A DNA stretch of 62,244 nt, the filler included, from Malassezia furfur (lineage: Eukaryota): assembly GCA_052055015.1 (NCBI GenBank). It is 24 parts of 24 records of this genome, joined end to end, with 100 filler letters (N's around TTAATTAATTAA, not from the genome) between each part and the next. Parts side by side here need not be neighbours in the genome. Positions count along the whole stretch, not along the records: positions 21,046 to 23,557 come from JBQJIT010000898.1; 23 more parts are not named here. One strand, given 5' to 3'. Below, piece after piece: positions 1 through 62,244 of this stretch. Each line of letters opens with the position of its first letter. Position 1 is the first letter of the stretch. The notes under the pieces were generated by a model. The model was not told the origin of the DNA. It worked only from the letters and a program-made list of their open reading frames with translations, and did not search any database. The translations under genes and the position numbers were made by a program.

Positions 1-125
1 GCGCGCATGGTATTCCGCATCTCGCTCAGAATGTCCGACAGACTCGCGCCCGGGATCGCCATGAACGGCGGCGTCTCGCGCGACTCGTTCTCCCTGCGTG
101 AGCGGCGCGCTACGTACTCGGCCAT
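1..125 (-). CDS. Hypothetical protein, 5' fragment (MAEENESRETPPFMAIPGASLSDILSEMR...)
   Basis: ATG at 125, a 24-nt GTACGT..CTCACGCAG intron at 94-117, then open to the window edge. Confidence 0.5.
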   Translation of the reverse strand, partial: MAEYVARRSRRENESRETPPFMAIPGASLSDILSEMRNTMR

Positions 126-290
126 CGTGCGCGTCCTCCACGCCGCGGCGCTGCTGACTCAGCGACGCCCCCGCTGGACCCTGTGTGCTTACGTAAAGCG
201 GGCCCCGTGCGCGGGCAGCGCCCGGGCCGCCCCTGTTCGGGGCGGCGGGCCCGTGCTGCGTCTTTCCCCTCACCTCGACTTTCTTCAGTT

Positions 291-788
291 ATGCCTCTCT
301 TCGTGCTCTCGCCCGTACGTTGCCGCCCGCGATGGCCCACTGACTCCTAGGCTTCGCTCGCGCACTCGGCCCTGTTCGCCGGCTACTACACCTACCTGTC
401 CGCGAACGTCGTGGCCCTCCGCAAGAAGGAGAACCAGGTGGACTCCGGCAAGGACGTGACGCCCGGCACTGCGCTGCACCGCGCTGTGCGTGCCCACGCC
501 AACTTTGCCGAGTACACGCCGTTCACCTTTGTGCTGCTGTTCCTTGCGGAGCTGAACGGTGCGCCGACCAAGTACGTGCACGCCGCGTACGTGACGCTGT
601 TTGCCTCGCGCGTCGCCGCGGGTCCTGGCCTGAACTGCGCCAAGCCCGGCAACGCGGCGCGTGTCGTGGGCTTCCTCGGCACCATCGCTGTGATGGTCGG
701 CTCGGGCCTGTACAACGTACGTTGCTCTTCACTGACGCAGTTCGGTCTCGGCTACGAGCCGCTCAAGTCGTTCCTCGGCATCCAGTAA
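291..788 (+). CDS. MAPEG family membrane protein (microsomal GST/eicosanoid metabolism family)
   Basis: Exons 291-314, 351-716, 741-788 (introns 36 and 24 nt). RAHANFAEYTP MAPEG motif and hydrophobic helices. Confidence 0.85.
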
Positions 789-815
789 ACCACGTCATGC
801 TACGTGCCATAGTCG

Positions 816-2533
816 CTAAAACATGGTCGACAACTTATTCGACGCAGAGCGCTGCACGCGCGCGCCCGGCGCGGGCTGCTTGGCCCAGTTCTTGCCAAAG
901 GTGAACCCGACCCACATCCCGCGCCCGCCGTCGGTGAGGCCCTGCTTCGCCTCCATGGCCTCCACGTGGCGCTGCTTCTCCTGGACCTCCTTGTACTTGG
1001 CCATGTCCGCGGGGTCGTCAAAGTTGTCAAAGTAGCCCGTGTCCTGCTCGCTCTCGAGCTGCGGGATAAACGGCGCGGGCACCTCGCGCATGCGCGCCAG
1101 GTCGACGCCCCGGAAGAAGGGGTGCGCCTGCACGTCCAGCAGCGAGTTGTACCGCTTCTCGGGCGTGTTGATCAGGCGCACGATCATGTCCCACGCCGTG
1201 TTGGTCAGGTTGAACTGCAAATCCTCGGGCTTGTCGTACACCGGGCGCTGCAGCGTCTTGGTCCAGTTCTTCAGGTTCGCCCACGTCTCGTCGGGGTGCG
1301 CGCCGCTGAACGGCGGGAAGCCACACAGGAACTCGTACAGAATGCACCCCAGGCTCCAGTAGTCGACGCTCGTGCCGTACTCCCGGCCGCGCAGCACCTC
1401 GGGCGCCATGTAGTCCGGCGAGCCCACGACCGAGTCGGCGTACCGCACGTTGTGCGCACGCATCGCCTGGTACAGCGAGCCGCGCTCCGCCGGCGTGCGG
1501 TACACCAGGTCGCTCTCCTTCACCTGGTCGAGGCGGCGCTTCAGCGACTCGATGCGGCCGGGGTTCAGCGCGCCGGACGCAAGGCCAAAGTCGGTCAGCT
1601 TGATGTGCCCCTGCGCGTCGATCAAAAAGTTCTCCGGCTTGAGGTCGCGGTGGATGTAGCCGAGCTTGTGCAGTTCGTTGACCGCGACAAACATCTCGGC
1701 GATGTAGAAGCGCGCGTGCTCCTCGCGCAGCACGCCGCTGTTGTTGAGCAGCGTGCGGAAGTCGCCGCCGGGCACATATTCCTGCGTAAGCCTCGTCCAC
1801 GCACCATCGCCAAGTACACATGCGTCTCGTCCTGGAACGCATACAGCAGCCGCACCAGCCACGGCGAGCGCGTCGCGGTGAGGATGTCGCGCTCAGTGAG
1901 CACGTGCCGCACCTCGTCCATCTTGATGAGCACGCGCTTGCGCAGCCGCTTGAGCGCACACAGCTCGCCCGTGTCGCGCTTGCGCGCCAAAAACACCTCG
2001 CCGTAGCCGCCCTGGCCGACCTGCGTGACGATGTGGAACTGCGCAAGGCGCAGCTTCGTGCGGCGGTGCAGCAGCAGCGCACGCTCCTGCGCAAAGTGCT
2101 GCTCGCGCGCGCGCTGGTACGCCGCCTCGCTCACCGCACTCGTGCTCGCGGCCGGCGCACGCGCCGGCGAGCGGTCGAGGCGCATGCCCGCCATGGTCTG
2201 CTCGAGCTGCTCCTCGCGCGAGACGTAGCCCTGTGCGCGCATGTCCTGCTCGAACTGCGCGAGCCGCTCGCGCCGGTCCGCGAGGTAGCGCAGCGAGTCA
2301 AAGTAGTGGTTCAGGAAGTAGATCTGCGCGAGCGTCGCCTTGCGCTGCACCTCGGGCATCTGCACGACGTCGCGCTCCCACGGCTGCAGCAGGTCCGCGG
2401 CCGTGTGGCTGTTCCAGCTCGGGCGCGCATACGCCGCGGCCGCAGGGTCCGCACGCACGGCCGTGGGCGGCGCCTCGCGCTTGGTGCGTGGGCTCGCGGT
2501 GGGCGTCGTCGTGGCCGCGGCCGTCGCCTGCAT
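816..2533 (-). CDS. DBF2: NDR-family Ser/Thr kinase, Dbf2/Sid2-like (true start may lie beyond the contig end)
   Basis: GQGGYGEV, HRDLKPEN, DFG, SVVGSPDYMAPE and C-terminal VGFTF. A 23-nt intron at 1782-1804 joins YLAM to EYVPGGDF. Confidence 0.9.
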
Positions 2534-2543
2534 GCGCCGCGTG

Positions 2544-2643
2544 NNNNNNNNNNNNNNNNNNNNNNNNNNNNNNNNNNNNNNNNNNNNTTAATTAATTAAN
2601 NNNNNNNNNNNNNNNNNNNNNNNNNNNNNNNNNNNNNNNNNNN
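2544..2643. other. Artificial contig-joining spacer (first of 23)
   Basis: N44-TTAATTAATTAA-N44, with stops in all six frames. Identical spacers start at 2544, 5186, 7826, 10466, 13095, 15714, 18330, 20946, 23558, 26162, 28765, 31363, 33958, 36553, 39147, 41741, 44322, 46900, 49477, 52052, 54617, 57165 and 59707. Confidence 0.99.
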
Positions 2644-3486
2644 GCGCGGCACCAGGCGGCGCAGCAGCGCGTCGGCACGCGCCCCGAGCGCGCGCGCCTG
2701 CATCGTGTGGCCCATCACGGGCACGTCGAGCGCGCGCAGGTAGCCGAGGCGCTGCGTCGCGCGCACGAGGCGCGCAAAGTGCGCAAAGAAGAGCAGGCCG
2801 AGCGGCGCCTGCGCCCACGCCGACACGGCGGCGACGGGCACGCTATGGACGGGCGCCTCGCCGTGCGCCTCGGCGCCGAGCTCGTCGGTGCTGAGCGCGA
2901 CGGCGGCCGGCGACGTGGTCACTTTCGCGGGGCGCCCGGGCAGGCACCCCGCGAGCGCAAACACCGCGGCAAAGTCGAGCGTCGCGAGCCAGGCCCGCAC
3001 GCCGAACGGCGCGCCAAACGCCGCGCGGAACGCCTCGCCGAGCAGCATCGCGAACGCGATGCACGTCACGCAGCAGATCGCGCGCCACCGCGCCGCGCCG
3101 CGGAACGCGGGCGGCGTGCGCAGCAGCGGCGTGCCGAGGCGCAGCGCGAGCGGCAGAAGCGCCGCAAACGCCCAAAAGACTTGGCCACCGTGCAGCGGCC
3201 ACGCGGCGGTGGGCGCGGTGAGCGCGAGGCCGAGCACGACGAGCGCGAGCAGCGCGTGCTGTGCGTACGCCATGTGCCGCCAGAAGCGCGCCGGGTCGAC
3301 GTCGTGCTCGTCGGCGTCGTCGGCATCGGCGTCGGTGCGCGGGCGCTCGACGTGCGTGAGCTCGGGGTGCATGTGCGCGGCGACGCCCGCGCACGCGGTG
3401 CTCGCGACGTCGTACGCGAGCGTCGCGACGCACACGGCGCACTCGGCGCGCACGAGCACGGCCTGCGCATCCCACGCAGCGGCCAT
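2644..3486 (-). CDS. ABCC/MRP-type ABC transporter, N-terminal fragment
   Basis: Several transmembrane helices followed by a linker (APLGLLFFAHFARLV...LRALDVPVM) resembling the ABCC L0 region. Truncated by the contig end. Confidence 0.55.
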
Positions 3487-3605
3487 CGTCGTCGAGCGTG
3501 CGCCCGATCGCCCGATACGAAGACGGGTGCGCCCGGCGCAGGTGGAGGCGCCGGCGCCGGCGCGTGGGGGGGCCCCAACGCCCGGCCTCTCCACTGTCTA
3601 CGAGC

Positions 3606-4865
3606 ATGCTTGCCCTCTTCCGCCGCGTCCCCCCTGCGCGCGCCGCAGCGGCGCGTGCCCTATTTGCTGGTGCGCCGCGTGCGTTCCATGCGGCGGCCGT
3701 GTGCCGTGCGCTGGGCCGCACGGGGCTGTACGAGTTCCACGAGCAGCACGGCGCCAAGATGGTGCCGTTTGGCGGCTATCAGATGCCGCTCACCTACGGC
3801 AAGGTCGGGCAGGTGGCGTCGCACAAGCACGTGCGCGAGCACGCGGGCCTGTTTGACGTGGGGCACATGGTGCAGCACAAGTTCAAGGGCGCGACGGCCG
3901 CGGCGTTTCTGCAGCACATCACGCCGGCGTCGCTCGGCCCCGACAAGATGAAGCCGTTCACCTCGACGCTGTCTGTGCTGCTGTCGCCCGAGGGCGGCAT
4001 CCTCGACGACCTGATCATCACGAAGCACGGCGAGGACGAGTTCTACGTGGTGACCAACGCCGGGTGCCGCGACGAGGACCTGGCGTACATCGCCAAGCAC
4101 CTCGACGCGTTCAACAAAGAGAACGTGTCGAACGGCTACACGGAGCACGAGGTGATGGACAAGCAGGGCCTGCTGGCGCTGCAGGGCCCGTCGTCCGCCG
4201 CGGTGCTGGCGAAGCTGCTCCCGGCCGACTTTGACCTGAGCAAGCTGACGTTCGGGCAGAGCGCGTTTGTGGATCTGCAGCTGCCGAACCACGACCCCGT
4301 GCACGTGCACGTCGCGCGCGGCGGGTACACGGGCGAGGACGGCTTTGAGATCTCGATCCCGCCCGCGGACACGGTCGCGGTCGCCGAGGCGCTCCTCGCG
4401 GACGCCGAGGTGGAGCTTGCGGGGCTCGCGGCGCGCGACAGCCTGCGCCTCGAGGCGGGCATGTGCCTGTACGGCCACGACCTCGACCCGAGCGTGTCGC
4501 CGGTCGAGGGCGCGCTTGCGTGGACGGTCGGCAAGGACCGGCGCGAGGCGGGCGACTTCCTTGGCGCCGAGCGTGTCCTGCGTGAGCTGAAGGAGGGCCC
4601 GCCGCGCCGCCGTGTTGGCCTGATTGTCGAGGGCCCGCCCGCGCGCGAGGGCGCCAAGGTCTATGCCGAGGACGGCACCACAGAGATTGGGCGTGTGACG
4701 TCGGGCATCCCGTCGCCGACGCTGGGGCAGAACATTGCGATGGCACTCGTCAAGAACGGGCACCACACGCGCGGCTCGACGGTGCTGGTCGAGGTGCGCA
4801 ACAAGAAGCACGACGCGATCGTGACGCGTATGCCGTTTGTCCCGAACAAGTTCTACCGCGGCTAA
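3606..4865 (+). CDS. GCV1: Glycine cleavage system T protein (aminomethyltransferase), mitochondrial
   Basis: Arg-rich presequence, RTGLYEFH, GLFDVGHM, RGGYTGEDGFEI, ARDSLRLEAGMCLYG and MPFVP. Confidence 0.96.
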   Translation: MLALFRRVPPARAAAARALFAGAPRAFHAAAVCRALGRTGLYEFHEQHGAKMVPFGGYQMPLTYGKVGQVASHKHVREHAGLFDVGHMVQHKFKGATAAAFLQHITPASLGPDKMKPFTSTLSVLLSPEGGILDDLIITKHGEDEFYVVTNAGCRDEDLAYIAKHLDAFNKENVSNGYTEHEVMDKQGLLALQGPSSAAVLAKLLPADFDLSKLTFGQSAFVDLQLPNHDPVHVHVARGGYTGEDGFEISIPPADTVAVAEALLADAEVELAGLAARDSLRLEAGMCLYGHDLDPSVSPVEGALAWTVGKDRREAGDFLGAERVLRELKEGPPRRRVGLIVEGPPAREGAKVYAEDGTTEIGRVTSGIPSPTLGQNIAMALVKNGHHTRGSTVLVEVRNKKHDAIVTRMPFVPNKFYRG

Positions 4866-5285
4866 GTGGGTGCGCGCGCGTGCGCGGCGGGCGGCGCCGG
4901 CGCTGCGCGCTGCTCCGTGCGCACACGCACGTGGGCCCCCGTGGCGTCACGCCGCCGGCGATTGGTAGGCCGATAGTCGCTTTAGTCAGATGATTGTCCC
5001 CCCGTAGCGCGGCGCGGCGCTTGGACCTCTCCGCGCCCCTGCCCCGGACGTGCTGCGGAACCACGACGTGCCGCGCGGCCGCACCCCCCTCGTCTGCCGT
5101 TGTCCCGCACCCGACGATTCCCGAGTGACGAGCCGTGCGCCATGTCGCATGCGGGCAAGGCGGAGCTGTCCGCGCGACGCCCCGANNNNNNNNNNNNNNN
5201 NNNNNNNNNNNNNNNNNNNNNNNNNNNNNTTAATTAATTAANNNNNNNNNNNNNNNNNNNNNNNNNNNNNNNNNNNNNNNNNNNN

Positions 5286-7825
5286 GTAGGTGCGCGCGCG
5301 CGCGTCGAGCGCCGCGTCGGGCGTCGCGCACGCCGGCGCCCCGGCACGCATCGGTGTCGAGGTCGCGGGTGCCGACACAATGCGCGTCCGCGGCGGCGAG
5401 AGACGTGACCGCGCGGGCGCCGCGAGCTCAAGCGCGGGCACGCGGAGGTACGCGGCGAGCGCGGGGTCGGACTGCGACGGGTGCGGCTCGACGTGCATCG
5501 CCGCTGCGGGCAGCGCCTCGACATGCTCGTACACCTGCATGTCGGCGTCGGCCGTGCGTGGCGTGCGCTGGAAGGGGAGGTGCGCAAACTGGGTCGTGTA
5601 CGCGGCATATTCGCGCTGCTCCTGCTTGGCGATCGCCGGCGCGAGGCTCTTGGCCACCGCGAGCTCCAGCGTACTCGGCTCGGTGGCATCCGGCGCGGTG
5701 CGTGGCGCGCTTGGCTCGGTGTGCGGCGCCGCGTCGTACGGGCGGTGGGGCTGCGCGGCGCATCGTCGTGAGCGGTCGCACGCTTGCACGCGGCAGCGGA
5801 GCGCCGAGCGTGTCGTCCCGGGGAGACGGCGGCGCGTTGAGGGCCGGCAGTGCCTCGCCGGGCAGCGCCGTCGGGCGCTGGTGCACGGCGGTCATCTTGT
5901 ACGCGTGGTGGCGCTGCAGATCGGTAAACAGCCCTGGGCGGTAGTACCGCGCCCAAAAGTGGCGGTCCGCGTTGACGAACGCGTCGAGGTACGCGAGCTT
6001 CTCGTCGAGGTCTTCGTCCGGGACGAGGTAGTCGTCGACGTGCGCCAGGGCCGGCGCCGGGAGCGGCGTGCTCGTCGACACCGCGTGGGGCGCGTCGCCG
6101 TCGCGTGGCTGGTGCAAGAACAAGTCGATTGCCGCCTGCTTATCCGCGTCGGCGAACGAGTTGGCGTAGTAGCGCTTCAGCCCCTCGATCATGTCGCGCG
6201 AGTGCGACGACCAGTGGTTGATCTTGCGGTAGGTGTCGGTGGTGTGCGCGAGCGCCGAGCCGCCGTACTGCAGCGCAATCGTGTCGCCGAGGTCGTGGTA
6301 CATTTCCGTGAGCATGTTGATCGCGTCTGAGTCAAACGACAGCCGTGCGTGGTCGAGCAGGCCGAGCGCCTGCAGCTGGTGCGCCAGGGCTGTCTTGCCG
6401 AGCACAAACTGGGCGGCGTTGGTGCGGTCGAGGCAGTCGACGCAGTTGATGCGCGCCACGCCGTGCTGCAGCAGGATCGGCGTGTGCGCCGGCGCATGTG
6501 CGCGGCGTGGCGCGCGCCCTGTGTGGAAGAAGCGCGTGGCGCGCAGCGTGTCGTGGGCGAGCGACTCGAGCGTGCGGATCACGTCCTGGTCGCGGCTCTT
6601 GCTTGCGCGGCTCATGTCCCAGGCGATGTAGCGGATGCGGCGGTCTGCGCCGCCGTCCGAGCCGTCCGGGAGGAACTGGTTGAGGTACTCGATGCACTCG
6701 CTGTATGCGTGCAGCAGCTTGGACTCGCGCGGCTGCCGTTCCTTGGACTTGATGAGGTTCAGGACGACGACCGGCGTGCCGTATGCGCGGAACAGGCGGT
6801 CAAAGTGGCGCATTGCCGGCACGAAGTACGGGTCGGCGACCGAGATGGTAATCGGCGGGCGCGGCGACATGTTGGTCGAGTCCTGCGTCCAGAACACGGG
6901 GATGGAGCCGCGCAGCATCACGTACGAGGTAAAGTGCGGCGACGGCGTGTGCGGATGTGCGGCGCCATCGGCGCTCGGCGCATACACCGGGCTCGTCGTC
7001 GGCTCGTGCACGATCTGCTCGGTCTCGACGTCGTTGGCAACGTAGCCCTCGTCGTTGGTGCCGCGTTTATGGAAGCGCGCACCGGCAAAGTGGCGCGAGC
7101 GCCGAGCGAGCAGCGTCACGTAGATGGTGCGGCCCAGCACCAGCAGCTTCGCCTGGTCCACAAACCCGTGCACCAGCGGCAGCACCCACGCACGCAGCGG
7201 CGCAGCGGGCACCGCGTCCACGTCACGACACGCGCCAAACGCGGGGAGCAGCAGGTGGAAGTTCCACATCCACTTCTCGTTCAGGCCCCATGCCGGCGCA
7301 CTGCACGCAAGGCTGCTCCGCCGCGGGCCGGTCATGACCTCTTGCAGCGTGCGCGTCACGTCGTAGGTGTAGCTGAAGTAGAAGTTCTTGCTCAGGTCCA
7401 CCTGGCGGAAGGTGCGCACGCATTGCGCCTCGAACTGCTCGCGCGCCTTGCTGCGCCCCGGCAGCGTCGCAAGCAGCGACGCATGGCACACCGGCACGAG
7501 CTGCGTCTCGTCGCAATGGTACACGTAGTGCCCGCCGATGAGCGCGACCGCACTCCGGTGCGAGATGAGCACCATGTAGTAGGTCGACGTGAAGCGCACG
7601 AAGCCGATCAGCCCAAAAAAGTGGCCGACCTCTTTGAGGCCGCCGGTGCTCCGATTGCCCTCGCGGATGGTGTCAAGCAGCTCGTTCAGCTCGTCGGCGG
7701 TGTAGGCCACGTCGTCGCTCGTTACACTCAGCTGCCACGCTGCGTCCTCGGCGGGGTCCGGCGTGGGCGGCGCATCGGGGCGCGGCGTCTCGGCGGGGGC
7801 CTCGGCCGTGTCAGGCACGGGCGGT
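5286..7825 (-). CDS. FIG4: SAC-domain polyphosphoinositide phosphatase Fig4 (partial)
   Basis: DLSKNFYFSYTYD, RRSRHFAGARF, VANDVETEQI, catalytic CVDCLDRTN and GDTIALQYGGS. A frame change near 5750-5790 is either a 31-nt intron (5751-5781) or an error. Confidence 0.92.
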
Positions 7826-7925
7826 NNNNNNNNNNNNNNNNNNNNNNNNNNNNNNNNNNNNNNNNNNNNTTAATTAATTAANNNNNNNNNNNNNNNNNNN
7901 NNNNNNNNNNNNNNNNNNNNNNNNN

Positions 7926-10239
7926 GCTTCGCGACGTCGTGCAGGAGCGCCGTCTGCCGCTCGGCGGGGAGCGTCGGCACGACGAGCGTCACGACCTCGC
8001 TCACCTGCTGCACGACCGCCGCGTCCGCGCCGACGAGCGCGTCGTCGGTGCGCAGCAGCGCGAGCAGGCGCAGGGGGAGCTGCGCCGCGTACTTCGGCAC
8101 GTCGGTGTGCCCCGCGGCACGCTTCGCCTCGAGGCACACCTGCAGCGTCGCGAGCAGCGCACACGCATAGCCGACGCGCACGGCGTCCGCGCGCGGCTCG
8201 CCGAGCGCCGTGTCGAGCAGCGCACACACACGCACGACGAGCGCGTCAAACAGCTCGGGGCGCACACACAGCCGCGCAAGCGCACCGAGCGCGTCGCGGA
8301 TCCGCACCAGGTCGGCGTCCGCCGGCAGCGTGTACGGCAGCTGCGCGAGCAGGAACGGCAGCGTGTGCGCCTCGATCGCGCGCGCGTGCGTGCGTGCGAT
8401 GCGCTCCAGGCCGCCGAGCGCCGCGTCGCGCAGCGCCTCGGCGTTGGCGACCTCGGGCGCCACGGCCACCTCCTGGATCGCGCGCGTGGCGTACTCGACC
8501 TCGCTGGGGCGCAGCAGCGCCGGGATTTGCGTGAGCATCACGAGGCCGTGCAGCGCCGCGACGTCGCGCCGGCGCTCGAGGCCGCGCAGCAGCGCCGAGA
8601 AGAGCGCGTCGTGGAACGCGTCGAGCGGCCGGCCGTCGGAGTCGTACGTGCGCGCCGTGTGCGGCGCATCGCCCTCGGCGGCGCCCGGCGGTGTGTAGAT
8701 GCGCTGCACGAGGTCGAGCAGCGCGGCGAGCAGCGGAAGCACCGCCGCCTCGTCCTCGTCGTGCTCGTCGAGGTGGCGCAGGAGCTGCGTGAGCACCACG
8801 TGGATCGCGACGGCCGACGTCGTGGGCGTGGCGTCCAGCAGGCTCTGCACGAGCTGCAGCGTCGTCTTGGCGAGCGCCTTGCCCGGCTCGCCGAGGTTCA
8901 GCGTGCATTCGTCGAGCACGGTGGTGCCGATCCCGGGGAGCGACGACGGCGCAGCGGACGACGGCGGGTGCGGCGTCGGGGTGTCGTCCATGGCGTCGGC
9001 GGACGCCGGCGGCTTCGCATCGTCGCTGGGCGCCTCGGCCTCGGCCGCCTGTGCCTCGGCCGCGGCGTCCGTCGCCGTCGCCCTTCCATACACCACGCGC
9101 AGCAGCGTCGTAAGGAGCGTCTGTGCGCACGCCGCCGACTCGTCGTCCGTCGGCTGCAGCACGTCGAGCTTCAGATAGCCCCACAGCGCGTCCGCATTCG
9201 CCTCGGCAGCCGCGCGGCCGTACACGGGCAGCGCCGCATCGAGCGTGCGGAGCACATCGACCTTGGCGGTGCCGCCGCTCGCCGCGAGCTTCTCGAGGAG
9301 CAGCGGCATGGCCATGGGCGCAAACGCGGGCGACGCCGAGATGCACGCCCGCAGCGCCTCCTTGAGCATGTCCGGCGTGATGTGGTACGGATCGTCGGGC
9401 GGCGGGCGGAAGGTGATGGGGAAGTAGCAAAAGAGGATGTTAAAGAACGACTCAGTCTCCATCTTGTCCATCTCCCACTCGAGCAGCAGCACGCGCGCGA
9501 TGTCGAACAGCACGAGCAGGTTGCGCGGGTCCTTTTCGCCGCCGACGAGCTGCGCATAGCCCGCGACAAAGCCGCTGCCCGGCGGCCCCTCGGCGGCGTC
9601 TGCGCCGTCGGCCGGCCGGCGCATCGTGAGCAGCGCCGCGCGGTTGCGCGCGACGAGCGAGTCGAGCAGACGGATCGCCGTGTGCCGCAGCGGCTGCGGG
9701 TGGTTGCGCAGCTCGAGGGCGCCAAACAGCGCACGGCTCACCACGCACGCGTCCTGCCCGCCAAAGTGGTCGCGGCCGAGCGGCGCGTCGTGGTCGAAGC
9801 CGGCGCCGCTGAGCGCGAGCAGCGCCTCGAGGCACGCGACGAGCATCTGGCTGAGTGCGAGCGTGCGCTGCTCGGCCTTTTGCTGTGCGCCGATCGGCGC
9901 CGTGGCCGGCACGAGGTGCCCGTCGTTGTGCTCGCGCGCGGCCGCCGACGCGATCTGCGTGGCGTCGGTGAGCTTTTCGCTGAAGAACGCCGTGAGCGTG
10001 CGGATCACCTGGCGCGTGAGCTGCGGGTGCGCGGGCGCTGCGTCCGTGAGGTGCACCACGACGCGGCTCAGCAGCGTCACGGCGAGCGTGCGTGTGGCGT
10101 CCGACTCGGACGTGAGGTGCGGGCCCAGCATGCGCACCACGTCCAGCAGCGAGATCTGCTCCGTAGCGACATCGTCAAGCACCGACGACGGGACGTCGGC
10201 CAACGTGCCCTGCACATACGCCGCGATCGCCGCCTCCAT
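7926..10239 (-). CDS. MMS19: MMS19/Met18 cytosolic Fe-S assembly component (3' truncated)
   Basis: GEKDPRNL and FCYFPITFRPPPDDPYHIT motifs of the MMS19 N-terminal domain, plus HEAT-like repeats. Confidence 0.92.
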
Positions 10240-10283
10240 CGCGAGTGGCAAGCAGGTGGAGGCCGGTCGGTCGCCCCTCCATC

Positions 10284-10465
10284 ATGGACGAACAGGCGGC
10301 GCTCCGGTCGCAGATCGCGCAGCTGAGTGGCGCGATCGACTCGCGCCGCGAGCAGATCGCACGGGGGCGCACGTACGTCCCGCGTGGCGGGCGCGCTCGG
10401 GGGCACGGCGCGCCGCCCGCGTCGCGGCACCGCTCGCTCGTATTTACACACGCCCCGCGCCCGGC
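10284..10465 (+). CDS. 5' fragment, probably a ZC3H3/Red5-like CCCH zinc-finger protein
   Basis: The N-terminus MDEQAALRSQIAQLSGAIDSRR...RHRSLV resembles fungal ZC3H3 homologues (from memory). Confidence 0.5.
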
Positions 10466-10565
10466 NNNNNNNNNNNNNNNNNNNNNNNNNNNNNNNNNNN
10501 NNNNNNNNNTTAATTAATTAANNNNNNNNNNNNNNNNNNNNNNNNNNNNNNNNNNNNNNNNNNNN

Positions 10566-10873
10566 AGTGTGTGCAGCGCACGCAGCGCATTGGGCGGCGG
10601 CGTGCTCAAAGTGCAGAGGCGTGCGCAGCATGTCGCTCGACAACCGCACGACGCGCGTCGGCGTCGCACACCTGCCTGCGGACGTCGGTGCCGAGCAGCT
10701 GCACGCGCACCTCGCGCAGTTTGGCCCGCTGCAGTCGCTTGACCGCGACGGCGACCGCTTCGTCGCGCACTTCCAGACACGCGGCGCGGCCGAAAAGGCG
10801 ATGCGCAGCGGCGGCGCCTGCGCCGCTCGAGCACGCCGAGGCGGCGGACCCCGAGAACTGGAAGCGGGCCTAG
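10566..10873 (+). CDS. RRM protein, RBM26/27-like C-terminal fragment
   Basis: SLDNRTT..FG..FQTRGAAEKAMR RRM and a terminal ENWKRA*. The frame breaks near 10810. Confidence 0.6.
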
Positions 10874-11096
10874 TCTACGACGCCCGACGGTGTACCATAG
10901 AGCCTACTACCCACACGATGCAAAAAAAAAACACCCATACGAGGAAGGAGTATTCAACAGCACACGCCACCAGCAAGCGCCCGTCTATCGCATTACAGAC
11001 GTGGACCGCCCGCCAGCCAGGCGGCGGCGCCGTGGCGCGCGGCGCGCCGCATTGCCACCGCGGCCGCTGCGCGAGCATTTTGGGGGGGCGAATGCA

Positions 11097-13026
<1,930 letters not shown>

Positions 13027-13648
13027 TAGTGTACCATAGGGATGACGAGGTGGGAGTGGACGTGGCGGACGGGGGTGCGAGAGGTGGGGGTGTGNNNNNN
13101 NNNNNNNNNNNNNNNNNNNNNNNNNNNNNNNNNNNNNNTTAATTAATTAANNNNNNNNNNNNNNNNNNNNNNNNNNNNNNNNNNNNNNNNNNNNCACCGA
13201 CTCGTCGCCGGGCGCCGCCGCGCCCTCGGCAGCGCTTGGCAGGGGTCTGGCCGTCCCCAGGCGAACGGAGGCCTCGCCGTGATTGGCCGACGCAGCCTCG
13301 AGGACGTGCATTTGGGGGTCCTTGACACCTGCAGGTGGGGCGAAATTATTCGCAATCCCCCGCACCGCCAGCCTGCCACCGGAGCGGAACGGTGTGCGTC
13401 ACGTGGTCTGCGCCGGCCGAAGTCAAAAGGGTGCGCCGATCCTGGGCCAGAGGGCCGCACGCTGGGAATTGCCTGCAGCATCTTGCATATCCATTTGCTG
13501 CCCAGCCCAGGTGCAGAAGTGCCCTCGAAGTCAAACTCGGCCTTGGGTGGGCGCCGCGCCGCGCGTCGTGCTCTTTGCCTCTCCGCGGACCGCACGAGAA
13601 CCATAGACCACTTTGCGTCTCCACGAAACGGGCTAGGCTGTGTGCACC

Positions 13649-15713
13649 ATGGCCTTGCCACGTCCGGATGATCCACTCCCCCCCCTGACGGGTCTCCGTT
13701 CCTGGTGGTCGGCGTTTGCGCGCGCGGCCCCCTCGCCTCGCGAGGAGCGCAGCGCAGACGACACGTCCATGTTCGGCGCTCCCCTCCCCGAGGCGCTCAA
13801 GCAGTCGAGCGTCGCGATCAGCCTCATCAACCAGGACGGCGAGCAGTACGTCTGGGGCTACGTCCCGGCGGTCGTCGCCAAGATCGGCCTGTTCCTGAAG
13901 CAGCATGGTACGTTGTGTGCCCTCGCGTGCGCCCCCCCGCTTACACCCAGCTACCGACGTCGAAGGCGTGTTCCGCATCAACGGATCCGAAAAGCGCATG
14001 AAGGAGCTGCGCACACAGTTCGATACGCCACCCGAGTACGGCAAGGACATCGACTGGGACGGCTACAACGTGCACGACGCCGCGACGCTCCTGCGCCGCT
14101 TCCTCAACCTCATGCCCGAGCCCGTGATCCCCGCGGACCGCTTCGCCGAGTTCCGCGAGGTGCTCGCGAAGCCCGTGGTCGACGAGGAAGAGGCGATTGG
14201 CGCCTATCGCAAGCTCATCACGTCGTGCCCGCCGGCGACACAGTACCTCCTCCTCTACCTCCTCGACCTGCTCGCCGTGTTTGAGCGCAATGCCGAGGTG
14301 AACAAAATGACCGCCAACAACCTCGCGATCCTGTTCCAGCCCGGGATGCTGACGCACCCCTCGGTGCGCACCAAGGAGGACCACCAGGCGGCCGTGCGCG
14401 TCGTCGAGTTCCTCATCACACACCAGGACCGCTTCGTGCTCGACGTGTCCGACCTGCCCCCGGCCGACATGCTCCCCGAGGAGCTCACGCGCCCGAAAAC
14501 CAAGGCCCCGCTGGAAAAGTACCTGCTCGTCCCGTCCGACTCGGACGAGGACCTCGGCGACCTCGAGGCGCACATGGGCGGCGGCGCCATGCTCGCCCGC
14601 AGCGCCCCCACCTCGCGCACCATGTTCCAGAGAAAGGAGCGCCGCCCGCGCCGCGACCGCCGCCGCTCGTCGTCGCAGGACGCCGCGCCATCCCCGGCCG
14701 CCGCCCCGTCCACGGCCGCCGCCCCGGAGCGCAAGGACACCACGCGCACCAAGCCGAGCGTCGTGCGCGAGTCGCGCAAGGCGGGCCGCAAGCGCGCCAA
14801 CTCGCACTCGGACGCCCAGGCACAGTCGCGCAGCACCTCACGCCACACCACCGACGCAGGTCCGTCCAACTCGCCGCGCGCGCGGCCCACGTCGCGCACC
14901 TCGTCTCGGGGGACCCTCGCACCGTCGTCGGCGCACCCGCGCCCGCCGCTCGTGAAGCGCTCCGCGTCGGAGTCCGGCTGGTCGGAGGCGTCGGAGGCGC
15001 AGCCGCCCACCACACGCTCGCCGAGCCGGCGCAGGCGCAACCAGTCGGCGTCGCCCACGGCGTCGCCCCTGCTCGGTGCCGAGCGCAACTCGGGCTCCCG
15101 CTCAAGCTTCAACGGCGGCTCGGGCAGCTCGCTCGAGGGCCGCACGCCGCGCCTCGGCGCCATGCCGACGATCCTGGCCGCGTCGCCGGACGCGTCGCCG
15201 GACGCGCTGCCCGACGCGTCGCCAGACACGCTGCCCGAGCCCGTGTCCCTCCCGGCGCCGGCCCAGCCGCTCGTCCCCGCCACCAACGACACGCCGCCGA
15301 CCCCGCCCGAAAAGGACGTGCCGCGGATACCCGTCGCGGCCGTCGCACGGCCACCCGCGCTCGAGCTGCGCGATGACAGCACAAGTGCGTCGGCGTCCGA
15401 GACGGCGCCGACCAGCGGCGTGTCGCCCCTCGCGTCCGAGTCGTCGTCGAGCGGCTCCGCACGCTCGCCCACGGACCGCACCGCACGCACGGCGCTGCCG
15501 ACTCCGTACCCCATGGACCCGCGCCTCGCGCAGCTCGGACCGGTGGTCGGCGCACCGGCCCAGGCCGAGGCGCCCGCGCCCGTGGCGGCTCCCGCGGTAG
15601 AGGCGGTCGCTGTGGCGGCGCCCGCTTTGCCGAGCAGCACACCTGCACCTGTGGCGGCGCCCGCTGTGGCGAGCAGCGCACCTGCACCCGTGGCGGCGCC
15701 CGCTGTGCCAAGC
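13649..15713 (+). CDS. Rho GTPase-activating protein, Sac7/Bag7-like (3' truncated)
   Basis: FGAPL..VWGYVPAVVAKIG, EGVFRINGSEKR and NKMTANNLAILFQPG. 43-nt intron at 13908-13950. Confidence 0.9.
15580..15713 (+). repeat. Coding tandem repeat of about 39 nt (PAPVAAPAVxSSx)
   Basis: Repeated cctgcacc(t/c)gtggcggcgcccgctgtg..agcagc units running into the contig end. Confidence 0.8.
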
Positions 15714-15813
15714 NNNNNNNNNNNNNNNNNNNNNNNNNNNNNNNNNNNNNNNNNNNNTTAATTAATTAANNNNNNNNNNNNNNNNNNNNNNNNNNNNNNN
15801 NNNNNNNNNNNNN

Positions 15814-15923
15814 ACGCCGACGCACGCGCCAACGTGCGCCGCCTCGCGCCCGACGCGCCGGCCGCGGGCAGCGACGCCGGCGACGATGCGGCGCTCACGC
15901 ACCTCGCCGCGTACCTTGCATAG
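15814..15923 (+). CDS. 3' end of an unknown gene (...DDAALTHLAAYLA*)
   Basis: Open frame with genome-typical codon usage ending in TAG at 15921-15923. Confidence 0.5.
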
Positions 15924-17526
15924 CTACTTGCCAATACAAAACCGCGCAAAGATGGCGCCCAGCACCTCGTCCGCGCCGAGCGTCTCGCCGGTGATTTGCC
16001 CGACGAGGTACGCGGCATGCCGCAGCTCCTCGGCCACGAGCGTCGCGTCGCCGTCGCACGCCGCGCACCGGTCGAGCGCCGCGAGCACGCCGCCGAGCAG
16101 GTGCGCATGCCGCGCCTCGGTAACGAGCGGCGGCTCACGCAGGTCCGCGGCGTGCCGCGCCGCCAGCAGCGCACCGACGTCCGCCAGCAGCGCGTCGACG
16201 CCCGTGTCGTGCAGCGCGCTCACCTGCCACACGCGGCACGCGACGCCGTCGTCGGCCGGCTCGCGCGAAGCGGGCGCCTCGTGCACAGTGTCCATCTTGT
16301 TCACCACAAGGAGCAGCTCGCGCTCGCCCGGCAGGCGCCCCAGCGCATCGGCGCCGCGCGCCGAAATGTGCGTCGCGCCGCTCGGCGGCACGCCGCCGAG
16401 CACGCGGCATGCCTCGCGCGCGTCGCACACGAGCAGCGCGAGGTCCGCGTCGCGGACGTGCGCCTCGGTGCGGGCGATGCCCTGCTGCTCGATGCCCCCG
16501 GCGGCGGTCCGCAGCCCGGCGGTGTCGCTCAGCTGCACACGGAAGCCGTGGAGCTCGAGCGCGGCGCACACGACGTCGCGCGTCGTCCCGGGCTCCGGCG
16601 AGACGATCGCCGCCTCGCGGCGCACGAGGCAGTTGAGCAGCAGCGACTTGCCGGCGTTCGGCCGGCCGTACAGCACGAGCTGTGTGCCGTGCGTGATCGC
16701 GTCCGACACGACCGGGCGCCCGTCAGGCATCGCGCGCCGGATCTGCGCACGCACACGGTCGACCGTGTCGCGCACCGACGCCCACAGCGTGTCGTCGATG
16801 CCGTCCTCGTCACTAAAGTCGAGCATCGCCTCGACACGCACCATCGCCTCGAGGAGGTCCGCACGCAGCGCATGGTACAGCTGCGCCTGCCGCCCGCCGC
16901 CCGTCTGCAGCGCAAGGCGGCGCTGCGTGCTGGTCTCGGCGCGCAGCAGCGCATCGAGCGCCTCGCACGACGTGAGGTCCATGCGCCCTTCCTCAAACGC
17001 GCGCCGCGTAAACTCGCCGGGCAGCGCCGGGCGCAGCGCCGCGGGGTCCACGGCGCCGATCGCCAGCAGCATGTCACGCACCACCGCGGGGCTCCCGTGG
17101 ACGTGCAGTTCCAGCACATCCTCGCCGGTGTACGAGTGCGGCCGGGGGAAGAAGAGCACAAGCGCCGTGTCGAGCACTTCGCGCGTCGTAGGGTGCCGCA
17201 GCGTGCGCAGAGCCGCGCGCCGCGGCTCGAGCGCGGGCGCCGTAGGACACAGCGCAACGTATACGGGCAAGGCGTGCGCACTGCGTGAGACACCCGACGT
17301 ACCCCGAGATGCGAAGGACACTCACCCCGCACGGCGGTGCGCCGCTCGCGAGCGCATAGATCGTGTCGACGGCGCGGGGTGCCGGCGTGTGCAGCGCACG
17401 CACAGCATACCGACCAGGCGCCACGCGCGGGACGGCCGCCCATGCGCCGCGCGCCGCTGCCCACCCCCGCACACCCCGGTGCACCGCTCGGCACCGCACG
17501 CACGCAACGCGCGCCGCTTGGTGCAT
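15924..17526 (-). CDS. MSS1: Mitochondrial tRNA modification GTPase (MnmE/GTPBP3)
   Basis: DTIYALASG, SYTGED, GRPNAGKS, PGTTRD, DTAG and terminal FCIGK. A 22-nt intron at 17281-17302 restores LRISG-AHA. Confidence 0.95.
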
Positions 17527-17571
17527 GTGGAGGCTTCTTCGGCCGCCCCCCACGCTTCCTGCGCCCCGACG

Positions 17572-18329
17572 ATGGGCACGACGGCCTCGATGGACGGCCG
17601 TGTCCCGACCAACGAGGCAAAATACCGCGCGGCGCTCGCGAATATCGAGGCACTGTTCGAGAAGGACCCCAATGCCGAGGAGCTTGCCTCGTCGCAGAAA
17701 CTGCTCGGGCCGCTGTACCGCACGCTCGATTCGCGGCGCTCGGTCGCGATGCCGAACCAGCCGCGGGGCATCCCGCTAAACCTTGTGGTGCGCCGCGCCC
17801 ACTCACGCAGGTCAAGACGCTCAAGAGCGCATGGCACGTCGATGGCACATGGCCGCTCATCGGCTACGACGAGGCCGAAAAGCACCGCGTGTGCCCTCCG
17901 GAACACTGCGTCGTGCGCTTCCTGCACGTCTCGTCGCACCGGCACAAGGACCTCGTGCGCAACGAGGAGTACGAACGCGCGAAGCGCAATGGTGCCATCT
18001 TGCCGTGCAAGCCCGCATCCGGCGGCACTGCGTTTGTAGAAAAGAGCGCGGACGCCATTGCCGCGGCCTACGCTGCGCGCGCGGCGCAGCAAGGCACGAG
18101 CGGGGCGAAGCGCGGCGCGCACGACGAGGTACGGACGAGGCGGGCATCGGACGCGGGACAGGTGCCCGTGGCGCGCCGGCTGTCGGATGCGTCCCGCCCG
18201 CGGCGCCCTTCCGACACGCCTCCCACGCGCCGGCTGTCGGAATCTTCCCGCCCGCGGCGCCCTTCCGACACCCCACAGCCCCGCCGCGCCTCGGACGCAG
18301 CACGCACACTCCCACCCCCTCTTCGCTAG
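17572..18329 (+). CDS. Hypothetical protein with an MGxxxS N-terminus and RRxS(D/E) repeats
   Basis: Exons 17572-17787 and 17811-18329, joined by a 23-nt intron that explains the frame change. Confidence 0.7.
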
Positions 18330-18429
18330 NNNNNNNNNNNNNNNNNNNNNNNNNNNNNNNNNNNNNNNNNNNNTTAATTAATTAANNNNNNNNNNNNNNN
18401 NNNNNNNNNNNNNNNNNNNNNNNNNNNNN

Positions 18430-19008
18430 GCACGGCGCGCCGCCCTGCTGCCCGTGGCATGGTGCCCCCCGCGGGGGCCTCAAGAACCCACAGCAGCCGC
18501 GCAAACCGCGGCCAGGCCTGCTCGACAATCGGCTTGCCAAACACGTCCGGCGCATAGGCCCCCAGCACGCCCACGAGCTGCACGGCCGCCTCCCACACGC
18601 CCGCGTCCTGCTCGCTCGGCAGCGCGTCGGGGCCGGTGGCGCGCGCCGGCGGCATGCGCTGTGTCGTGCGCACGCCCAGACGCGCCATCACCAGCGGCCA
18701 CGCGCGGTGCAGCACAGGGTACAGTTCCGCGGTGCGCTCTTGTGGCGCAAGAATACGCACGGCGTCGGCGAGCGTGTGCAGCGCACGCACACGGATCGCG
18801 GTGCTCGCATGGCTCAAGAACGGCACGCACCGCTCCGCGATCTGGGCGACGATCGCCTGCAGTCGCGACGCGGGCGGGTTGGGGTCCTCGTTCATGGCGT
18901 CGTGCCCGGCGTCGTCCAGGTCGGCCGCCGCGTCCGGCGCGCCAGACGCCGCGCCGGCGTCCTCGGCCCCCCGTGCGCCGGGGCGGACGCTGGGGGTGCG
19001 GCGGACAT
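18430..19008 (-). CDS. Tti1 (TEL2-interacting protein 1)-like C-terminal HEAT region, fragment
   Basis: IVAQIAERCVPFLSH..IRVRAL..LYPVLHRAWPLVMARL resembles the Tti1 C-terminus. The N-terminal bulk of the protein is missing. Confidence 0.6.
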
Positions 19009-19061
19009 GGGTGCCTACAAAGCGTGCACATGACTAATGCTACAGGATTTGTCGCTGCGGC

Positions 19062-20125
19062 CTAGATACCGAGCTGGCGTTTCATTGCGGACCACACCGC
19101 GAAGCTGATGGCGGTCATCGGCACCACCTTGATATACCCAATCGACAGCCCAACGTAGAAGCCGCGCCAGCCATGCATCCGGTAGATGCTGCGGACCGTC
19201 TCGCGGAGCGTGAGGATGCTCGACGGGCGCAGAATGCCGCCGATCTGCTGCCGCCGGCGGACGACTTCGAGGGGGTATGAGGCCGTCTGGGAGATGGCGC
19301 CCGCCAGCGCGCCGGCCGTCAGGTCGACCACGGTGCGGTTCACGTTCCAGAGCGGCGCAACGTTCTCGTATCCGGGGAGCACCTCGCCCGTGGTCTCCTT
19401 GTGCAGCAGGCCGTGGTACAGCGCCGTCTTGCAGCGCCCAAACACAAGGAACGACGTGCCGGCGTACGGAATCATGCCGAGCACGGTTGCAGAAAACCCG
19501 CGGTAGAACTTGAGCAGCGGGATGCGGTTCAGCAGCAATGACGCGGGGCTCTCGGCGATGCGCCCATCCGCTGCGACGGTCGTGGCGCCCTCGTGATAGA
19601 TGGTGTCGATGACGTTGCGTAAATTTTTGTGATGCGGATACGTGCGCGTATCAAACGCCAGACGTACGCGGATCAGCTCCAGCGGGTACGTGAGGAAGAC
19701 GGACAGCACGCCGGACATGGAGCCGGCCAGGAACAGGCGCGCGTTCGTCTCGTCGCGCGGCGTCGGCATGAGCGCGAGATGCAGGGCATCGTAGGCCATA
19801 TACTTGATCGCCGCGTACGGAAAGATGCGGAGCAGCGTGGCGCTGTGTCCTTGGAAGAGGCCCACAAACCCCTGCTGCTTGACGATGTTGCGCCCCGCGT
19901 CAATCACGCCGAGCCACCGCCCACTGTATTTTTGGTAGTCGGGGTTCGCTGCCTGGAACAAAATTTTGACGCGGTCGAGCGGCGCAATCGCGGTCTTGGC
20001 CTGTGTGTTAGTACGGCACGTACCGCGCATCCAGCAATCCCGCCCGCAAGGCCGCTGCGCACGACATAGTCCCAATTGCGCTTCGCCCGGGGCGACTTCC
20101 GTTGCTTCTCCGCACTCGATGGCAT
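19062..20125 (-). CDS. LEU5: Mitochondrial carrier, CoA transporter Leu5/SLC25A16-like
   Basis: Three PLD/E repeats (APLDRVKILFQ, YPLELIRVR, YPLEVVRRR) and GHSATLLRIFPYAAIK. 23-nt intron at 20001-20023. Confidence 0.9.
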
Positions 20126-20232
20126 GCGAAAAAGCCAACCGGAGCCGGCGCTCGCGCCGATTACGTACGCCACCCCCACCCCCCCCGGCGCGCCGACGCG
20201 TCGCACATGGCGCCACGTGGGCCTACAACACC

Positions 20233-20945
20233 ATGGCGTGTGGGATCTGCCTCGAGCCGTACACGCCCGAGGCCCGGCCCGCCGCGTTGCCGTGCGGTAC
20301 GTAGGCGCACTGCTCACACAGGGCACGTCTTCCACGCGCCGTGCGTGCGCAGCTGGCTCGCATCGCGCTGCCATGACGCGCTCAAGGGGGGGTGTCCCCT
20401 GTGCAAGGCTCCGGCCACGCCCACCGACGTGCTCCCCCTGTGGCCCGCCGACGCGTCCGACTTTCACCAGTACGTCGCCGCGCACCACAACGACGTGCGC
20501 GACCCCGAGCAGCCCGTACTTGAGGCCGCCTGCGACTTGGTCACCGCCATGCAGTCCTACGCCATGGCCGCGCACGGTCTTCGCGCGGCGCCCATGGGGC
20601 GCGTGCAGCTGCGCGTCACCGAGGCGCTGCGCCGCAACGCCGTGTGCGACGCCAAGGCTGCCGAGGCGATGCAGCATGCACTTGACGCGCTGCACGACAT
20701 GGTCTCCCACGTCGAGGGCGTGTCACTGACGCTCGCCAAGGCCTATACCCAGACACAGCAGCATGCCGTGCGCAACCGCGCCGCGGAAGACGCGCTCCGC
20801 GATGCGCGGCGCACGCTGGACGAAGAGGCACGCGCCGTGCGCAAGGACCGCCACGCTGTACGCCAGCGGCAAAAACACGCGGCGCGCGAAGCCGCGGCCG
20901 TCGAGGCCCGCGCCGAGGCATTGGCCGCGCGCGAGGCGGCGCTGG
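20233..20945 (+). CDS. RING-H2 finger plus coiled-coil protein (3' truncated)
   Basis: CGIC..CGHVFHAPC..CPLC after removing the 25-nt intron at 20297-20321. Confidence 0.85.
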
Positions 20946-21045
20946 NNNNNNNNNNNNNNNNNNNNNNNNNNNNNNNNNNNNNNNNNNNNTTAATTAATTA
21001 ANNNNNNNNNNNNNNNNNNNNNNNNNNNNNNNNNNNNNNNNNNNN

Positions 21046-21403
21046 ACACGAGGCGCCCCGGGAAGAGGAGGTGCTGGATGTAGTAGGTGGTGCCGCCGAC
21101 GAGGATGGGCAGCGTGTGGCGGCGCTGCAGGTCGGTGCAGAGGTGTGTGGCGTCGGCGAGGAACTGGGTGATGTCGTACTCGTGGGTGGGCGGGAGGAAG
21201 CTGAGCAGGTGGTGGGGCACGCCGCGCTGCTCGTCGGCGGGCGCCTTGTTGGTGATCACGTCGAGACCCTCGTAGGTCTGCATGCTGTCCGCGGAGACGA
21301 TTTCTGCGTGGGTGAGCGCGGCGAGCTCGACGCCGAGCTGCGACTTGCCGGTGCCGGTGCTGCCGACGACGGCGAGGAGCGGGGCGTCGGTGCGCGCGAG
21401 GTC
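21046..21403 (-). CDS. MOD5: tRNA dimethylallyl(isopentenyl)transferase, N-terminal exon with no ATG of its own (3' truncated)
   Basis: LLAVVGSTGTGKSQLG P-loop, SADSMQTYEGLDVITNK, PHHL and VGGTTYY. The exon begins right after CTGAC..CTAG. Confidence 0.93.
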
Positions 21404-21432
21404 CTAGAGGGGTCAGAATTGCGTCTAAGGCA

Positions 21433-23555
21433 CTACAGCTCAAGGTCCTGAAGTCGCGCTGTGTGTTGGCCTCTGTCCAGACGACCGCAGTCCCTGCGCC
21501 GTCCTGCGCCGCAAAAATACGCACCTTGCTGATCATCGCCGCGGCAATCGGGTGGTCTGCGTGAGCGGCATGGCACGTACAAAAGCTCCGGTGCGCCTCG
21601 AACGTCGTGCGCGCGAGCGGCGCGTTGGCCTTGTACAGCGCCTTGTAGATCGCGCGGCAGTACTTCATGCGGCCCTTGTCTTTGACCTGGGTTAGCATGC
21701 GACGCACCCAGTCGGCGGCCTTCTCCTCGTAGCCGCTGTGCGGCGTCGCGAGCGCCAGCTCAAAGAAGCGCAGCGGGATCTCGTCGTTGGCGTTGTCCGC
21801 GAGCGCGTACGCCTCGTCGAGCCACTGCACGGCGTACGGCGGCAGGGCGCCCTGCGCCGCGAGGTGCTCGAGGAAGACGACCTTTTGGTTCGCGTTCCAG
21901 CCATCCATGTCGCCGCGCGCAAACGTGCGCTGCGCGTCGGCGCGCGTCGGCGCCGCGTCGACGACCGCGCGCCACTCGTCCGCGAGCCGGTAGGCGTCGC
22001 GCGCGAGCGTCGTGTCGTACTCCATCGCGACCGGGAGCTTGGTGCCCTCGCCGTAGATCCAGGCGTCCCAGTCGACCTGCTGCAGGCGGCGCGACACCTC
22101 GGCGTTGTCCGCGTAGTACGCGAGCAGGTGCGCCTTCCACTGCTCCGTGCTCACCGCGCGGTCGTGGAAGGCGCAGAAGTACGCCTTGATGTACGGCGCA
22201 AAGACGTCGAGGCCGCCGACGACGCGCTCGAGGTGCAGGAGGAAGTTGGCGCCCTTGTCGTACGGGATCGTGCTGAACGCGTCGTCGGGGTCCTCGCCGT
22301 CCTCGTAGCCGGGGACGAGGCGCTGGAAGCGCGGCTTGTCCGCGAAGCCCTCGAGCGCCGCACGCAAGGCGCGCGCGCCGATGATGTACGAAAAGCCGCG
22401 GTGCGCGGGCCCCTCGGCGTCGCCGTACTTCTTCTGGAGCAAGAGGCGCTCGAGGTACACGGTCCAGCCCTCGTTGAGCCAGAACGAGTCCCAGTTGACA
22501 CACGAGGTGAGGTTGCCGCTCCACGAGTGGCACAGCTCGTGCAGCAGCACATCGGTCGCGCTGCGGTCGCCGCACACGAGGCTCGGCGTGAGCGTCGTGA
22601 GGTTCGCGTTCTCCATGCCGCCGTACGGGAACGACGGGGGGAGCACCACCGAGTCGTACCGCGTCCAGACGTACGGCGCAACGACCTCCTCGGCGAGCGC
22701 CAAGAAGCGCTCGGCGTCCGCCTCAAACTCCCACTGCACGGCGTCCGCGTCGGGCGCCTCGGCCCACACGCCCGTGCGCGGGCCGAGCGTCCGGAAGGTC
22801 AGCTCCCCGCCGACGATCGCCAGCAGGTACGTCGGGATCGACACGGGCTGCCGGAAGGCATACTGCTTCTGCCCGCCGCCGACGTCCTTCGGCTCCGCGG
22901 CCTGCAGCGCCGACATCAGCACGGGGATCGACGAGGTGACCGTCGCCGTGTACGTGATCTTGCGCCCCGGCGCATCAAAGCACGGCACCAGCGAGCGGGC
23001 GTGGATCGCCTGGCACTGCGAGTACAGGAACGGCGCCTGCTTCGCGTGCGTCTGCTCACGCGACAGCCAGCCGAGCGCCGTGCACGCGTCGGTGGTCGCG
23101 TAGGCGATCTCCACGGTGACCTCGGTGCCCGCGTCGCGCGCGCCCAGCTGCACCACGAGCGGCTGGCCGAGCGCCTTGTGCCGCGCACGCAGCTCGGCCT
23201 CCGCCGGCTGCCCATCGACGCGCACGGCGCCGATGTCGAGGTACGACGTGTCGAACACGGCCTGCGACGTGCCCTGCTCGAGGACGTGCAGCGTGTGCGT
23301 CACGGTGCCCGCAATGCGCTTCTGCTCCCAGTCGACCGTCCAGTCGAGGTGCAGGCGCTCGGGGCGCAGCTCATTCAGGTTCGACAGCGAGTGCCGGTCA
23401 AAGATCTTGCCCTGCGCGGGCGCGGGGATCGCGTCCGGCGCCGGCGGCGTCCACGTCTTTTCGCTCATCTGTGCAGCGTGCGTGGCGGCGGGAAGCGTCG
23501 AGCGGGTTCGCACACAGCCGAGGGACGAGAAGGTGCGTGCCAGCAGTCGTAGCAT
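21433..23555 (-). CDS. LTA4H: Leukotriene A4 hydrolase / M1 aminopeptidase
   Basis: SQCQAIHARS, GGMEN, HELCHSW..NEG and PYDKG. Introns 21687-21707 (21 nt), 21557-21580 (24 nt) and 21448-21524 give ...FYHPIAAAMISK-DLEL*. A second in-frame ATG is at 23468. Confidence 0.95.
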
Positions 23556-23714
23556 GCNNNNNNNNNNNNNNNNNNNNNNNNNNNNNNNNNNNNNNNNNNN
23601 NTTAATTAATTAANNNNNNNNNNNNNNNNNNNNNNNNNNNNNNNNNNNNNNNNNNNNGACCCGCGCCGCGGGCGTCGCGCGCGGCCATCGTCCCAGGGCG
23701 CACGGACTACGGGG

Positions 23715-26161
23715 CTACGTCGCGTGGGTATATGCGCGGTCCACGTGGGTAATCAGGCGCACGCCGTCGGTGCGCCGCAGCACCACACACCGGTGGTGGA
23801 GCAGCTCGAGGTCGCGGAACCGCAGCGCGGGGCGCGCGGGCGCAAGGGGCGGGTAGTGGGGCGCCGAGGCGTGCATCCCGTGCACGCTCGCGAGTAGGTC
23901 GAGCGTCGCGGCGGGCGGCGGCACCGGCATCAGGTCGACGCGCGGCGCGCGCGGCGGCGGCGGACGCTCGGTGCCCTCGCCGCGTGGGCGCGGGGGATAG
24001 CGCGCGTAGAACGTCCGTAGCAGCTCGAGCGCCGCATCGACCTCGAAGGACTTGGCCTTGTTGCGGATGTACAGCGCCCACATCTTGGCCAGCGTCTTGG
24101 CATCCGTGCCGGCCGACGCGGCATTCGGCGCTGCGGCGACGAGCGCCTCGTAGTGCGCCCACACCCGGTCCGCAACGCCGTCCGCGTCGCGCCGCGCGCG
24201 GCTCGCGGCACATGCTTCCAGCACGAGCGCATGCGTGTGCCCATTCGGCGCGACACCGGCGTGCGCAAATACGCCGTCGGCGCCTTCGACGGCATCGACG
24301 AGCGCACGCAGCTGCTGCTCGGCGGGCAGGTGGTGCGTGAGCACCGCCAGGAACGCATTGAGCAGCCGCGGCGTGACCTCGACCGTGTGCAGGGGGTGCT
24401 CTGCCAGCGGCGCCTCCCGCGCACGTTGGTCGGCAAGGATGCGCGCCATCAGCGCCCGCGCCTCGCCCAGCACCTCCTGGGCGGTCTGCGGCATGGCATG
24501 CGTAAACATCGGCGGCTCCTCGTACTCGGCCGGCTCGGCGGCGGGGCGCGCGACCGAAGCGGGGGGGTCCTCGACGACGTCCGTAGCGACGTCCGTAGCG
24601 GTGGCGTTGGCAGCGGCCGCCTCGGGCGCCTCGGGCGCGCCTGGTTCGCTCCTGGCGCCGGCGGCCCCCGCCTCCGCCTGCGCGGTGCGAAGGCGGTGGG
24701 AGCGCAGCGGCGGTACATACGTCGCGTACGCCCAAAACACGTTGGCCATGGTCTCCTCGTTCACGTGGCAGTGCGCTTCGCCGTCGTACGTCGCACGCAG
24801 CATCTCGGCAAGCACCCAGCGCGCGGTGCGAAGGTCGCCGGTGCGCGCGCTCCCTTGCAGCAGGGCATTAAAGGTATAGGTATCGGCCCACATGGCGCGC
24901 TTCGTCTCGGGCGCGAGGATCTCTGTGGACTGGTCGAGCAGCTCGCGCACGAGCCGCACGGCGTCGCCATAATGCTCCTTGCGCCGCGCACACGTCAGAA
25001 TCAGACTGTCGTACACCTCCTTATTCGGCCGGATCGCATGCCGCGTGGTCATCTCGCGGAACAGGTCGAGCGCGCGCTCGGCATCCGCCTCGGGCGCTCC
25101 GCGCACCCGCACACCGGGCTGCGGCACACCCGCGGCGCAGGCGCGGATCATCAGCGCAAACGCCGCGGCATCGGGCACGGGGTGCGCGACGAGGCGCATG
25201 TGGTAGAAGAGCGACCAGGCGAGGCTGTGCAGGCCACGCACGGGGTGCTTCAGCAGGTGCTCGATCAGCACCGTGTACGCAGACACGGGCGCCGGCTCGC
25301 TCGTCTCCCACGCTTGGAGGTACTGCAGCGCAGAAAAGAGCTCGTCGCCGTACACGTACGCTTTGACCATGGCGTGCTTCATCGGCGCACCGGCCACGAT
25401 CCCGCGCTCCTCCATGCGCGCGCTCAGCGCCACGCACGCGTCGATCGCGCCGCGGTTCGCAAAGGCGTTCAGCACGTGCGTGTAGAGCGTGGGGGCCGGT
25501 CCGGGGCCGCTCGTCGTCATCAGGTCGAGCGTGTCGAGCGTCTGTGCGAGGTCGCCGTCGCGCGCGCACGCTACGGCCAACGCAGCCCATTCGTCCGCAG
25601 GAACGTCGGGCAGGAGCGCATCGTCGTGCGACGCCGGGGCAGCGGCTCCGGCGTCCGCATCGAGCAGCGACTCGACATCGCGATCGCCCTCGTCCGCCAC
25701 ATACGCGCGCAGGCGCTCGAGCATCTCGGCGCGGCGTGCGGCGCGCTCGGCGCGCGCCGCAACGTGCCGCTCAGCCCGCGCGGCCACGTCCGTCGATGCG
25801 TCCGGCGCGTCGACTGAGGCGTCCTGCTCGGCAGGGCGCTGCGCGTCCTCGGCCCCCTCGGCCACGGGCCCCTCGGCAGCATGGCCTGGCGAGTCTGCCG
25901 ATTGCTGTGCATCGCTGTCGATGCCCGCGGCCGCCTCCCCCGGCGCGTCCTGCGCGTCGAGCTCCGCCTGCATGCCGAGACGCAACGCGAGGCGCTCGAG
26001 GGCGCGCGGCGTCGGATCAGGCAGGCGCTTTACCTCGGGCGCCGTGGGGGCTTCGAGCAGGTCACGGTACATGGCCTCGAGCAGTGCGTCGTCCACGGGT
26101 GGCAGGTGCGCCGTGAGCCGCGCGACCTGTTCCTGCTTCTCCACAAACTGCAGCTCGCGCT
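23715..26161 (-). CDS. Pentatricopeptide repeat protein, Ccm1-like (5' truncated)
   Basis: PPR units (LYTHVLNAFA, AYTVLI, VYDSLILTCAR, YTFNALLQG) and AWSLFYHMRLVAHPVPD. Confidence 0.85.
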
Positions 26162-26261
26162 NNNNNNNNNNNNNNNNNNNNNNNNNNNNNNNNNNNNNNN
26201 NNNNNTTAATTAATTAANNNNNNNNNNNNNNNNNNNNNNNNNNNNNNNNNNNNNNNNNNNN

Positions 26262-28764
26262 CCGACCTGCCGCGCAACGCGCCGGACGCGGGCCGCGCCG
26301 CGCTCCGGCACGACGCCGGCGTCCGCATCGCCGCGCTCGCCGAGCGGCACGCCGCGTGCGCCGCGTTCGCCGCCGAGGCCGCGGTGCTGCGTGGCGAGCT
26401 GGACGAGGCGCTCACGGCGCTCGGTGCGCTCCTCGCGACGCACACACCCCAACTCGAGCACGTCCAGCACCTGCACGAGGCGGGCCACGTCCGGCGCATG
26501 CGCTCGGACCCCGTGCTGCGCGACGTGTACCGCGCGTGCAAGGCGGTGCTGGGCGAGGCGCAGCGCCGCGTGCTTGCCGAGCAGCGCGCACGCAACGCCG
26601 ACGCGCCAACCGCGCGTGCGGTGAGTACGTGGCTGTGGGCGCATCCGCTGGTGATGGCGCTGGCGCAGCCCGTGTTCCCGAAGGTGTGCCAGGCGATCTA
26701 TAGTGTGCTGGCGGCGCTGCGCAATCCTGTGGCGCACGTCGCGGCGCTCCGGGCATCGCTCGCGCCCGAGCGCGCGGCGCGTGCCGCGGCGCTCGTCGCC
26801 GTGGCGCTCGCGAACCGCGGCGCGGCCGAGGTCGGCGCGCGCATCGTGCTTGCCTCCGAGGCGGACGGTGTGCCGCTGCCAGAGCGCGCGGTGCGCCGCG
26901 TGCTGCGCGTGCTCATCGACGCGCATGGGCGGCGAATCGTGATTGCGTCGCTCATTGCGCTGCTCGACGCGCGCGGCGTGGCGCAGTGCGCGCCGCCGAC
27001 GCACCGCCTGCTCGCGCTGTACTACGCCGAGCAGGGCGACGCGGCGCGCGCCGAGGCGCGCCTCGCGCGCCTCGCGGCCGCGGGTGCGGACGTGGCGCAG
27101 CTGCAGCAGCACGTCGCGCTGCTGCTTGCCGCGCACGCGGGCGACGTCGAGCGCATTGCGCAGCTGTACGGCGCCGTGTATGCGCGCACCCTTGCCGATG
27201 CAATGGCCGACCGCGGCGCGCGCGAGGTCGGGCTCTATGTATACCACCAGCTCCGTGCGCATGCGCAGCGTGGCGATCTGCGCGGCGCGCATGCGCTCTT
27301 TGGCGCGTACGCCGCGCACCGCCGCGTGTCGGAGAGCATGTGCCACGTGCTGCTTGCGCTCAGCCGGCAGCACGGCCATGCGGACGCAGCGCTGCACCTC
27401 GTCGCGGAAATGGACGCGGCGCAGGTGCGCGTGTCGAGCTCGACGCTCGCGCAGCTCGTGCGGGCGCTCGGCGCGGCGCACCTGCCCGAGCGCGCCGCGA
27501 GCGTGGTGCAGTGGTACGCGACGCGCGGCGTGCGCATCGACCGGCGTGTCTATGTTGCGCTGCTCAACGCCTACGTCGAGGCCGGGCACTGGAGCGCCGT
27601 GTTTGGCATCTTCCGGTGGATGCAGGCGCAGGTGGACCCTGCGCTGCGCCCCGACGCCGCGGCGTACACCACGATGCTCAAGGCGCACATCCTGCACGGT
27701 ACGCCCGTGCACCAGGTGCTGCGCCTGCTCCATACCATGCGCACGCACGGGTTTGTGCCGGACGAGCGCGCGTATGCGCTCGTGCTGCAGAGCGCGTGCG
27801 ACGCGCGGCAGCTCGCGCTCGCCGAGTCGCTGTTTGCGCTGCTCGACAGCGCACTGCAAGCCACGCACGGCGGCGCGACGCGGCACCACTACACCATTCT
27901 TTTGCACGCGCTGCTCCAGGCCGGCGAGCTGCGCACCGCGCAGCACTACTTCGGCCAGATGCGCGCCGCCGGCCTCGCGCCCAGCCACGTGACCTACGGC
28001 GTGCTGATCAAGGCGTACGCGGCGGCGGGCGAGGACGTGGCCGCGGTCGCGCACGACCTGGCGCTGCAGCTCACCGACGAGGCGGCGCACGCGCAGCAGG
28101 GTGCCGCCGATGAGGCGCCCGTGCGCGGCGACGGGCCGCCGTTCGAGGACCTGCTCGTGCCGCTCATCCACACGCACGGCCGGCGCGGCGAGCTGGCGGT
28201 CGCCGAGCAGCTGTTTGCGCGCCTGCGCGACGCGCTCGCGCCCGAGCCGCCGTCGATCCGCGCGTGGACGACGCTGCTGAACGCGTACCGCTACGCCAAC
28301 GACGCGCGCGGCGTGCTCCGCGTGTGGGACGAGCTGTACCTGCACGTCCTCGAGCGCGCCGCGCCAAGCGGCGAGCCGCGCATGGGCGCGCACCAAAAGG
28401 GCATGCTGAGCGTGCCGCTTTCGGTGGTGATCTCGGCGCTGTCGGACGCGGGCCACTTCCGCAAGATCGCCGCCGTATGGGCGCGCGTCAAAAAGGACGG
28501 CTTTGCGTTCGATGCACAAAACTTTAACCACCTCGCCGTCGCGCTCGCGCGCGTGGGGCGCGTCCGCGAGGCGCTGCAGCTCATTGAGCACGTGCTGCCC
28601 CACCGCCCGCCCGCGCTCGAGGCCGCGGTGCACGCCGCGCCGCCGCCCGACACGGAGGCCGACGAGGCGCGCTATGCGCGCAACCCGCTGTACCAGCCGC
28701 GCGTGCCGCCGGCCGAGGGGCCGTGGGAGCCCCGCACGCTCGCGCCGCGGCGCAAGACGGACCC
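26262..28764 (+). CDS. Pentatricopeptide repeat protein (internal fragment)
   Basis: Many 35-aa PPR units (VYVALLNAYVEAG, AYTTMLKAH, HYTILLHALLQAG, TYGVLIKAY). Confidence 0.88.
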
Positions 28765-28864
28765 NNNNNNNNNNNNNNNNNNNNNNNNNNNNNNNNNNNN
28801 NNNNNNNNTTAATTAATTAANNNNNNNNNNNNNNNNNNNNNNNNNNNNNNNNNNNNNNNNNNNN

Positions 28865-28982
28865 TACGCGGCGGCGCGCCGTCGGCCGGCTCGTGTGTGC
28901 GCCGCGCGCGCTCCTCGCGCGCGCGCCGCAGCTCTGCGAGCTTGGCGCGCTTCGCCTCGATTTCCGCGCGCCGCGCCGACAT
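28865..28982 (-). CDS. Cytoplasmic dynein intermediate chain, N-terminal fragment
   Basis: MSARRAEIEAKRAKLAELRRAREER is the typical dynein intermediate chain N-terminal coiled coil. Confidence 0.75.
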
Positions 28983-29020
28983 GGTAAGCCACGTGGAGAT
29001 TGGGGCGCCTTCTTCCGACG
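28983..29020. promoter_or_regulatory. 38-nt bidirectional intergenic region (dynein intermediate chain / HIS3)
   Basis: Contains CACGTG at 28990 and ATTGG (reverse CCAAT) at 28999. Confidence 0.55.
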
Positions 29021-29708
29021 ATGGCGTTTGCGGTGCCTGTGACGCCCGAGACCGTGCGGCGTGCGACGCTGGAGCGCAACACGAACGAGACCAAGATCAA
29101 GGTGTCGCTTGCGCTCGATGTGCACCCTGAGCATGCGCCGCAGCGCATCCATGTGCAGACCGGCATCGGCTTTTTGGACCATGTGCGTAGACGGAGCGGA
29201 AGGCGCTGACGCAGATGCTGCATGCCCTCGCGAAGCACGGCGGCATGTCGCTGGAGCTGACGTGCGAGGGCGATACGTGGATCGACGACCACCACACCGC
29301 CGAGGACTGCGCGATTGCGCTCGGCCTCGCGTACAAGCAGGCGCTCGGTCCGATCAAGGGCGTGAAGCGCTACGGGACGGGCCATGCGCCGCTGGACGAG
29401 TCGCTGGCGCGGGCGGTGGTGGACCTGTCCTCGCGGCCCTACTGCCACGTCCACATCCCGTTCCAGCGCGAAAAGATCGGCGAGCTGAGCACCGAGATGA
29501 TCGAGCACGTCTTCTACAGCTTTGCGATCGAGTCGCGCATCACGCTGCACGTCGACCTGCTCCACGGCACGAACGACCACCACAAGGCCGAGTCGGCGTT
29601 CAAGGCGACCGCGCTCGCGCTCAAGGAGGCGGCGACGCGCACGGGCACGGACGACGTGCCGAGTACCAAAGGTTCGTTGCTTCGTGACTAACAACAGGCG
29701 TGCTCTAA
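29021..29708 (+). CDS. HIS3: Imidazoleglycerol-phosphate dehydratase
   Basis: [18 protein letters not shown] and NDHHKAE. Introns 29183-29214 (32 nt) and 29672-29697 (26 nt); the second restores the canonical PSTKGVL*. Confidence 0.97.
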
Positions 29709-30907
29709 ACCTTGCGCGTGGCGCCACCGACAATGTGGCTGCCGTGGCCATAGTGCGGGGGCTCGTAGACCGGCGCGGCCGCCGCCTCGGTGGTGGCCGC
29801 CCCGCGAGCAGGGGACGCCGCCTCGTCCGCGGCGCCGCTGGCGCCCAGGCCGCCCAGGAAGAAGCCGGTGAGCACCACCGCGCCGAGCACCAGCAGGCCC
29901 TGCTTCTCGTCGTCGTTGAGCGCGCGGCGCGCCGACGGGCGCGCCTTGGGCGGCACGGACTGCGCCGGCGTACTCTGCGGCACGGACTGCTGCAGCTCGG
30001 CGAGCACGGTGCGCAGCACGCCGTCCGTCGAGGCGCGCAGCTGCTCCACGCCGCTCTGCAGCGAGCGGTGCAGCGGGCGGGGCAGCATGTCCTGCGCCAC
30101 CGACGCGAGCACGCCGGGCGGCGCGAGCTCCGGCTCGGTGTCGCCGGGGAGCGTCGCGTTGTGCGACACGCTCTGCCCGGCGGCCGCCCCGCCGCCGACC
30201 GCGTGGACGCGCGGGGCGTGCGCCATGTGCCACGCATCCCGGTAGGAGTCGCTATAGTCGTGGTCCGCGGTGTCGACGTACGCCTTGATCAGCGGGATGT
30301 ACTGCTCGACGGGCGGCGGGGTGTACTCGGTGGGCACCTTGATGTTGAAGTGCTCCCCGATCGGCTCCGCCTTTTGCGCGGGGCGGCCGGGCGGCGAGGT
30401 GGGCTTGTGCGGCGCCGTGTCGCTGAGCGGCGGCGACGACTTGCCGAGCGAGCCGTCGGGCATCGCCGCGGGCGAGCTCACCGAGCCGGGCTCGAGCGGT
30501 GCGGCGGGCATCTCCTGCGCGGCGCGCTCGGCGGCCTCCTTGCCCTTGGGCGCGCGCGACGCCTTGCGCCCGGACACCTTGGCGAGCGACGGGTCGGCGG
30601 GCGCGGCGGTCGCGAGCGTCGAGCCGGCGCGCTGCACGTCGCTCTGCTTCAGGCGCGTGATCAGCTCGGCCTTGCGCCCGTGCGTCGCGAGGGCGCGCTC
30701 GCGCAGCAGCGCACGCAGCTCGGTCACGGGCTTCTTCTCGTAGGTCTCGGCGGTGAGCAGCACCGTCGACACGAGCGAGCGTGCGGGCACCGCGGCCGCG
30801 GGCGCACACAGGCCCGCGGGCGCGGCGGCAGCACGCAGACTCGCAACGGACGGCGCGTGCTTCACACGCACTTGGCTTGCACTCAGCGGAACGCGGCGGA
30901 GCATCAT
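29705..30907 (-). CDS. SAP-domain protein with a mitochondrial-type presequence and a C-terminal TM helix (Aim34-like)
   Basis: SAP motif VTELRALLRERALATHGRKAELITRL and hydrophobic LLVLGAVVLTGFFLGG. Confidence 0.75.
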   Translation of the reverse strand: MMLRRVPLSASQVRVKHAPSVASLRAAAAPAGLCAPAAAVPARSLVSTVLLTAETYEKKPVTELRALLRERALATHGRKAELITRLKQSDVQRAGSTLATAAPADPSLAKVSGRKASRAPKGKEAAERAAQEMPAAPLEPGSVSSPAAMPDGSLGKSSPPLSDTAPHKPTSPPGRPAQKAEPIGEHFNIKVPTEYTPPPVEQYIPLIKAYVDTADHDYSDSYRDAWHMAHAPRVHAVGGGAAAGQSVSHNATLPGDTEPELAPPGVLASVAQDMLPRPLHRSLQSGVEQLRASTDGVLRTVLAELQQSVPQSTPAQSVPPKARPSARRALNDDEKQGLLVLGAVVLTGFFLGGLGASGAADEAASPARGAATTEAAAAPVYEPPHYGHGSHIVGGATRKV

Positions 30908-30992
30908 CGGGGCCAGGAGCGAGCGCCGGCCGTAAACAGGCGATCCACCGCCCCGGCGCAGGCTTAGTCAGCACCCTCGCCCCGCCAGGACC

Positions 30993-31362
30993 ATGCCGCC
31001 GCCGCGCGCCAGGGCCGCGAAGCAGGTGCTCCCGCCGAACGCGCCCGCGGACCGCACGCGCGACCTGCCGCTCGCGTACACCGCGTTCCATGCGCCGTCG
31101 TTTGTCAATGCGAAAAGTAGGTCGCGCCCGCTCACGCAGACGTCTCGTCGTCCTACCTAAAGACCGAGGCACAGACCTGGATGTCGCGCAAGCGCAAGGC
31201 CGACGACGACGACGACGCGGCGCACTGCCTCGTGATCCACCTCGGCTCGGAGCATGTGCGCGTCGGGCGCGCGTCGGACCTGTACCCGACGACCGTGCCG
31301 TGTGCGCTCGCGCGCCGCCTGCGCGTGCGCAGCGACGCGGCCCACGCGCCGCCCGCGCCGTT
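30993..31362 (+). CDS. ARP8: Actin-related protein 8 (INO80 complex), 5' fragment
   Basis: YTAF..NAKNVSSSYLKTEAQ and LVIHLGSEHVRVGRASDLYP. 23-nt intron at 31117-31139. Confidence 0.8.
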
Positions 31363-31462
31363 NNNNNNNNNNNNNNNNNNNNNNNNNNNNNNNNNNNNNN
31401 NNNNNNTTAATTAATTAANNNNNNNNNNNNNNNNNNNNNNNNNNNNNNNNNNNNNNNNNNNN

Positions 31463-32064
31463 GGCACCGGGCGTCTGGGCGCGCTGCAGCGCTTGGGTGG
31501 CCGCGCGCTCACGCCGCGCCGCGAGCGTCGCGGGCACAGGCGCGCCGCCAAGACGCGTGCCGGGCGTCAGGAAGCCATCGCCCGGCCAGTAGCCAAGGCG
31601 CTGTGCGGCGTCGTACTCATCCGTAAGCTGCGCAAGTGTCGTATAGAACTGGGTATCGTGGGGACCGCGCACGTTGTGCGCGAGCTCGTGGAGCATGCTG
31701 CGTGAGCGTGCGGCGACGTACGTGCGGACGATCTCGGCGTGCTCGAGGAACGCGTCCGGGCGCGCCGCGTCGCGCAGGCGCAGGCAGATCTTGGCGCCGC
31801 GGTTGATGTTGAGGCCGAGCAGGTTGGTGCTGCGTGGGTACATTTCCGCGAGCACGGGCAGGTCTGGGTCAGCGCGCGTGACGTACGCCAGTGGTGCCGG
31901 CGCATGAGCCCCTGCACGGCCGCGCCGACCTCGCACAGCAGCGCGAGCGCGCGCTCGCTGTGCGCGTGCTGCAGCGCGACATACGTATGGATCGCGCCGC
32001 GCGCGTCCTCGTGCTTGTGCGCGCGCGCCGCGCCGGGGAAGCGGCCGCGGCCACGGCGGGGCAT
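31463..32064 (-). CDS. WSS1: WLM metalloprotease Wss1 (3' truncated)
   Basis: LAEMYP..LLGLNINRGAKICLRLR and MLHELAHNVRGPHD. Introns 31864-31886 (23 nt) and 31698-31721 (24 nt). Confidence 0.92.
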
Positions 32065-32105
32065 GCGAAATCGGCCGAGCTCCACACGCGCGGCGCGGCT
32101 CCCTC

Positions 32106-33957
32106 ATGACCGCGACGCGTGCGCGGCGGGCGCCCAAGGCGCGTAGCGCGAGCGCCAAGCGCGCGCGCACGCCCGAGAGCGAGTCAGAGCTGTCGTCGGT
32201 GCCGTCGGAGGACGAGGCGCCGCCCGCCAAGCGCGCGGCCGCGCGCGTCGATGTCGTCGAGATGGACGACAGCGAGCTCTTCCGTACGTCGCGCGTACGC
32301 TGACCCAGACGCGGTGCTTGCGCCCGACACGATCGACGCCGCGGCCGAAAACTGGGTCGTGGCGTTCCAGGACGAGCCGGAAGAGGCCCTTGCGCAGCTC
32401 GTCACCTTCCTGCTGCGCCTGTGCGGCTGCGACGCACGCGTCGACGCGCAGGCAGCGGCCGACGCCGACACGCTCGGCGACGCGCTCGCGCGCATCGAGG
32501 ACGCGTGGGCGCCGCACGCCACGTCCGTGTACCCGCTCGTGTCGCGCGCGCGGCCGCTGCGGCACGCACGCAAGCACGCGGCGCGCCTCCTCGCGCAGCT
32601 GCTGCACGACGCGGCCGACGCCGAAGTGCTCGGCGACGCGACGCTGCTGGGCGCGCTGCAGACGACCCTCGTGACGCTGGCCCAGTCGCCCCTGCGCGCG
32701 TTCCGGCACACCGCGACGCTCGTCACGCTGTGGGTGCTCGAGGGCCTCGCGGCGCAGCTCGATGCGACGCGCGACGCCTACCTCGTCGCGGAGCGGCAGC
32801 GCGCCGCCGAGGCGCACCGCACCGGCGCGAACCGCACGCGTGCGGCCCACTCGGCGCAGCGCATGGAGCACCTCGACACGCTGCGCGACACGCTCGACGC
32901 GCACCTCGACGCGCTCGTGCGCGACGTATGGACGCCGCGCGTGTGCGACGTCGACGCCCACATCCGCGCCGCGTGCATCGAGCAGCTCGGCACACTGCTG
33001 CAGCGGCACCCCATGCCGTTCGTGCAGGACGCCTACCTGCGCCCGCTCGGCGCGGCGCTGAGCGACCCCGATGGAGGCGTGCGCCTCCATGCGCTCCGCG
33101 CGGCACAGCACGTCTGTGTGCCGGCGCACGACACCGAGGCGCATGCGTTCGTCACCGCGCACGCCAAGCGCCTGCGCGACATGGCGCTGTACGACGTCGA
33201 GCTGCGTGTGCGCGTCGCGGCGTTTGCGCTGCTCGCCGCGGCCAACGCACTGGGCGCCCTCGCGCGCGACGACGCCCAGGCGCTCGCCGTGCACCTCTTT
33301 GACGCCGACGCACAGATCCGCGTCGCGGCCGCTGGGCTCGTCGCGACGCTCGTGGGCGACGCGCCGACGGACGCCGCGTCCGCCGCGCCGCTGGTGCGCC
33401 TCGTTGCGCAGTACGACGCCCAGCTCTCCGAGCAGCTGGCGCGTGCGCGCGGCGACGACGGCGACGACGACGAACGCGACGGCGACGACGACATAGATAG
33501 CGAGCTGCTCGACGCGGGCGCGGGCCGCGTCGGCGTCGCGGCCGACGCGCTGTGGGACGCGCGCGTCGACATGCAGGTCTGGCGGCCCTACCTCGACCTC
33601 GTGCTCGACGGCGCCGAGCAGCCCGCGCACGAAGAGGCCGTCGCGCTCGAGCTGCTGGTCGCCGGCGTTCGGCTCACGCGCACACGCAACGTCGAGGTCG
33701 ACGGCGTGCCCGCGATCGAGGCGTGCAGCGACGAGCTCGCGACGGCGCTCCCGCGGCTGCTCGCGCACTTTTCCGGCGACGCCGCGCGCCTCGCCGACGT
33801 GCTGCGCATCGTGCCGCACCTCGACCTCGGCGTGTACACCGAGCCGCGGCACGCACGCGCTTTTGACGCACTGTGGGACGACGTGTGTGCCCACCTCGTG
33901 CGGCACACGTCGCCGCGCCTGCTGCACGCCGCCGCACGCGCGCTCGAGCGCCTCGCG
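32106..33957 (+). CDS. STAG/Scc3-family cohesin subunit, divergent (3' truncated)
   Basis: ALAQLVTFLLRLCGC, YPLVSR, SPLRAFRHTATL and DVDAHIRAACIEQLG. 25-nt intron at 32284-32308. Confidence 0.85.
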
Positions 33958-34057
33958 NNNNNNNNNNNNNNNNNNNNNNNNNNNNNNNNNNNNNNNNNNN
34001 NTTAATTAATTAANNNNNNNNNNNNNNNNNNNNNNNNNNNNNNNNNNNNNNNNNNNN

Positions 34058-34375
34058 CGCGAGCTGCCCGCGCGCGCTCGCGCCGCACCCGTGCAGCGCG
34101 GCGGGGGTGCCGAACCACGAGAAGTGCGCGCCAGCCGCGAGAAGCGTCGCGCGGCCAGGCAGGGTGTGCTGCGTCCAGCGCGCGGCGTCCGGCGGAGCGC
34201 CGAGCGCGCCCGCGGCGGCCTGGCCGACGGCGAGCACGTTGTCGTCGCACGCGACGAGGCTGTGCGACACCGACGCAGCGACGGCGTGTGCGCGCAGCGG
34301 CGTGCGCTGCAGCGCGAACTTCGCCGCGTCCCCCGCGCGCGGCCAGCGGCCCAACGTCCACAGCGCGGCGCGCAT
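34058..34375 (-). CDS. RCC1-repeat protein, 5' fragment
   Basis: VAASVSHSL..VLAVG..GALG and LAAGAHFS..GCGASARGQL RCC1-like repeats. Confidence 0.6.
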
Positions 34376-34473
34376 CTGGTGGATTACGTAAGGATACGTT
34401 TGGGGGGTGGGGGCGCGCAAGCGTAAATTTCCCGGCCGGCCGGAGGCTGGCCCCCCCTTTCTGTATTACCAGC

Positions 34474-35319
34474 ATGTCCTTGTACGCCGCGGTGAAGGGC
34501 CTTGTGCCCGAGTCTGTGCAGCGCTTCACGCGCCCGATGCAGTCGTGGCAGCCCGGTGTGACGCCGTTCTCGACGTGGCCCGTCGTGCTCGGCATGAGTG
34601 TGCTGTACCTCGTCGTCGTGCTCGGCGGCCAGGAGCTCATGCGCAGCCGCAACCCTGTGCCGGGCAAGTACCTCAAGCTGCCGTTCCTGGTGCACAACGT
34701 GCTCCTGTCGCTCGGCAGCGGCCTGCTGCTCGCGCTGATGCTCGAGGACGTGCTGCCGTACGTGTGGGCCCACGGCCCACACGACTCCATCTGCCAGCTG
34801 GAGGTGACGACGCAGCGCATGGAGCTGTTCTACATCATCAACTACTACTTCAAGTACTGGGAGCTGCTCGACACCGTGTTCCTCGTGCTCAAGAAGAAGA
34901 AGCTGCTGTTCCTGCACGTCTACCACCACATGGCGACCGCCGCGCTCTGCTACACGCAGATCGTCGGCAAGACGCCCATGGCGTGGTCGGTTATTGCGCT
35001 GAACCTCGCGGTGCACGTCGTGATGTACGCGTACTACGCGCTCACCTCGATCGGCATCCGCTGCCCGTGGAAGAAGTTTATCACGATCTCCCAGATTGTG
35101 CAGTTTGTGCTCGACATCTACATCTGCTCGTGGGGTACGTGGAACCACTACGCCTACCTGTACTACCCGTGGCTGCCGTACTGGCGCTACTGCTACGGCG
35201 AGCCGTACGCCGCCTGGTCCGGCCTCTTTATCCTGTCCAGCTACCTGCTGCTCTTCATCGCCTTCTTCAAGACGACCTACAAGAAGCCCAAGGTCGTCCC
35301 CGCCAAGAAGACGAATTAA
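34474..35319 (+). CDS. Fatty acid elongase (GNS1/SUR4/ELO family)
   Basis: KYWELLDTVFLVLKKK, FLHVYHH, HVVMYAYY and a C-terminal KKTN ER-retrieval signal. Confidence 0.95.
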   Translation: MSLYAAVKGLVPESVQRFTRPMQSWQPGVTPFSTWPVVLGMSVLYLVVVLGGQELMRSRNPVPGKYLKLPFLVHNVLLSLGSGLLLALMLEDVLPYVWAHGPHDSICQLEVTTQRMELFYIINYYFKYWELLDTVFLVLKKKKLLFLHVYHHMATAALCYTQIVGKTPMAWSVIALNLAVHVVMYAYYALTSIGIRCPWKKFITISQIVQFVLDIYICSWGTWNHYAYLYYPWLPYWRYCYGEPYAAWSGLFILSSYLLLFIAFFKTTYKKPKVVPAKKTN

Positions 35320-35678
35320 AGGGGGACCACGCAGCGCGTGCCGGGCGTGCCGCCACGCGTGTCAATTTAGGGCATGTGACCAATCGCGGCACGCGCCGCC
35401 GTCTGCGCAGTGCATACTTCCCCGACGCGCCGATCCGGTGCGCGGATAGGGGAGCCGCGCCCGCCCTTCTCCGTCCCCAACGGCGGGGATAGCGGAGCGC
35501 GATGCATAGAACCATAGAATCGGTGGGGCGCGTCTCATGGGATCCACGTGGAGCGAGCGCACGGTCATGGCCGCGCGATGGCCGTAGCGGCGGCAGCGGC
35601 GCGGGGCGCGCACGCTGCACAGCCGCACGCAAACACGGGGGTGGGGGAGCAGCAGCACCAGACACAGCTACCAGCCTA

Positions 35679-36400
<722 letters not shown>

Positions 36401-36652
36401 GGTTGCTATATGCCTTGCCGCGCAGTGCAGGTACAGAGCGAAGGGCCCGCCACGGCCACGTCGCCCCTGCGCGCTGCGTGGCACTCTCGGCCGAGCGGCC
36501 GCCGCTTCTCCACCGACGCGATGGTCGCCCGCGAAGGCGAGCGAGACGCGCCNNNNNNNNNNNNNNNNNNNNNNNNNNNNNNNNNNNNNNNNNNNNTTAA
36601 TTAATTAANNNNNNNNNNNNNNNNNNNNNNNNNNNNNNNNNNNNNNNNNNNN

Positions 36653-37225
36653 CGCCGGCGTCGCCCGCGTCGCCCGCGTCGCCGGCGAGGCCCGCGCGGC
36701 CGATGAACCCCGAGCTGCGGGCGCTGCACGACGCGGTGCATACGCGCGTCGGTGCGCGGCGCGCCGAGCTGCGCGACACGCTCACGACCGCGAACGCGCA
36801 GCTGCGCGACCTGCTCGCCGATCTGCAGCAGGGGCGCCCCGCGATTGACGACGAGATGCACCGTCTCGAGGCGGTGCAGGCCGTGTGCCGTACGCATACG
36901 GCGCACCTCGCCGAGACGATGCGCTCCGCACAGCACCGCATCGACACGCTGCAGCGGCGGCCGGACCCGCACGTCGATGAGATGCTCGTCGCGACGAGCC
37001 TCGTGGAGAACCAGTACGTGGCGCACTGACTGACCCAGACTCCTGCAGCTGCGCGCCGAAGACGCCGCACTCGAAGATACCATGTACCAGCTCGGGCGTG
37101 CGCTGCACGCCGAGCAGCTGTCGCTCGACCGCTTCATCAAGCAGACGCGCATGCTTGCGCGCGAGCAGTTCCTGCGCCGCGCGCTCGCCAAGAAGATCGA
37201 GGCGGGGCTATCCACAGCTACGTAG
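36653..37225 (+). CDS. VPS23: ESCRT-I subunit Vps23/TSG101, C-terminal fragment
   Basis: Steadiness box AEDAALEDTMYQLGRAL..FIKQTRMLAREQFLRRAL. 25-nt intron at 37014-37038. Confidence 0.88.
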
Positions 37226-37876
37226 ACGTCGCAAACGCGAGCGCGGCGGGCGAGCTCTGTGTGTCAGGCGCGCACGTACCTCGACGGGCTTCACGCCCAC
37301 GGACGACAGCGCCAGGCGGCCGTCGCGCACGACAAAGTGGCTGCGTCAGCAAGCGACGTACCTCCGCTTGGTGCTCGAAGCGACGCCGGTCAGCGGCGCA
37401 ATCAGCACGCGCTCAGGGTCGCTCAGCAGGCGGTACGCGAGCCCGAGCTTTGTCGCCCACGTCTTTTGCGCGCGCGGCATATCGCTCGATAGGCCATACA
37501 CGGCGAAGCCCGCGTCCGTCCACCGCTGGTACTCGTCGCGGTACGTCTGTGCCTGCTTGGTGCAGCCGGGCGTGTTGGCGCGGGGGTACGTGAACAGGAC
37601 GGCGTTCGTGAGCGACGCGACGTGCACCGGCTCGCCGTCCTGGTCGAGCAGCGTGACGTCGGGGAGCGCGGCGCCCACCGCGAGGGGTCCGGCGGCCTTG
37701 GCGGGCGCTTCCGCAGGCTTGGCGGCGGCCTTGGCGGGCGCGTCCGCAGGGGACTGGGCGGGCGCATCCGGCGCGGGCTCTCCGCTCTTGTCTTCCCCCT
37801 TGGCGCGCTTCGGCGGCGCAGCAGGCTCGGGCGCGGCGCGCTTCGCAAGACGCTGGGAACGGCGGCCTTCCGACAT
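37218..37876 (-). CDS. DOT5: BCP/PrxQ peroxiredoxin, Dot5-like
   Basis: YPRANTPGCTKQ, LLSDP and KRSHFV. Introns 37341-37361 (21 nt, in-frame TGA) and 37257-37279 (23 nt). Confidence 0.9.
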
Positions 37877-38076
37877 GGTGGCCTCCACACTGCGGGGCAG
37901 GAGCGGCGCGGGAGGCTTGGGCGCCCGCGCACGGCCCGGCGGCGCGGCGGCACACGCACCGCACAGCGGCGGCGCACCACACCGGCGGACACACTGCGCG
38001 GCGCAGAGCGGCGGCGTGCCGAGCCTGCCCCTGTTGCACGCGCGGCATACCGCCGTAGATGGCTGTGCGACTACGT

Positions 38077-38400
38077 CTACAGACTGGCGCCCCCACGGAG
38101 CGAGAGCACGAGCTGCGTTAGCCGACGACGTACGTGGAGCACGGAGCCGCCCTCGATGCCAAAGTCCTTGACGGTCTTTTCGTCGTTCCTGCGTCAGCCA
38201 CGCACGCACATCTGCTTGCCGCCGAAAATGAGGCGCTGCTGTGCGGGCGGAATCCCCTCCTTTTCCTCGACACGCTCCTTGATGCGCGTGATCTGCGTGA
38301 GCGGGCGGCGTACCTTGTCGGTCGCGTCGACGTCGAGCTCGATTTCTGCGTGAGGCACACACGTACCCTTGCCGGTGAGCGTCTTGACTTTGATGAGCAT
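38077..38400 (-). CDS. NEDD8: Ubiquitin-like protein NEDD8/Rub1 precursor
   Basis: Five exons and four 21-nt introns. The spliced product [16 protein letters not shown]...[14 protein letters not shown] has GG at residues 75-76. Confidence 0.96.
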
Positions 38401-38447
38401 CGTCGGTGGAGGCGGCGGCACGTGCGGCTTCGGCGCTTCCCCACACG

Positions 38448-39146
38448 ATGCACCTCCTGCCGCGCGAACGCGATAAGCTCGCGCTGCGCACCGCGGGCGT
38501 CCTCGCGCAGCACCGGCTCGCGCGCGGCATCCGCCTGAACGCCGCCGAGGCGATCGCGCTCCTCTCGACCGTGCTGCTCGAGCGCATCCGCGACGGGGCG
38601 TCGTCGGTGTCGGAGCTGATGCAGTACGGCAAGACGCTCCTCGGCTTCCGGCATGTGCGCCCCGGCGTCGCGCACCTGCTGCACGAGGTGATGGTCGAGG
38701 GCACGTTCCGCGACGGCACGTTTCTCGGTACGTGAATGCCTCACGACGCAGTGACGCTCGTCGACCCGATCTGCACGCCGGACGGCGACCTGCGCGGCGC
38801 GCTGTACGGCGCGGGCGTCGCCGTGCCGCCCGCCGACACCTTCCCGCCGGTCGCGACGCCCGAGGGGCCCGTGCCCGGCGAGGTCGTCGCGGCGGACGCG
38901 CCGCCGATCGTGCTCTTCCCCACGCGCGCCCGCATCCAGGTCACCATGACGAACACGGGCGACCGGGCGATCCAGGTCGGCTCGCACTTCCCCCTGCCGC
39001 GCGTCAACGCGGCGCTCGTGTTCCCCCGCGAGCTCGCGGCCGGGCGCAAGCTCGACATCGCCGCAGGCACCGCGATCCGCTTCGAGCCGGGCGACGCCAA
39101 GACGGTGACGCTCGTCGACGGCGCGGCGCGGCACGGCGCGGCGCGT
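38448..39146 (+). CDS. URE1: Urease, fused gamma-beta regions (3' truncated)
   Basis: [44 protein letters not shown] and [11 protein letters not shown]. 24-nt intron at 38728-38751. Confidence 0.95.
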
Positions 39147-39268
39147 NNNNNNNNNNNNNNNNNNNNNNNNNNNNNNNNNNNNNNNNNNNNTTAATTAATT
39201 AANNNNNNNNNNNNNNNNNNNNNNNNNNNNNNNNNNNNNNNNNNNNGGCGCACGGGGCGCATACGTAC

Positions 39269-41733
39269 CTCGAGGAACTCGCGCTCGAGCAGCGCCTCGA
39301 TGCGCTTCTTGATCAGCGCAGGCGTCGGCTGGAAGCGCGGCAGGAGCTGGCGCACCACCTCGTTGACCAGCTCGTTGTGCGCAAGCGTCTTGCGGCTCTT
39401 CATCACGCGCACGATGCACGCGTCCACCTGATTCTTGCGTTCCTCCTCGACCTTGGCCGTGGTCTCCTTGCGCTCCGTCGGCGTCTCAACCTTGGCAGCC
39501 ACCTGCGCAATCTTGATGCGCGCCAGCGGGCATGTAAACGCCGTGTGAAAGTAGAAGTGGTCCGTAGGCAACACGTCGCGCCCGCGCGGCTCCTTGCGCA
39601 GCACCTTGTACTTGGCACACGCGAGGCTCTGCAGCGTACGCTGCAGGTCCGCGTCGCCAATCTGCGTGCGCTGTTGCAAATCTGCGTAGCTGAGCGCCGT
39701 GTCGTCGGGCACGTCGGCAAACTGCAGCAGCACGAGCAGCGCGTACGTCGACACCACCAGCTCGTGCGTACGTGCGGCAAAGCGCACACGTACCTCGGCA
39801 GAGCCGAGTTGCGGCTGCCATGTCAGCACACGCCCGCGGTGCCGCGTGTGGTAGTACGCCTCGAACGCCGCGCACGCCTCGCGCAGCGCCTCGGGCCACA
39901 CGACCGGCGTCGCGGGCGCGCTCACCGGCCAATAAATGGCGGTGAGTACGTTGACGTGCATCGCAAACGGCAGCGTGCGCTGCTCGCGCGCGAGTGCGTT
40001 CTGGAACGCAGCGAGCGTCTCGTGCGAGAGCTTCATGTCGTTCAACATGCCCTGCAGCTTCTGCACGTAGCCGTGTCCGCACTCGACCTTGAGCTTGGCG
40101 ATCATGCCACGCTCCGCGTCATCGGACACCGAGCGACCGTGCAGCAGGCGGCGCGTGAGGTGCAGCTTGTAGTAGCGCTCGAACAGGTCCTTTTCGTGCA
40201 CGAAGCGGAAGACGGTGATAGTCTTGTGCAGCACCGCATCCATCTCGGCATCGGAGATCGCCTTGGCGCCGCGCTTCAAATGCTCGTCGATGTACAGCGA
40301 GATGAACTCGGGCGCGCGGGGGTTCATGTTGATGAATGAGTCAAATGCCTCGTTGATCGCCGCCTCGCACGCCTTGTCGTGGTGGAAGCTCGAGGCAAGC
40401 ACCTCGTCAAAGCGCGTCTTGAACGCGAGCACATCGTCAACCCACGCCATCGCGCGCTCTGCACTCGGCGCGGCATGCGCGGCGTCGTTGATCGCACGCC
40501 CGCGCTCCGTGGCATACGCACGCATCGCCTTGTTCATCACGCCAAGGCCCGTCGGGACGAGCTGCACGAGACGGTACATGCGCTCCAGCTCCGCGCGACG
40601 GTCCGATTCGAGCAGCGCGACGACGCCGCCGTTGGGCATGCCGACCACCGCCTCCAGCGGGTCCGAGAGCAGGTGGCGCTCGAGCGTCGCGCGCAGCGCG
40701 GGCAGCGTCGCGCTGCTCAGGCACGCCGCAACGCGCGCCGCCTCGTCGTTGAGCCGTCGCTCGGCCTGCTCGAGGTAGAACGTGGCGTCCTGCGCGGCAA
40801 GCAGGCGCACCGACTCGGCGCGGTAGTACTCGGCCGTGCTCGCAAGGAAGAGCGGCGCAAAGGCCGCCTCGTACACGGTGCGCCGTGCCGCGTCGGGCAC
40901 GCCGGGCGCCGCGGGCTGCGTCAGCGAGAGCAACATGTCCGCGACACTCTTGAGCGTGCGTCGCTCAACGGACGCGCCCTGCCGCTCACAAAAGACGTGG
41001 CGCAGCAGCGTGACAAGCAGGTTGGCGAGCATCGGCGCGCGCTCCGAGCGCACCACCGTGTCGCGGAACACGTCGAGGCCCATGTCCCAGATGGGCTGCG
41101 CATGTCGGTTCGGCACATACACGCGGTCCTGCCTGTGAGTGGTGTGGCGGACGTACCACGTATTTCAGCACGTCGCGCAGCTTGCCCATGCATGCACAGT
41201 GGTCGTCCCATACGCTCGTCAGCGCGCCGAGGAAGCGCTCGCCCGCGGGGATGCTCGCGAGGATCGCAGGCGTCTCGGGGCTATCTGGCAACACGCCCAG
41301 TACCGCTGCGAGCGATGCGTCGTTGCCCGGGGCACGCGCGGCGTCGCATGCGTCCTGCGCGCGGCGCGCCGACGCGGCGTCGAGCGGGAAGAGCGGCACG
41401 AGCTGCTCGACGACCTGGCGCGCGAGGTGTTCGGCGACCTGCTTGCGCACGCCCGTATACAACATATCACCCTGCTGGTTCTGTGGTCAGCAACGAAAGC
41501 GGGTGACGCACGAGGATCAGGTTGTACGCATAGCGGTAGTGCTCTTCGTAGCTCAGCTGCGAAATGTTGTGCAACTGGATCTGCTTGATGGCGACCAGCA
41601 GGCGCGCCCACATATCGTCGACGGACAGCGTGAGGCCATGCTGCGTGTGAGTGTGTGTGCGACGTACACTGCGCGGCGCCCGCAACCGCTGGCTCCGCAC
41701 GCCGACGCGGCGCGACTGCCCCGCGGCGCTCAT
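39269..41733 (-). CDS. CUL3: Cullin-3 (last exon missing)
   Basis: LSYEEHYRYAYNL, PEFISLYID, EKDLFERYYK and ACIVRVMKSRK neddylation motif. Introns 41641-41667, 41481-41511 and 41129-41156, with a further donor at 39268. Confidence 0.93.
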
Positions 41734-41840
41734 CGTGGTGNNNNNNNNNNNNNNNNNNNNNNNNNNNNNNNNNNNNNNNNNNNNTTAATTAATTAANNNN
41801 NNNNNNNNNNNNNNNNNNNNNNNNNNNNNNNNNNNNNNNN

Positions 41841-43491
41841 TGTGTGAGTGGGTGGCGATGCGCGCATCGCGCGCCGCGCTCGACGGCGCGTGGTGGCGCG
41901 CGCTCGGCGGCTACCTGGCGCAGGAGATCGAGCGCGACTACCTCTCGGCAGACACGACGTCTTTTGTCAAGACGCTCGCGCAGATGCTCGGCGTGGGCGT
42001 GCTGGACGACGTTGCGCCGCTGGTCGATAGCCTCGTGGCCGAGCGTGACCGGCACAAGCACCGCGCGGCCGCCGAGCTCGTGGGCGGTGTCATCCGCGGC
42101 GCCAAGCACTGGCCACTCGCGGACCAGGCGCGGCTGTGGCGCTGGTGCGACGCGTGGATGCCGCGCGTGCTCACCACCAGCACGCCGGACTCGCAGCCGT
42201 CGTGGCAGATGTGCGTCGAGTACGTGTACAAGCAGCGCGACCCGCGGCGCGCGCGCAGCCTGCTCGTGTTTGTCGTGGAGCACGCGGCGTCGAGCTTGGC
42301 GTCGGCGCGCAACAGCCCCCTCGAGCAGGCGCACGCGCAGCTGCTGCTCGCCGGCGCGCTGCGCTCGCTCGAGCACAAGTTTGACGCGTGGGGCGCCGAC
42401 GCGGTGCGTGCGCGGTGCTTTGCGCACTTCGGGCACGACTACCAGGAGGTGCGCAAGGCGCTCGCCGAGAACCTCGTCGAGCTCGAGTACGCGCATGCCG
42501 TGCCCGCGTTTGCGAGCGTCGACGCGTTCCTCGACGCGGGGCGCACCGCGTCCGGCTCGCTGCTGGCGCACGATGCCGGCGTGAAGGCGCGGTGCGCGCA
42601 GCTGTCCAAGGAGCTGGGGGTGTGGCGCGGGGAGCGTGTCCCGAGCGCGCTCGGCACCTCGCTGTACGACCGCGCGGCGATGACCGGCGCGGTGTGGGTG
42701 TCGCTGAGCTTGGACGACCACCGCCTCGGGCCGATGGGCACCGAGGTCGTGGCGCTCGTGCCGGACCTGTTTGCCATGTACCAGCTGCGCGACAACCCCG
42801 AGCTCGCGGCGATCGCCAAGTCGGTGCTGATCAAGGTAGCGTCCTACCCCTTTTCTGCGGCGCAGGCCGTGCCGCTCGTGCGCACGCTGCTCGCGCTCGC
42901 GCGCGACGCGCACGACTCGTGGCATGCGCGCCTCGACGCGCTGCCGCTGCTGCAGATCGTCTACTTCCAAAAGTACGTGGCGCGCACAACTGACCCAGCC
43001 TGTTCTACCTGCCACCGGACGTCGTCCAGGAGGTGTTCCACGTGCTGCTCGACCTGCTCGCCGACCGGCACCTCGAGGTGCGCGAGATGGCCGCGACGAC
43101 GCTCGCGGGCCTGGTCCGGTGCTCGCAGCGCTCGCTCGTGCACACGCTGCGCGCGCGCTTTGTGGCGCAGGTCGCGGCGCGCCCCGTGCCGCGCCGCGGG
43201 GCACCGCACTACGACGCCCAGCTGCTGGCGCTGCATGCGGCGCTGCTGGGCGCCACGGCGCTCGTGGCCGCGTTCCCGTACGAGGTGCCGGCGTGGATGC
43301 CCGACCTCGTGCTCGACACCATCGCGCCGCACTCGGACGACCCCGTGCCGATCAGCACCACGGTGCGCCACTGCGCCGCCGAGTTCCGGCGCACGCACCA
43401 GGACACGTGGGCCGAGGACCAGCGCCAGTTCGGCGACCGCGTCCAGGAGGTGAACGACTTTACACTGGGCCGTAGCGACTATTTCGTGTAG
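41841..43491 (+). CDS. BLM10: Proteasome activator Blm10/PA200, C-terminal fragment
   Basis: AAELVGGVIRGAKHW, EVREMAATTLAG, AFPYEVPAWMP, EFRRTHQDTW and terminal DYFV*. 26-nt intron at 42973-42998. Confidence 0.92.
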
Positions 43492-43506
43492 CGACGCAGC
43501 ACGGCC

Positions 43507-44321
43507 TCATGACGAGCACGACGGCAGGTGGCCCCGCAGCAGCGCGCCGATCTCGCCATAGCGCGCATCGTCCGCGCGCAGGTCGTCAAAGGGATGCGTA
43601 CAGAGCTGCGTAAGTGGGCGCGCACATACCTTGCGCACACGCTCGACCGTCGCGGTATCGTTGTGCTCCTCCAGGCGCTCGGCCACCTCGTCGGTGATCC
43701 AGTTGCGCAGCGTAAATGCGGGGTTTTTCTGCCGCATGCCTGCGGCGATGTCGGCCGCCGGCCGCCCCGCGGCGTCGAGCCACGTTGTGTAGCGCTCGAG
43801 CCATGCGCGCGCCGCCTCGACGTGTGCCGCGTCGTCCGAGGCGGCGGCGCCGTCGCGGTGCGCTGCGTGCGCCACCCACGCCTGCGCAAACGCGGCCAGC
43901 GACTCGGACGTGGTGGGGAAGGAGCACAGGTACCGCATCGCGCGCGTCATGTCGAGCCCGGCGAGCACCTCGGTGAGCGGGTCGATCAGCTCCGCCTTGT
44001 CGACCTCGGCGCCGCGCGACGCGACGCCCAGGCGGGCGCACCACGCCGCGGACCATGCGTCGAGCAGCACCTGCTGCAGCTCGGCGCGGATCGAGTCGGT
44101 ACACGCCTCCACCGCATGGTCGGCCCACTCCGCGCGCTCCTTGTCGCCGACGGCGAGCAGCTCGCCGGGCTGCGGCGCGCGGCCGTGGATGTGCTCGAAG
44201 CCGAGCACGGGCCCGAGCGCCTCGAGCAGCTTGTCGACGGCAAACAGCACCATGGTCGGCTGCAGTTTGTACGAGTAGCGGCCCAGCACGTCCGAGTGGT
44301 TGCACACCTGCTCCTCGTCAA
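43507..44321 (-). CDS. FMP40: SelO/Fmp40 protein adenylyltransferase, C-terminal fragment
   Basis: CNHSD..GRYSY..QP, MRQKNPAFTLRNW and terminal SCSS*. 24-nt intron at 43606-43629. Confidence 0.88.
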
Positions 44322-44421
44322 NNNNNNNNNNNNNNNNNNNNNNNNNNNNNNNNNNNNNNNNNNNNTTAATTAATTAANNNNNNNNNNNNNNNNNNNNNNN
44401 NNNNNNNNNNNNNNNNNNNNN

Positions 44422-44612
44422 GCTACCAGGGCACGGTGGTGCGCGACGAGTACACCTACGGCTCGGACCAGTCGATTGTCGTGGCGTTCGAGAACGACGT
44501 GCAGCTCGCGCACCGTGCGCAGCTGCACAAGCCGACGCGCGCGTCGCTTGCGCCCGGGTCGGCGCCGCGCCCCAGCGCGTCGCGTGCGCCGCGCCGCATC
44601 ACGCGTGGATAA
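44422..44612 (+). CDS. VID27: Vid27-like protein, C-terminal fragment
   Basis: YQGTVVRDEYTYGSDQSIVVAFENDV..KPTRASL resembles the Vid27 C-terminus (from memory). Confidence 0.65.
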
Positions 44613-44626
44613 ATAGCTATGGATAA

Positions 44627-46899
44627 TCACAGAAAGTTGAGTGCGGCCGCGAGCTTGTCGGCGGGGTCCGCGTCGAGGCGCGCCATCTCGATCTCCGACA
44701 GGAGCTTTTTGATGCCGATCGACAGGCGGCCCTCCTGCTCCAGGCCCGCGTGCGCGAGCAGCTGCAGGCAGCGCTGGCGCGCCGCGTCGTCCGCGAACAG
44801 CTGCGTCTCGCGCAGGACATGGTCGACGCTGCGCAGCGACGTGATGTTCGGCACGCGGATGTCGGCCAGGAACGCGTCGCCGAGGTCCATCTCGGTGAGC
44901 ATTGTCTTGTTCGACGTGGTGCCGAGCACAAGCAGGCGGCGGTCCTTGGGCGGCTGCTTGCCCAGCAGCACCGCCAGCGCCTGCAGCACCGGGTTCGAGA
45001 AGCGCGGGCCGATCGGGTTCCACTCGATGATCTTCTCGAGCGAGTCGAGCACGATGATGCTCAGCGGGCTCTTGTAGGCGTCGTTGAACACCTTGTGCAG
45101 GTACGCAATCTTGCCCGCCTCGTTCATGCCGACCATGTTCTCCGGCGCGACCAGCTTGATGAATGGGAAGTCGGACGCCATGGCGATCGTCGCCGCGAGC
45201 GCCGTCTTGCCCGAGCCCGCGGGGCCGTGCAGCAGCGCAGTGACGAGCGACGTGCGCGCCGACGTGCGCACCTGCTCGACACGCAGCTGGCCGTCGCGCA
45301 AAATCACGTCAATGTGCGGCGCATAGTGCATGATGCCGTTGCGCACCACCTGCTGCAGCTCCTCCTCGGCGACACCAAACGCGGGCTTCACCTCGTCGAG
45401 CGCACACAAGAAGTCTTCGCGGTTCACGCGCATGTTTTCGACGTCGTCCGAGATGCCCGCGACCGTGCCGACCTTGACGTGCCGGTTGAACGCAAAACTC
45501 GTCGCGCTCTTGACTAGGCCGGCGATCTCGGCACCGGAGAAGTTCTTCGTGAGCGCCGCCAGCTCCTCGAGGCGCACGTCGTGGTCCATGATGTCGTTCG
45601 CGCGCATCTTGGCCGTCTGGATGTTGAGGATCTGCAGCCGGCCGTGCTCGTCGGGCAGGCTGATCTCCATGTGCACCTCCAAGCGGCCGGGACGCAGGAG
45701 CGCCTCGTCGATCATGTCGAGGCGGTTCGTCATACCGATCAGCAGGATGTTGTTCAGCTGGTCGACGCCGTCCATCTTGGACAGCAGCTGGTTCACCACC
45801 GAGTCGCCGACGCCCGTGCCGCCGCTCGTCGAGCCACGCTGCTTGCAGATCGCATCGAGCTCGTCAAAGATGATGATGTGCAGGCCACTCTCGTCGCCCT
45901 TGGCCTTCTGCTCGGCCTCGGCCTCCGCAAACAGCTTGCGCACATTCTCCTCGCTCGCACCGACGTACTTGCTCAGGATCTCGGGGCCGTTGACCACCTT
46001 GGGCTCGCCGGCGTTGAGCATCTTGCCGATCTGCCGCGCCATGAGCGTTTTTCCCGTGCCGGGCGGGCCGTAGAGCAGCAGGCCCTTGACGTGCTGGATG
46101 CCGAGCTTGTCGACCAAGTCCGGCGGGAAGATGCGCGACGCAAACGCACGCCGGAAGATCGCACTGAACTCGCTGTCCAGACCGCCGATGCCCATGTCCT
46201 CAAACTTGAAGTTGGGCTGCAGGATCGCGTTGGTGCGCGGGCGCTTGCCGCTCGCCTTGAGCTGCATCGGGCTGTTCGGCGCCTTGATGAAGTTGATCTG
46301 CGTCTGCGGCGTGACGAGGCCCAGCTCACTGCCGGGCACCTGGTCCATCGACGCCAGGCCACGCACCGTCGCGCGCAAATTGTGCCCGTGGAACTCAAAG
46401 ACGAGGATCTGCCCCGGCGACAGGACGTGCGCGCTGAACGCCGTGAGGAAGGTCGCCTGCATCTCGTCGGCGTCAAACACATCCATCACAGCCATGCTCC
46501 GGCTCAAGAAGTCGAGCTCGAGATCGACACCGCCCAGGTACAGCGCCGAGCCAAACTGCTGTGGGTCGAACGCCTCGACGGTGACGTCCTGCCCCTCGGC
46601 GCTGAGCGCGGCCCACTGCCGCTGCAGCAGCGCGGTACCGATCGTGCGCGGCGCAATGGTGCGGGTGTTGTCGGCGCTGCGTTAGTGGGTGACGTACCGT
46701 GCCGTAAATGTATAGCGCCCGTTCACCACGACGTACTGCGTGTGCCCCCACTCCTCGGGGTTCAGAATCACGCAGTTGGTCGTGTTCAGCGACTGCGGCG
46801 CCTTGACGACACGCATCATGTGCGGCTGCCGCGACTCGGCGGTGCGTGGCGGCACGCCAGGCGCCGGGCGCGGGGGTAGCGGCGCCGGTGCGGCGGCCG
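44627..46899 (-). CDS. SEC18: Vesicle-fusing ATPase NSF/Sec18 (5' truncated)
   Basis: MGIGGLD, GPPGTGKT, IIIFDELDAICKQRG and D2 GPAGSGKT. 21-nt intron at 46677-46697 with an in-frame TAA. Confidence 0.96.
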
Positions 46900-46999
46900 N
46901 NNNNNNNNNNNNNNNNNNNNNNNNNNNNNNNNNNNNNNNNNNNTTAATTAATTAANNNNNNNNNNNNNNNNNNNNNNNNNNNNNNNNNNNNNNNNNNNN

Positions 47000-47137
47000 C
47001 GGTGGGGGTGCGCGCCGCGCGGCGCCGCCTACGGGCCCTGTGGCATGCAGGTAGGCCAGGAGCGCCGCGACGCTCGGCACCGTGAGTGCCGCGAGCGCGA
47101 GGCCGAGCACGCCCACGGCGAGCGCCATGCCAAGCAT
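47000..47137 (-). CDS. Hypothetical secreted or membrane protein, 5' fragment
   Basis: Hydrophobic N-terminus MLGMALAVGVLGLALAALTVPSVAALL, divergent from the lipase gene. Confidence 0.45.
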
Positions 47138-47316
47138 GGTCAGTGCTCGCGGCGACGTGCCGCGAGTGCGTCTGCTTTTTTGCGTCGGCCGAGCGTGCCA
47201 CACGTGACGCTGCAGTCAGAGGGGCAGCGCAACCCCACATTTCTCCTCGCGCCGGCGACGCGTTGGGAGTTTTTTGCGGCGCTGCTTGTCTCTGTCCACG
47301 GCAAGCGACGTGCACG

Positions 47317-49185
47317 ATGGCGGACCGCCCCGTGTCGAACCGGAGACGCAACTATGCGCGTGGGGCTGTGGCCGACGTAGCCGACGCGTCCGAGAACCCG
47401 TGGGACGAAGCGCCGGACGCCTCGGAACGCGCGGCGGACGCGTGGCCCGACACGTACACCGACGGCCCGTCGGCGTACGAGGAGTACGCGGACGTGCCGT
47501 CGGCGCGGTACAGCCGCGAGGACCTGTCGACGGCCGGGCGCCCGAGCAACGAGTTCCACGACGCGTACGACGGCGCGGACGCCGCTGACGCCGCGGACGA
47601 CGACAGCACCGCGCACGACGAGCTGCTCGACGACGGGCGCAGCGACGAGGAGCAGCACATGACGAACCTGTACGCGGACGAGCCCGCGGACACGGCGAGC
47701 AGCGCGTACGTGCCGCGTGCGTACGCGGGCGGCGCGCAGCGCGACGTGCAGATCGAGCGCCCCCACACACGCGTGCAGGACTCGTCGCGCTACCACGACA
47801 CGACGCCCGGCGAGGCGTACTACTACGACGAGCGGTACCCCGAGGCGACGGACGACGAGGACGCCGACGCGTTCCCCGCGTTCTTCCACCACTCGGTCGG
47901 CACGTACGGCGAGTACAACCTGCTGGCGCGCTGCTACCTCGAGCTGCGCCAGATGCTCTCGTTTACGCTGACGAGTGTGTCGCTGCTGCTGCTCGGCAAC
48001 CTGGCGTTCGCGAGCTACTTCAACCCGCTGCGCAAGTCGCCGCCGAAGGCGCGGTGCGACCCCGAGTTTGAGCGGCGCGTCACGGGCGAGCGGCTGAGCG
48101 AGCGCGTGGAGTACTATGCGTCGTTCTGGGGCTACCGCTGCGAGGAGTACGAGATCACGACGCGCGCCGGCTGGATCCTCAAGGCGCACCGCATCTCGGA
48201 CCCGCGCCGGCCGGGCGGGCGCGGCTACCCCGTGATTCTGCAGCACGGCATCCTGTGCAACTCGCTCTTCTTCTTCACGAACGAGGAGCGCAGCCTCGGC
48301 TTCTGGCTCGTGGACCAGGGCTTCGACGTGTGGAGCACCAACATCCGCTCCAACTTTGGCGCGGGGCACACGCGCTTCTCGCGCTGGGACCCGCGCTTCT
48401 GGGCGTGGAGTGTGATGGAGCTGGCGTACGACCTGGTCGACGTGGTCGACTTTGTGCTCGACACGACCGGGCACAAGCAGGTCGCGTACGTCGGGCACTC
48501 GCAGGGCACGGGCAGCATGTTCCTCGCGCTGAGCCACGGCAAGTACCCCGAGCTCGGGCACAAGCTCAGCTCGTTCACGGCGCTCGGCCCGGCCGTGTTC
48601 CCCGGCCCGTCGCTGCAGCGCCTGCCGTTCCGGCTGATGCAGATGTTCCAGTCGCGCTTTGCGTGGTCGTTTGTGTTTGGCGTGCGCGACTTTTTCCCGA
48701 TCATCGAGCTCGGCCGCTCGCTGCTGCCGTCGTTTGCGTTCGGCCACCTGGCGTTTCTGGTGTTTGCGTACCTGTTTGACTTCCACGACCACAACTGGGT
48801 CGACCGCCTCAAGCCCAAGATCTTCCGCTCGACGGGCATCCCGACGAGCTCCGAGCTGCTCTACTTCTACATGCGCTCGTTCGTCGGGCGTGGCTGTCTG
48901 TTTGACCCGCGCGTCTCCACGCCGTGGTTCCCGCGCGCCTTCCCGCCGCTGACGATCGTGTACGGCACCACCGACTACCTCGTGCTCGGCAAGCCGCTGG
49001 TCGACCGCCTGCTCAAGTACGAGCGCAACGTCGAGATCGTGCACATCCTCGAGCTCCAGGGCTACGAGCACATGGACATGGTGCTGGGCGTCGATGCGTT
49101 CAAAATCGTATTCCCGCGCATCAAGGACACCATCGTGCGCACCATGGACCCCGAGGATGTCCCGACCAAGGTGCTGCACGGCTGA
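47317..49185 (+). CDS. Alpha/beta-hydrolase lipase / sterol esterase (Tgl1/Yeh-like)
   Basis: Acidic N-terminus, a TM segment, LQHG, GFDVW, FWAWS, nucleophile GHSQG and YEHMD. Confidence 0.9.
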   Translation: MADRPVSNRRRNYARGAVADVADASENPWDEAPDASERAADAWPDTYTDGPSAYEEYADVPSARYSREDLSTAGRPSNEFHDAYDGADAADAADDDSTAHDELLDDGRSDEEQHMTNLYADEPADTASSAYVPRAYAGGAQRDVQIERPHTRVQDSSRYHDTTPGEAYYYDERYPEATDDEDADAFPAFFHHSVGTYGEYNLLARCYLELRQMLSFTLTSVSLLLLGNLAFASYFNPLRKSPPKARCDPEFERRVTGERLSERVEYYASFWGYRCEEYEITTRAGWILKAHRISDPRRPGGRGYPVILQHGILCNSLFFFTNEERSLGFWLVDQGFDVWSTNIRSNFGAGHTRFSRWDPRFWAWSVMELAYDLVDVVDFVLDTTGHKQVAYVGHSQGTGSMFLALSHGKYPELGHKLSSFTALGPAVFPGPSLQRLPFRLMQMFQSRFAWSFVFGVRDFFPIIELGRSLLPSFAFGHLAFLVFAYLFDFHDHNWVDRLKPKIFRSTGIPTSSELLYFYMRSFVGRGCLFDPRVSTPWFPRAFPPLTIVYGTTDYLVLGKPLVDRLLKYERNVEIVHILELQGYEHMDMVLGVDAFKIVFPRIKDTIVRTMDPEDVPTKVLHG

Positions 49186-49576
49186 CCGGCGCGCGGCCCG
49201 CGCGCGCACGGCCGCCTTACCGTAGCGCCGCCGCTCGCGAATGTAATCGAGTTGTTTATTTTTTTTTTGCGAATTCGTTGGGTGTAGTGATTCTCGCTGG
49301 CAAAATACACACGCCCTGCGTGCTACAGAGCTAGGCGTACAAAATACAGCCGCAGCCGCGGCGTAAAGTACAGAAGTGCGGCCTACCACGGGGTCTTGGG
49401 CGCCGCCGCACGCGCGCCGCCGCCGACGCCCGGCGGGATTTCGGCCGAGGCGCCGCCCGGCGCGCCATCGAGCGCCNNNNNNNNNNNNNNNNNNNNNNNN
49501 NNNNNNNNNNNNNNNNNNNNTTAATTAATTAANNNNNNNNNNNNNNNNNNNNNNNNNNNNNNNNNNNNNNNNNNNN

Positions 49577-51453
49577 AGCAGCAGGCGCGGCGGGCGCGGC
49601 AGGGTCGCCAGACGTAGCTGGAGCAGCAGGCACAACGGGCGCAGCGGGCGCGGCTGGCGTCGCTGCCGGCGCGGCGGGTGCCGCCACCGGCTCGGTTGAC
49701 GTGCTCGTGGGTATCGGCGCCTCGGGGCGCAGTGTGCGCTGCAGCGACGGCTGCGACGCATAGTGGTACGGGCGGCCGAGCTCGTTGTAGTCAAATACCG
49801 CCACCGAGCAGTACCCGTCCGTAGACGACATCATGAGCACCTGGCCATCGGGCGACCAGGCGAGGTCGGTGAACGACGCATAGTGCAGGTTGCTGAAGCA
49901 GCACAGCGGTGCAGACTGCTGTGTGTCGTACACCCACACGCTCTCCTGCGTCGCGATCGCATACACCATGCGGTACGGCAGCGCAAACGTCCGTGCGGCA
50001 CCGTCCACACCGAGGGCAGCCGCATGCACCTCGCCATGCGCCAACGGCACGCTGGGCGGCGCGCGTGTCGTGCCGTCCTCGCCACGCAGACGGTACAGGA
50101 TTGGTGAGAAGGCGACGGCCAGCGTCGCCGTCTTGTGCCCCGGGAGGGCTGCAATGGGCGCATGCGACTTTTCAAAGTTGCCGCGCGCATACAGCCATAC
50201 GGCGCTCGTTGTGCTCGCCGCGCGTCCCTCGGCATCCGGCGGTGTGTATTGCCCCGTGGGCGTTGCCAGCAGCGCACCATCCGTCGAAAACGCGAGGCGC
50301 CGGAAGAAGCTGCTGTAGCGGTCGTCGCCGTACAGCTTGTGTGACGACGACGCACCGCCCGGCGTGGCTGCCAGCAGCCGCTCGCGGGGCGACGGCGGCG
50401 CGCGGATCGCAGGGAGCGGTGCTGGCGACGGCGACCGTGTCGGTGCGCGTGTATGGGCGGGCGACGGCGACGGACGCGCCAGCGTCTTGGCCGGAGACGC
50501 CGGCGGACGGGCCGGCGTCTTGGCGGGCGACGCGGGGGGCGGCGCACGCGCGTCGCCCTCGCCCGCACGCTCGTCGCTGCCCGCCTTGGCTGCCACATCG
50601 ACCGACGCATGGCGGCTCACTAACTGTACGTCGCGTGCCGCTTCGTTCTGTGCACGCAGCAGGCGGTACATGTGCACAGCGCGGTCGCTGCTCTGCGTCG
50701 CGAGAAACTCGTTCAGCGGGTCCCACGCGAGGCCCTGTACATAGTGCTGATGGTCGGCAATCTCGCGCACGACGGTGCCGTCGGCAGTATTGATGATGCG
50801 CACCGCAAAGTCGGTTCCGCCGACCGCGAGCTGATCGCCGTCCGGGCTCCACGCCATGTCGTACAGCTCTTGCGACGTGGCGCGGCTCATGAGGCGTACG
50901 CGCCACGCCTCCTTCTCGTACGGCGCCTGAGGGTCGCCGCTCGCGGCGCCTTCGCCAAACGCGGGGCGCAGCTGCTCGCTGCGTATCCAAAACAGGACGG
51001 TGCCGTCGTCGCCCGCGGACGCGAGCACGTCACCGCTCGGCGAGAAGCGCACCACATTCACCACACCCGTGTGCCGCGCAAGCGTCGCGGCATACTCGGC
51101 GCGCGGGGGATGCGCCGCGGCGGCACCGGCGGCCGCCAACGCCGAGGGCGAGGGGATGTGGGGGTGAATGATCCAGATGCGCACATTGTTGTCGCCGCCG
51201 GCAGTCGCGAGGCGCCAGCTCTGCCCGCCTGCGAGGATGGGCGCGTGGGTCTCGCTGGCGGCCTCGCTGCCTTCGCCAGGCAAAGCACGTCCGGGTGGGA
51301 GTCCGGCCGCTGGGCGTTAGAGGGCGACCTACCTTGCCCGAGATTATGGTCCAACACTTTCGCGAGACGCCCCGGCGCGATCGGCTGGAACGCACACGAG
51401 TAGATGGGCAGCGTATCGTGCCATCGTATCTCGAACGTCACGCAGCGCACCAT
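49577..51453 (-). CDS. CAC2: Chromatin assembly factor 1 subunit B (WD40), 3' truncated
   Basis: EIRWHD..PIYS, LATAGGDNNVRIW, HYVQGLAWDP, FFRRLAFS, LPYRMVYAIAT and SSTDGYCS. 23-nt intron at 51310-51332. Confidence 0.93.
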
Positions 51454-51506
51454 TGTCGGCGCGACACGGTGCGGTCGAGACGCGACACGGCACTTCGGCC
51501 GATGCA

Positions 51507-52051
51507 CTACGACTCTACGGGGCGTTGAGGCAGCTGTGGAGGCGCCTTGCCGCTGGCCGCGGGCTGGCGGCGGCGCACGCGCAGCTGTGCGTCGATCATG
51601 CCCAGGCCCGTGACAAACTGCGTCTGCGTCAGGCCGGCACACGCTGCGTCGCCGCCGGACACCGACCGCCAGATCTCGGCAAGGTCCGCAGTGGCGAGCT
51701 TCGAACGTGTCCACACAGAGCGCACCGCGGCTGGGCGCACCACAGGGGGTTCGCTCGTGGGGTCGACGACCGCATTGAAGCACGCAAGGTAGCGGGATGT
51801 AGCATTCGACGATGCGCGCGAGCCGGACAGTGTCCGCGCCGGTACCGTAGGAGCCGGCCGACGTGCACGTTCGCTCGCCGGAGTAGGCCCGGGCGCAGCA
51901 GCGGCCGTGCGTGGGGCTTGGTCGCGAGTCTGGGGCGACTGCGGCCGCGATGCCGCTGGGGATGCTGCCGCTTCCGCTTGGGAGCCCGGACGCGATGGCA
52001 GCTCGGGCTTCGCTCCGAGACTCGAGGGTTTGGGGCGGGGCGTAACGGCTG
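51507..52051 (-). CDS. EH-domain protein, Irs4/Tax4-like C-terminal fragment
   Basis: RYLACF..VRSVWTRSKL..LAEIW..LTQTQFVTGLGMIDAQL. Confidence 0.75.
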
Positions 52052-52151
52052 NNNNNNNNNNNNNNNNNNNNNNNNNNNNNNNNNNNNNNNNNNNNTTAAT
52101 TAATTAANNNNNNNNNNNNNNNNNNNNNNNNNNNNNNNNNNNNNNNNNNNN

Positions 52152-52273
52152 AGGCGCCGCCGAGCGCCGCGCGGCGCAGCGACGCCGGCCGCGGCGACGA
52201 ACTCGTCTCGGGGTCGGCCTCGGCGCACCGCTTCAAAAAAGCGATGCGGTCGCAGCGGCGAAAGACGCGCTAA
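52152..52273 (+). CDS. 3' end of an unknown gene (...AHRFKKAMRSQRRKTR*)
   Basis: Open frame ending in TAA at 52271-52273, convergent on DNM1. Confidence 0.4.
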
Positions 52274-52311
52274 GCAGGTGCAGTGGCGCGGTGCGGGGCC
52301 TATTCTATACC

Positions 52312-54616
52312 CTATGTACTCGTAGGCTTGAACGTGATTTCCGACAAAACGTTGAACCCCTCCTTGTAGGCGTCGAGCAGGGCCTGGACGCGCTGGCGCT
52401 CCTTGGTGAGCGCTTCGTCCTCGTGCAGGAGCGACTCAAAGAGGTTCTCCTTGTACAGGTTGATCACCAGCCGGTTCTGTACCGTGTCGCGCGAGAAGTT
52501 GACGAGCAGGTGCATCACCGCCTTGGGCACGAGGTCCTGGATCGAGAGGCGCACAATGTTGAAGTAGGACGTGATCAGCTGGCGGATCAAGTTGACCTCC
52601 ACCGCCTCGCGCTCCGACAGCGCACGCTCGTCGTCCGGGATCGCATCCGACTGGAGGTAGTGGTCCAGGCTCTTCATGTCGAACGCGGCGCTGCTGCCCT
52701 CGAGGCCCCCGCGGCCCGCGAGCAGGTTGGGCTTCTGTTCCCCGAGGCGCGTGTGCAGCCCAAAGTTGGACGCACTGCCGCTCGGCTCGTGCAGCGGCAG
52801 GCTGCTTGGGCCGCCAAAGAAATAGTTCAAGAACGACTCGCGCTGGCCGTTGGGGCCGAGCGCATCGCTCCCAGCGTCGCTCGCATCGTGAGGGCGCGCG
52901 CGGTGTGCGCCAGGGCGCGCGTGCGACGAGGGTGCATCGCGGTGCGCGCCGTTCACGGCGACCGTGCGCGTGTTCCGCGCATGCTCCGACTCGTCCTCGG
53001 ACGGCGCATTGCTCACATCCACGTCCGAGTCCACCGACGTCTCGTGGCGCGGCGGCTTGTGGGGCGCGGCAAGCGGCTTGGCCGGCGCGCCGCGCATGTG
53101 CATCGCGATCGACGCCGAATCCTGCACGAAGGTGGGGTGGTTCGTGTTGATGTAGGCAGCCTGGATGTCGATCAGGCTCTGCACGTATTCGGACGTGGGC
53201 CCCAGGCGCTCGCGCAGCAAGTCCGACACCACCTCGATCAGCTGGGCGTGCAGGCGGGGGAAGCGCTGCAGCTCGGTGCTGGTGCAGTTGTGGCAGATCT
53301 TCATCAGCTCCTCGTACACCAGCTCAACACACCGCAGGCTCGGCGGCTCGAGCAGCTTGATCTGCGGCTTAATCAGCAGCTCGAACGCGGCCTCGGGCAC
53401 AAACAGGCTGGGGCGCGGGCCGGTCGAGTTGCGGATCGCCGTGCGAATGTCCTGCACGGTGAGGTTCTGCACGGGGTTGATTGAGCCGAGCGCCTGGCCG
53501 AATACGTCCTGGAAGATGTAGTAGACACGCGCGCCGCCACACAGCTCCTTGGTCGAGATATCAAACGAGGTGCCCTCGATCGACGCCACAAAGTCGCGCG
53601 CAAACTGCGTCATGAGCTTGAGGATGAGCGTGCCGCGGTGCTCGTGGCCCATAAAGGCCACGTCGCCAAACGACGCAAGCTCCTGCTGCGCCTGGCCCAT
53701 GAGCGTGTTCAGCCGCGCCTTCATGTCAGGCAGGCGGTCGCGGATGTGGCTCATGAGTACCTGGTTCAGCGTCTTGGCCAGGAATTTGGTGCCGCAGCGG
53801 TGCGCAATGTTGCGGTACGCGGGGTGCGACCGGAAGAACTCCTCCTCGCTGCGCCGCGCCATGTCGAGCGGCACGTTGCTGTTGATGTCTTGCTGCGAGC
53901 GGTTCACCACACCGACAAACCCGAGCTTGAGCGGGTAGATGCGCCCGGTCAGAATATCAAGTGCGTTGGTGCCCGAGTCCATCAGGTCGAGCTTGGTGAG
54001 CACACCAATCGTGCGCTTGCCCTGCGGGTCGACGCTCCGCGCGAGCTTCAGGCTGTCCGAGTTGGCCAGGTCGACGTTCGCGGGGCTCACCGCCATAATA
54101 ATGCAGTTCGGCTTTGAGATGTAGTCGGTCACCAGCGACCGGATCTGGCGCTCAATGTCCGACGGCTGGTCGCCCACCGGGATCTTGGTCAGGCCGGGCA
54201 GGTCGACGAGCGTCAGGTTGATCACATTGGGGCTGTAGATCTTCAGGTGGATGGGCTGCTTAGAGATGCCCTTGTTCTGCCCCGCCACACGGAAGGTCTC
54301 GTTCTCAATCTCGTTGCGAATTGACGCAAAGTCGGTGAAGCGGCGGTCGATGTGCAAAAACTCGCCGTATTCCTCCGGGTGCATGCGCGCGCCATCCGTC
54401 GATGGCACATGGATCAGCTGCAGCACCAGCGGACGGCGCGTCACGATCCCACTGCCGCGCGGCAAAAAGTCCCGGCCTACAATCCTGCGGTCAGTACAGC
54501 GCACACGCACGTCTCCAGCACACTCGACTTGCCGGACGACTGCGACCCGACGACGACACACTGTGGCAAATCCACACTGTGCCCGCCGATCGCAGTAAAC
54601 GTCTCTTGCAGCCTAT
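52312..54616 (-). CDS. DNM1: Dynamin-related GTPase Dnm1 (first codons missing)
   Basis: [39 protein letters not shown] and a GED. 26-nt intron at 54485-54510. Confidence 0.93.
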
Positions 54617-54716
54617 NNNNNNNNNNNNNNNNNNNNNNNNNNNNNNNNNNNNNNNNNNNNTTAATTAATTAANNNNNNNNNNNNNNNNNNNNNNNNNNNN
54701 NNNNNNNNNNNNNNNN

Positions 54717-54786
54717 CGCCGCCGCGCGGCACGAGATCGAGCCGCGCGAGCGCCGTGCGCACCGCCGTCGCCCCGCCCTCGTCCAT
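54717..54786 (-). CDS. Possible 5' fragment of an unknown gene (MDEGGATAVRTALARLDLV...)
   Basis: ATG at 54786 divergent from the next gene, open to the contig end. Confidence 0.35.
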
Positions 54787-54842
54787 CCACGACGACGCAC
54801 GTGGAGAAGCCGGCTCCTTCACCCGCCGCGACGCACCGACCG

Positions 54843-55510
54843 ATGCCCCCGACGGGCACGGGCAAAGCGCGCGCGCGCGCGCGCGACGCGCCGATCGACC
54901 CGAGGGTACGCACCACGCGCTCACACAGATCCCCAAGGGCGCCAACGTGAAGCGCAGCATCTACTATGACCCGGTATGGAACCCGTACGGCGCACCGCCG
55001 CCGGGCATGCCGTACAAGGAGCGCTGTACGTGTGCCACTGACGCAGCCCCGACGCCGGACCCGTACGCGGTGAGCGACGCGCCCTCTGCAAAGAGCAAGG
55101 CGCCTACAAAGAGCGACGCGCCGCCCAAGCCCGCGGAAGACGACAGCGACGACGACATCGCCCTGCCGACCGCACCGCGGCCGCCGTCCGACGACGACTC
55201 GGACGACGACATCGTCATGCCCGCGGGGCCGCCGCCGCCCGAGGCGCGCGTCGCGCCGCCGATGCCGATCGTGCAGCCGCGCATCGCCGCGCCGCGTGCG
55301 CAGCCCGAGACCGTCGCGCCCGTGCGCTACGAGGCGCCGCCCACCACGCGCAAGCATAGCCCCCCGGCGCCCGAGACCGACGACGCGCCGGACGACGCGC
55401 CATCCGCCGACGCGACCACCATCTCGGCCGCGCCACAGCTCCGCGCGTTCCAGCACGACGCGACCACCTTTGTGCCCACGTCGGTGCGCAAGCGCGCGCG
55501 CCAGCGATAG
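54843..55510 (+). CDS. WBP11-like proline-rich splicing-associated protein (short form)
   Basis: RSIYYDPVWNPYGAPPPGMPY and SAAPQLR..EAT-like..FVPTSV. Introns 54906-54928 (23 nt) and 55026-55046 (21 nt). Confidence 0.7.
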
Positions 55511-55542
55511 TCACGTGATAGCGCGACGCGGTGTTGTTCGCC

Positions 55543-57164
55543 ATGCACGACGTCGGCGCCGCGGCTACGGCGCCCACGCCGCACACGCCGCCGCGCCGCG
55601 CGATGTGGACACCGTCGCCCCGCAGACACAAGCGGTGGGACACGTCGCCGTACACGGCCCGCGCGGTCCAGAGCGCCCAGCCTCTGCGCACGCTTCCCAC
55701 CGTGCCCGACGAAGCGCCGGCCGTGCCGCATGCGCGCACGCGCCCGCTCCCCCCGGTGCCTGCGCCGCTCGCGGAGAACGCGGGCGTCCTGCTGCCATCC
55801 ACGCCACAGCGCGTGCGCCCGGCATCCCCGGCGCCGGAGCGCACCATCTTTTTCGGAACACCCACGACACCCGAGCAGTGTGCGGTAGGAGCGCTCGGCG
55901 GCGGTGCACCGACGTCGCTGTACGACCGCGTCACGCCGCCCCTGCCGCATACACCGAGCTCGGACGACGGCTCACCAGGTATGGCACGCGCCGCGTCGCC
56001 GACCAACGCACACGTCGTGCACCGCTCGCTGGTCCGCGAGGCGCTCGGCGACGTCTCCAACTCGCCGCGGCGTTCCCCGCTGCGTGCCAGTGCCTCGCCG
56101 GACGACAAGCCGCGCGCGACAAGCACACCGTTGCGTACGCCTTCACGCGCATCGTCCCCACACGCGCTCACGCCCGTGCAGTCGCTGCTGCACGACTGGG
56201 CCGCCGCACGGTTCGCACCGACGCCGCAGCGCACGCCGGGCGTATCCCTGCTGCGTACGCGTGTGCCGGTGCGGCCGGCCCACCACGACGTGTACACGTC
56301 GCCCGTGCGTGCCGCGCCGACGTCCCTGAGCCCGGAGCGCTCCTCGGCCAGTACACCCCGCGCCGCGAGTGCGCCCAGCGCCGCGCCAAGTCCCGCAGGG
56401 TGGGCGCCCGGCCGTTCGGTCGTGCGCCGCACGCCCTTTACACAGGAGCGCGTGCCGCCGCAGCGCGTCGTGGTGCCGCTACCTGCGCCCCCGTCGCCGT
56501 CCAAGGACGCCGCAGTCCACACTGCGGGGACGAGCGGGGCGGTCCATGCGGCGGAACCGACCACGGCCGGCACGGCGCACCATGCGGGCACGACCAGTGC
56601 GGCCAGCACGGCGCACGAGACGGGGCCGGTGAGCGCGCCGGGAACCACCCTCCCGGCCGACACCGTGGGCCCCACTCCGACGCCGGCGCCCGAGCGGAGC
56701 GCACGCCTGGCACGCCCAGCGCGCTATACCAGCCACGTTCCGGCGACGCGCGTGTGGGACAGCCCGGAAAAGAGTGCAAAACGCGCGCGGTATGCCTCGC
56801 CCGGTGCGCCCGGTGCGCCCGGTGTCGGCGCTAGTGTCGGCGCTAGTGCCGTTGCTAGTGCCGCCGCCAGTGCTGGGCCCAGTGCCGCGCCACCGAGCGC
56901 CGCCGCACGGCCCGCTACGGCCCGCCGCGTCCCGGTGGAGCGCGCAGCCGTCGCTACGCGTGCGCCGCGGACCACTGGCGCCGTACGTACGACACGGCAC
57001 AGTGCCCGTCCGGCGCTGGGCGCCGCTGGGCCACGTACGCCCGCGCCCATCCCCACCGAGGTCGCGCCTGTGCCCGCGCCGGCGCCCCTAGAGGCGGTGG
57101 CCGCCGTGCCGTCGAGGCCCGCCGAGACGCCCGTGCCCGCCCCTGCGTCTGCGCCGCCCTCGGC
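55543..57164 (+). CDS. Low-complexity Pro/Ser/Thr-rich protein with many S/T-P sites (3' truncated)
   Basis: Long open frame with numerous TP/SP motifs and no recognisable domain. Confidence 0.6.
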
Positions 57165-57264
57165 NNNNNNNNNNNNNNNNNNNNNNNNNNNNNNNNNNNN
57201 NNNNNNNNTTAATTAATTAANNNNNNNNNNNNNNNNNNNNNNNNNNNNNNNNNNNNNNNNNNNN

Positions 57265-58277
57265 CGCCCGGCCGCGGGCGCGAGGCACGCACGCGCTACC
57301 TCGAGATGCAGCTCGACAAGCACCGCCGCGCCGCGGAGCAGTCGCGCGCCGCCTACGAGGAGCTCAAGCTGCGCACCGACGCCGAGCTCGACCGCGGGCG
57401 GCAGCAGCGCGAGGTCGCGCAGCGCTGGGCGGACGAGTGGCGCCGCCTCGTCGCGCGGCTCGAGCAGCAGGACCGCTTCTGTGCGCGCGTGCTCGGCAAG
57501 GACGACGGGCGCGAGGAGATGGACGAGCTGCTCTCGCAGATCAAGGCGCCGGCGCTCGCCGGCGCACGGCCCGCCGCGGCGCTCGCGGAGCGGTCGCAGG
57601 CGGCCGTCGACGAGTTTGAGCGGCTCATCGCGCAGCTCGAGGAGCACATCAGCGACATGGCCGAGGGCCTCGCGCGCGCCGGCGCCAGCGGCCTCGGCGG
57701 CAACGTCATTGCGCAGCTCGAGGACCAGATCGAGGATCTGCAGGCGCAGCTCGCGGCGCGCGACGCCGATGTCGCCGCGCTCGCCACGGCCGACGGCGCA
57801 CGCGGCGCCGAAGCGCACGTCGCCCTGTGCGTCTACAGCCTCGCGATGCTCAGCGCGCTGCTCCCCGCGCAGGACGCACTGGCGCTGAGCATGTCGCTGC
57901 CGCTCCCGGCGGTGCATGCGCTGTTTGCGCCGGACGGCGCCGCGACGCCCGGCGCGCTCGACGCGATGCAGACGGCACACGGCGCGCCGTTTGCGCACGC
58001 CGCCGACCTCCTCCACGCCAGCGGCGACGCACGCCGCGCCGAGAGCCGCGCATGGGTCGCGCGCGTGCGCGAGGTGCTGCATGCCCTCCCGCCCGCGCTC
58101 GCGGACGCCGTGCCGGCGCTGCTCGCCGACGTGTTTGCGCGGCTCGTCGCGACGCTCAACACCAGCGAAATGGTCACTGAGCGCGCCATGGTCCTCGAAG
58201 AGTCGCTGCACCGCTTCGCCGACTCGGCGCCGGTGACGCCCATGCCGGACAGCGGCGAGTTCGACTCGTCCACGTAG
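57265..58277 (+). CDS. Coiled-coil protein, C-terminal fragment (possibly Uds1-like)
   Basis: Heptad-rich segments and GLGGNVIAQLEDQIEDL. The family call is tentative. Confidence 0.6.
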
Positions 58278-58508
58278 CGCAGCGCAACAGAATAGGGTGG
58301 TAGGTCCACAAAAACAACGCTACGGACAAGAGAAACGAGCGCCGAGCGGAGCGCCGCGTGCACTAGGGTAGGGGAGGGGAGGGAGTGCCTGGGGCGACGC
58401 AGCAGCTGGAGAGCCCGGGGGGAACGAACGTGGCGGGCCCCGGGGAACAGGCGGCCGGCGCGACCCGGGGCCAGGCCCCTCGCGGCGGCCACCGGCCGGC
58501 CCGCCGCC

Positions 58509-59111
58509 CTACCGCTCCTCCTCGCTCCAGTCCTCCTCGGGAAACTCGCCGACGGTCACCATCGCGGGGCGCACCATGCCGCCGTACTGCGGCAGCGCGG
58601 TAAAGTAGCGCTCGCCCTGCACGCTCCCGTCGTTCTTGCCCACCGGCTCGTCGTACACCACGCCGACCCACGTGCCCGGCGCAAAGGCCGTGGGGCCGAC
58701 GTACGCAATCGTGCCGCGCCGCGCAAACGACGCGTCGCGCGCGACCTCGCAGCGCGCGCCGACCACAAGGTCCGGGCGCACGGGCTCGGCGGCGCGCGCG
58801 GCGGCCTCGGGCGCAAAGCGGCCGAGCTGGTGCGCCTGCTTGAACGCGCGCACCGAGTCGCGCCGCGCCGCGTACGCCTCGTCGCTCATCTCGTACTTCT
58901 CGACGTCGTCGGGGAGCACGGCGCCACGTGCGTCGTCCACACGCAGCAGCATGCCGTCCTGGACGCCCCACGCCGCGAGCGGCGCGGCGGGCGGCACGCC
59001 CGTCACGCGCTCGATGCGCGCCGCCACGTCGTCCCACGCCGCGTCGCGCGGCCAGACACGCTCGCCGAGCGTGTGTGTGCTCGGGGCATACACCCACACG
59101 CGCACCGCCAT
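58509..59111 (-). CDS. ALF1: Tubulin-folding cofactor B (Ubl plus CAP-Gly)
   Basis: VEKYEMSDEAYAARRDSV, CAP-Gly WVGVVYDEPVGKNDGSV and terminal VGEFPEED. Confidence 0.92.
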   Translation of the reverse strand: MAVRVWVYAPSTHTLGERVWPRDAAWDDVAARIERVTGVPPAAPLAAWGVQDGMLLRVDDARGAVLPDDVEKYEMSDEAYAARRDSVRAFKQAHQLGRFAPEAAARAAEPVRPDLVVGARCEVARDASFARRGTIAYVGPTAFAPGTWVGVVYDEPVGKNDGSVQGERYFTALPQYGGMVRPAMVTVGEFPEEDWSEEER

Positions 59112-59161
59112 GGTCTTCGCGCGTGGAGGTGGAGGCGCGCGCCTTTGCGTTGCGCGCTGCC

Positions 59162-59706
59162 ATGCCCGGCGAAGACGCGCTGGCGCTCGTGCACGAGGCG
59201 AAGCTGAGCCGCGCGACGGGCGCGCTGCGGCCGTACAAGTACGTGGCATGCTCACCCAGTGCGGAGCTCGTGCGACTCGTGCTCCTCGAGACGCGGCAGC
59301 TGCACCAGCAGCTCGTCCCGCTCGCCGACGCGGCGCGCGCCCAGTCCGCGGAGGGCGCGGCGCGCGCCGACCCCGCGCTTGCGGCGCAGCTCGTGGCGCT
59401 GCACCTCCAGGCGTACCGCAACAAGCGGTGCCTGCTCGTGTACCACGCCGAGCGCCTCGCGTGGCTCAAGCAGCGCGTCTGGGACAAGGCCGGGGCGCTG
59501 CCGCTCGTGCTCGACGAGGAGGCGGCCGCGGGCGCCGAGGTCGTGTCGCTGCGCCCGCTGCTGAGCCATGCAGAGCTCGCGTGGCTGCGCGCGTACACGG
59601 GGCTGCTCGGCCTGTACAAGGAGACCTACCTCGACGTTTTGGACGTCACCCTGCCGCTGGCCACGGGCGCCGCACGCGCGCGCTCGGACGCGGCGGTGCC
59701 CGCGCG
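59162..59706 (+). CDS. PSF1: GINS complex subunit Psf1 (3' truncated)
   Basis: ALALVHEAK, RNKRCLLVYHAER and LSHAE..YK. 21-nt intron at 59239-59259. Confidence 0.88.
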
Positions 59707-59806
59707 NNNNNNNNNNNNNNNNNNNNNNNNNNNNNNNNNNNNNNNNNNNNTTAATTAATTAANNNNNNNNNNNNNNNNNNNNNNNNNNNNNNNNNNNNNN
59801 NNNNNN

Positions 59807-59975
59807 CCGGCGCCGCTTTGCTTGTGGACGCTGCGGGCGACGCTTTGCTCGTGGACGCTGCCGGCGCCGCTTTGCTTGTGGACGCTGCGGGCGACGCTTT
59901 GCTCGTGGACGCTGCGGGCGACGCTTGACTTGTGCATGCCGCAGGCGACGCTTGGCTCGTGCGTGCCGCGGGCGA
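59807..59975 (-). repeat. Coding 27-nt tandem repeat (A[S/A]PAASTS[K/Q]), about 6 copies
   Basis: Repeated gacgctttgct(c/t)gtggacgctgc units running into the contig end. Confidence 0.88.
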
Positions 59976-62244
59976 CGATCCCTTCCCAGTCGACGTCGGC
60001 CACGTATACGCACTGCCGGACGACGAGATGCGCAGGCCGCTCGCGATTTCCGCGTCGTCCGAGTCGTCGCTCAGGTTCGCGATGCGGTCCGAGGAGCGGC
60101 TCGCGACAGGCACGTCGTCCTCCGCGTCGCTGCCCTCGCGATGCTCGTCGCGCCGCGTGCGCCGCAGCTCGTTGGCACTGCAGAATGCCAGCGTGGTCTG
60201 CTGCGAGCCGTGCGGCTTGGCGGCCGGCGCCTTTTTCGTGCGCTTGGTCTTGGCGCGCGCCGGCGCCGCGCGCTGCAGCGGGCGCGGATCGAACGGCGGC
60301 TGCTCGACCTCGCACATGACGGGCTCGGGCCGGATCTCGGGCGGGACGAGGCGGCTGACGTCGGTGTACAGCTCGATGATGTTGGCGGAGCGCACGAGGC
60401 GCTGCACGCTCTTGTACGAGTCCTTGGAGTGCTGCCAGTTGTGCTCCTCGCGTCCCTCGGTCATGAGCACGACGATGCGTCCGTCACGCATGCGCCCCGT
60501 GCGGCCGACGCGCTGGAGCGCACGCACCGAGTCGCGCACCGCCTCGTAGCACACGATCAGGTCGACCTCGCCGATGTCGAGGCCCTCCTCGCCGATCGAG
60601 GTCGCGACGAGCACCTGGAACGTGCCCTTCTGGAAGTCGGTGAGGATCTGCTCCTGGACCTTTTGCGTGAAGCCGCGGTTGCCCTTCTTGTCGGTGGCCT
60701 GCCCGATGAACGGCGTGGCGCGCAGGCCGTGCGCCTGGAGCAGCGCGACGATCTCGGTGACCACCTCGCGGTACGAGCAGAACACCATGACGCGCGTCGA
60801 CGCGTGCGCCGCGACGTGCTCCTGGAGCACGCCGAGGAGCGCGTGCATCTTGGGGTGCACGAGGTCGTCCTGGACGCCCTCAAGCGCGAGTGCGTACGCC
60901 TGGAACGCGGGGTTGCGCGGCGAGAACACCTGGTCCTTCTTGGCGCCGCCCTTGCTCGGCGCCGTGATCGCCTGCGCGCGGTCGCAGAACACGCGCACCG
61001 ACTCTTCCGCGAGGTACTGCAGCGCGAGCGCCATGTTGGACAGCTGCGTGAGGCTGCCGCGCAGGTAGGGCTTCTCGGCGAGGATCGCGCGGCCGTGCGC
61101 GTCGTTCGCGGCCGCACGCACCGCGAACGAGCGCAGCGCGCCCGTGTCGGCATTGCGCAGCACGCCGTGCTTGAGCAGCGGGTCGTGGAAGGTGCGCATC
61201 AGCGCCACCCACGCGGCGCGCAGGTGGCCGACCGCGTCGCCGAGCGGCACGCGCACGAGCTGCTCGTGCTTCGTGTGCAGGTAGGGCTGGATGTCGAGTG
61301 CGTCCTCGGTGCGGATCTCGATGCGGTTGATGTGCAGGTTGTTGACGACCTCCTGCACCTTGTCGGCGTGGCTGCCCGGCGTCGCGGTGAGCGCCAGGAC
61401 GCGGAAGTGCGGGTTGTGGTACATGAGGTGGCGGATCACCTTGCAGTACGCATAGTTGCCCGTCGCGCGGTGCGCCTCGTCGACCACGACGCACACCACG
61501 TCGCGGGGGTCGCACGTCGTGGACAGCAGGTCGTTCTCGAACGTCTGCGGCGTCATGTAAAAGATGCGCTTCGTCTGCCACTCGTCGTCGCGCAGCGCGC
61601 GCCGCGTGCTGCCCGTGAGCTCGATCGCCGTGTCCCACGGGAGGCCGCAGATGCTGTGGCACGCCTGCTGCTGCTGCGTCACGAGCGGGCGCGTGGGGGC
61701 GACAAAGATGACTGCGTCAGCGCGGCACGTACTCTTTCCCTCGGGGAACCAGCGGAACATGTTAAGGATCACGACCGCCGCGATGAACGTCTTGCCGAGG
61801 CCCGTCGGCAGCGCGACGAGCACGTTGTGAAAGAGCGCCTTTTGCACAATGTTCAGCTGGTAGGTGCGCAGCGGCTTGTTCACGGGGTAGATCCACGTCT
61901 GCGCCGCGGCGCGGTCGATCGCCAGCTTCATGGGGCGCTCGGCGGGCGGCGACGGGAGCGGCGCGCGCCGCTCGTACAGCACGTCGGCGTCGTCGTCGCC
62001 GGTCGGCTTCGTGACGCGGTTGCCGTGGACAAAGATGCTGTGGTCCCACACCTTGACGGCGGCCCACGCAAAGCCGCCCGTGCTCGCGGACGGCGGGGCC
62101 GGCGCGACCGACAACGTGCCCTGCGACGACTCGACGGCCGTGGGGGGGGTATACGAGTGGCCCCACAGGCCCTGCTGGGTGAGGCCCGCGGGCGACGACG
62201 CGGGGTGCGACGTGCGGGCGGGCGCGGCGAGGGCGGGCGCCTTG
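59807..62244 (-). CDS. MPH1: FANCM-family DEAH helicase Mph1 (partial)
   Basis: LPTGLGKT, VDEAHRATG, LALTATPG, ATSIGEEGLDI and QRVGRTGR. A 21-nt intron at 61712-61732 restores GKIIFVAPT. Confidence 0.95.

Follow-up and report, generated by a model that had tools for sequence, protein, structure and literature searches.

The minimal length of a spliceosomal intron and its cause are usually discussed with reference to ciliates, nucleomorphs, microsporidia, mikrocytids and, lately, myxozoans. The closest described systems lie within the genus Malassezia itself, and the published values given here are those found in the accessible portions of the cited sources. M. sympodialis introns have a mean length of 30 bp, with 99% RNA-seq support and 5350 introns in 4493 genes (PMC5389616), and the median in M. 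restricta is 30 bp (PMC9241646, Table 1, M. restricta and M. arunalokei); "very short introns" is already a literature term for the genus (PMC5389616, PMC9241646, PMC6473144, reviewed in PMC7426719). Elsewhere, introns average 25 nt in Paramecium (10.1101/2021.08.05.455221) and measure 15–16 nt in Stentor (PMC13644364), all mikrocytid introns are 16–17 nt (PMC10245619), and the ultra-short introns of myxozoans and dicyemids have medians of 22–27 bp (PMC13644364). A 2026 list of lineages with introns below 30 bp includes ciliates, microsporidia and dicyemids but not Malassezia (PMC13644364); Malassezia was also unmentioned among the matches listed in a literature search joining the genus with ultra-short-intron terms. 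Neither a mode nor a floor nor a donor-branch-acceptor geometry is stated in the accessible Malassezia intron literature. The sharp 21-nt lower limit and fixed layout reported below seem not to have been described before; of the novelty first suggested for this distribution, the shortness itself is in print, while no text was found on a floor at 21 nt.

Motif scanning, junction peptides and tabulation identified 43 GT-AG introns in a 62-kb window of Malassezia furfur (the whole stretch of DNA analysed, 62,244 nt), carried by approximately 35 genes of a genome with 68% GC (Table 1). Protein identity to an M. furfur record is 96%, which places the window in the furfur clade. In this one window there are ten introns of 21 nt, one of 22, eight of 23, six of 24 and three each of 25, 26 and 27 nt, followed by single introns of 28, 30, 31, 32, 36, 37, 42, 43 and 77 nt. 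The median is 24 nt, and 34 of the 43 fall between 21 and 27 nt with none below 21 nt, so that the set has the median under 30 nt, narrow spread and sharp minimum that define ultra-short introns. Within the window, this supports a sharp cut-off on the short side of the length distribution, at 21 nt. The original prediction had counted about 44 introns, with the same tallies at 21–24 nt and none shorter than 21 nt, and no smaller candidate passed our checks. It had also proposed a mode at 21 nt; this is the commonest length, but the mode is weak (10 introns vs 8 at 23 nt), because four of the ten belong to a single gene, NEDD8.

Table 1 Curated introns in the window. 3n, length a multiple of three; A19, putative branch A at position 19.
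Position	Strand	Length (nt)	Gene	Frame effect and basis
94..117	-	24	Gene off left edge	Full motif, A19, branch-to-end 5; 3n stop-free; motif only
315..350	+	36	MAPEG family	In-frame stop; Pfam MAPEG in downstream exon
717..740	+	24	MAPEG family	Full motif; 3n stop-free; motif only
1782..1804	-	23	Protein kinase	Frame shift; Pkinase profile 1-77 in upstream exon, 74-149 in downstream exon
11269..11310	-	42	Ubiquitin-ribosomal protein fusion	In-frame stop; junction after ubiquitin C-terminus
13908..13950	+	43	RhoGAP	Frame shift; RhoGAP from profile position 15 in downstream exon
17281..17302	-	22	MnmE/TrmE GTPase	Frame shift; TrmE_N from profile position 29 in downstream exon
17788..17810	+	23	No assigned family	Frame shift; open flanks of 674 and 172 codons
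20001..20023	-	23	Mitochondrial carrier	Frame shift; carrier signature restored at junction
20297..20321	+	25	RING finger	In-frame stop; RING C-G-H restored at junction
21448..21524	-	77	LTA4H, before 4-codon last exon	Terminal peptide common to relatives; no CTNAC
21557..21580	-	24	LTA4H	Stop-free; gapless vs Ustilago, Pseudozyma and Meira orthologues once removed
21687..21707	-	21	LTA4H	Stop-free; gapless alignment once removed
29183..29214	+	32	Imidazoleglycerol-phosphate dehydratase	In-frame stop; junction peptide; Pfam IGPD
31117..31139	+	23	Small gene, no assigned family	Frame shift; open flanks
31698..31721	-	24	WLM domain	Stop-free; junction just before HExxH by eye; Pfam WLM
31864..31886	-	23	WLM domain	Frame shift
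32284..32308	+	25	Cohesin SCC3/STAG	In-frame stop; Pfam STAG downstream
35920..35956	-	37	UBC4/5-type E2	Exon 6 = UBE2D2 1ur6_A residues 113-147; exon 5 residue count exact
35987..36013	-	27	E2	Exon 4 = 1ur6_A residues 41-101; 30-nt exon 5 plus split codons = residues 102-112
36198..36224	-	27	E2	Exons 1-3 = 24, 72, 24 nt = 40 codons ahead of residue 41
36249..36274	-	26	E2	Frame shift; residue count as in neighbouring E2 introns
36347..36376	-	30	E2	Residue count as in neighbouring E2 introns
37014..37038	+	25	No assigned family	In-frame stop; open flanks
37257..37279	-	23	Peroxiredoxin (AhpC/TSA)	Frame shift
37341..37361	-	21	Peroxiredoxin	In-frame stop; Pfam AhpC-TSA in upstream exon
38113..38133	-	21	NEDD8, intron 4	Spliced model aligned with window's own ubiquitin
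38189..38209	-	21	NEDD8, intron 3	In-frame stop; ubiquitin alignment as for intron 4
38293..38313	-	21	NEDD8, intron 2	Exon 3 = RUB1/NEDD8 residues 23-49; exons 1+2 = exactly 22 residues
38346..38366	-	21	NEDD8, intron 1	As for intron 2, plus ubiquitin alignment
38728..38751	+	24	Urease, gamma/beta junction	In-frame stop; Urease_gamma upstream, Urease_beta downstream
41129..41156	-	28	Cullin	Only 28-nt choice yields cullin junction; Pfam Cullin
41481..41511	-	31	Cullin	Frame shift
41641..41667	-	27	Cullin	Stop-free; motif only
42973..42998	+	26	Proteasome activator PSME4/Blm10	Frame shift; HEAT_PSME4 upstream, PSME4_C downstream (Pfam)
43606..43629	-	24	SelO	Stop-free; motif only
46677..46697	-	21	Sec18/NSF	In-frame stop; downstream exon matched to Sec18, residue 75 onwards
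51310..51332	-	23	CAF1B/HIR1-type WD40	Frame shift
54485..54510	-	26	Dynamin	Frame shift; segment after P-loop restored at junction
54906..54928	+	23	SAF1 (NpwBP)	Frame shift
55026..55046	+	21	SAF1	Stop-free; relatives' alignment
59239..59259	+	21	PSF1 (GINS)	Stop-free; annotated Malassezia PSF1 proteins
61712..61732	-	21	FANCM/Mph1 helicase	Stop-free; gap vs human FANCM (9el5_A)

The introns of other Malassezia resemble those of the window in genus, GT-AG type and intron density, but their mean or median of 30 bp contrasts with a median of 24 nt here and a quarter of introns at exactly 21 nt. Ciliate introns are similar in their narrow spread, hard minimum and lack of room for a polypyrimidine tract, although ciliates are AT-rich with weak branch signals, in contrast to the strong, fixed CTNAC of this GC-rich window, whose minimum also lies above that of Stentor. 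Mikrocytid introns are likewise numerous, conserved in sequence and confined to the short extreme; these introns, however, belong to parasites whose spliceosome is highly reduced, and have a single fixed length, whereas the window, from a culturable yeast, combines a floor with a tail reaching 77 nt. Myxozoans and dicyemids resemble the window in median length, and canonical U2-type signals have been argued for in them, but in place of CTNAC they have no more than a weak run of A's as branch signal. As for the earlier attribution of the floor to a steric limit, the hard edge is present in the window, but a universal limit at 21 nt is excluded because other lineages splice introns of 15–17 nt, and any limit would therefore be specific to this lineage.

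All ten 21-nt introns fit the layout GTRCGY-N6-CTNAC-SCAG, as originally predicted. The pattern GTRCGYNNNNNNCTNACSCAG matches the window ten times, at precisely these sites, and has no match in 100 dinucleotide-preserving shuffles (chance expectation 0). When the spacer of this strict geometry was varied, spacers of 0–5 nt returned no curated intron and a spacer of 6 nt returned ten, with 0.00–0.07 matches per spacer in shuffled sequence. Across the whole set, the donor is GT[AG]NG[CT] in 43/43 introns (GTACGT in 25, GTGCGT in 9), the 3′ end is AG in all 43 and CAG in 41, and a CTNAC motif, whose A is the putative branch point, lies 5–9 nt from the 3′ end in 42; the 77-nt intron is the only one without it. 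Minor U12-type introns have a rigid /RTATCCTT donor and a TCCTTAAC branch motif, and the minor class was rejected since none of the 43 donors contains ATCC at positions 3–6. Judged by donor, branch motif, terminal AG and exact removal, the class is the major (U2-type) GT-AG spliceosomal intron.

In 14/42 introns the putative branch A occupies position 16, and in none does it come earlier; its distance to the 3′ end is 5 nt in 27/42 and never shorter. Its predicted placement at position 16 thus agrees with the motif in the 21-mers, where the CTNAC A is the likely branch point. The predicted absence of a polypyrimidine tract is borne out, as only 4 nt separate the branch A from the 3′ G. Fused branch/acceptor motifs were reportedly described by Irimia and Roy in 2008 in intron-poor eukaryotes; Giardia and Trichomonas are examples. 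As there, the branch motif in the window keeps a set distance of a few bases to the AG and would act with it as one 3′ element, but here the distance is 5 nt, introns number about one for each gene, and the 5′ spacing is likewise minimal.

We consider these very probably to be ordinary major-type introns of a GC-rich furfur-clade yeast, compacted to little beyond the three splicing signals, and predict that they are efficiently spliced in RNA. The smallest class consists of a 6-nt donor (mostly GTACGT), six unconstrained bases, CTNAC with its A at position 16, and four bases ending in CAG; longer introns carry extra bases ahead of the branch motif (A at 17–36), after it (6–9 nt), or both. On this reading the 21-nt edge is the sum of two separate minima, a branch A position of at least 16 and a branch A to 3′ end distance of at least 5 nt. 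Mechanistically, the local spliceosome would require approximately 15 nt from donor G to branch A, so that the donor and branch helices would be separated by only about four free bases, and at least 5 nt from branch A to acceptor G, with the first AG at that spacing being used and no polypyrimidine tract being read. That the furfur clade as a whole obeys such a hard two-part limit (15 nt from donor G to branch A plus 5 nt from branch A to acceptor G, with canonical conserved signals and no polypyrimidine tract) is plausible and is put forward tentatively.

A constraint on total intron length, at about 21 nt, would give the same edge while letting the branch approach either end. In L001, GTACGT..CTTACAG (21 nt) and GTGCGT..CTCACAG (22 nt) can be read with an AG 3 nt past the branch A, as this account allows; each, however, is followed 3 nt later by a further AG that keeps the frame and would yield 24 and 25 nt, respectively, so the pair does not decide the acceptor spacing. 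The sole decidable case in the window, the cullin intron 41129–41156, skips an AG 3 nt past the putative branch A and uses the one at 7 nt (a 24-nt choice was rejected for lack of a cullin junction), and in the curated introns, longer ones included, the branch A never precedes position 16. We regard a pure length constraint as improbable. A remodelled spliceosome, for example with loss or change of the U2AF large subunit/Mud2, SF1, U1 or SF3b parts, might also be needed, given that a polypyrimidine tract cannot fit in 4 nt and that mikrocytids have a highly reduced spliceosome (PMC10245619). Such remodelling appears comparably improbable, as all three splicing motifs (donor, branch and acceptor) are of the canonical fungal kind, and Stentor and myxozoans, with introns of 15–27 bp, are reported to have canonical U2, U2AF and a functional spliceosome (PMC13644364). 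An Rfam search found no snRNA in the window.

It had further been claimed that several introns carry stops or shift the frame. Frame shifts occur in 21 of the 43 and in-frame stops in six 3n introns, while the other 16 are both 3n and stop-free; among the 21-mers, none shifts the frame because 21 is a multiple of three, and only three of ten contain a stop, the read-through being open in seven. In Paramecium, stop-free 3n introns are depleted; unlike there, 3n introns are in excess in the window (22/43). Removal of the 16 stop-free 3n introns rests on homology or motif, with the motif by itself or a by-eye reading as the basis for five (starting at 94, 717, 31698, 41641 and 43606).

In computed alignments, eight of the ten 21-mers add exactly seven residues that homologues lack (four in NEDD8 and one each in LTA4H, FANCM/Mph1, PSF1 and SAF1), and the remaining two contain in-frame stops. 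Alignments or residue counts cover these eight, the 24- and 77-nt LTA4H introns and five E2 introns, and protein homology demands exact removal. The spliced NEDD8 model aligns with the ubiquitin of the window over 71 residues at 56% identity with no gaps; the FANCM/Mph1 read-through differs from the human protein by a gap of exactly seven residues at the intron; and the E2 exons agree exactly with UBE2D2 numbering (1ur6_A). The spliced PSF1 junction is exact in five annotated Malassezia proteins, and the M. vespertilionis record has a 9-residue insert at the same site. For the 21-nt SAF1 intron, six of ten aligned relatives lack exactly those seven residues, three read through and one aligns poorly. 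In LTA4H, the position of the 77-nt intron is common to L001 and L002, and at the 21-nt site the intron measures 24 nt in L001 and 61 nt in L002, with conserved signals and an unconserved interior. The 40-residue upstream exon of Sec18/NSF had no match in the Protein Data Bank.

These data also bear on whether those 21- and 24-nt elements that lack stops are instead coding insertions retained in mRNA, the splice-like motif being incidental. That 16/43 are 3n and stop-free would fit, as would the deposited M. brasiliensis SAF1 and M. vespertilionis PSF1, which include the corresponding residues. Yet the full 21-nt motif is not expected by chance, eight stop-free cases coincide exactly with homologue gaps, the spliced junction is already present in the M. 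furfur PSF1 record, and the read-through peptides in other records appear to back-translate to the donor-branch-acceptor layout. Retention as coding sequence is therefore extremely improbable.

Candidates below 21 nt were examined individually. The strict-geometry scan gave six matches with spacers under 6 nt, of which five were nested in longer curated introns with a common acceptor, and the sixth (51624–51642, 19 nt) lies within an open frame and could not be removed without breaking it. Other rejected candidates were 3776–3793, antisense to a Pfam-supported gene, 50886–50899, inside a Pfam-supported exon, and 37257–37275 and 54485–54504, nested in curated introns. Among nested alternatives, a 21-nt choice in the RING-finger intron breaks the frame, a 20-nt choice in the SelO intron would shift it, and a 20-nt choice in the dynamin intron adds two residues. 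As the peroxiredoxin C-terminus is not conserved, donor strength and ORF length were the only grounds for rejecting a nested 19-nt choice in intron 37257–37279. A motif-free flank test recovered only 14 of the 43 curated introns and thus offers limited protection against overlooking atypical introns shorter than 21 nt.

The low sensitivity of that test leaves room for a sampling effect, by which introns of 17–20 nt exist genome-wide and a steep continuous distribution is seen only from 21 nt at n = 43. The small sample from one window is compatible with this, and the M. restricta annotation allowed a minimum intron length of 15–20 (PMC6473144), which implies that its annotators expected very short introns. 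Against it, ten introns lie at the exact minimum and none in the three lengths beneath, each motif match below 21 nt falls within a longer intron, lies antisense to a supported gene or would break the frame, and both sub-distances cluster at their own minima (14/42 and 27/42). We consider a sampling effect possible but rather unlikely.

If the two-part limit is correct, the furfur clade would comprise the shortest-intron fungi outside microsporidia, and stop-free introns of 21–27 nt would be read as coding in deposited Malassezia proteomes. Stop-free introns of 21, 24 or 27 nt escape ORF-based checks. The clade would also offer a culturable, transformable model of minimal-intron splicing: its signals are strong and canonical, and therefore both spacings can be read directly from sequence, and M. 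furfur is described in the accessible literature as transformable and editable, so the spacing limits are open to experiment. Separately, at least three deposited Malassezia proteins, in a small sample, mis-handle stop-free introns.

The window has a G+C content of 67.8% over 62,244 bases, and Pfam assigns its translated open frames to ordinary eukaryotic families, including a kinase, cullin, dynamin, urease, LTA4 hydrolase (LTA4H), Sec18/NSF and a FANCM-type helicase, among others. No match to Rfam was found across the whole window at the gathering threshold. Over 587 residues, the first exon of LTA4H has 96% identity with a Malassezia furfur CBS14141 protein, the next named relatives being smut fungi at ~60% identity, while PSF1 shares 90% identity with an M. 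furfur record and SAF1 82% with a M. brasiliensis record. These identities uphold the assignment to Malassezia and place the window in the M. furfur clade. The 46 masked runs, each exactly 44 N and paired ~2.6 kb apart, are masks and not biology, and break up several genes; those for dynamin, a Sac1-like protein, and a cullin, among others, are cut at their starts.

The original prediction described about 44 ultra-short introns with a mode and floor at 21 nt and a shared geometry, GTRCGY-N6-CTNAC-SCAG. This exact pattern has ten matches in the window, all at the ten places predicted, and none in 100 shuffles. A looser scan (donor GTRNGY, then a CTNAY branch, then AG) shows an excess over expectation that begins at 21 nt, with none below: 13 matches vs. 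1.8 expected at 21 nt, 9 vs. 1.4 at 23 nt, 9 vs. 2.0 at 24 nt, and 10 vs. ~5 for 12-20 nt pooled. Candidates were checked by reading the joined peptide in three phases and against the Pfam coordinates of the exons. The resulting independent census of 43 curated GT-AG introns (median 24 nt, mean 26.7 nt) reproduces the predicted counts of 10, 1, 8, and 6 introns at 21, 22, 23, and 24 nt, followed by three each at 25, 26, and 27 nt and one each at 28, 30, 31, 32, 36, 37, 42, 43, and 77 nt. A home-made Viterbi gene finder, with motif-scored and flat intron penalties, was left out of the census; its models fused neighbouring genes via long false introns, misled by the 46 N runs. The count is a lower bound, because further introns may lie in a region where a RING-finger gene (+) and the MOD5 gene (-) seem to compete for DNA and where reading is hampered by masked N runs.

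Coordinates of introns, exons, loci, and rejected candidates (window positions unless a contig is named).
Feature	Position (strand)	Length (nt)
FANCM/Mph1 helicase intron	61712-61732	21
PSF1 intron	59239-59259	21
SAF1 gene	54843-55510 (+)	
SAF1 intron	55026-55046	21
LTA4H intron	21687-21707	21
LTA4H intron	21557-21580	24
LTA4H last coding exon	21433-21447 (-)	
LTA4H/MOD5 shared-donor locus	21404-21524 (-)	
LTA4H/MOD5 shared-donor locus, L001	11996-12062	
LTA4H/MOD5 shared-donor locus, L002	11901-11993	
E2 internal exon	36225-36248 (-)	24
E2 internal exon	35957-35986 (-)	30
Stop-free introns called by motif or by eye	94, 717, 31698, 41641, 43606	
Cullin intron with too-close AG	41129-41156 (-)	
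RING-finger/MOD5 region	20320-20990 (both)	
Masked N runs in that region	20946-21045	
Nested alternatives, NEDD8 (rejected)	38189-38205, 38346-38362	17
Nested alternative, SAF1 (rejected)	55030-55046	17
Nested alternative, NEDD8 (rejected)	38346-38360	15
Nested alternative (rejected)	37257-37275	19
Nested alternatives (rejected)	43606-43625, 54485-54504	20
Nested alternative, RING finger (rejected)	20301-20321	21
Nested alternative, cullin (rejected)	41133-41156	24
Candidate rejected by frame	51624-51642	
Antisense matches (dropped)	3776-3797, 16101-16142, 23046-23066, 40956-40994	
L001 candidate, P-type ATPase (rejected)	20629-20647	19
L001 alternative, RCC1 repeat (rejected)	21755-21772	18

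That these segments must be removed had been argued from stops and frame shifts. This argument covers 27 of the 43 introns (21 shift the frame, and six have a length divisible by three and contain an in-frame stop) but does not reach the other 16, which are stop-free multiples of three and include seven of the ten 21-mers; comparison with homologues was therefore used. At the helicase intron, aligning the unspliced translation with human FANCM leaves a gap of exactly seven residues. For PSF1, the spliced junction occurs exactly in five annotated orthologues from Malassezia, one of them from M. furfur; these orthologues settled the junction after a Protein Data Bank search with the read-through gave no match. 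At the SAF1 21-nt intron, exactly seven residues are absent in six of ten relatives, with three reading through and one aligning poorly. With the 21-nt and 24-nt introns excised, LTA4H aligns with its Ustilago, Pseudozyma, and Meira orthologues with no gaps; a phmmer comparison with yeast LTA4H ran through the 7-residue insert and opened no gap, and the multiple alignment resolved it. The NEDD8 gene, with four 21-nt introns, gives a 79-residue model that aligns ungapped, at 56% identity, with the ubiquitin encoded in the window, its exon 3 corresponding to residues 23-49 of RUB1/NEDD8 chains and exons 1 and 2 to exactly 22 residues. In the E2 gene (introns of 30, 26, 27, 27, and 37 nt), exons 4 and 6 correspond to UBE2D2 residues 41-101 and 113-147, and the small exons contribute exactly the intervening 40 and 11 residues. 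Five stop-free introns were called by motif or by-eye reading alone. The first exon of Sec18 (40 residues) had no match in the Protein Data Bank.

More introns than expected have a length divisible by three (22 of 43, 16 of them stop-free; one-sided binomial p = 0.012 against one third), a count that is not independent because four of the introns sit in one gene. The excess is the opposite of the pattern in Paramecium, where stop-free introns of such lengths are depleted. Several exons are also small: two internal E2 exons are very short, the four upstream NEDD8 exons are each 32-83 nt long, and the last LTA4H coding exon holds four codons and the stop. SAF1 shares its name with a splicing-associated factor of fission yeast and is itself interrupted by introns of 23 and 21 nt.

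If the 3′ part is set to five bases, there are six matches in all with a spacer of 0-5, five of them nested inside longer curated introns, while a spacer of 6 gives eleven, namely the ten curated introns and one nested in a 25-mer. The sixth short-spacer match, whose suggested place in an EH domain has no Pfam support, was rejected by frame logic only, as its excision would break the open frame. For NEDD8, dynamin, the RING finger, and cullin, homology discriminates between the longer intron and the short form nested in it, and favours the longer. A search that ignored motifs and looked for short GT..AG segments between coding-like frames gave no credible case under 21 nt; it is a weak guard, since only 14 of the 43 curated introns were recovered by it. 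Its seven new loci were judged spurious, lying opposite Pfam-supported genes or in the NEDD8/urease overlap.

Across 42 introns, the putative branch A, assigned by motif as the A of CTNAC, is never found before position 16, where 14 introns have it, and never closer to the 3′ end than 5 nt, a distance seen in 27. As judged from these positions, the 21-nt floor is apparently the sum of two separate floors, one on the donor side and one on the acceptor side. In one cullin intron, the window's sole judgeable case of a too-close AG, the AG 3 nt past the putative branch A is passed over and the AG at 7 nt is used. No polypyrimidine tract is present. The most economical reading would be a standard donor/branch/acceptor mechanism at minimal spacing, in which the donor hexamer and the putative U2-pairing stretch are approximately four free bases apart, and the putative branch A is separated from the acceptor G by four bases. 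Such a spacing rule may be the cause of the floor. The original prediction attributed the floor to a steric limit between the 5′ splice site and the branch helix; a universal limit of this kind is contradicted, because spliced introns of 15-16 nt are reported in Stentor (PMC13644364) and of 16-17 nt in mikrocytids (PMC10245619).

Two metagenome contigs of relatives, L001 (58.6% G+C) and L002 (51.4% G+C), each carry an orthologous LTA4H gene. Where the window has its 21-nt LTA4H intron, L001 has one of 24 nt and L002 one of 61 nt; the window's 24-nt intron is missing from both, and the last intron measures 77 nt in the window, 35 nt in L001, and 48 nt in L002. Donor, branch, and acceptor motifs are kept and the interiors differ, as expected of introns. 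Plausible introns read by eye are mostly 24 nt in L001 (range 23-35) and 32-61 nt in L002, which suggests that the 21-nt class is a feature of the GC-rich furfur clade rather than of the genus at large. Two shorter L001 candidates were rejected by eye: one looks like P-type ATPase coding sequence, and the other fits its RCC1 repeat less well than the 24-nt form.

The curated M. sympodialis annotation is reported to list 5350 introns, which average 30 bp and of which 99% have RNA-seq support, and is accompanied by a cumulative intron-length plot in a supplementary figure (PMC5389616). For M. restricta, a median of 30 bp (PMC9241646) and an annotation setting of 15-20 for minimum intron length (PMC6473144) are reported, and a review attributes “very short introns” to Malassezia (PMC7426719). 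On intron length, the 2015 genus-wide genome paper is limited to an M. globosa average of 76-79 (PMC4634964); the word “intron” is absent from its 2023 counterpart (PMC10410736). A full-text literature search found no mention of a mode or floor at 21 nt, or of such a geometry, in Malassezia, and among the matches listed no paper connects the genus with the ultra-short-intron literature. Public annotation already contains 21-nt introns, as seen in the M. furfur PSF1 record. The observation of 21-nt introns, judged from the sequence of one window, is real, and the finding is a quantitative and mechanistically suggestive addition to a known short-intron property of the genus. Deposited Malassezia proteins (P0137, P0126, and P0002) mishandle these short introns: the SAF1 record of M. 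brasiliensis keeps the 21-nt intron as coding sequence, the M. vespertilionis PSF1 record has a 9-residue insert at the intron site, and the M. furfur LTA4H record loses two residues at the 21-nt intron and has a mis-joined C-terminus.

The donor that follows the ..MISK codons of LTA4H has two possible acceptors. The near acceptor (77-nt intron) leads to the four-codon last exon and the LTA4H stop, and the far acceptor (121 nt, with a strong CTGAC branch) would link LTA4H, with the frame kept, to the coding sequence of tRNA isopentenyltransferase (MOD5), which lacks its own ATG. Both L001 and L002 have the same layout in the same phase, with an ATG four codons upstream of the shared donor. This arrangement would imply either alternative acceptors that produce an LTA4H-MOD5 fusion or a MOD5 start inside LTA4H.

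Follow-up and report, generated by a model that had tools for sequence, protein, structure and literature searches.

Several fungal loci encode two proteins through alternative choice of a 3' splice site or terminal exon, among them SKI7/HBS1 and the loci for the peroxisomal glycolytic isoforms of Ustilago maydis, in which one donor paired with two acceptors gives two C-termini that differ in function or location. The M1 aminopeptidases of the LTA4H/Lap2 type (yeast 2xpy, human 1hs6) have a complete M1 fold with its zinc motifs, and the fungal proteins end in K/Q-DLGL. The tRNA dimethylallyltransferases of the IPPT family, represented by yeast MOD5 (3eph) and human TRIT1, carry the P-loop and the DSMQ motif at the extreme N-terminus and have to act on tRNAs of the cytosol as well as on those of mitochondria. 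For yeast Mod5, PMC7200024 describes two in-frame starts, of which M1 includes a targeting sequence and M12 does not, and the roles of the IPPT P-loop with its catalytic Thr and of the DSMQ motif are taken here as given in that text. The Malassezia furfur locus described below encodes enzymes of both families. Its LTA4H shares the M1 fold, the zinc motifs and the DLGL-like ending with fungal LTA4H/Lap2, but the Ustilaginomycotina genes add a basic N-terminal presequence followed by a second Met, and a second acceptor past the stop codon. Its MOD5 belongs to the same family as yeast MOD5 and TRIT1 and faces the same need to serve two compartments but, as in related Ustilaginomycotina, it has neither a start codon nor a targeting sequence of its own, and both would come from the upstream LTA4H gene via splicing. 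Unlike the alternative exons of SKI7/HBS1 and the U. maydis isoforms, the alternative exon here would be a whole unrelated ancient enzyme of ~450 residues, and one for which almost every other organism has a separate gene.

The LTA4H gene and its terminal exons

The window, that is, the whole stretch of 62,244 nucleotides that was analyzed, consists of 24 unrelated contigs of ~2.5 kb chained by 23 regularly spaced artificial linkers of non-biological sequence (N44-TTAATTAATTAA-N44; the one at 20946..21045, without strand, precedes the contig of interest), a point on which the initial annotation is corrected. LTA4H and MOD5 both lie on the minus strand of a single 2.5-kb contig (window 21046-23557), and all features given below are on that strand. 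Because the contigs are chained by artificial linkers, adjacent window sequence is not linked to the LTA4H-MOD5 pair, and MOD5 stops at 21047 because the contig ends there (21046), so that the C-terminal two thirds of MOD5 are not on it.

The main LTA4H coding exon (21708..23555), delimited by translation and Pfam searches, is 95% identical to M. furfur CBS14141_003342 and matches Peptidase_M1_N (5.6e-23), Peptidase_M1 (2e-40) and Leuk-A4-hydro_C (6.5e-23). Its translation contains the hallmarks of an M1 aminopeptidase / leukotriene A4 hydrolase, HELCH...WLNEGW (HExxH plus the distal Glu) and GGMEN (GxMEN), and a related protein (P0143) matches the solved LTA4H structures 2xpy and 1hs6 at ~1e-141. 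The first ATG (23555-23553) is followed by a second in-frame Met (23468-23466, MSEKTW...), and the 29-residue presequence between them, with four R+K and no D+E, resembles a mitochondrial targeting signal.

The 3' part of the gene is divided into short exons. A probable 21-nt in-frame intron (21687..21707, GTGCGT..CTAAC.CAG) contains the ATG at 21698, and the seven residues that correspond to it (VRRMLTQ) are missing from the M. yamatoensis model P0004 (AADWVKDKGRMKY). The following exon (21581..21686) bears the conserved Met of GRMKYCR (21668-21666), a possible internal start; GRMK[YF]CR is kept in every LTA4H protein fetched. A 24-nt intron (21557..21580, GTACGT...CTCACGCAG), which splits a Tyr codon, contains the ATG at 21571 and is not present in relatives L001-L006 and L012, leads to the exon (Y)HPIAAAMISK (21525..21556), hereafter the shared exon. 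This exon has an ATG (MISK) at 21536-21534 and a 3' boundary in phase 0, and its motif HPIA..[MLQ]I.K is common to all LTA4H proteins compared, including yeast LTA4H (2xpy). The 77-nt proximal intron (21448..21524) opens at AAG|GTGCGT, has a branch-like CCAAC 18 nt before its acceptor, and closes at the TTCAG acceptor 21448, behind which lies a terminal mini-exon encoding DLEL* (21433..21447, GAC CTT GAG CTG TAG). Joining 21525 to 21447 yields ...FYHPIAAAMISKDLEL*, and the mini-exon matches the C-termini ...QDLGL of yeast LTA4H (2xpy) and EKDLGL of Ustilago nuda and Sporisorium scitamineum.

The MOD5 frame opens without a start codon

The MOD5 exon (21047..21403, 119 codons, ending with the contig) matches Pfam IPPT (PF01715) at 4.1e-23, with a cut-off of 23.6 bits, and yeast Mod5 (3eph) at 1.7e-24; bacterial MiaA structures were also matched. 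Its P-loop GSTGTGKS (G-x-T-x-x-G-K-S/T) is at 21364-21341, and SADSMQ ends at Met 21283. The frame is open from 21403 (DLARTDAPLLAVVGSTGTGKS...), immediately after an in-frame TAG (21406-21404). The minus-strand ATGs are at 21698, 21668, 21571, 21536 and 21283, with none between 21533 and 21284, and the first one in the MOD5 frame is the DSMQ Met (21283-21281), 3' of the P-loop. MOD5 at this locus has no start codon of its own upstream of the P-loop; in 39 of the 44 other MOD5 loci, in-frame ATGs precede the P-loop, often two of them with a basic stretch in between. According to PMC7200024, a human IPTase that begins at the corresponding DSMQ Met, and lacks the P-loop, is inactive on mitochondrial and cytosolic tRNAs. 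The P-loop residues G14-L23 are unchanged across 11 Malassezia-type sequences, and the codon differences in this region among the window, L001, L002, L005 and L012 are all synonymous. Since the P-loop is invariant, its changes are synonymous and the DSMQ-started human enzyme is inactive, the stretch that precedes the first in-frame Met is coding sequence and is required.

This constraint also bears on whether an assembly error removed the ATG or the MOD5 copy is a pseudogene. The assembly is fragmented into 2.5-kb contigs and MOD5 ends with one of them, but synonymous substitution in the P-loop region speaks against a dead gene, the ATG-less layout recurs in independent assemblies of other lineages and in models from finished genomes, and a protein from an independent Logan contig (P0006) is 100% identical over the overlap of 79 residues from 21283. 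A misjoin or loss of bases is unlikely because independent assemblies of other species share the architecture, and an artefact or dead gene is hardly credible overall.

A candidate distal acceptor past the LTA4H stop codon

A spacer of 29 nt (21404..21432) separates the LTA4H stop codon from the MOD5 frame. It contains the branch consensus CTGAC (21416-21412), the sole CT[AG]A[CT] motif in 21380-21620, followed by N5 and the TAG that forms a candidate distal acceptor (21406-21404). Together with 21433-21524, the spacer would make a 121-nt intron. Consensus donors in the vicinity are confined to 21707, 21580 and 21524, the last being AAG|GTGCGT in phase 0. Joining 21525 to 21403 gives a frame that is open to the contig end, with 788 codons and zero stops. 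The arrangement is that of tandem acceptors, with one donor, CCAAC 18 nt before the proximal CAG, CTGAC 9 nt before the distal TAG, and both resulting frames open. The initial annotation had placed the MOD5 frame start directly behind a TAG preceded by CTGAC, put the first in-frame ATG downstream of the P-loop with none in 21404-21524, named the phase-0 donor at 21524 as the nearest consensus donor for both acceptors, and pointed out that both alternative exons begin with Asp-Leu (DLEL* versus DLAR...); sequence inspection and translation bear out each of these observations. We infer that MOD5 is very probably spliced from the last LTA4H donor.

In the window alone, these motifs do not exceed chance, a second point on which the initial annotation is corrected. 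CTGAC-N1-9-YAG occurs 28 times against 28.4 expected, and intron-like patterns of >50 nt are close to background. On the sequence evidence, the weight of these motifs derives from their conservation in relatives and not from the window alone.

Conservation of the junction

Besides the window, DNA was available for four lineages from metagenomes (L001; L002/3/4/6; L005; L012), five in all. Their junction anatomy was read directly from the DNA, a MAFFT alignment of the junction being too gappy; Ustilago, Sporisorium, Tilletiaria, Tilletia, Ceraceosorus, Agaricomycotina and Pucciniomycotina were compared as protein models. The layout is the same in five of five lineages, which keep the donor phase, the proximal mini-exon, the branch and distal acceptor, and the frame. 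Each has a phase-0 donor after HPIA..MI.K, then YAG|GAYCT and a mini-exon encoding DL(G/E)L(VA)-stop, and, 11-30 nt further on, a distal acceptor behind which the MOD5 frame opens with the phase unchanged. CTGACC-N2-5-TAG|GA(C/T) is equally placed in L001, L002/3/4/6 and L005. In L012, which keeps the layout even though its MOD5 is only 50% identical, the position of the distal acceptor is occupied by a polypyrimidine tract and CAG|GATCTT. In all lineages seen, the first two residues of the distal exon are Asp and then Leu, Ile or Met (DLART, DIHAH, DMRRH, DLHVD and DLHLS, and in models DLSCD, DLAPS and DLNIA), and later residues vary. A layout in which MOD5 has no start of its own apparently extends from this Malassezia yeast through its relatives as far as the smut fungi, where the enzyme could apparently be made only via LTA4H exons.

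The same comparison weighs on readings in which MOD5 comes from an unspliced independent transcript with an unconventional start, by way of a non-AUG codon, of re-initiation past the LTA4H stop codon, or of frameshifting or read-through from the mini-exon. The leaders of L001, L005 and L012 contain the near-cognate codons ATT, TTG and GTG; a genuine ATG lies 14 nt past the LTA4H stop in the L002 group, where Met is codon 2 after the distal acceptor; and the mini-exon shares the MOD5 frame in L005 and L012. However, the 13 leader codons from the TAG to the P-loop in the window include neither ATG nor a near-cognate codon, and non-AUG initiation is rejected there on this ground. The frame of the mini-exon relative to MOD5 is 2, 2, 2, 0 and 0 across the lineages, off the MOD5 frame in the window, L001 and the L002 group, so that read-through or frameshifting from it is rejected on a frame relation that is not conserved. 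A conserved branch and acceptor exactly where the frame opens would also be left unexplained, and we regard an unconventional start as very unlikely. A GT within the mini-exon was considered as a donor and rejected; the resulting frame is wrong in the window, and only 15 nt would be left in L002.

Start codon and targeting of the MOD5 product

The anatomy and its conservation are best explained if MOD5 is not a free-standing gene but provides the LTA4H transcription unit with an alternative 3'-terminal exon. The last LTA4H donor (21524, phase 0) would be joined to one of two acceptors, both preceded by a branch point of their own. Use of the proximal one (21448) would add four codons and a stop, giving an ordinary LTA4H that ends in KDLEL; the distal acceptor (21404) would omit the mini-exon and stay in frame into MOD5 (...AAMISK-DLARTDAP-LLAVVGSTGTGKS...), giving a bifunctional LTA4H-MOD5 protein from the LTA4H start codons. 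The two LTA4H Mets and the presequence between them could then supply mitochondrial and cytosolic forms, as the two ATGs of MOD5 do elsewhere in fungi. We give about an even chance to translation of the full fusion from the LTA4H ATGs.

The same distal splice could instead occur on a separate MOD5 mRNA, transcribed from a promoter inside the 3' coding part of LTA4H and translated from a Met of the last LTA4H exons, either the MISK Met at 21536 (MISK-DLART...) or the GRMKYCR Met at 21668, which would provide a basic leader of ~40 residues. MOD5 would then be an ordinary-sized protein that borrows from 4 to ~45 codons of LTA4H. Donor, acceptor and phase speak for this arrangement exactly as they do for the fusion. 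A Met is present in the shared exon wherever the MOD5 leader is without an ATG (the window, L001, L005, L012, P0003, P0007 and P0019), and the two lineages that carry Leu instead have a Met of their own close to the acceptor. MISK plus the leader places 12 residues before the first strand, like short yeast Mod5 (3eph aligns from residue 4). Overlapping transcription units are common in Malassezia, for which PMC5389616 notes UTR overlap and fusion artefacts, and the universal GRMK[YF]CR Met could serve the Ustilaginaceae as well. Against an internal start, Met and Leu also alternate at the shared-exon position in the LTA4H of fungi that lack the arrangement, which makes the residue non-diagnostic. 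M. cuniculi and the P0135/P0008 species have Leu there instead of Met, and the Ustilaginaceae have Gln (AAAQIEK). Because all four named Ustilaginaceae MOD5 models (two from U. trichophora, one each from S. reilianum and U. esculenta) nevertheless lack an own ATG and start only at the DSMQ Met, a short MISK-type start is not a general solution. The MISK form would also have no mitochondrial targeting sequence, the constant Asp-Leu/Ile/Met at the start of the distal exon would go unexplained, and a promoter within a coding region would have to be maintained over a subphylum. An internal start is a possible, if rather doubtful, reading.

Translation as an LTA4H-MOD5 fusion is favored because the LTA4H of Ustilaginomycotina carries the module of presequence and second Met that MOD5 bears in other fungi. 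In this subphylum the LTA4H presequence spans 29-78 residues and is followed by a second Met; the named Agaricomycotina and Pucciniomycotina LTA4H proteins mostly begin directly at the conserved core. The targeting module may have moved between the genes, from MOD5 to LTA4H. The Asp-Leu/Ile/Met start of the distal exon preserves the K-D-L terminus of the LTA4H fold and therefore fits a fusion, which alone would require it. In L001, L002 and L005, moreover, the LTA4H-MOD5 pair has a divergent gene upstream and a convergent one downstream, which leaves no room for a separate promoter. Extended to the whole of the Ustilaginomycotina, from Malassezia to the smuts and their allies, MOD5 would have lost its promoter, start codon and targeting sequence and become part of a bifunctional protein through tandem 3' splice sites, the dual starts and presequence of LTA4H would distribute the activity over mitochondria and cytosol, and a phase-0 intron four codons before the stop would have been co-opted as the switch; we hold this wider reading tentatively, with slightly less than even confidence.

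Some observations run counter to a fusion. A Met near the acceptor, or a Met/Leu swap, fits selection for a nearby start codon, in lineages that are few and related. For the same reason, and with Met common at that position elsewhere, the pairing of a shared-exon Met with a missing own ATG was discarded as a discriminator. An intron of 121 nt is long for a genome in which most candidates are 20-29 nt, and the branch-acceptor motif and long intron patterns are at chance level within the window. The linker joining the two large domains would be only ~8 residues, and the long 3' UTR of the proximal isoform might be costly if the poly(A) site is shared. Automatic fused models disagree at the junction, and annotators of M. 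furfur and the smuts split LTA4H off.

The initial annotation had offered both an LTA4H or LTA4H-MOD5 product by alternative 3' splice-site choice and a MISK-started MOD5 from a promoter within LTA4H. The comparison of the five lineages strongly supports the distal splice from the last donor, which is common to the two proposals.

Database models and consequences for annotation

Fused LTA4H-IPPT models make up 7 of the 120 MOD5 relatives among the matches listed, and only two clusters, in a set of 1.84 billion cluster representatives, match both halves in one stretch. The carriers are Malassezia psittaci, M. yamatoensis, M. vespertilionis and M. cuniculi, Melanopsichium pennsylvanicum, Tilletiaria anomala, one JGI model and P0277. 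These automatic "leukotriene-A4 hydrolase" models of 1049-1248 aa have the same domain order as the locus here. They are predictions with discordant junctions: the intron is translated in P0003 and P0004, P0049 and P0277 continue through DLGL, and P0007 has exactly the proposed junction (AAMIRK|DLAPSP...). Between the LTA4H part (200-632) and the MOD5 part (633-1101) of P0007, the predicted contact score was 0.00 (mark 0.34) in a run without controls, a value that counts neither for nor against contact. The annotations of M. furfur and the smuts hold LTA4H separate. No paper on the LTA4H-MOD5 architecture was found in the literature on Malassezia and Ustilago, and neither gene is listed in one text supplement of PMC5389616.

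If the LTA4H-MOD5 fusion holds, a housekeeping tRNA-modification enzyme would be expressed solely via the exons of its neighbor across a fungal subphylum, a clear example in nature of two unrelated enzymes joined by alternative splicing, with one targeting signal reused for both. Public MOD5 annotations in the clade are either fused or cut at a Met that gives an inactive enzyme, and gene predictors for compact basidiomycete genomes should permit the LTA4H-MOD5 layout. The smut tRNA-IPT gene UMAG_10043 has been used for cytokinin work (PMC7680852), and knock-outs or expression studies of UMAG_10043 or of LTA4H may hit both functions.

A MOD5 exon lacking a start codon lies behind LTA4H

The 24 contigs of the window, each of ~2.5 kb, are arranged from longest to shortest with linkers of the form N44-TTAATTAATTAA-N44 between them (e.g. 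20946-21045 and 23558-23657), and neighbourhood across linkers is biologically meaningless. The contig spanning 21046-23557 (2512 b, 69% G+C) encodes on its minus strand an M1 peptidase of the leukotriene-A4 hydrolase type (LTA4H), followed by codons 1-119 of the tRNA dimethylallyltransferase gene MOD5 before the contig ends; the remainder of MOD5 was not found elsewhere within the 62-kb window. The initial annotation had described MOD5 as devoid of a start codon and as potentially spliced onto LTA4H, and all its statements about the sequence hold true. On the minus strand, the MOD5 frame starts at 21403, immediately after an in-frame TAG (21406-21404) that is preceded by CTGAC (21416-21412), the sole CT[AG]A[CT] motif in 21380-21620. 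ATGs on this strand are found at 21698, 21668, 21571, 21536 and 21283, leaving 21533-21284 free of them, and the first one in frame with MOD5 (21283) is located downstream of the P-loop (GSTGTGKS, 21364-21341). Joining the donor at 21524 to 21447 removes a last LTA4H intron of 77 nt (21524-21448) and yields an LTA4H ending in ...FYHPIAAAMISK followed by DLEL and a stop, a C-terminus that matches the natural one of yeast LTA4H (2xpy, ...YHPICKALVKQDLGL), and joining the same donor to 21403 leaves the frame open for 788 codons up to the contig end.

The part ahead of Met 21283 is both coding and indispensable. An alignment of 11 Malassezia-type sequences shows no variation in the P-loop residues, all P-loop codon differences among the window and metagenome loci L001, L002, L005 and L012 are synonymous, and the alignment of the MOD5 fragment to yeast Mod5 (3eph) begins at chain residue 4. 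Met 21283 belongs to the DSMQ motif, and a human enzyme begun at this Met, without the P-loop, was inactive on mitochondrial and cytosolic tRNAs (PMC7200024). Since the 13-codon leader of the window contains neither an ATG nor a near-cognate codon, the start codon has to lie upstream of the TAG and be brought in by splicing.

Two further introns are apparent in this part of LTA4H. The first (24 nt, 21580-21557, minus strand) splits the Tyr codon before HPIAAAMISK, and its presence in the window organism and absence from L001-L006 and L012 indicate a lineage-specific gain or loss. The second, a probable in-frame intron of 21 nt (21707-21687, minus strand; GTGCGT...CTAAC.CAG), contains the ATG at 21698 and is likely real; its read-through would add VRRMLTQ, seven residues that are missing from the M. 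yamatoensis model P0004. The window LTA4H shares 95% identity with Malassezia furfur CBS14141_003342 (P0121), which places the organism in the furfur group of Malassezia. The P0121 model joins ...HRSF to SRLQDLEL and leaves out the exon YHPIAAAMISK. Because this exon is kept from yeast to basidiomycetes, the P0121 model probably has a mis-set acceptor.

Conservation of the gene pair and of both acceptors

Metagenome contigs were scanned with a MOD5 N-terminal alignment, identifying 51 loci. The synteny check suggested in the initial annotation showed that in seven of them MOD5 is preceded by a co-directional LTA4H: L001-L006 from Malassezia, at 66-70% identity, and L012, at 50% identity, representing four lineages beyond the window (L001; L002/3/4/6; L005; L012). 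The layout is identical in all four. The shared exon and its donor take the form ...HPIAA(A/T)MI(R/S/E)K followed by GT(A/G)(C/A)GT in phase 0 in all lineages, and the proximal mini-exon, YAG followed by GAYCT, encodes DLGL-stop (DLGLVA-stop in L012). The distal acceptor lies 11-30 nt further on, as CTGACC-N2-5-TAG followed by GA(C/T), and MOD5 continues from it in phase 0; L012 instead has a T-rich tract and CAG followed by GATCTT, likewise leading into MOD5 in phase 0. The predicted distal introns measure 57, 67, 93, 121 and ~142 nt, and an in-frame ATG is present in the leader of the L002 group only, at codon 2. Among the 44 other loci, used as a control on unspliced DNA, 39 have at least one in-frame ATG ahead of the P-loop and after the closest preceding stop, frequently a pair flanking a basic stretch; of the five exceptions, two stay open as far as the contig end, two lack an ATG and in one the pattern missed the P-loop. 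Read-through or frameshifting from the mini-exon was discarded as a conserved route, since the mini-exon frame relative to MOD5 varies (2, 2, 2, 0, 0). The ATG-less MOD5 behind LTA4H is genuine and not peculiar to the window: in this clade, the last LTA4H intron has a second acceptor, with MOD5 as the exon that follows it, and the distal splice is very probably the route to its expression.

The acceptor motif itself is not enriched, with 28 instances of CTGAC-N1-9-YAG in the window against 28.4 expected. The short-intron pattern GT[AG]NGT...CT[AG]A[CT]-N1-9-YAG is strongly enriched, occurring 31 times (9.0 +/- 3.3 expected; whole window, both strands) and 23 times at <=50 nt (2.4 +/- 1.5 expected); candidates are mostly 20-29 nt long, and those >50 nt stay close to background. 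It is thus conservation, and not the window by itself, that supports the 121-nt intron. The same pattern can serve as a signature with which to find this genome's very short introns; in M. sympodialis, the curated annotation gives a mean intron length of 30 bp (PMC5389616). Read-through tails (KVS/KVR) in three Agaricomycotina models (P0186, P0206, P0233) suggest, at the level of protein models, that the intron after the same Lys predates the LTA4H-MOD5 linkage.

Source of the MOD5 start codon

MOD5 would be translated from the LTA4H ATGs as part of an LTA4H-MOD5 protein, a full fusion to which we assign an even chance. In L001, L002 and L005 the gene upstream of the pair is divergent and the one downstream convergent, so that a MOD5 promoter would find no room between genes, and in Ustilaginaceae models Gln takes the place of Met in the shared exon, yet MOD5 lacks an ATG of its own. 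The distal exon always opens with Asp-Leu/Ile/Met, with freely varying residues thereafter, which leaves the LTA4H fold with its K-D-L end. Furthermore, LTA4H in Ustilaginomycotina begins with a presequence and then has a second Met, at which shorter models start. In four Malassezia lineages this presequence has 29-32 residues, with 4-6 R+K and no D/E (window 23555-23466, minus strand; L001 ~1918-2010; L002 ~1990-2080; L005 ~1842-1940), and in the smut type it reaches up to 78 residues (P0139, P0141, P0145, P0277). Named Agaricomycotina and Pucciniomycotina LTA4H start mostly at the conserved core, the presequence being mostly absent. In other fungi it is MOD5 that carries the two-ATG/basic module, as seen in the control loci, and the M1/M12 starts of yeast Mod5 (PMC7200024) are such a module; a putative targeting module has hence moved between the two genes.

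Alternatively, a promoter inside LTA4H could generate a separate MOD5 mRNA starting at Met 21536 (MISK) or Met 21668 (GRMKYCR), which we consider possible but somewhat doubtful. The shared exon has Met in every lineage lacking its own MOD5 ATG, and in two lineages, M. cuniculi and the P0135/P0008 species (a presumed pairing, based on the frame-shifted P0135 tail), Leu occupies that position and a Met lies close to the acceptor; the lineages behind this correlation, however, are few and related, and Met and Leu alternate at this position also in fungi without the LTA4H-MOD5 arrangement. Translation from the LTA4H ATGs and an internal start are not mutually exclusive.

Fused architectures in protein databases

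Combined Peptidase_M1 and IPPT architectures, for which the initial annotation also proposed a search, occur as seven fused models among the best 120 MOD5 relatives listed (M. psittaci, M. yamatoensis, M. vespertilionis, M. cuniculi, Melanopsichium, Tilletiaria and one JGI model). The M. vespertilionis model joins exactly AAMIRK to DLAPSP; others read through the intron or through DLGL. Of the best 150 matches from 1.84 billion cluster representatives, only two cover both halves in one stretch. The literature search found no paper linking LTA4H and MOD5 or describing the fused architecture, which is already visible in unreviewed database models yet undescribed as far as searches reach. Two proteins from Logan contigs (P0001, P0006) show short in-frame insertions relative to other species, such as VRRPLTQ, which look like tiny introns read through; these contigs are therefore genomic and do not bear on splicing.

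All four named Ustilaginaceae MOD5 models fetched (P0240-P0243; two from U. trichophora, one each from S. reilianum and U. esculenta) begin at MQIYKGLD, the DSMQ Met, without the P-loop, evidently because their annotators likewise saw no ATG further upstream. Judging from the TRIT1(57-467) result (PMC7200024), such proteins would be inactive, so these models are probably truncated. The U. maydis tRNA-IPT used in cytokinin work is UMAG_10043 (PMC7680852).
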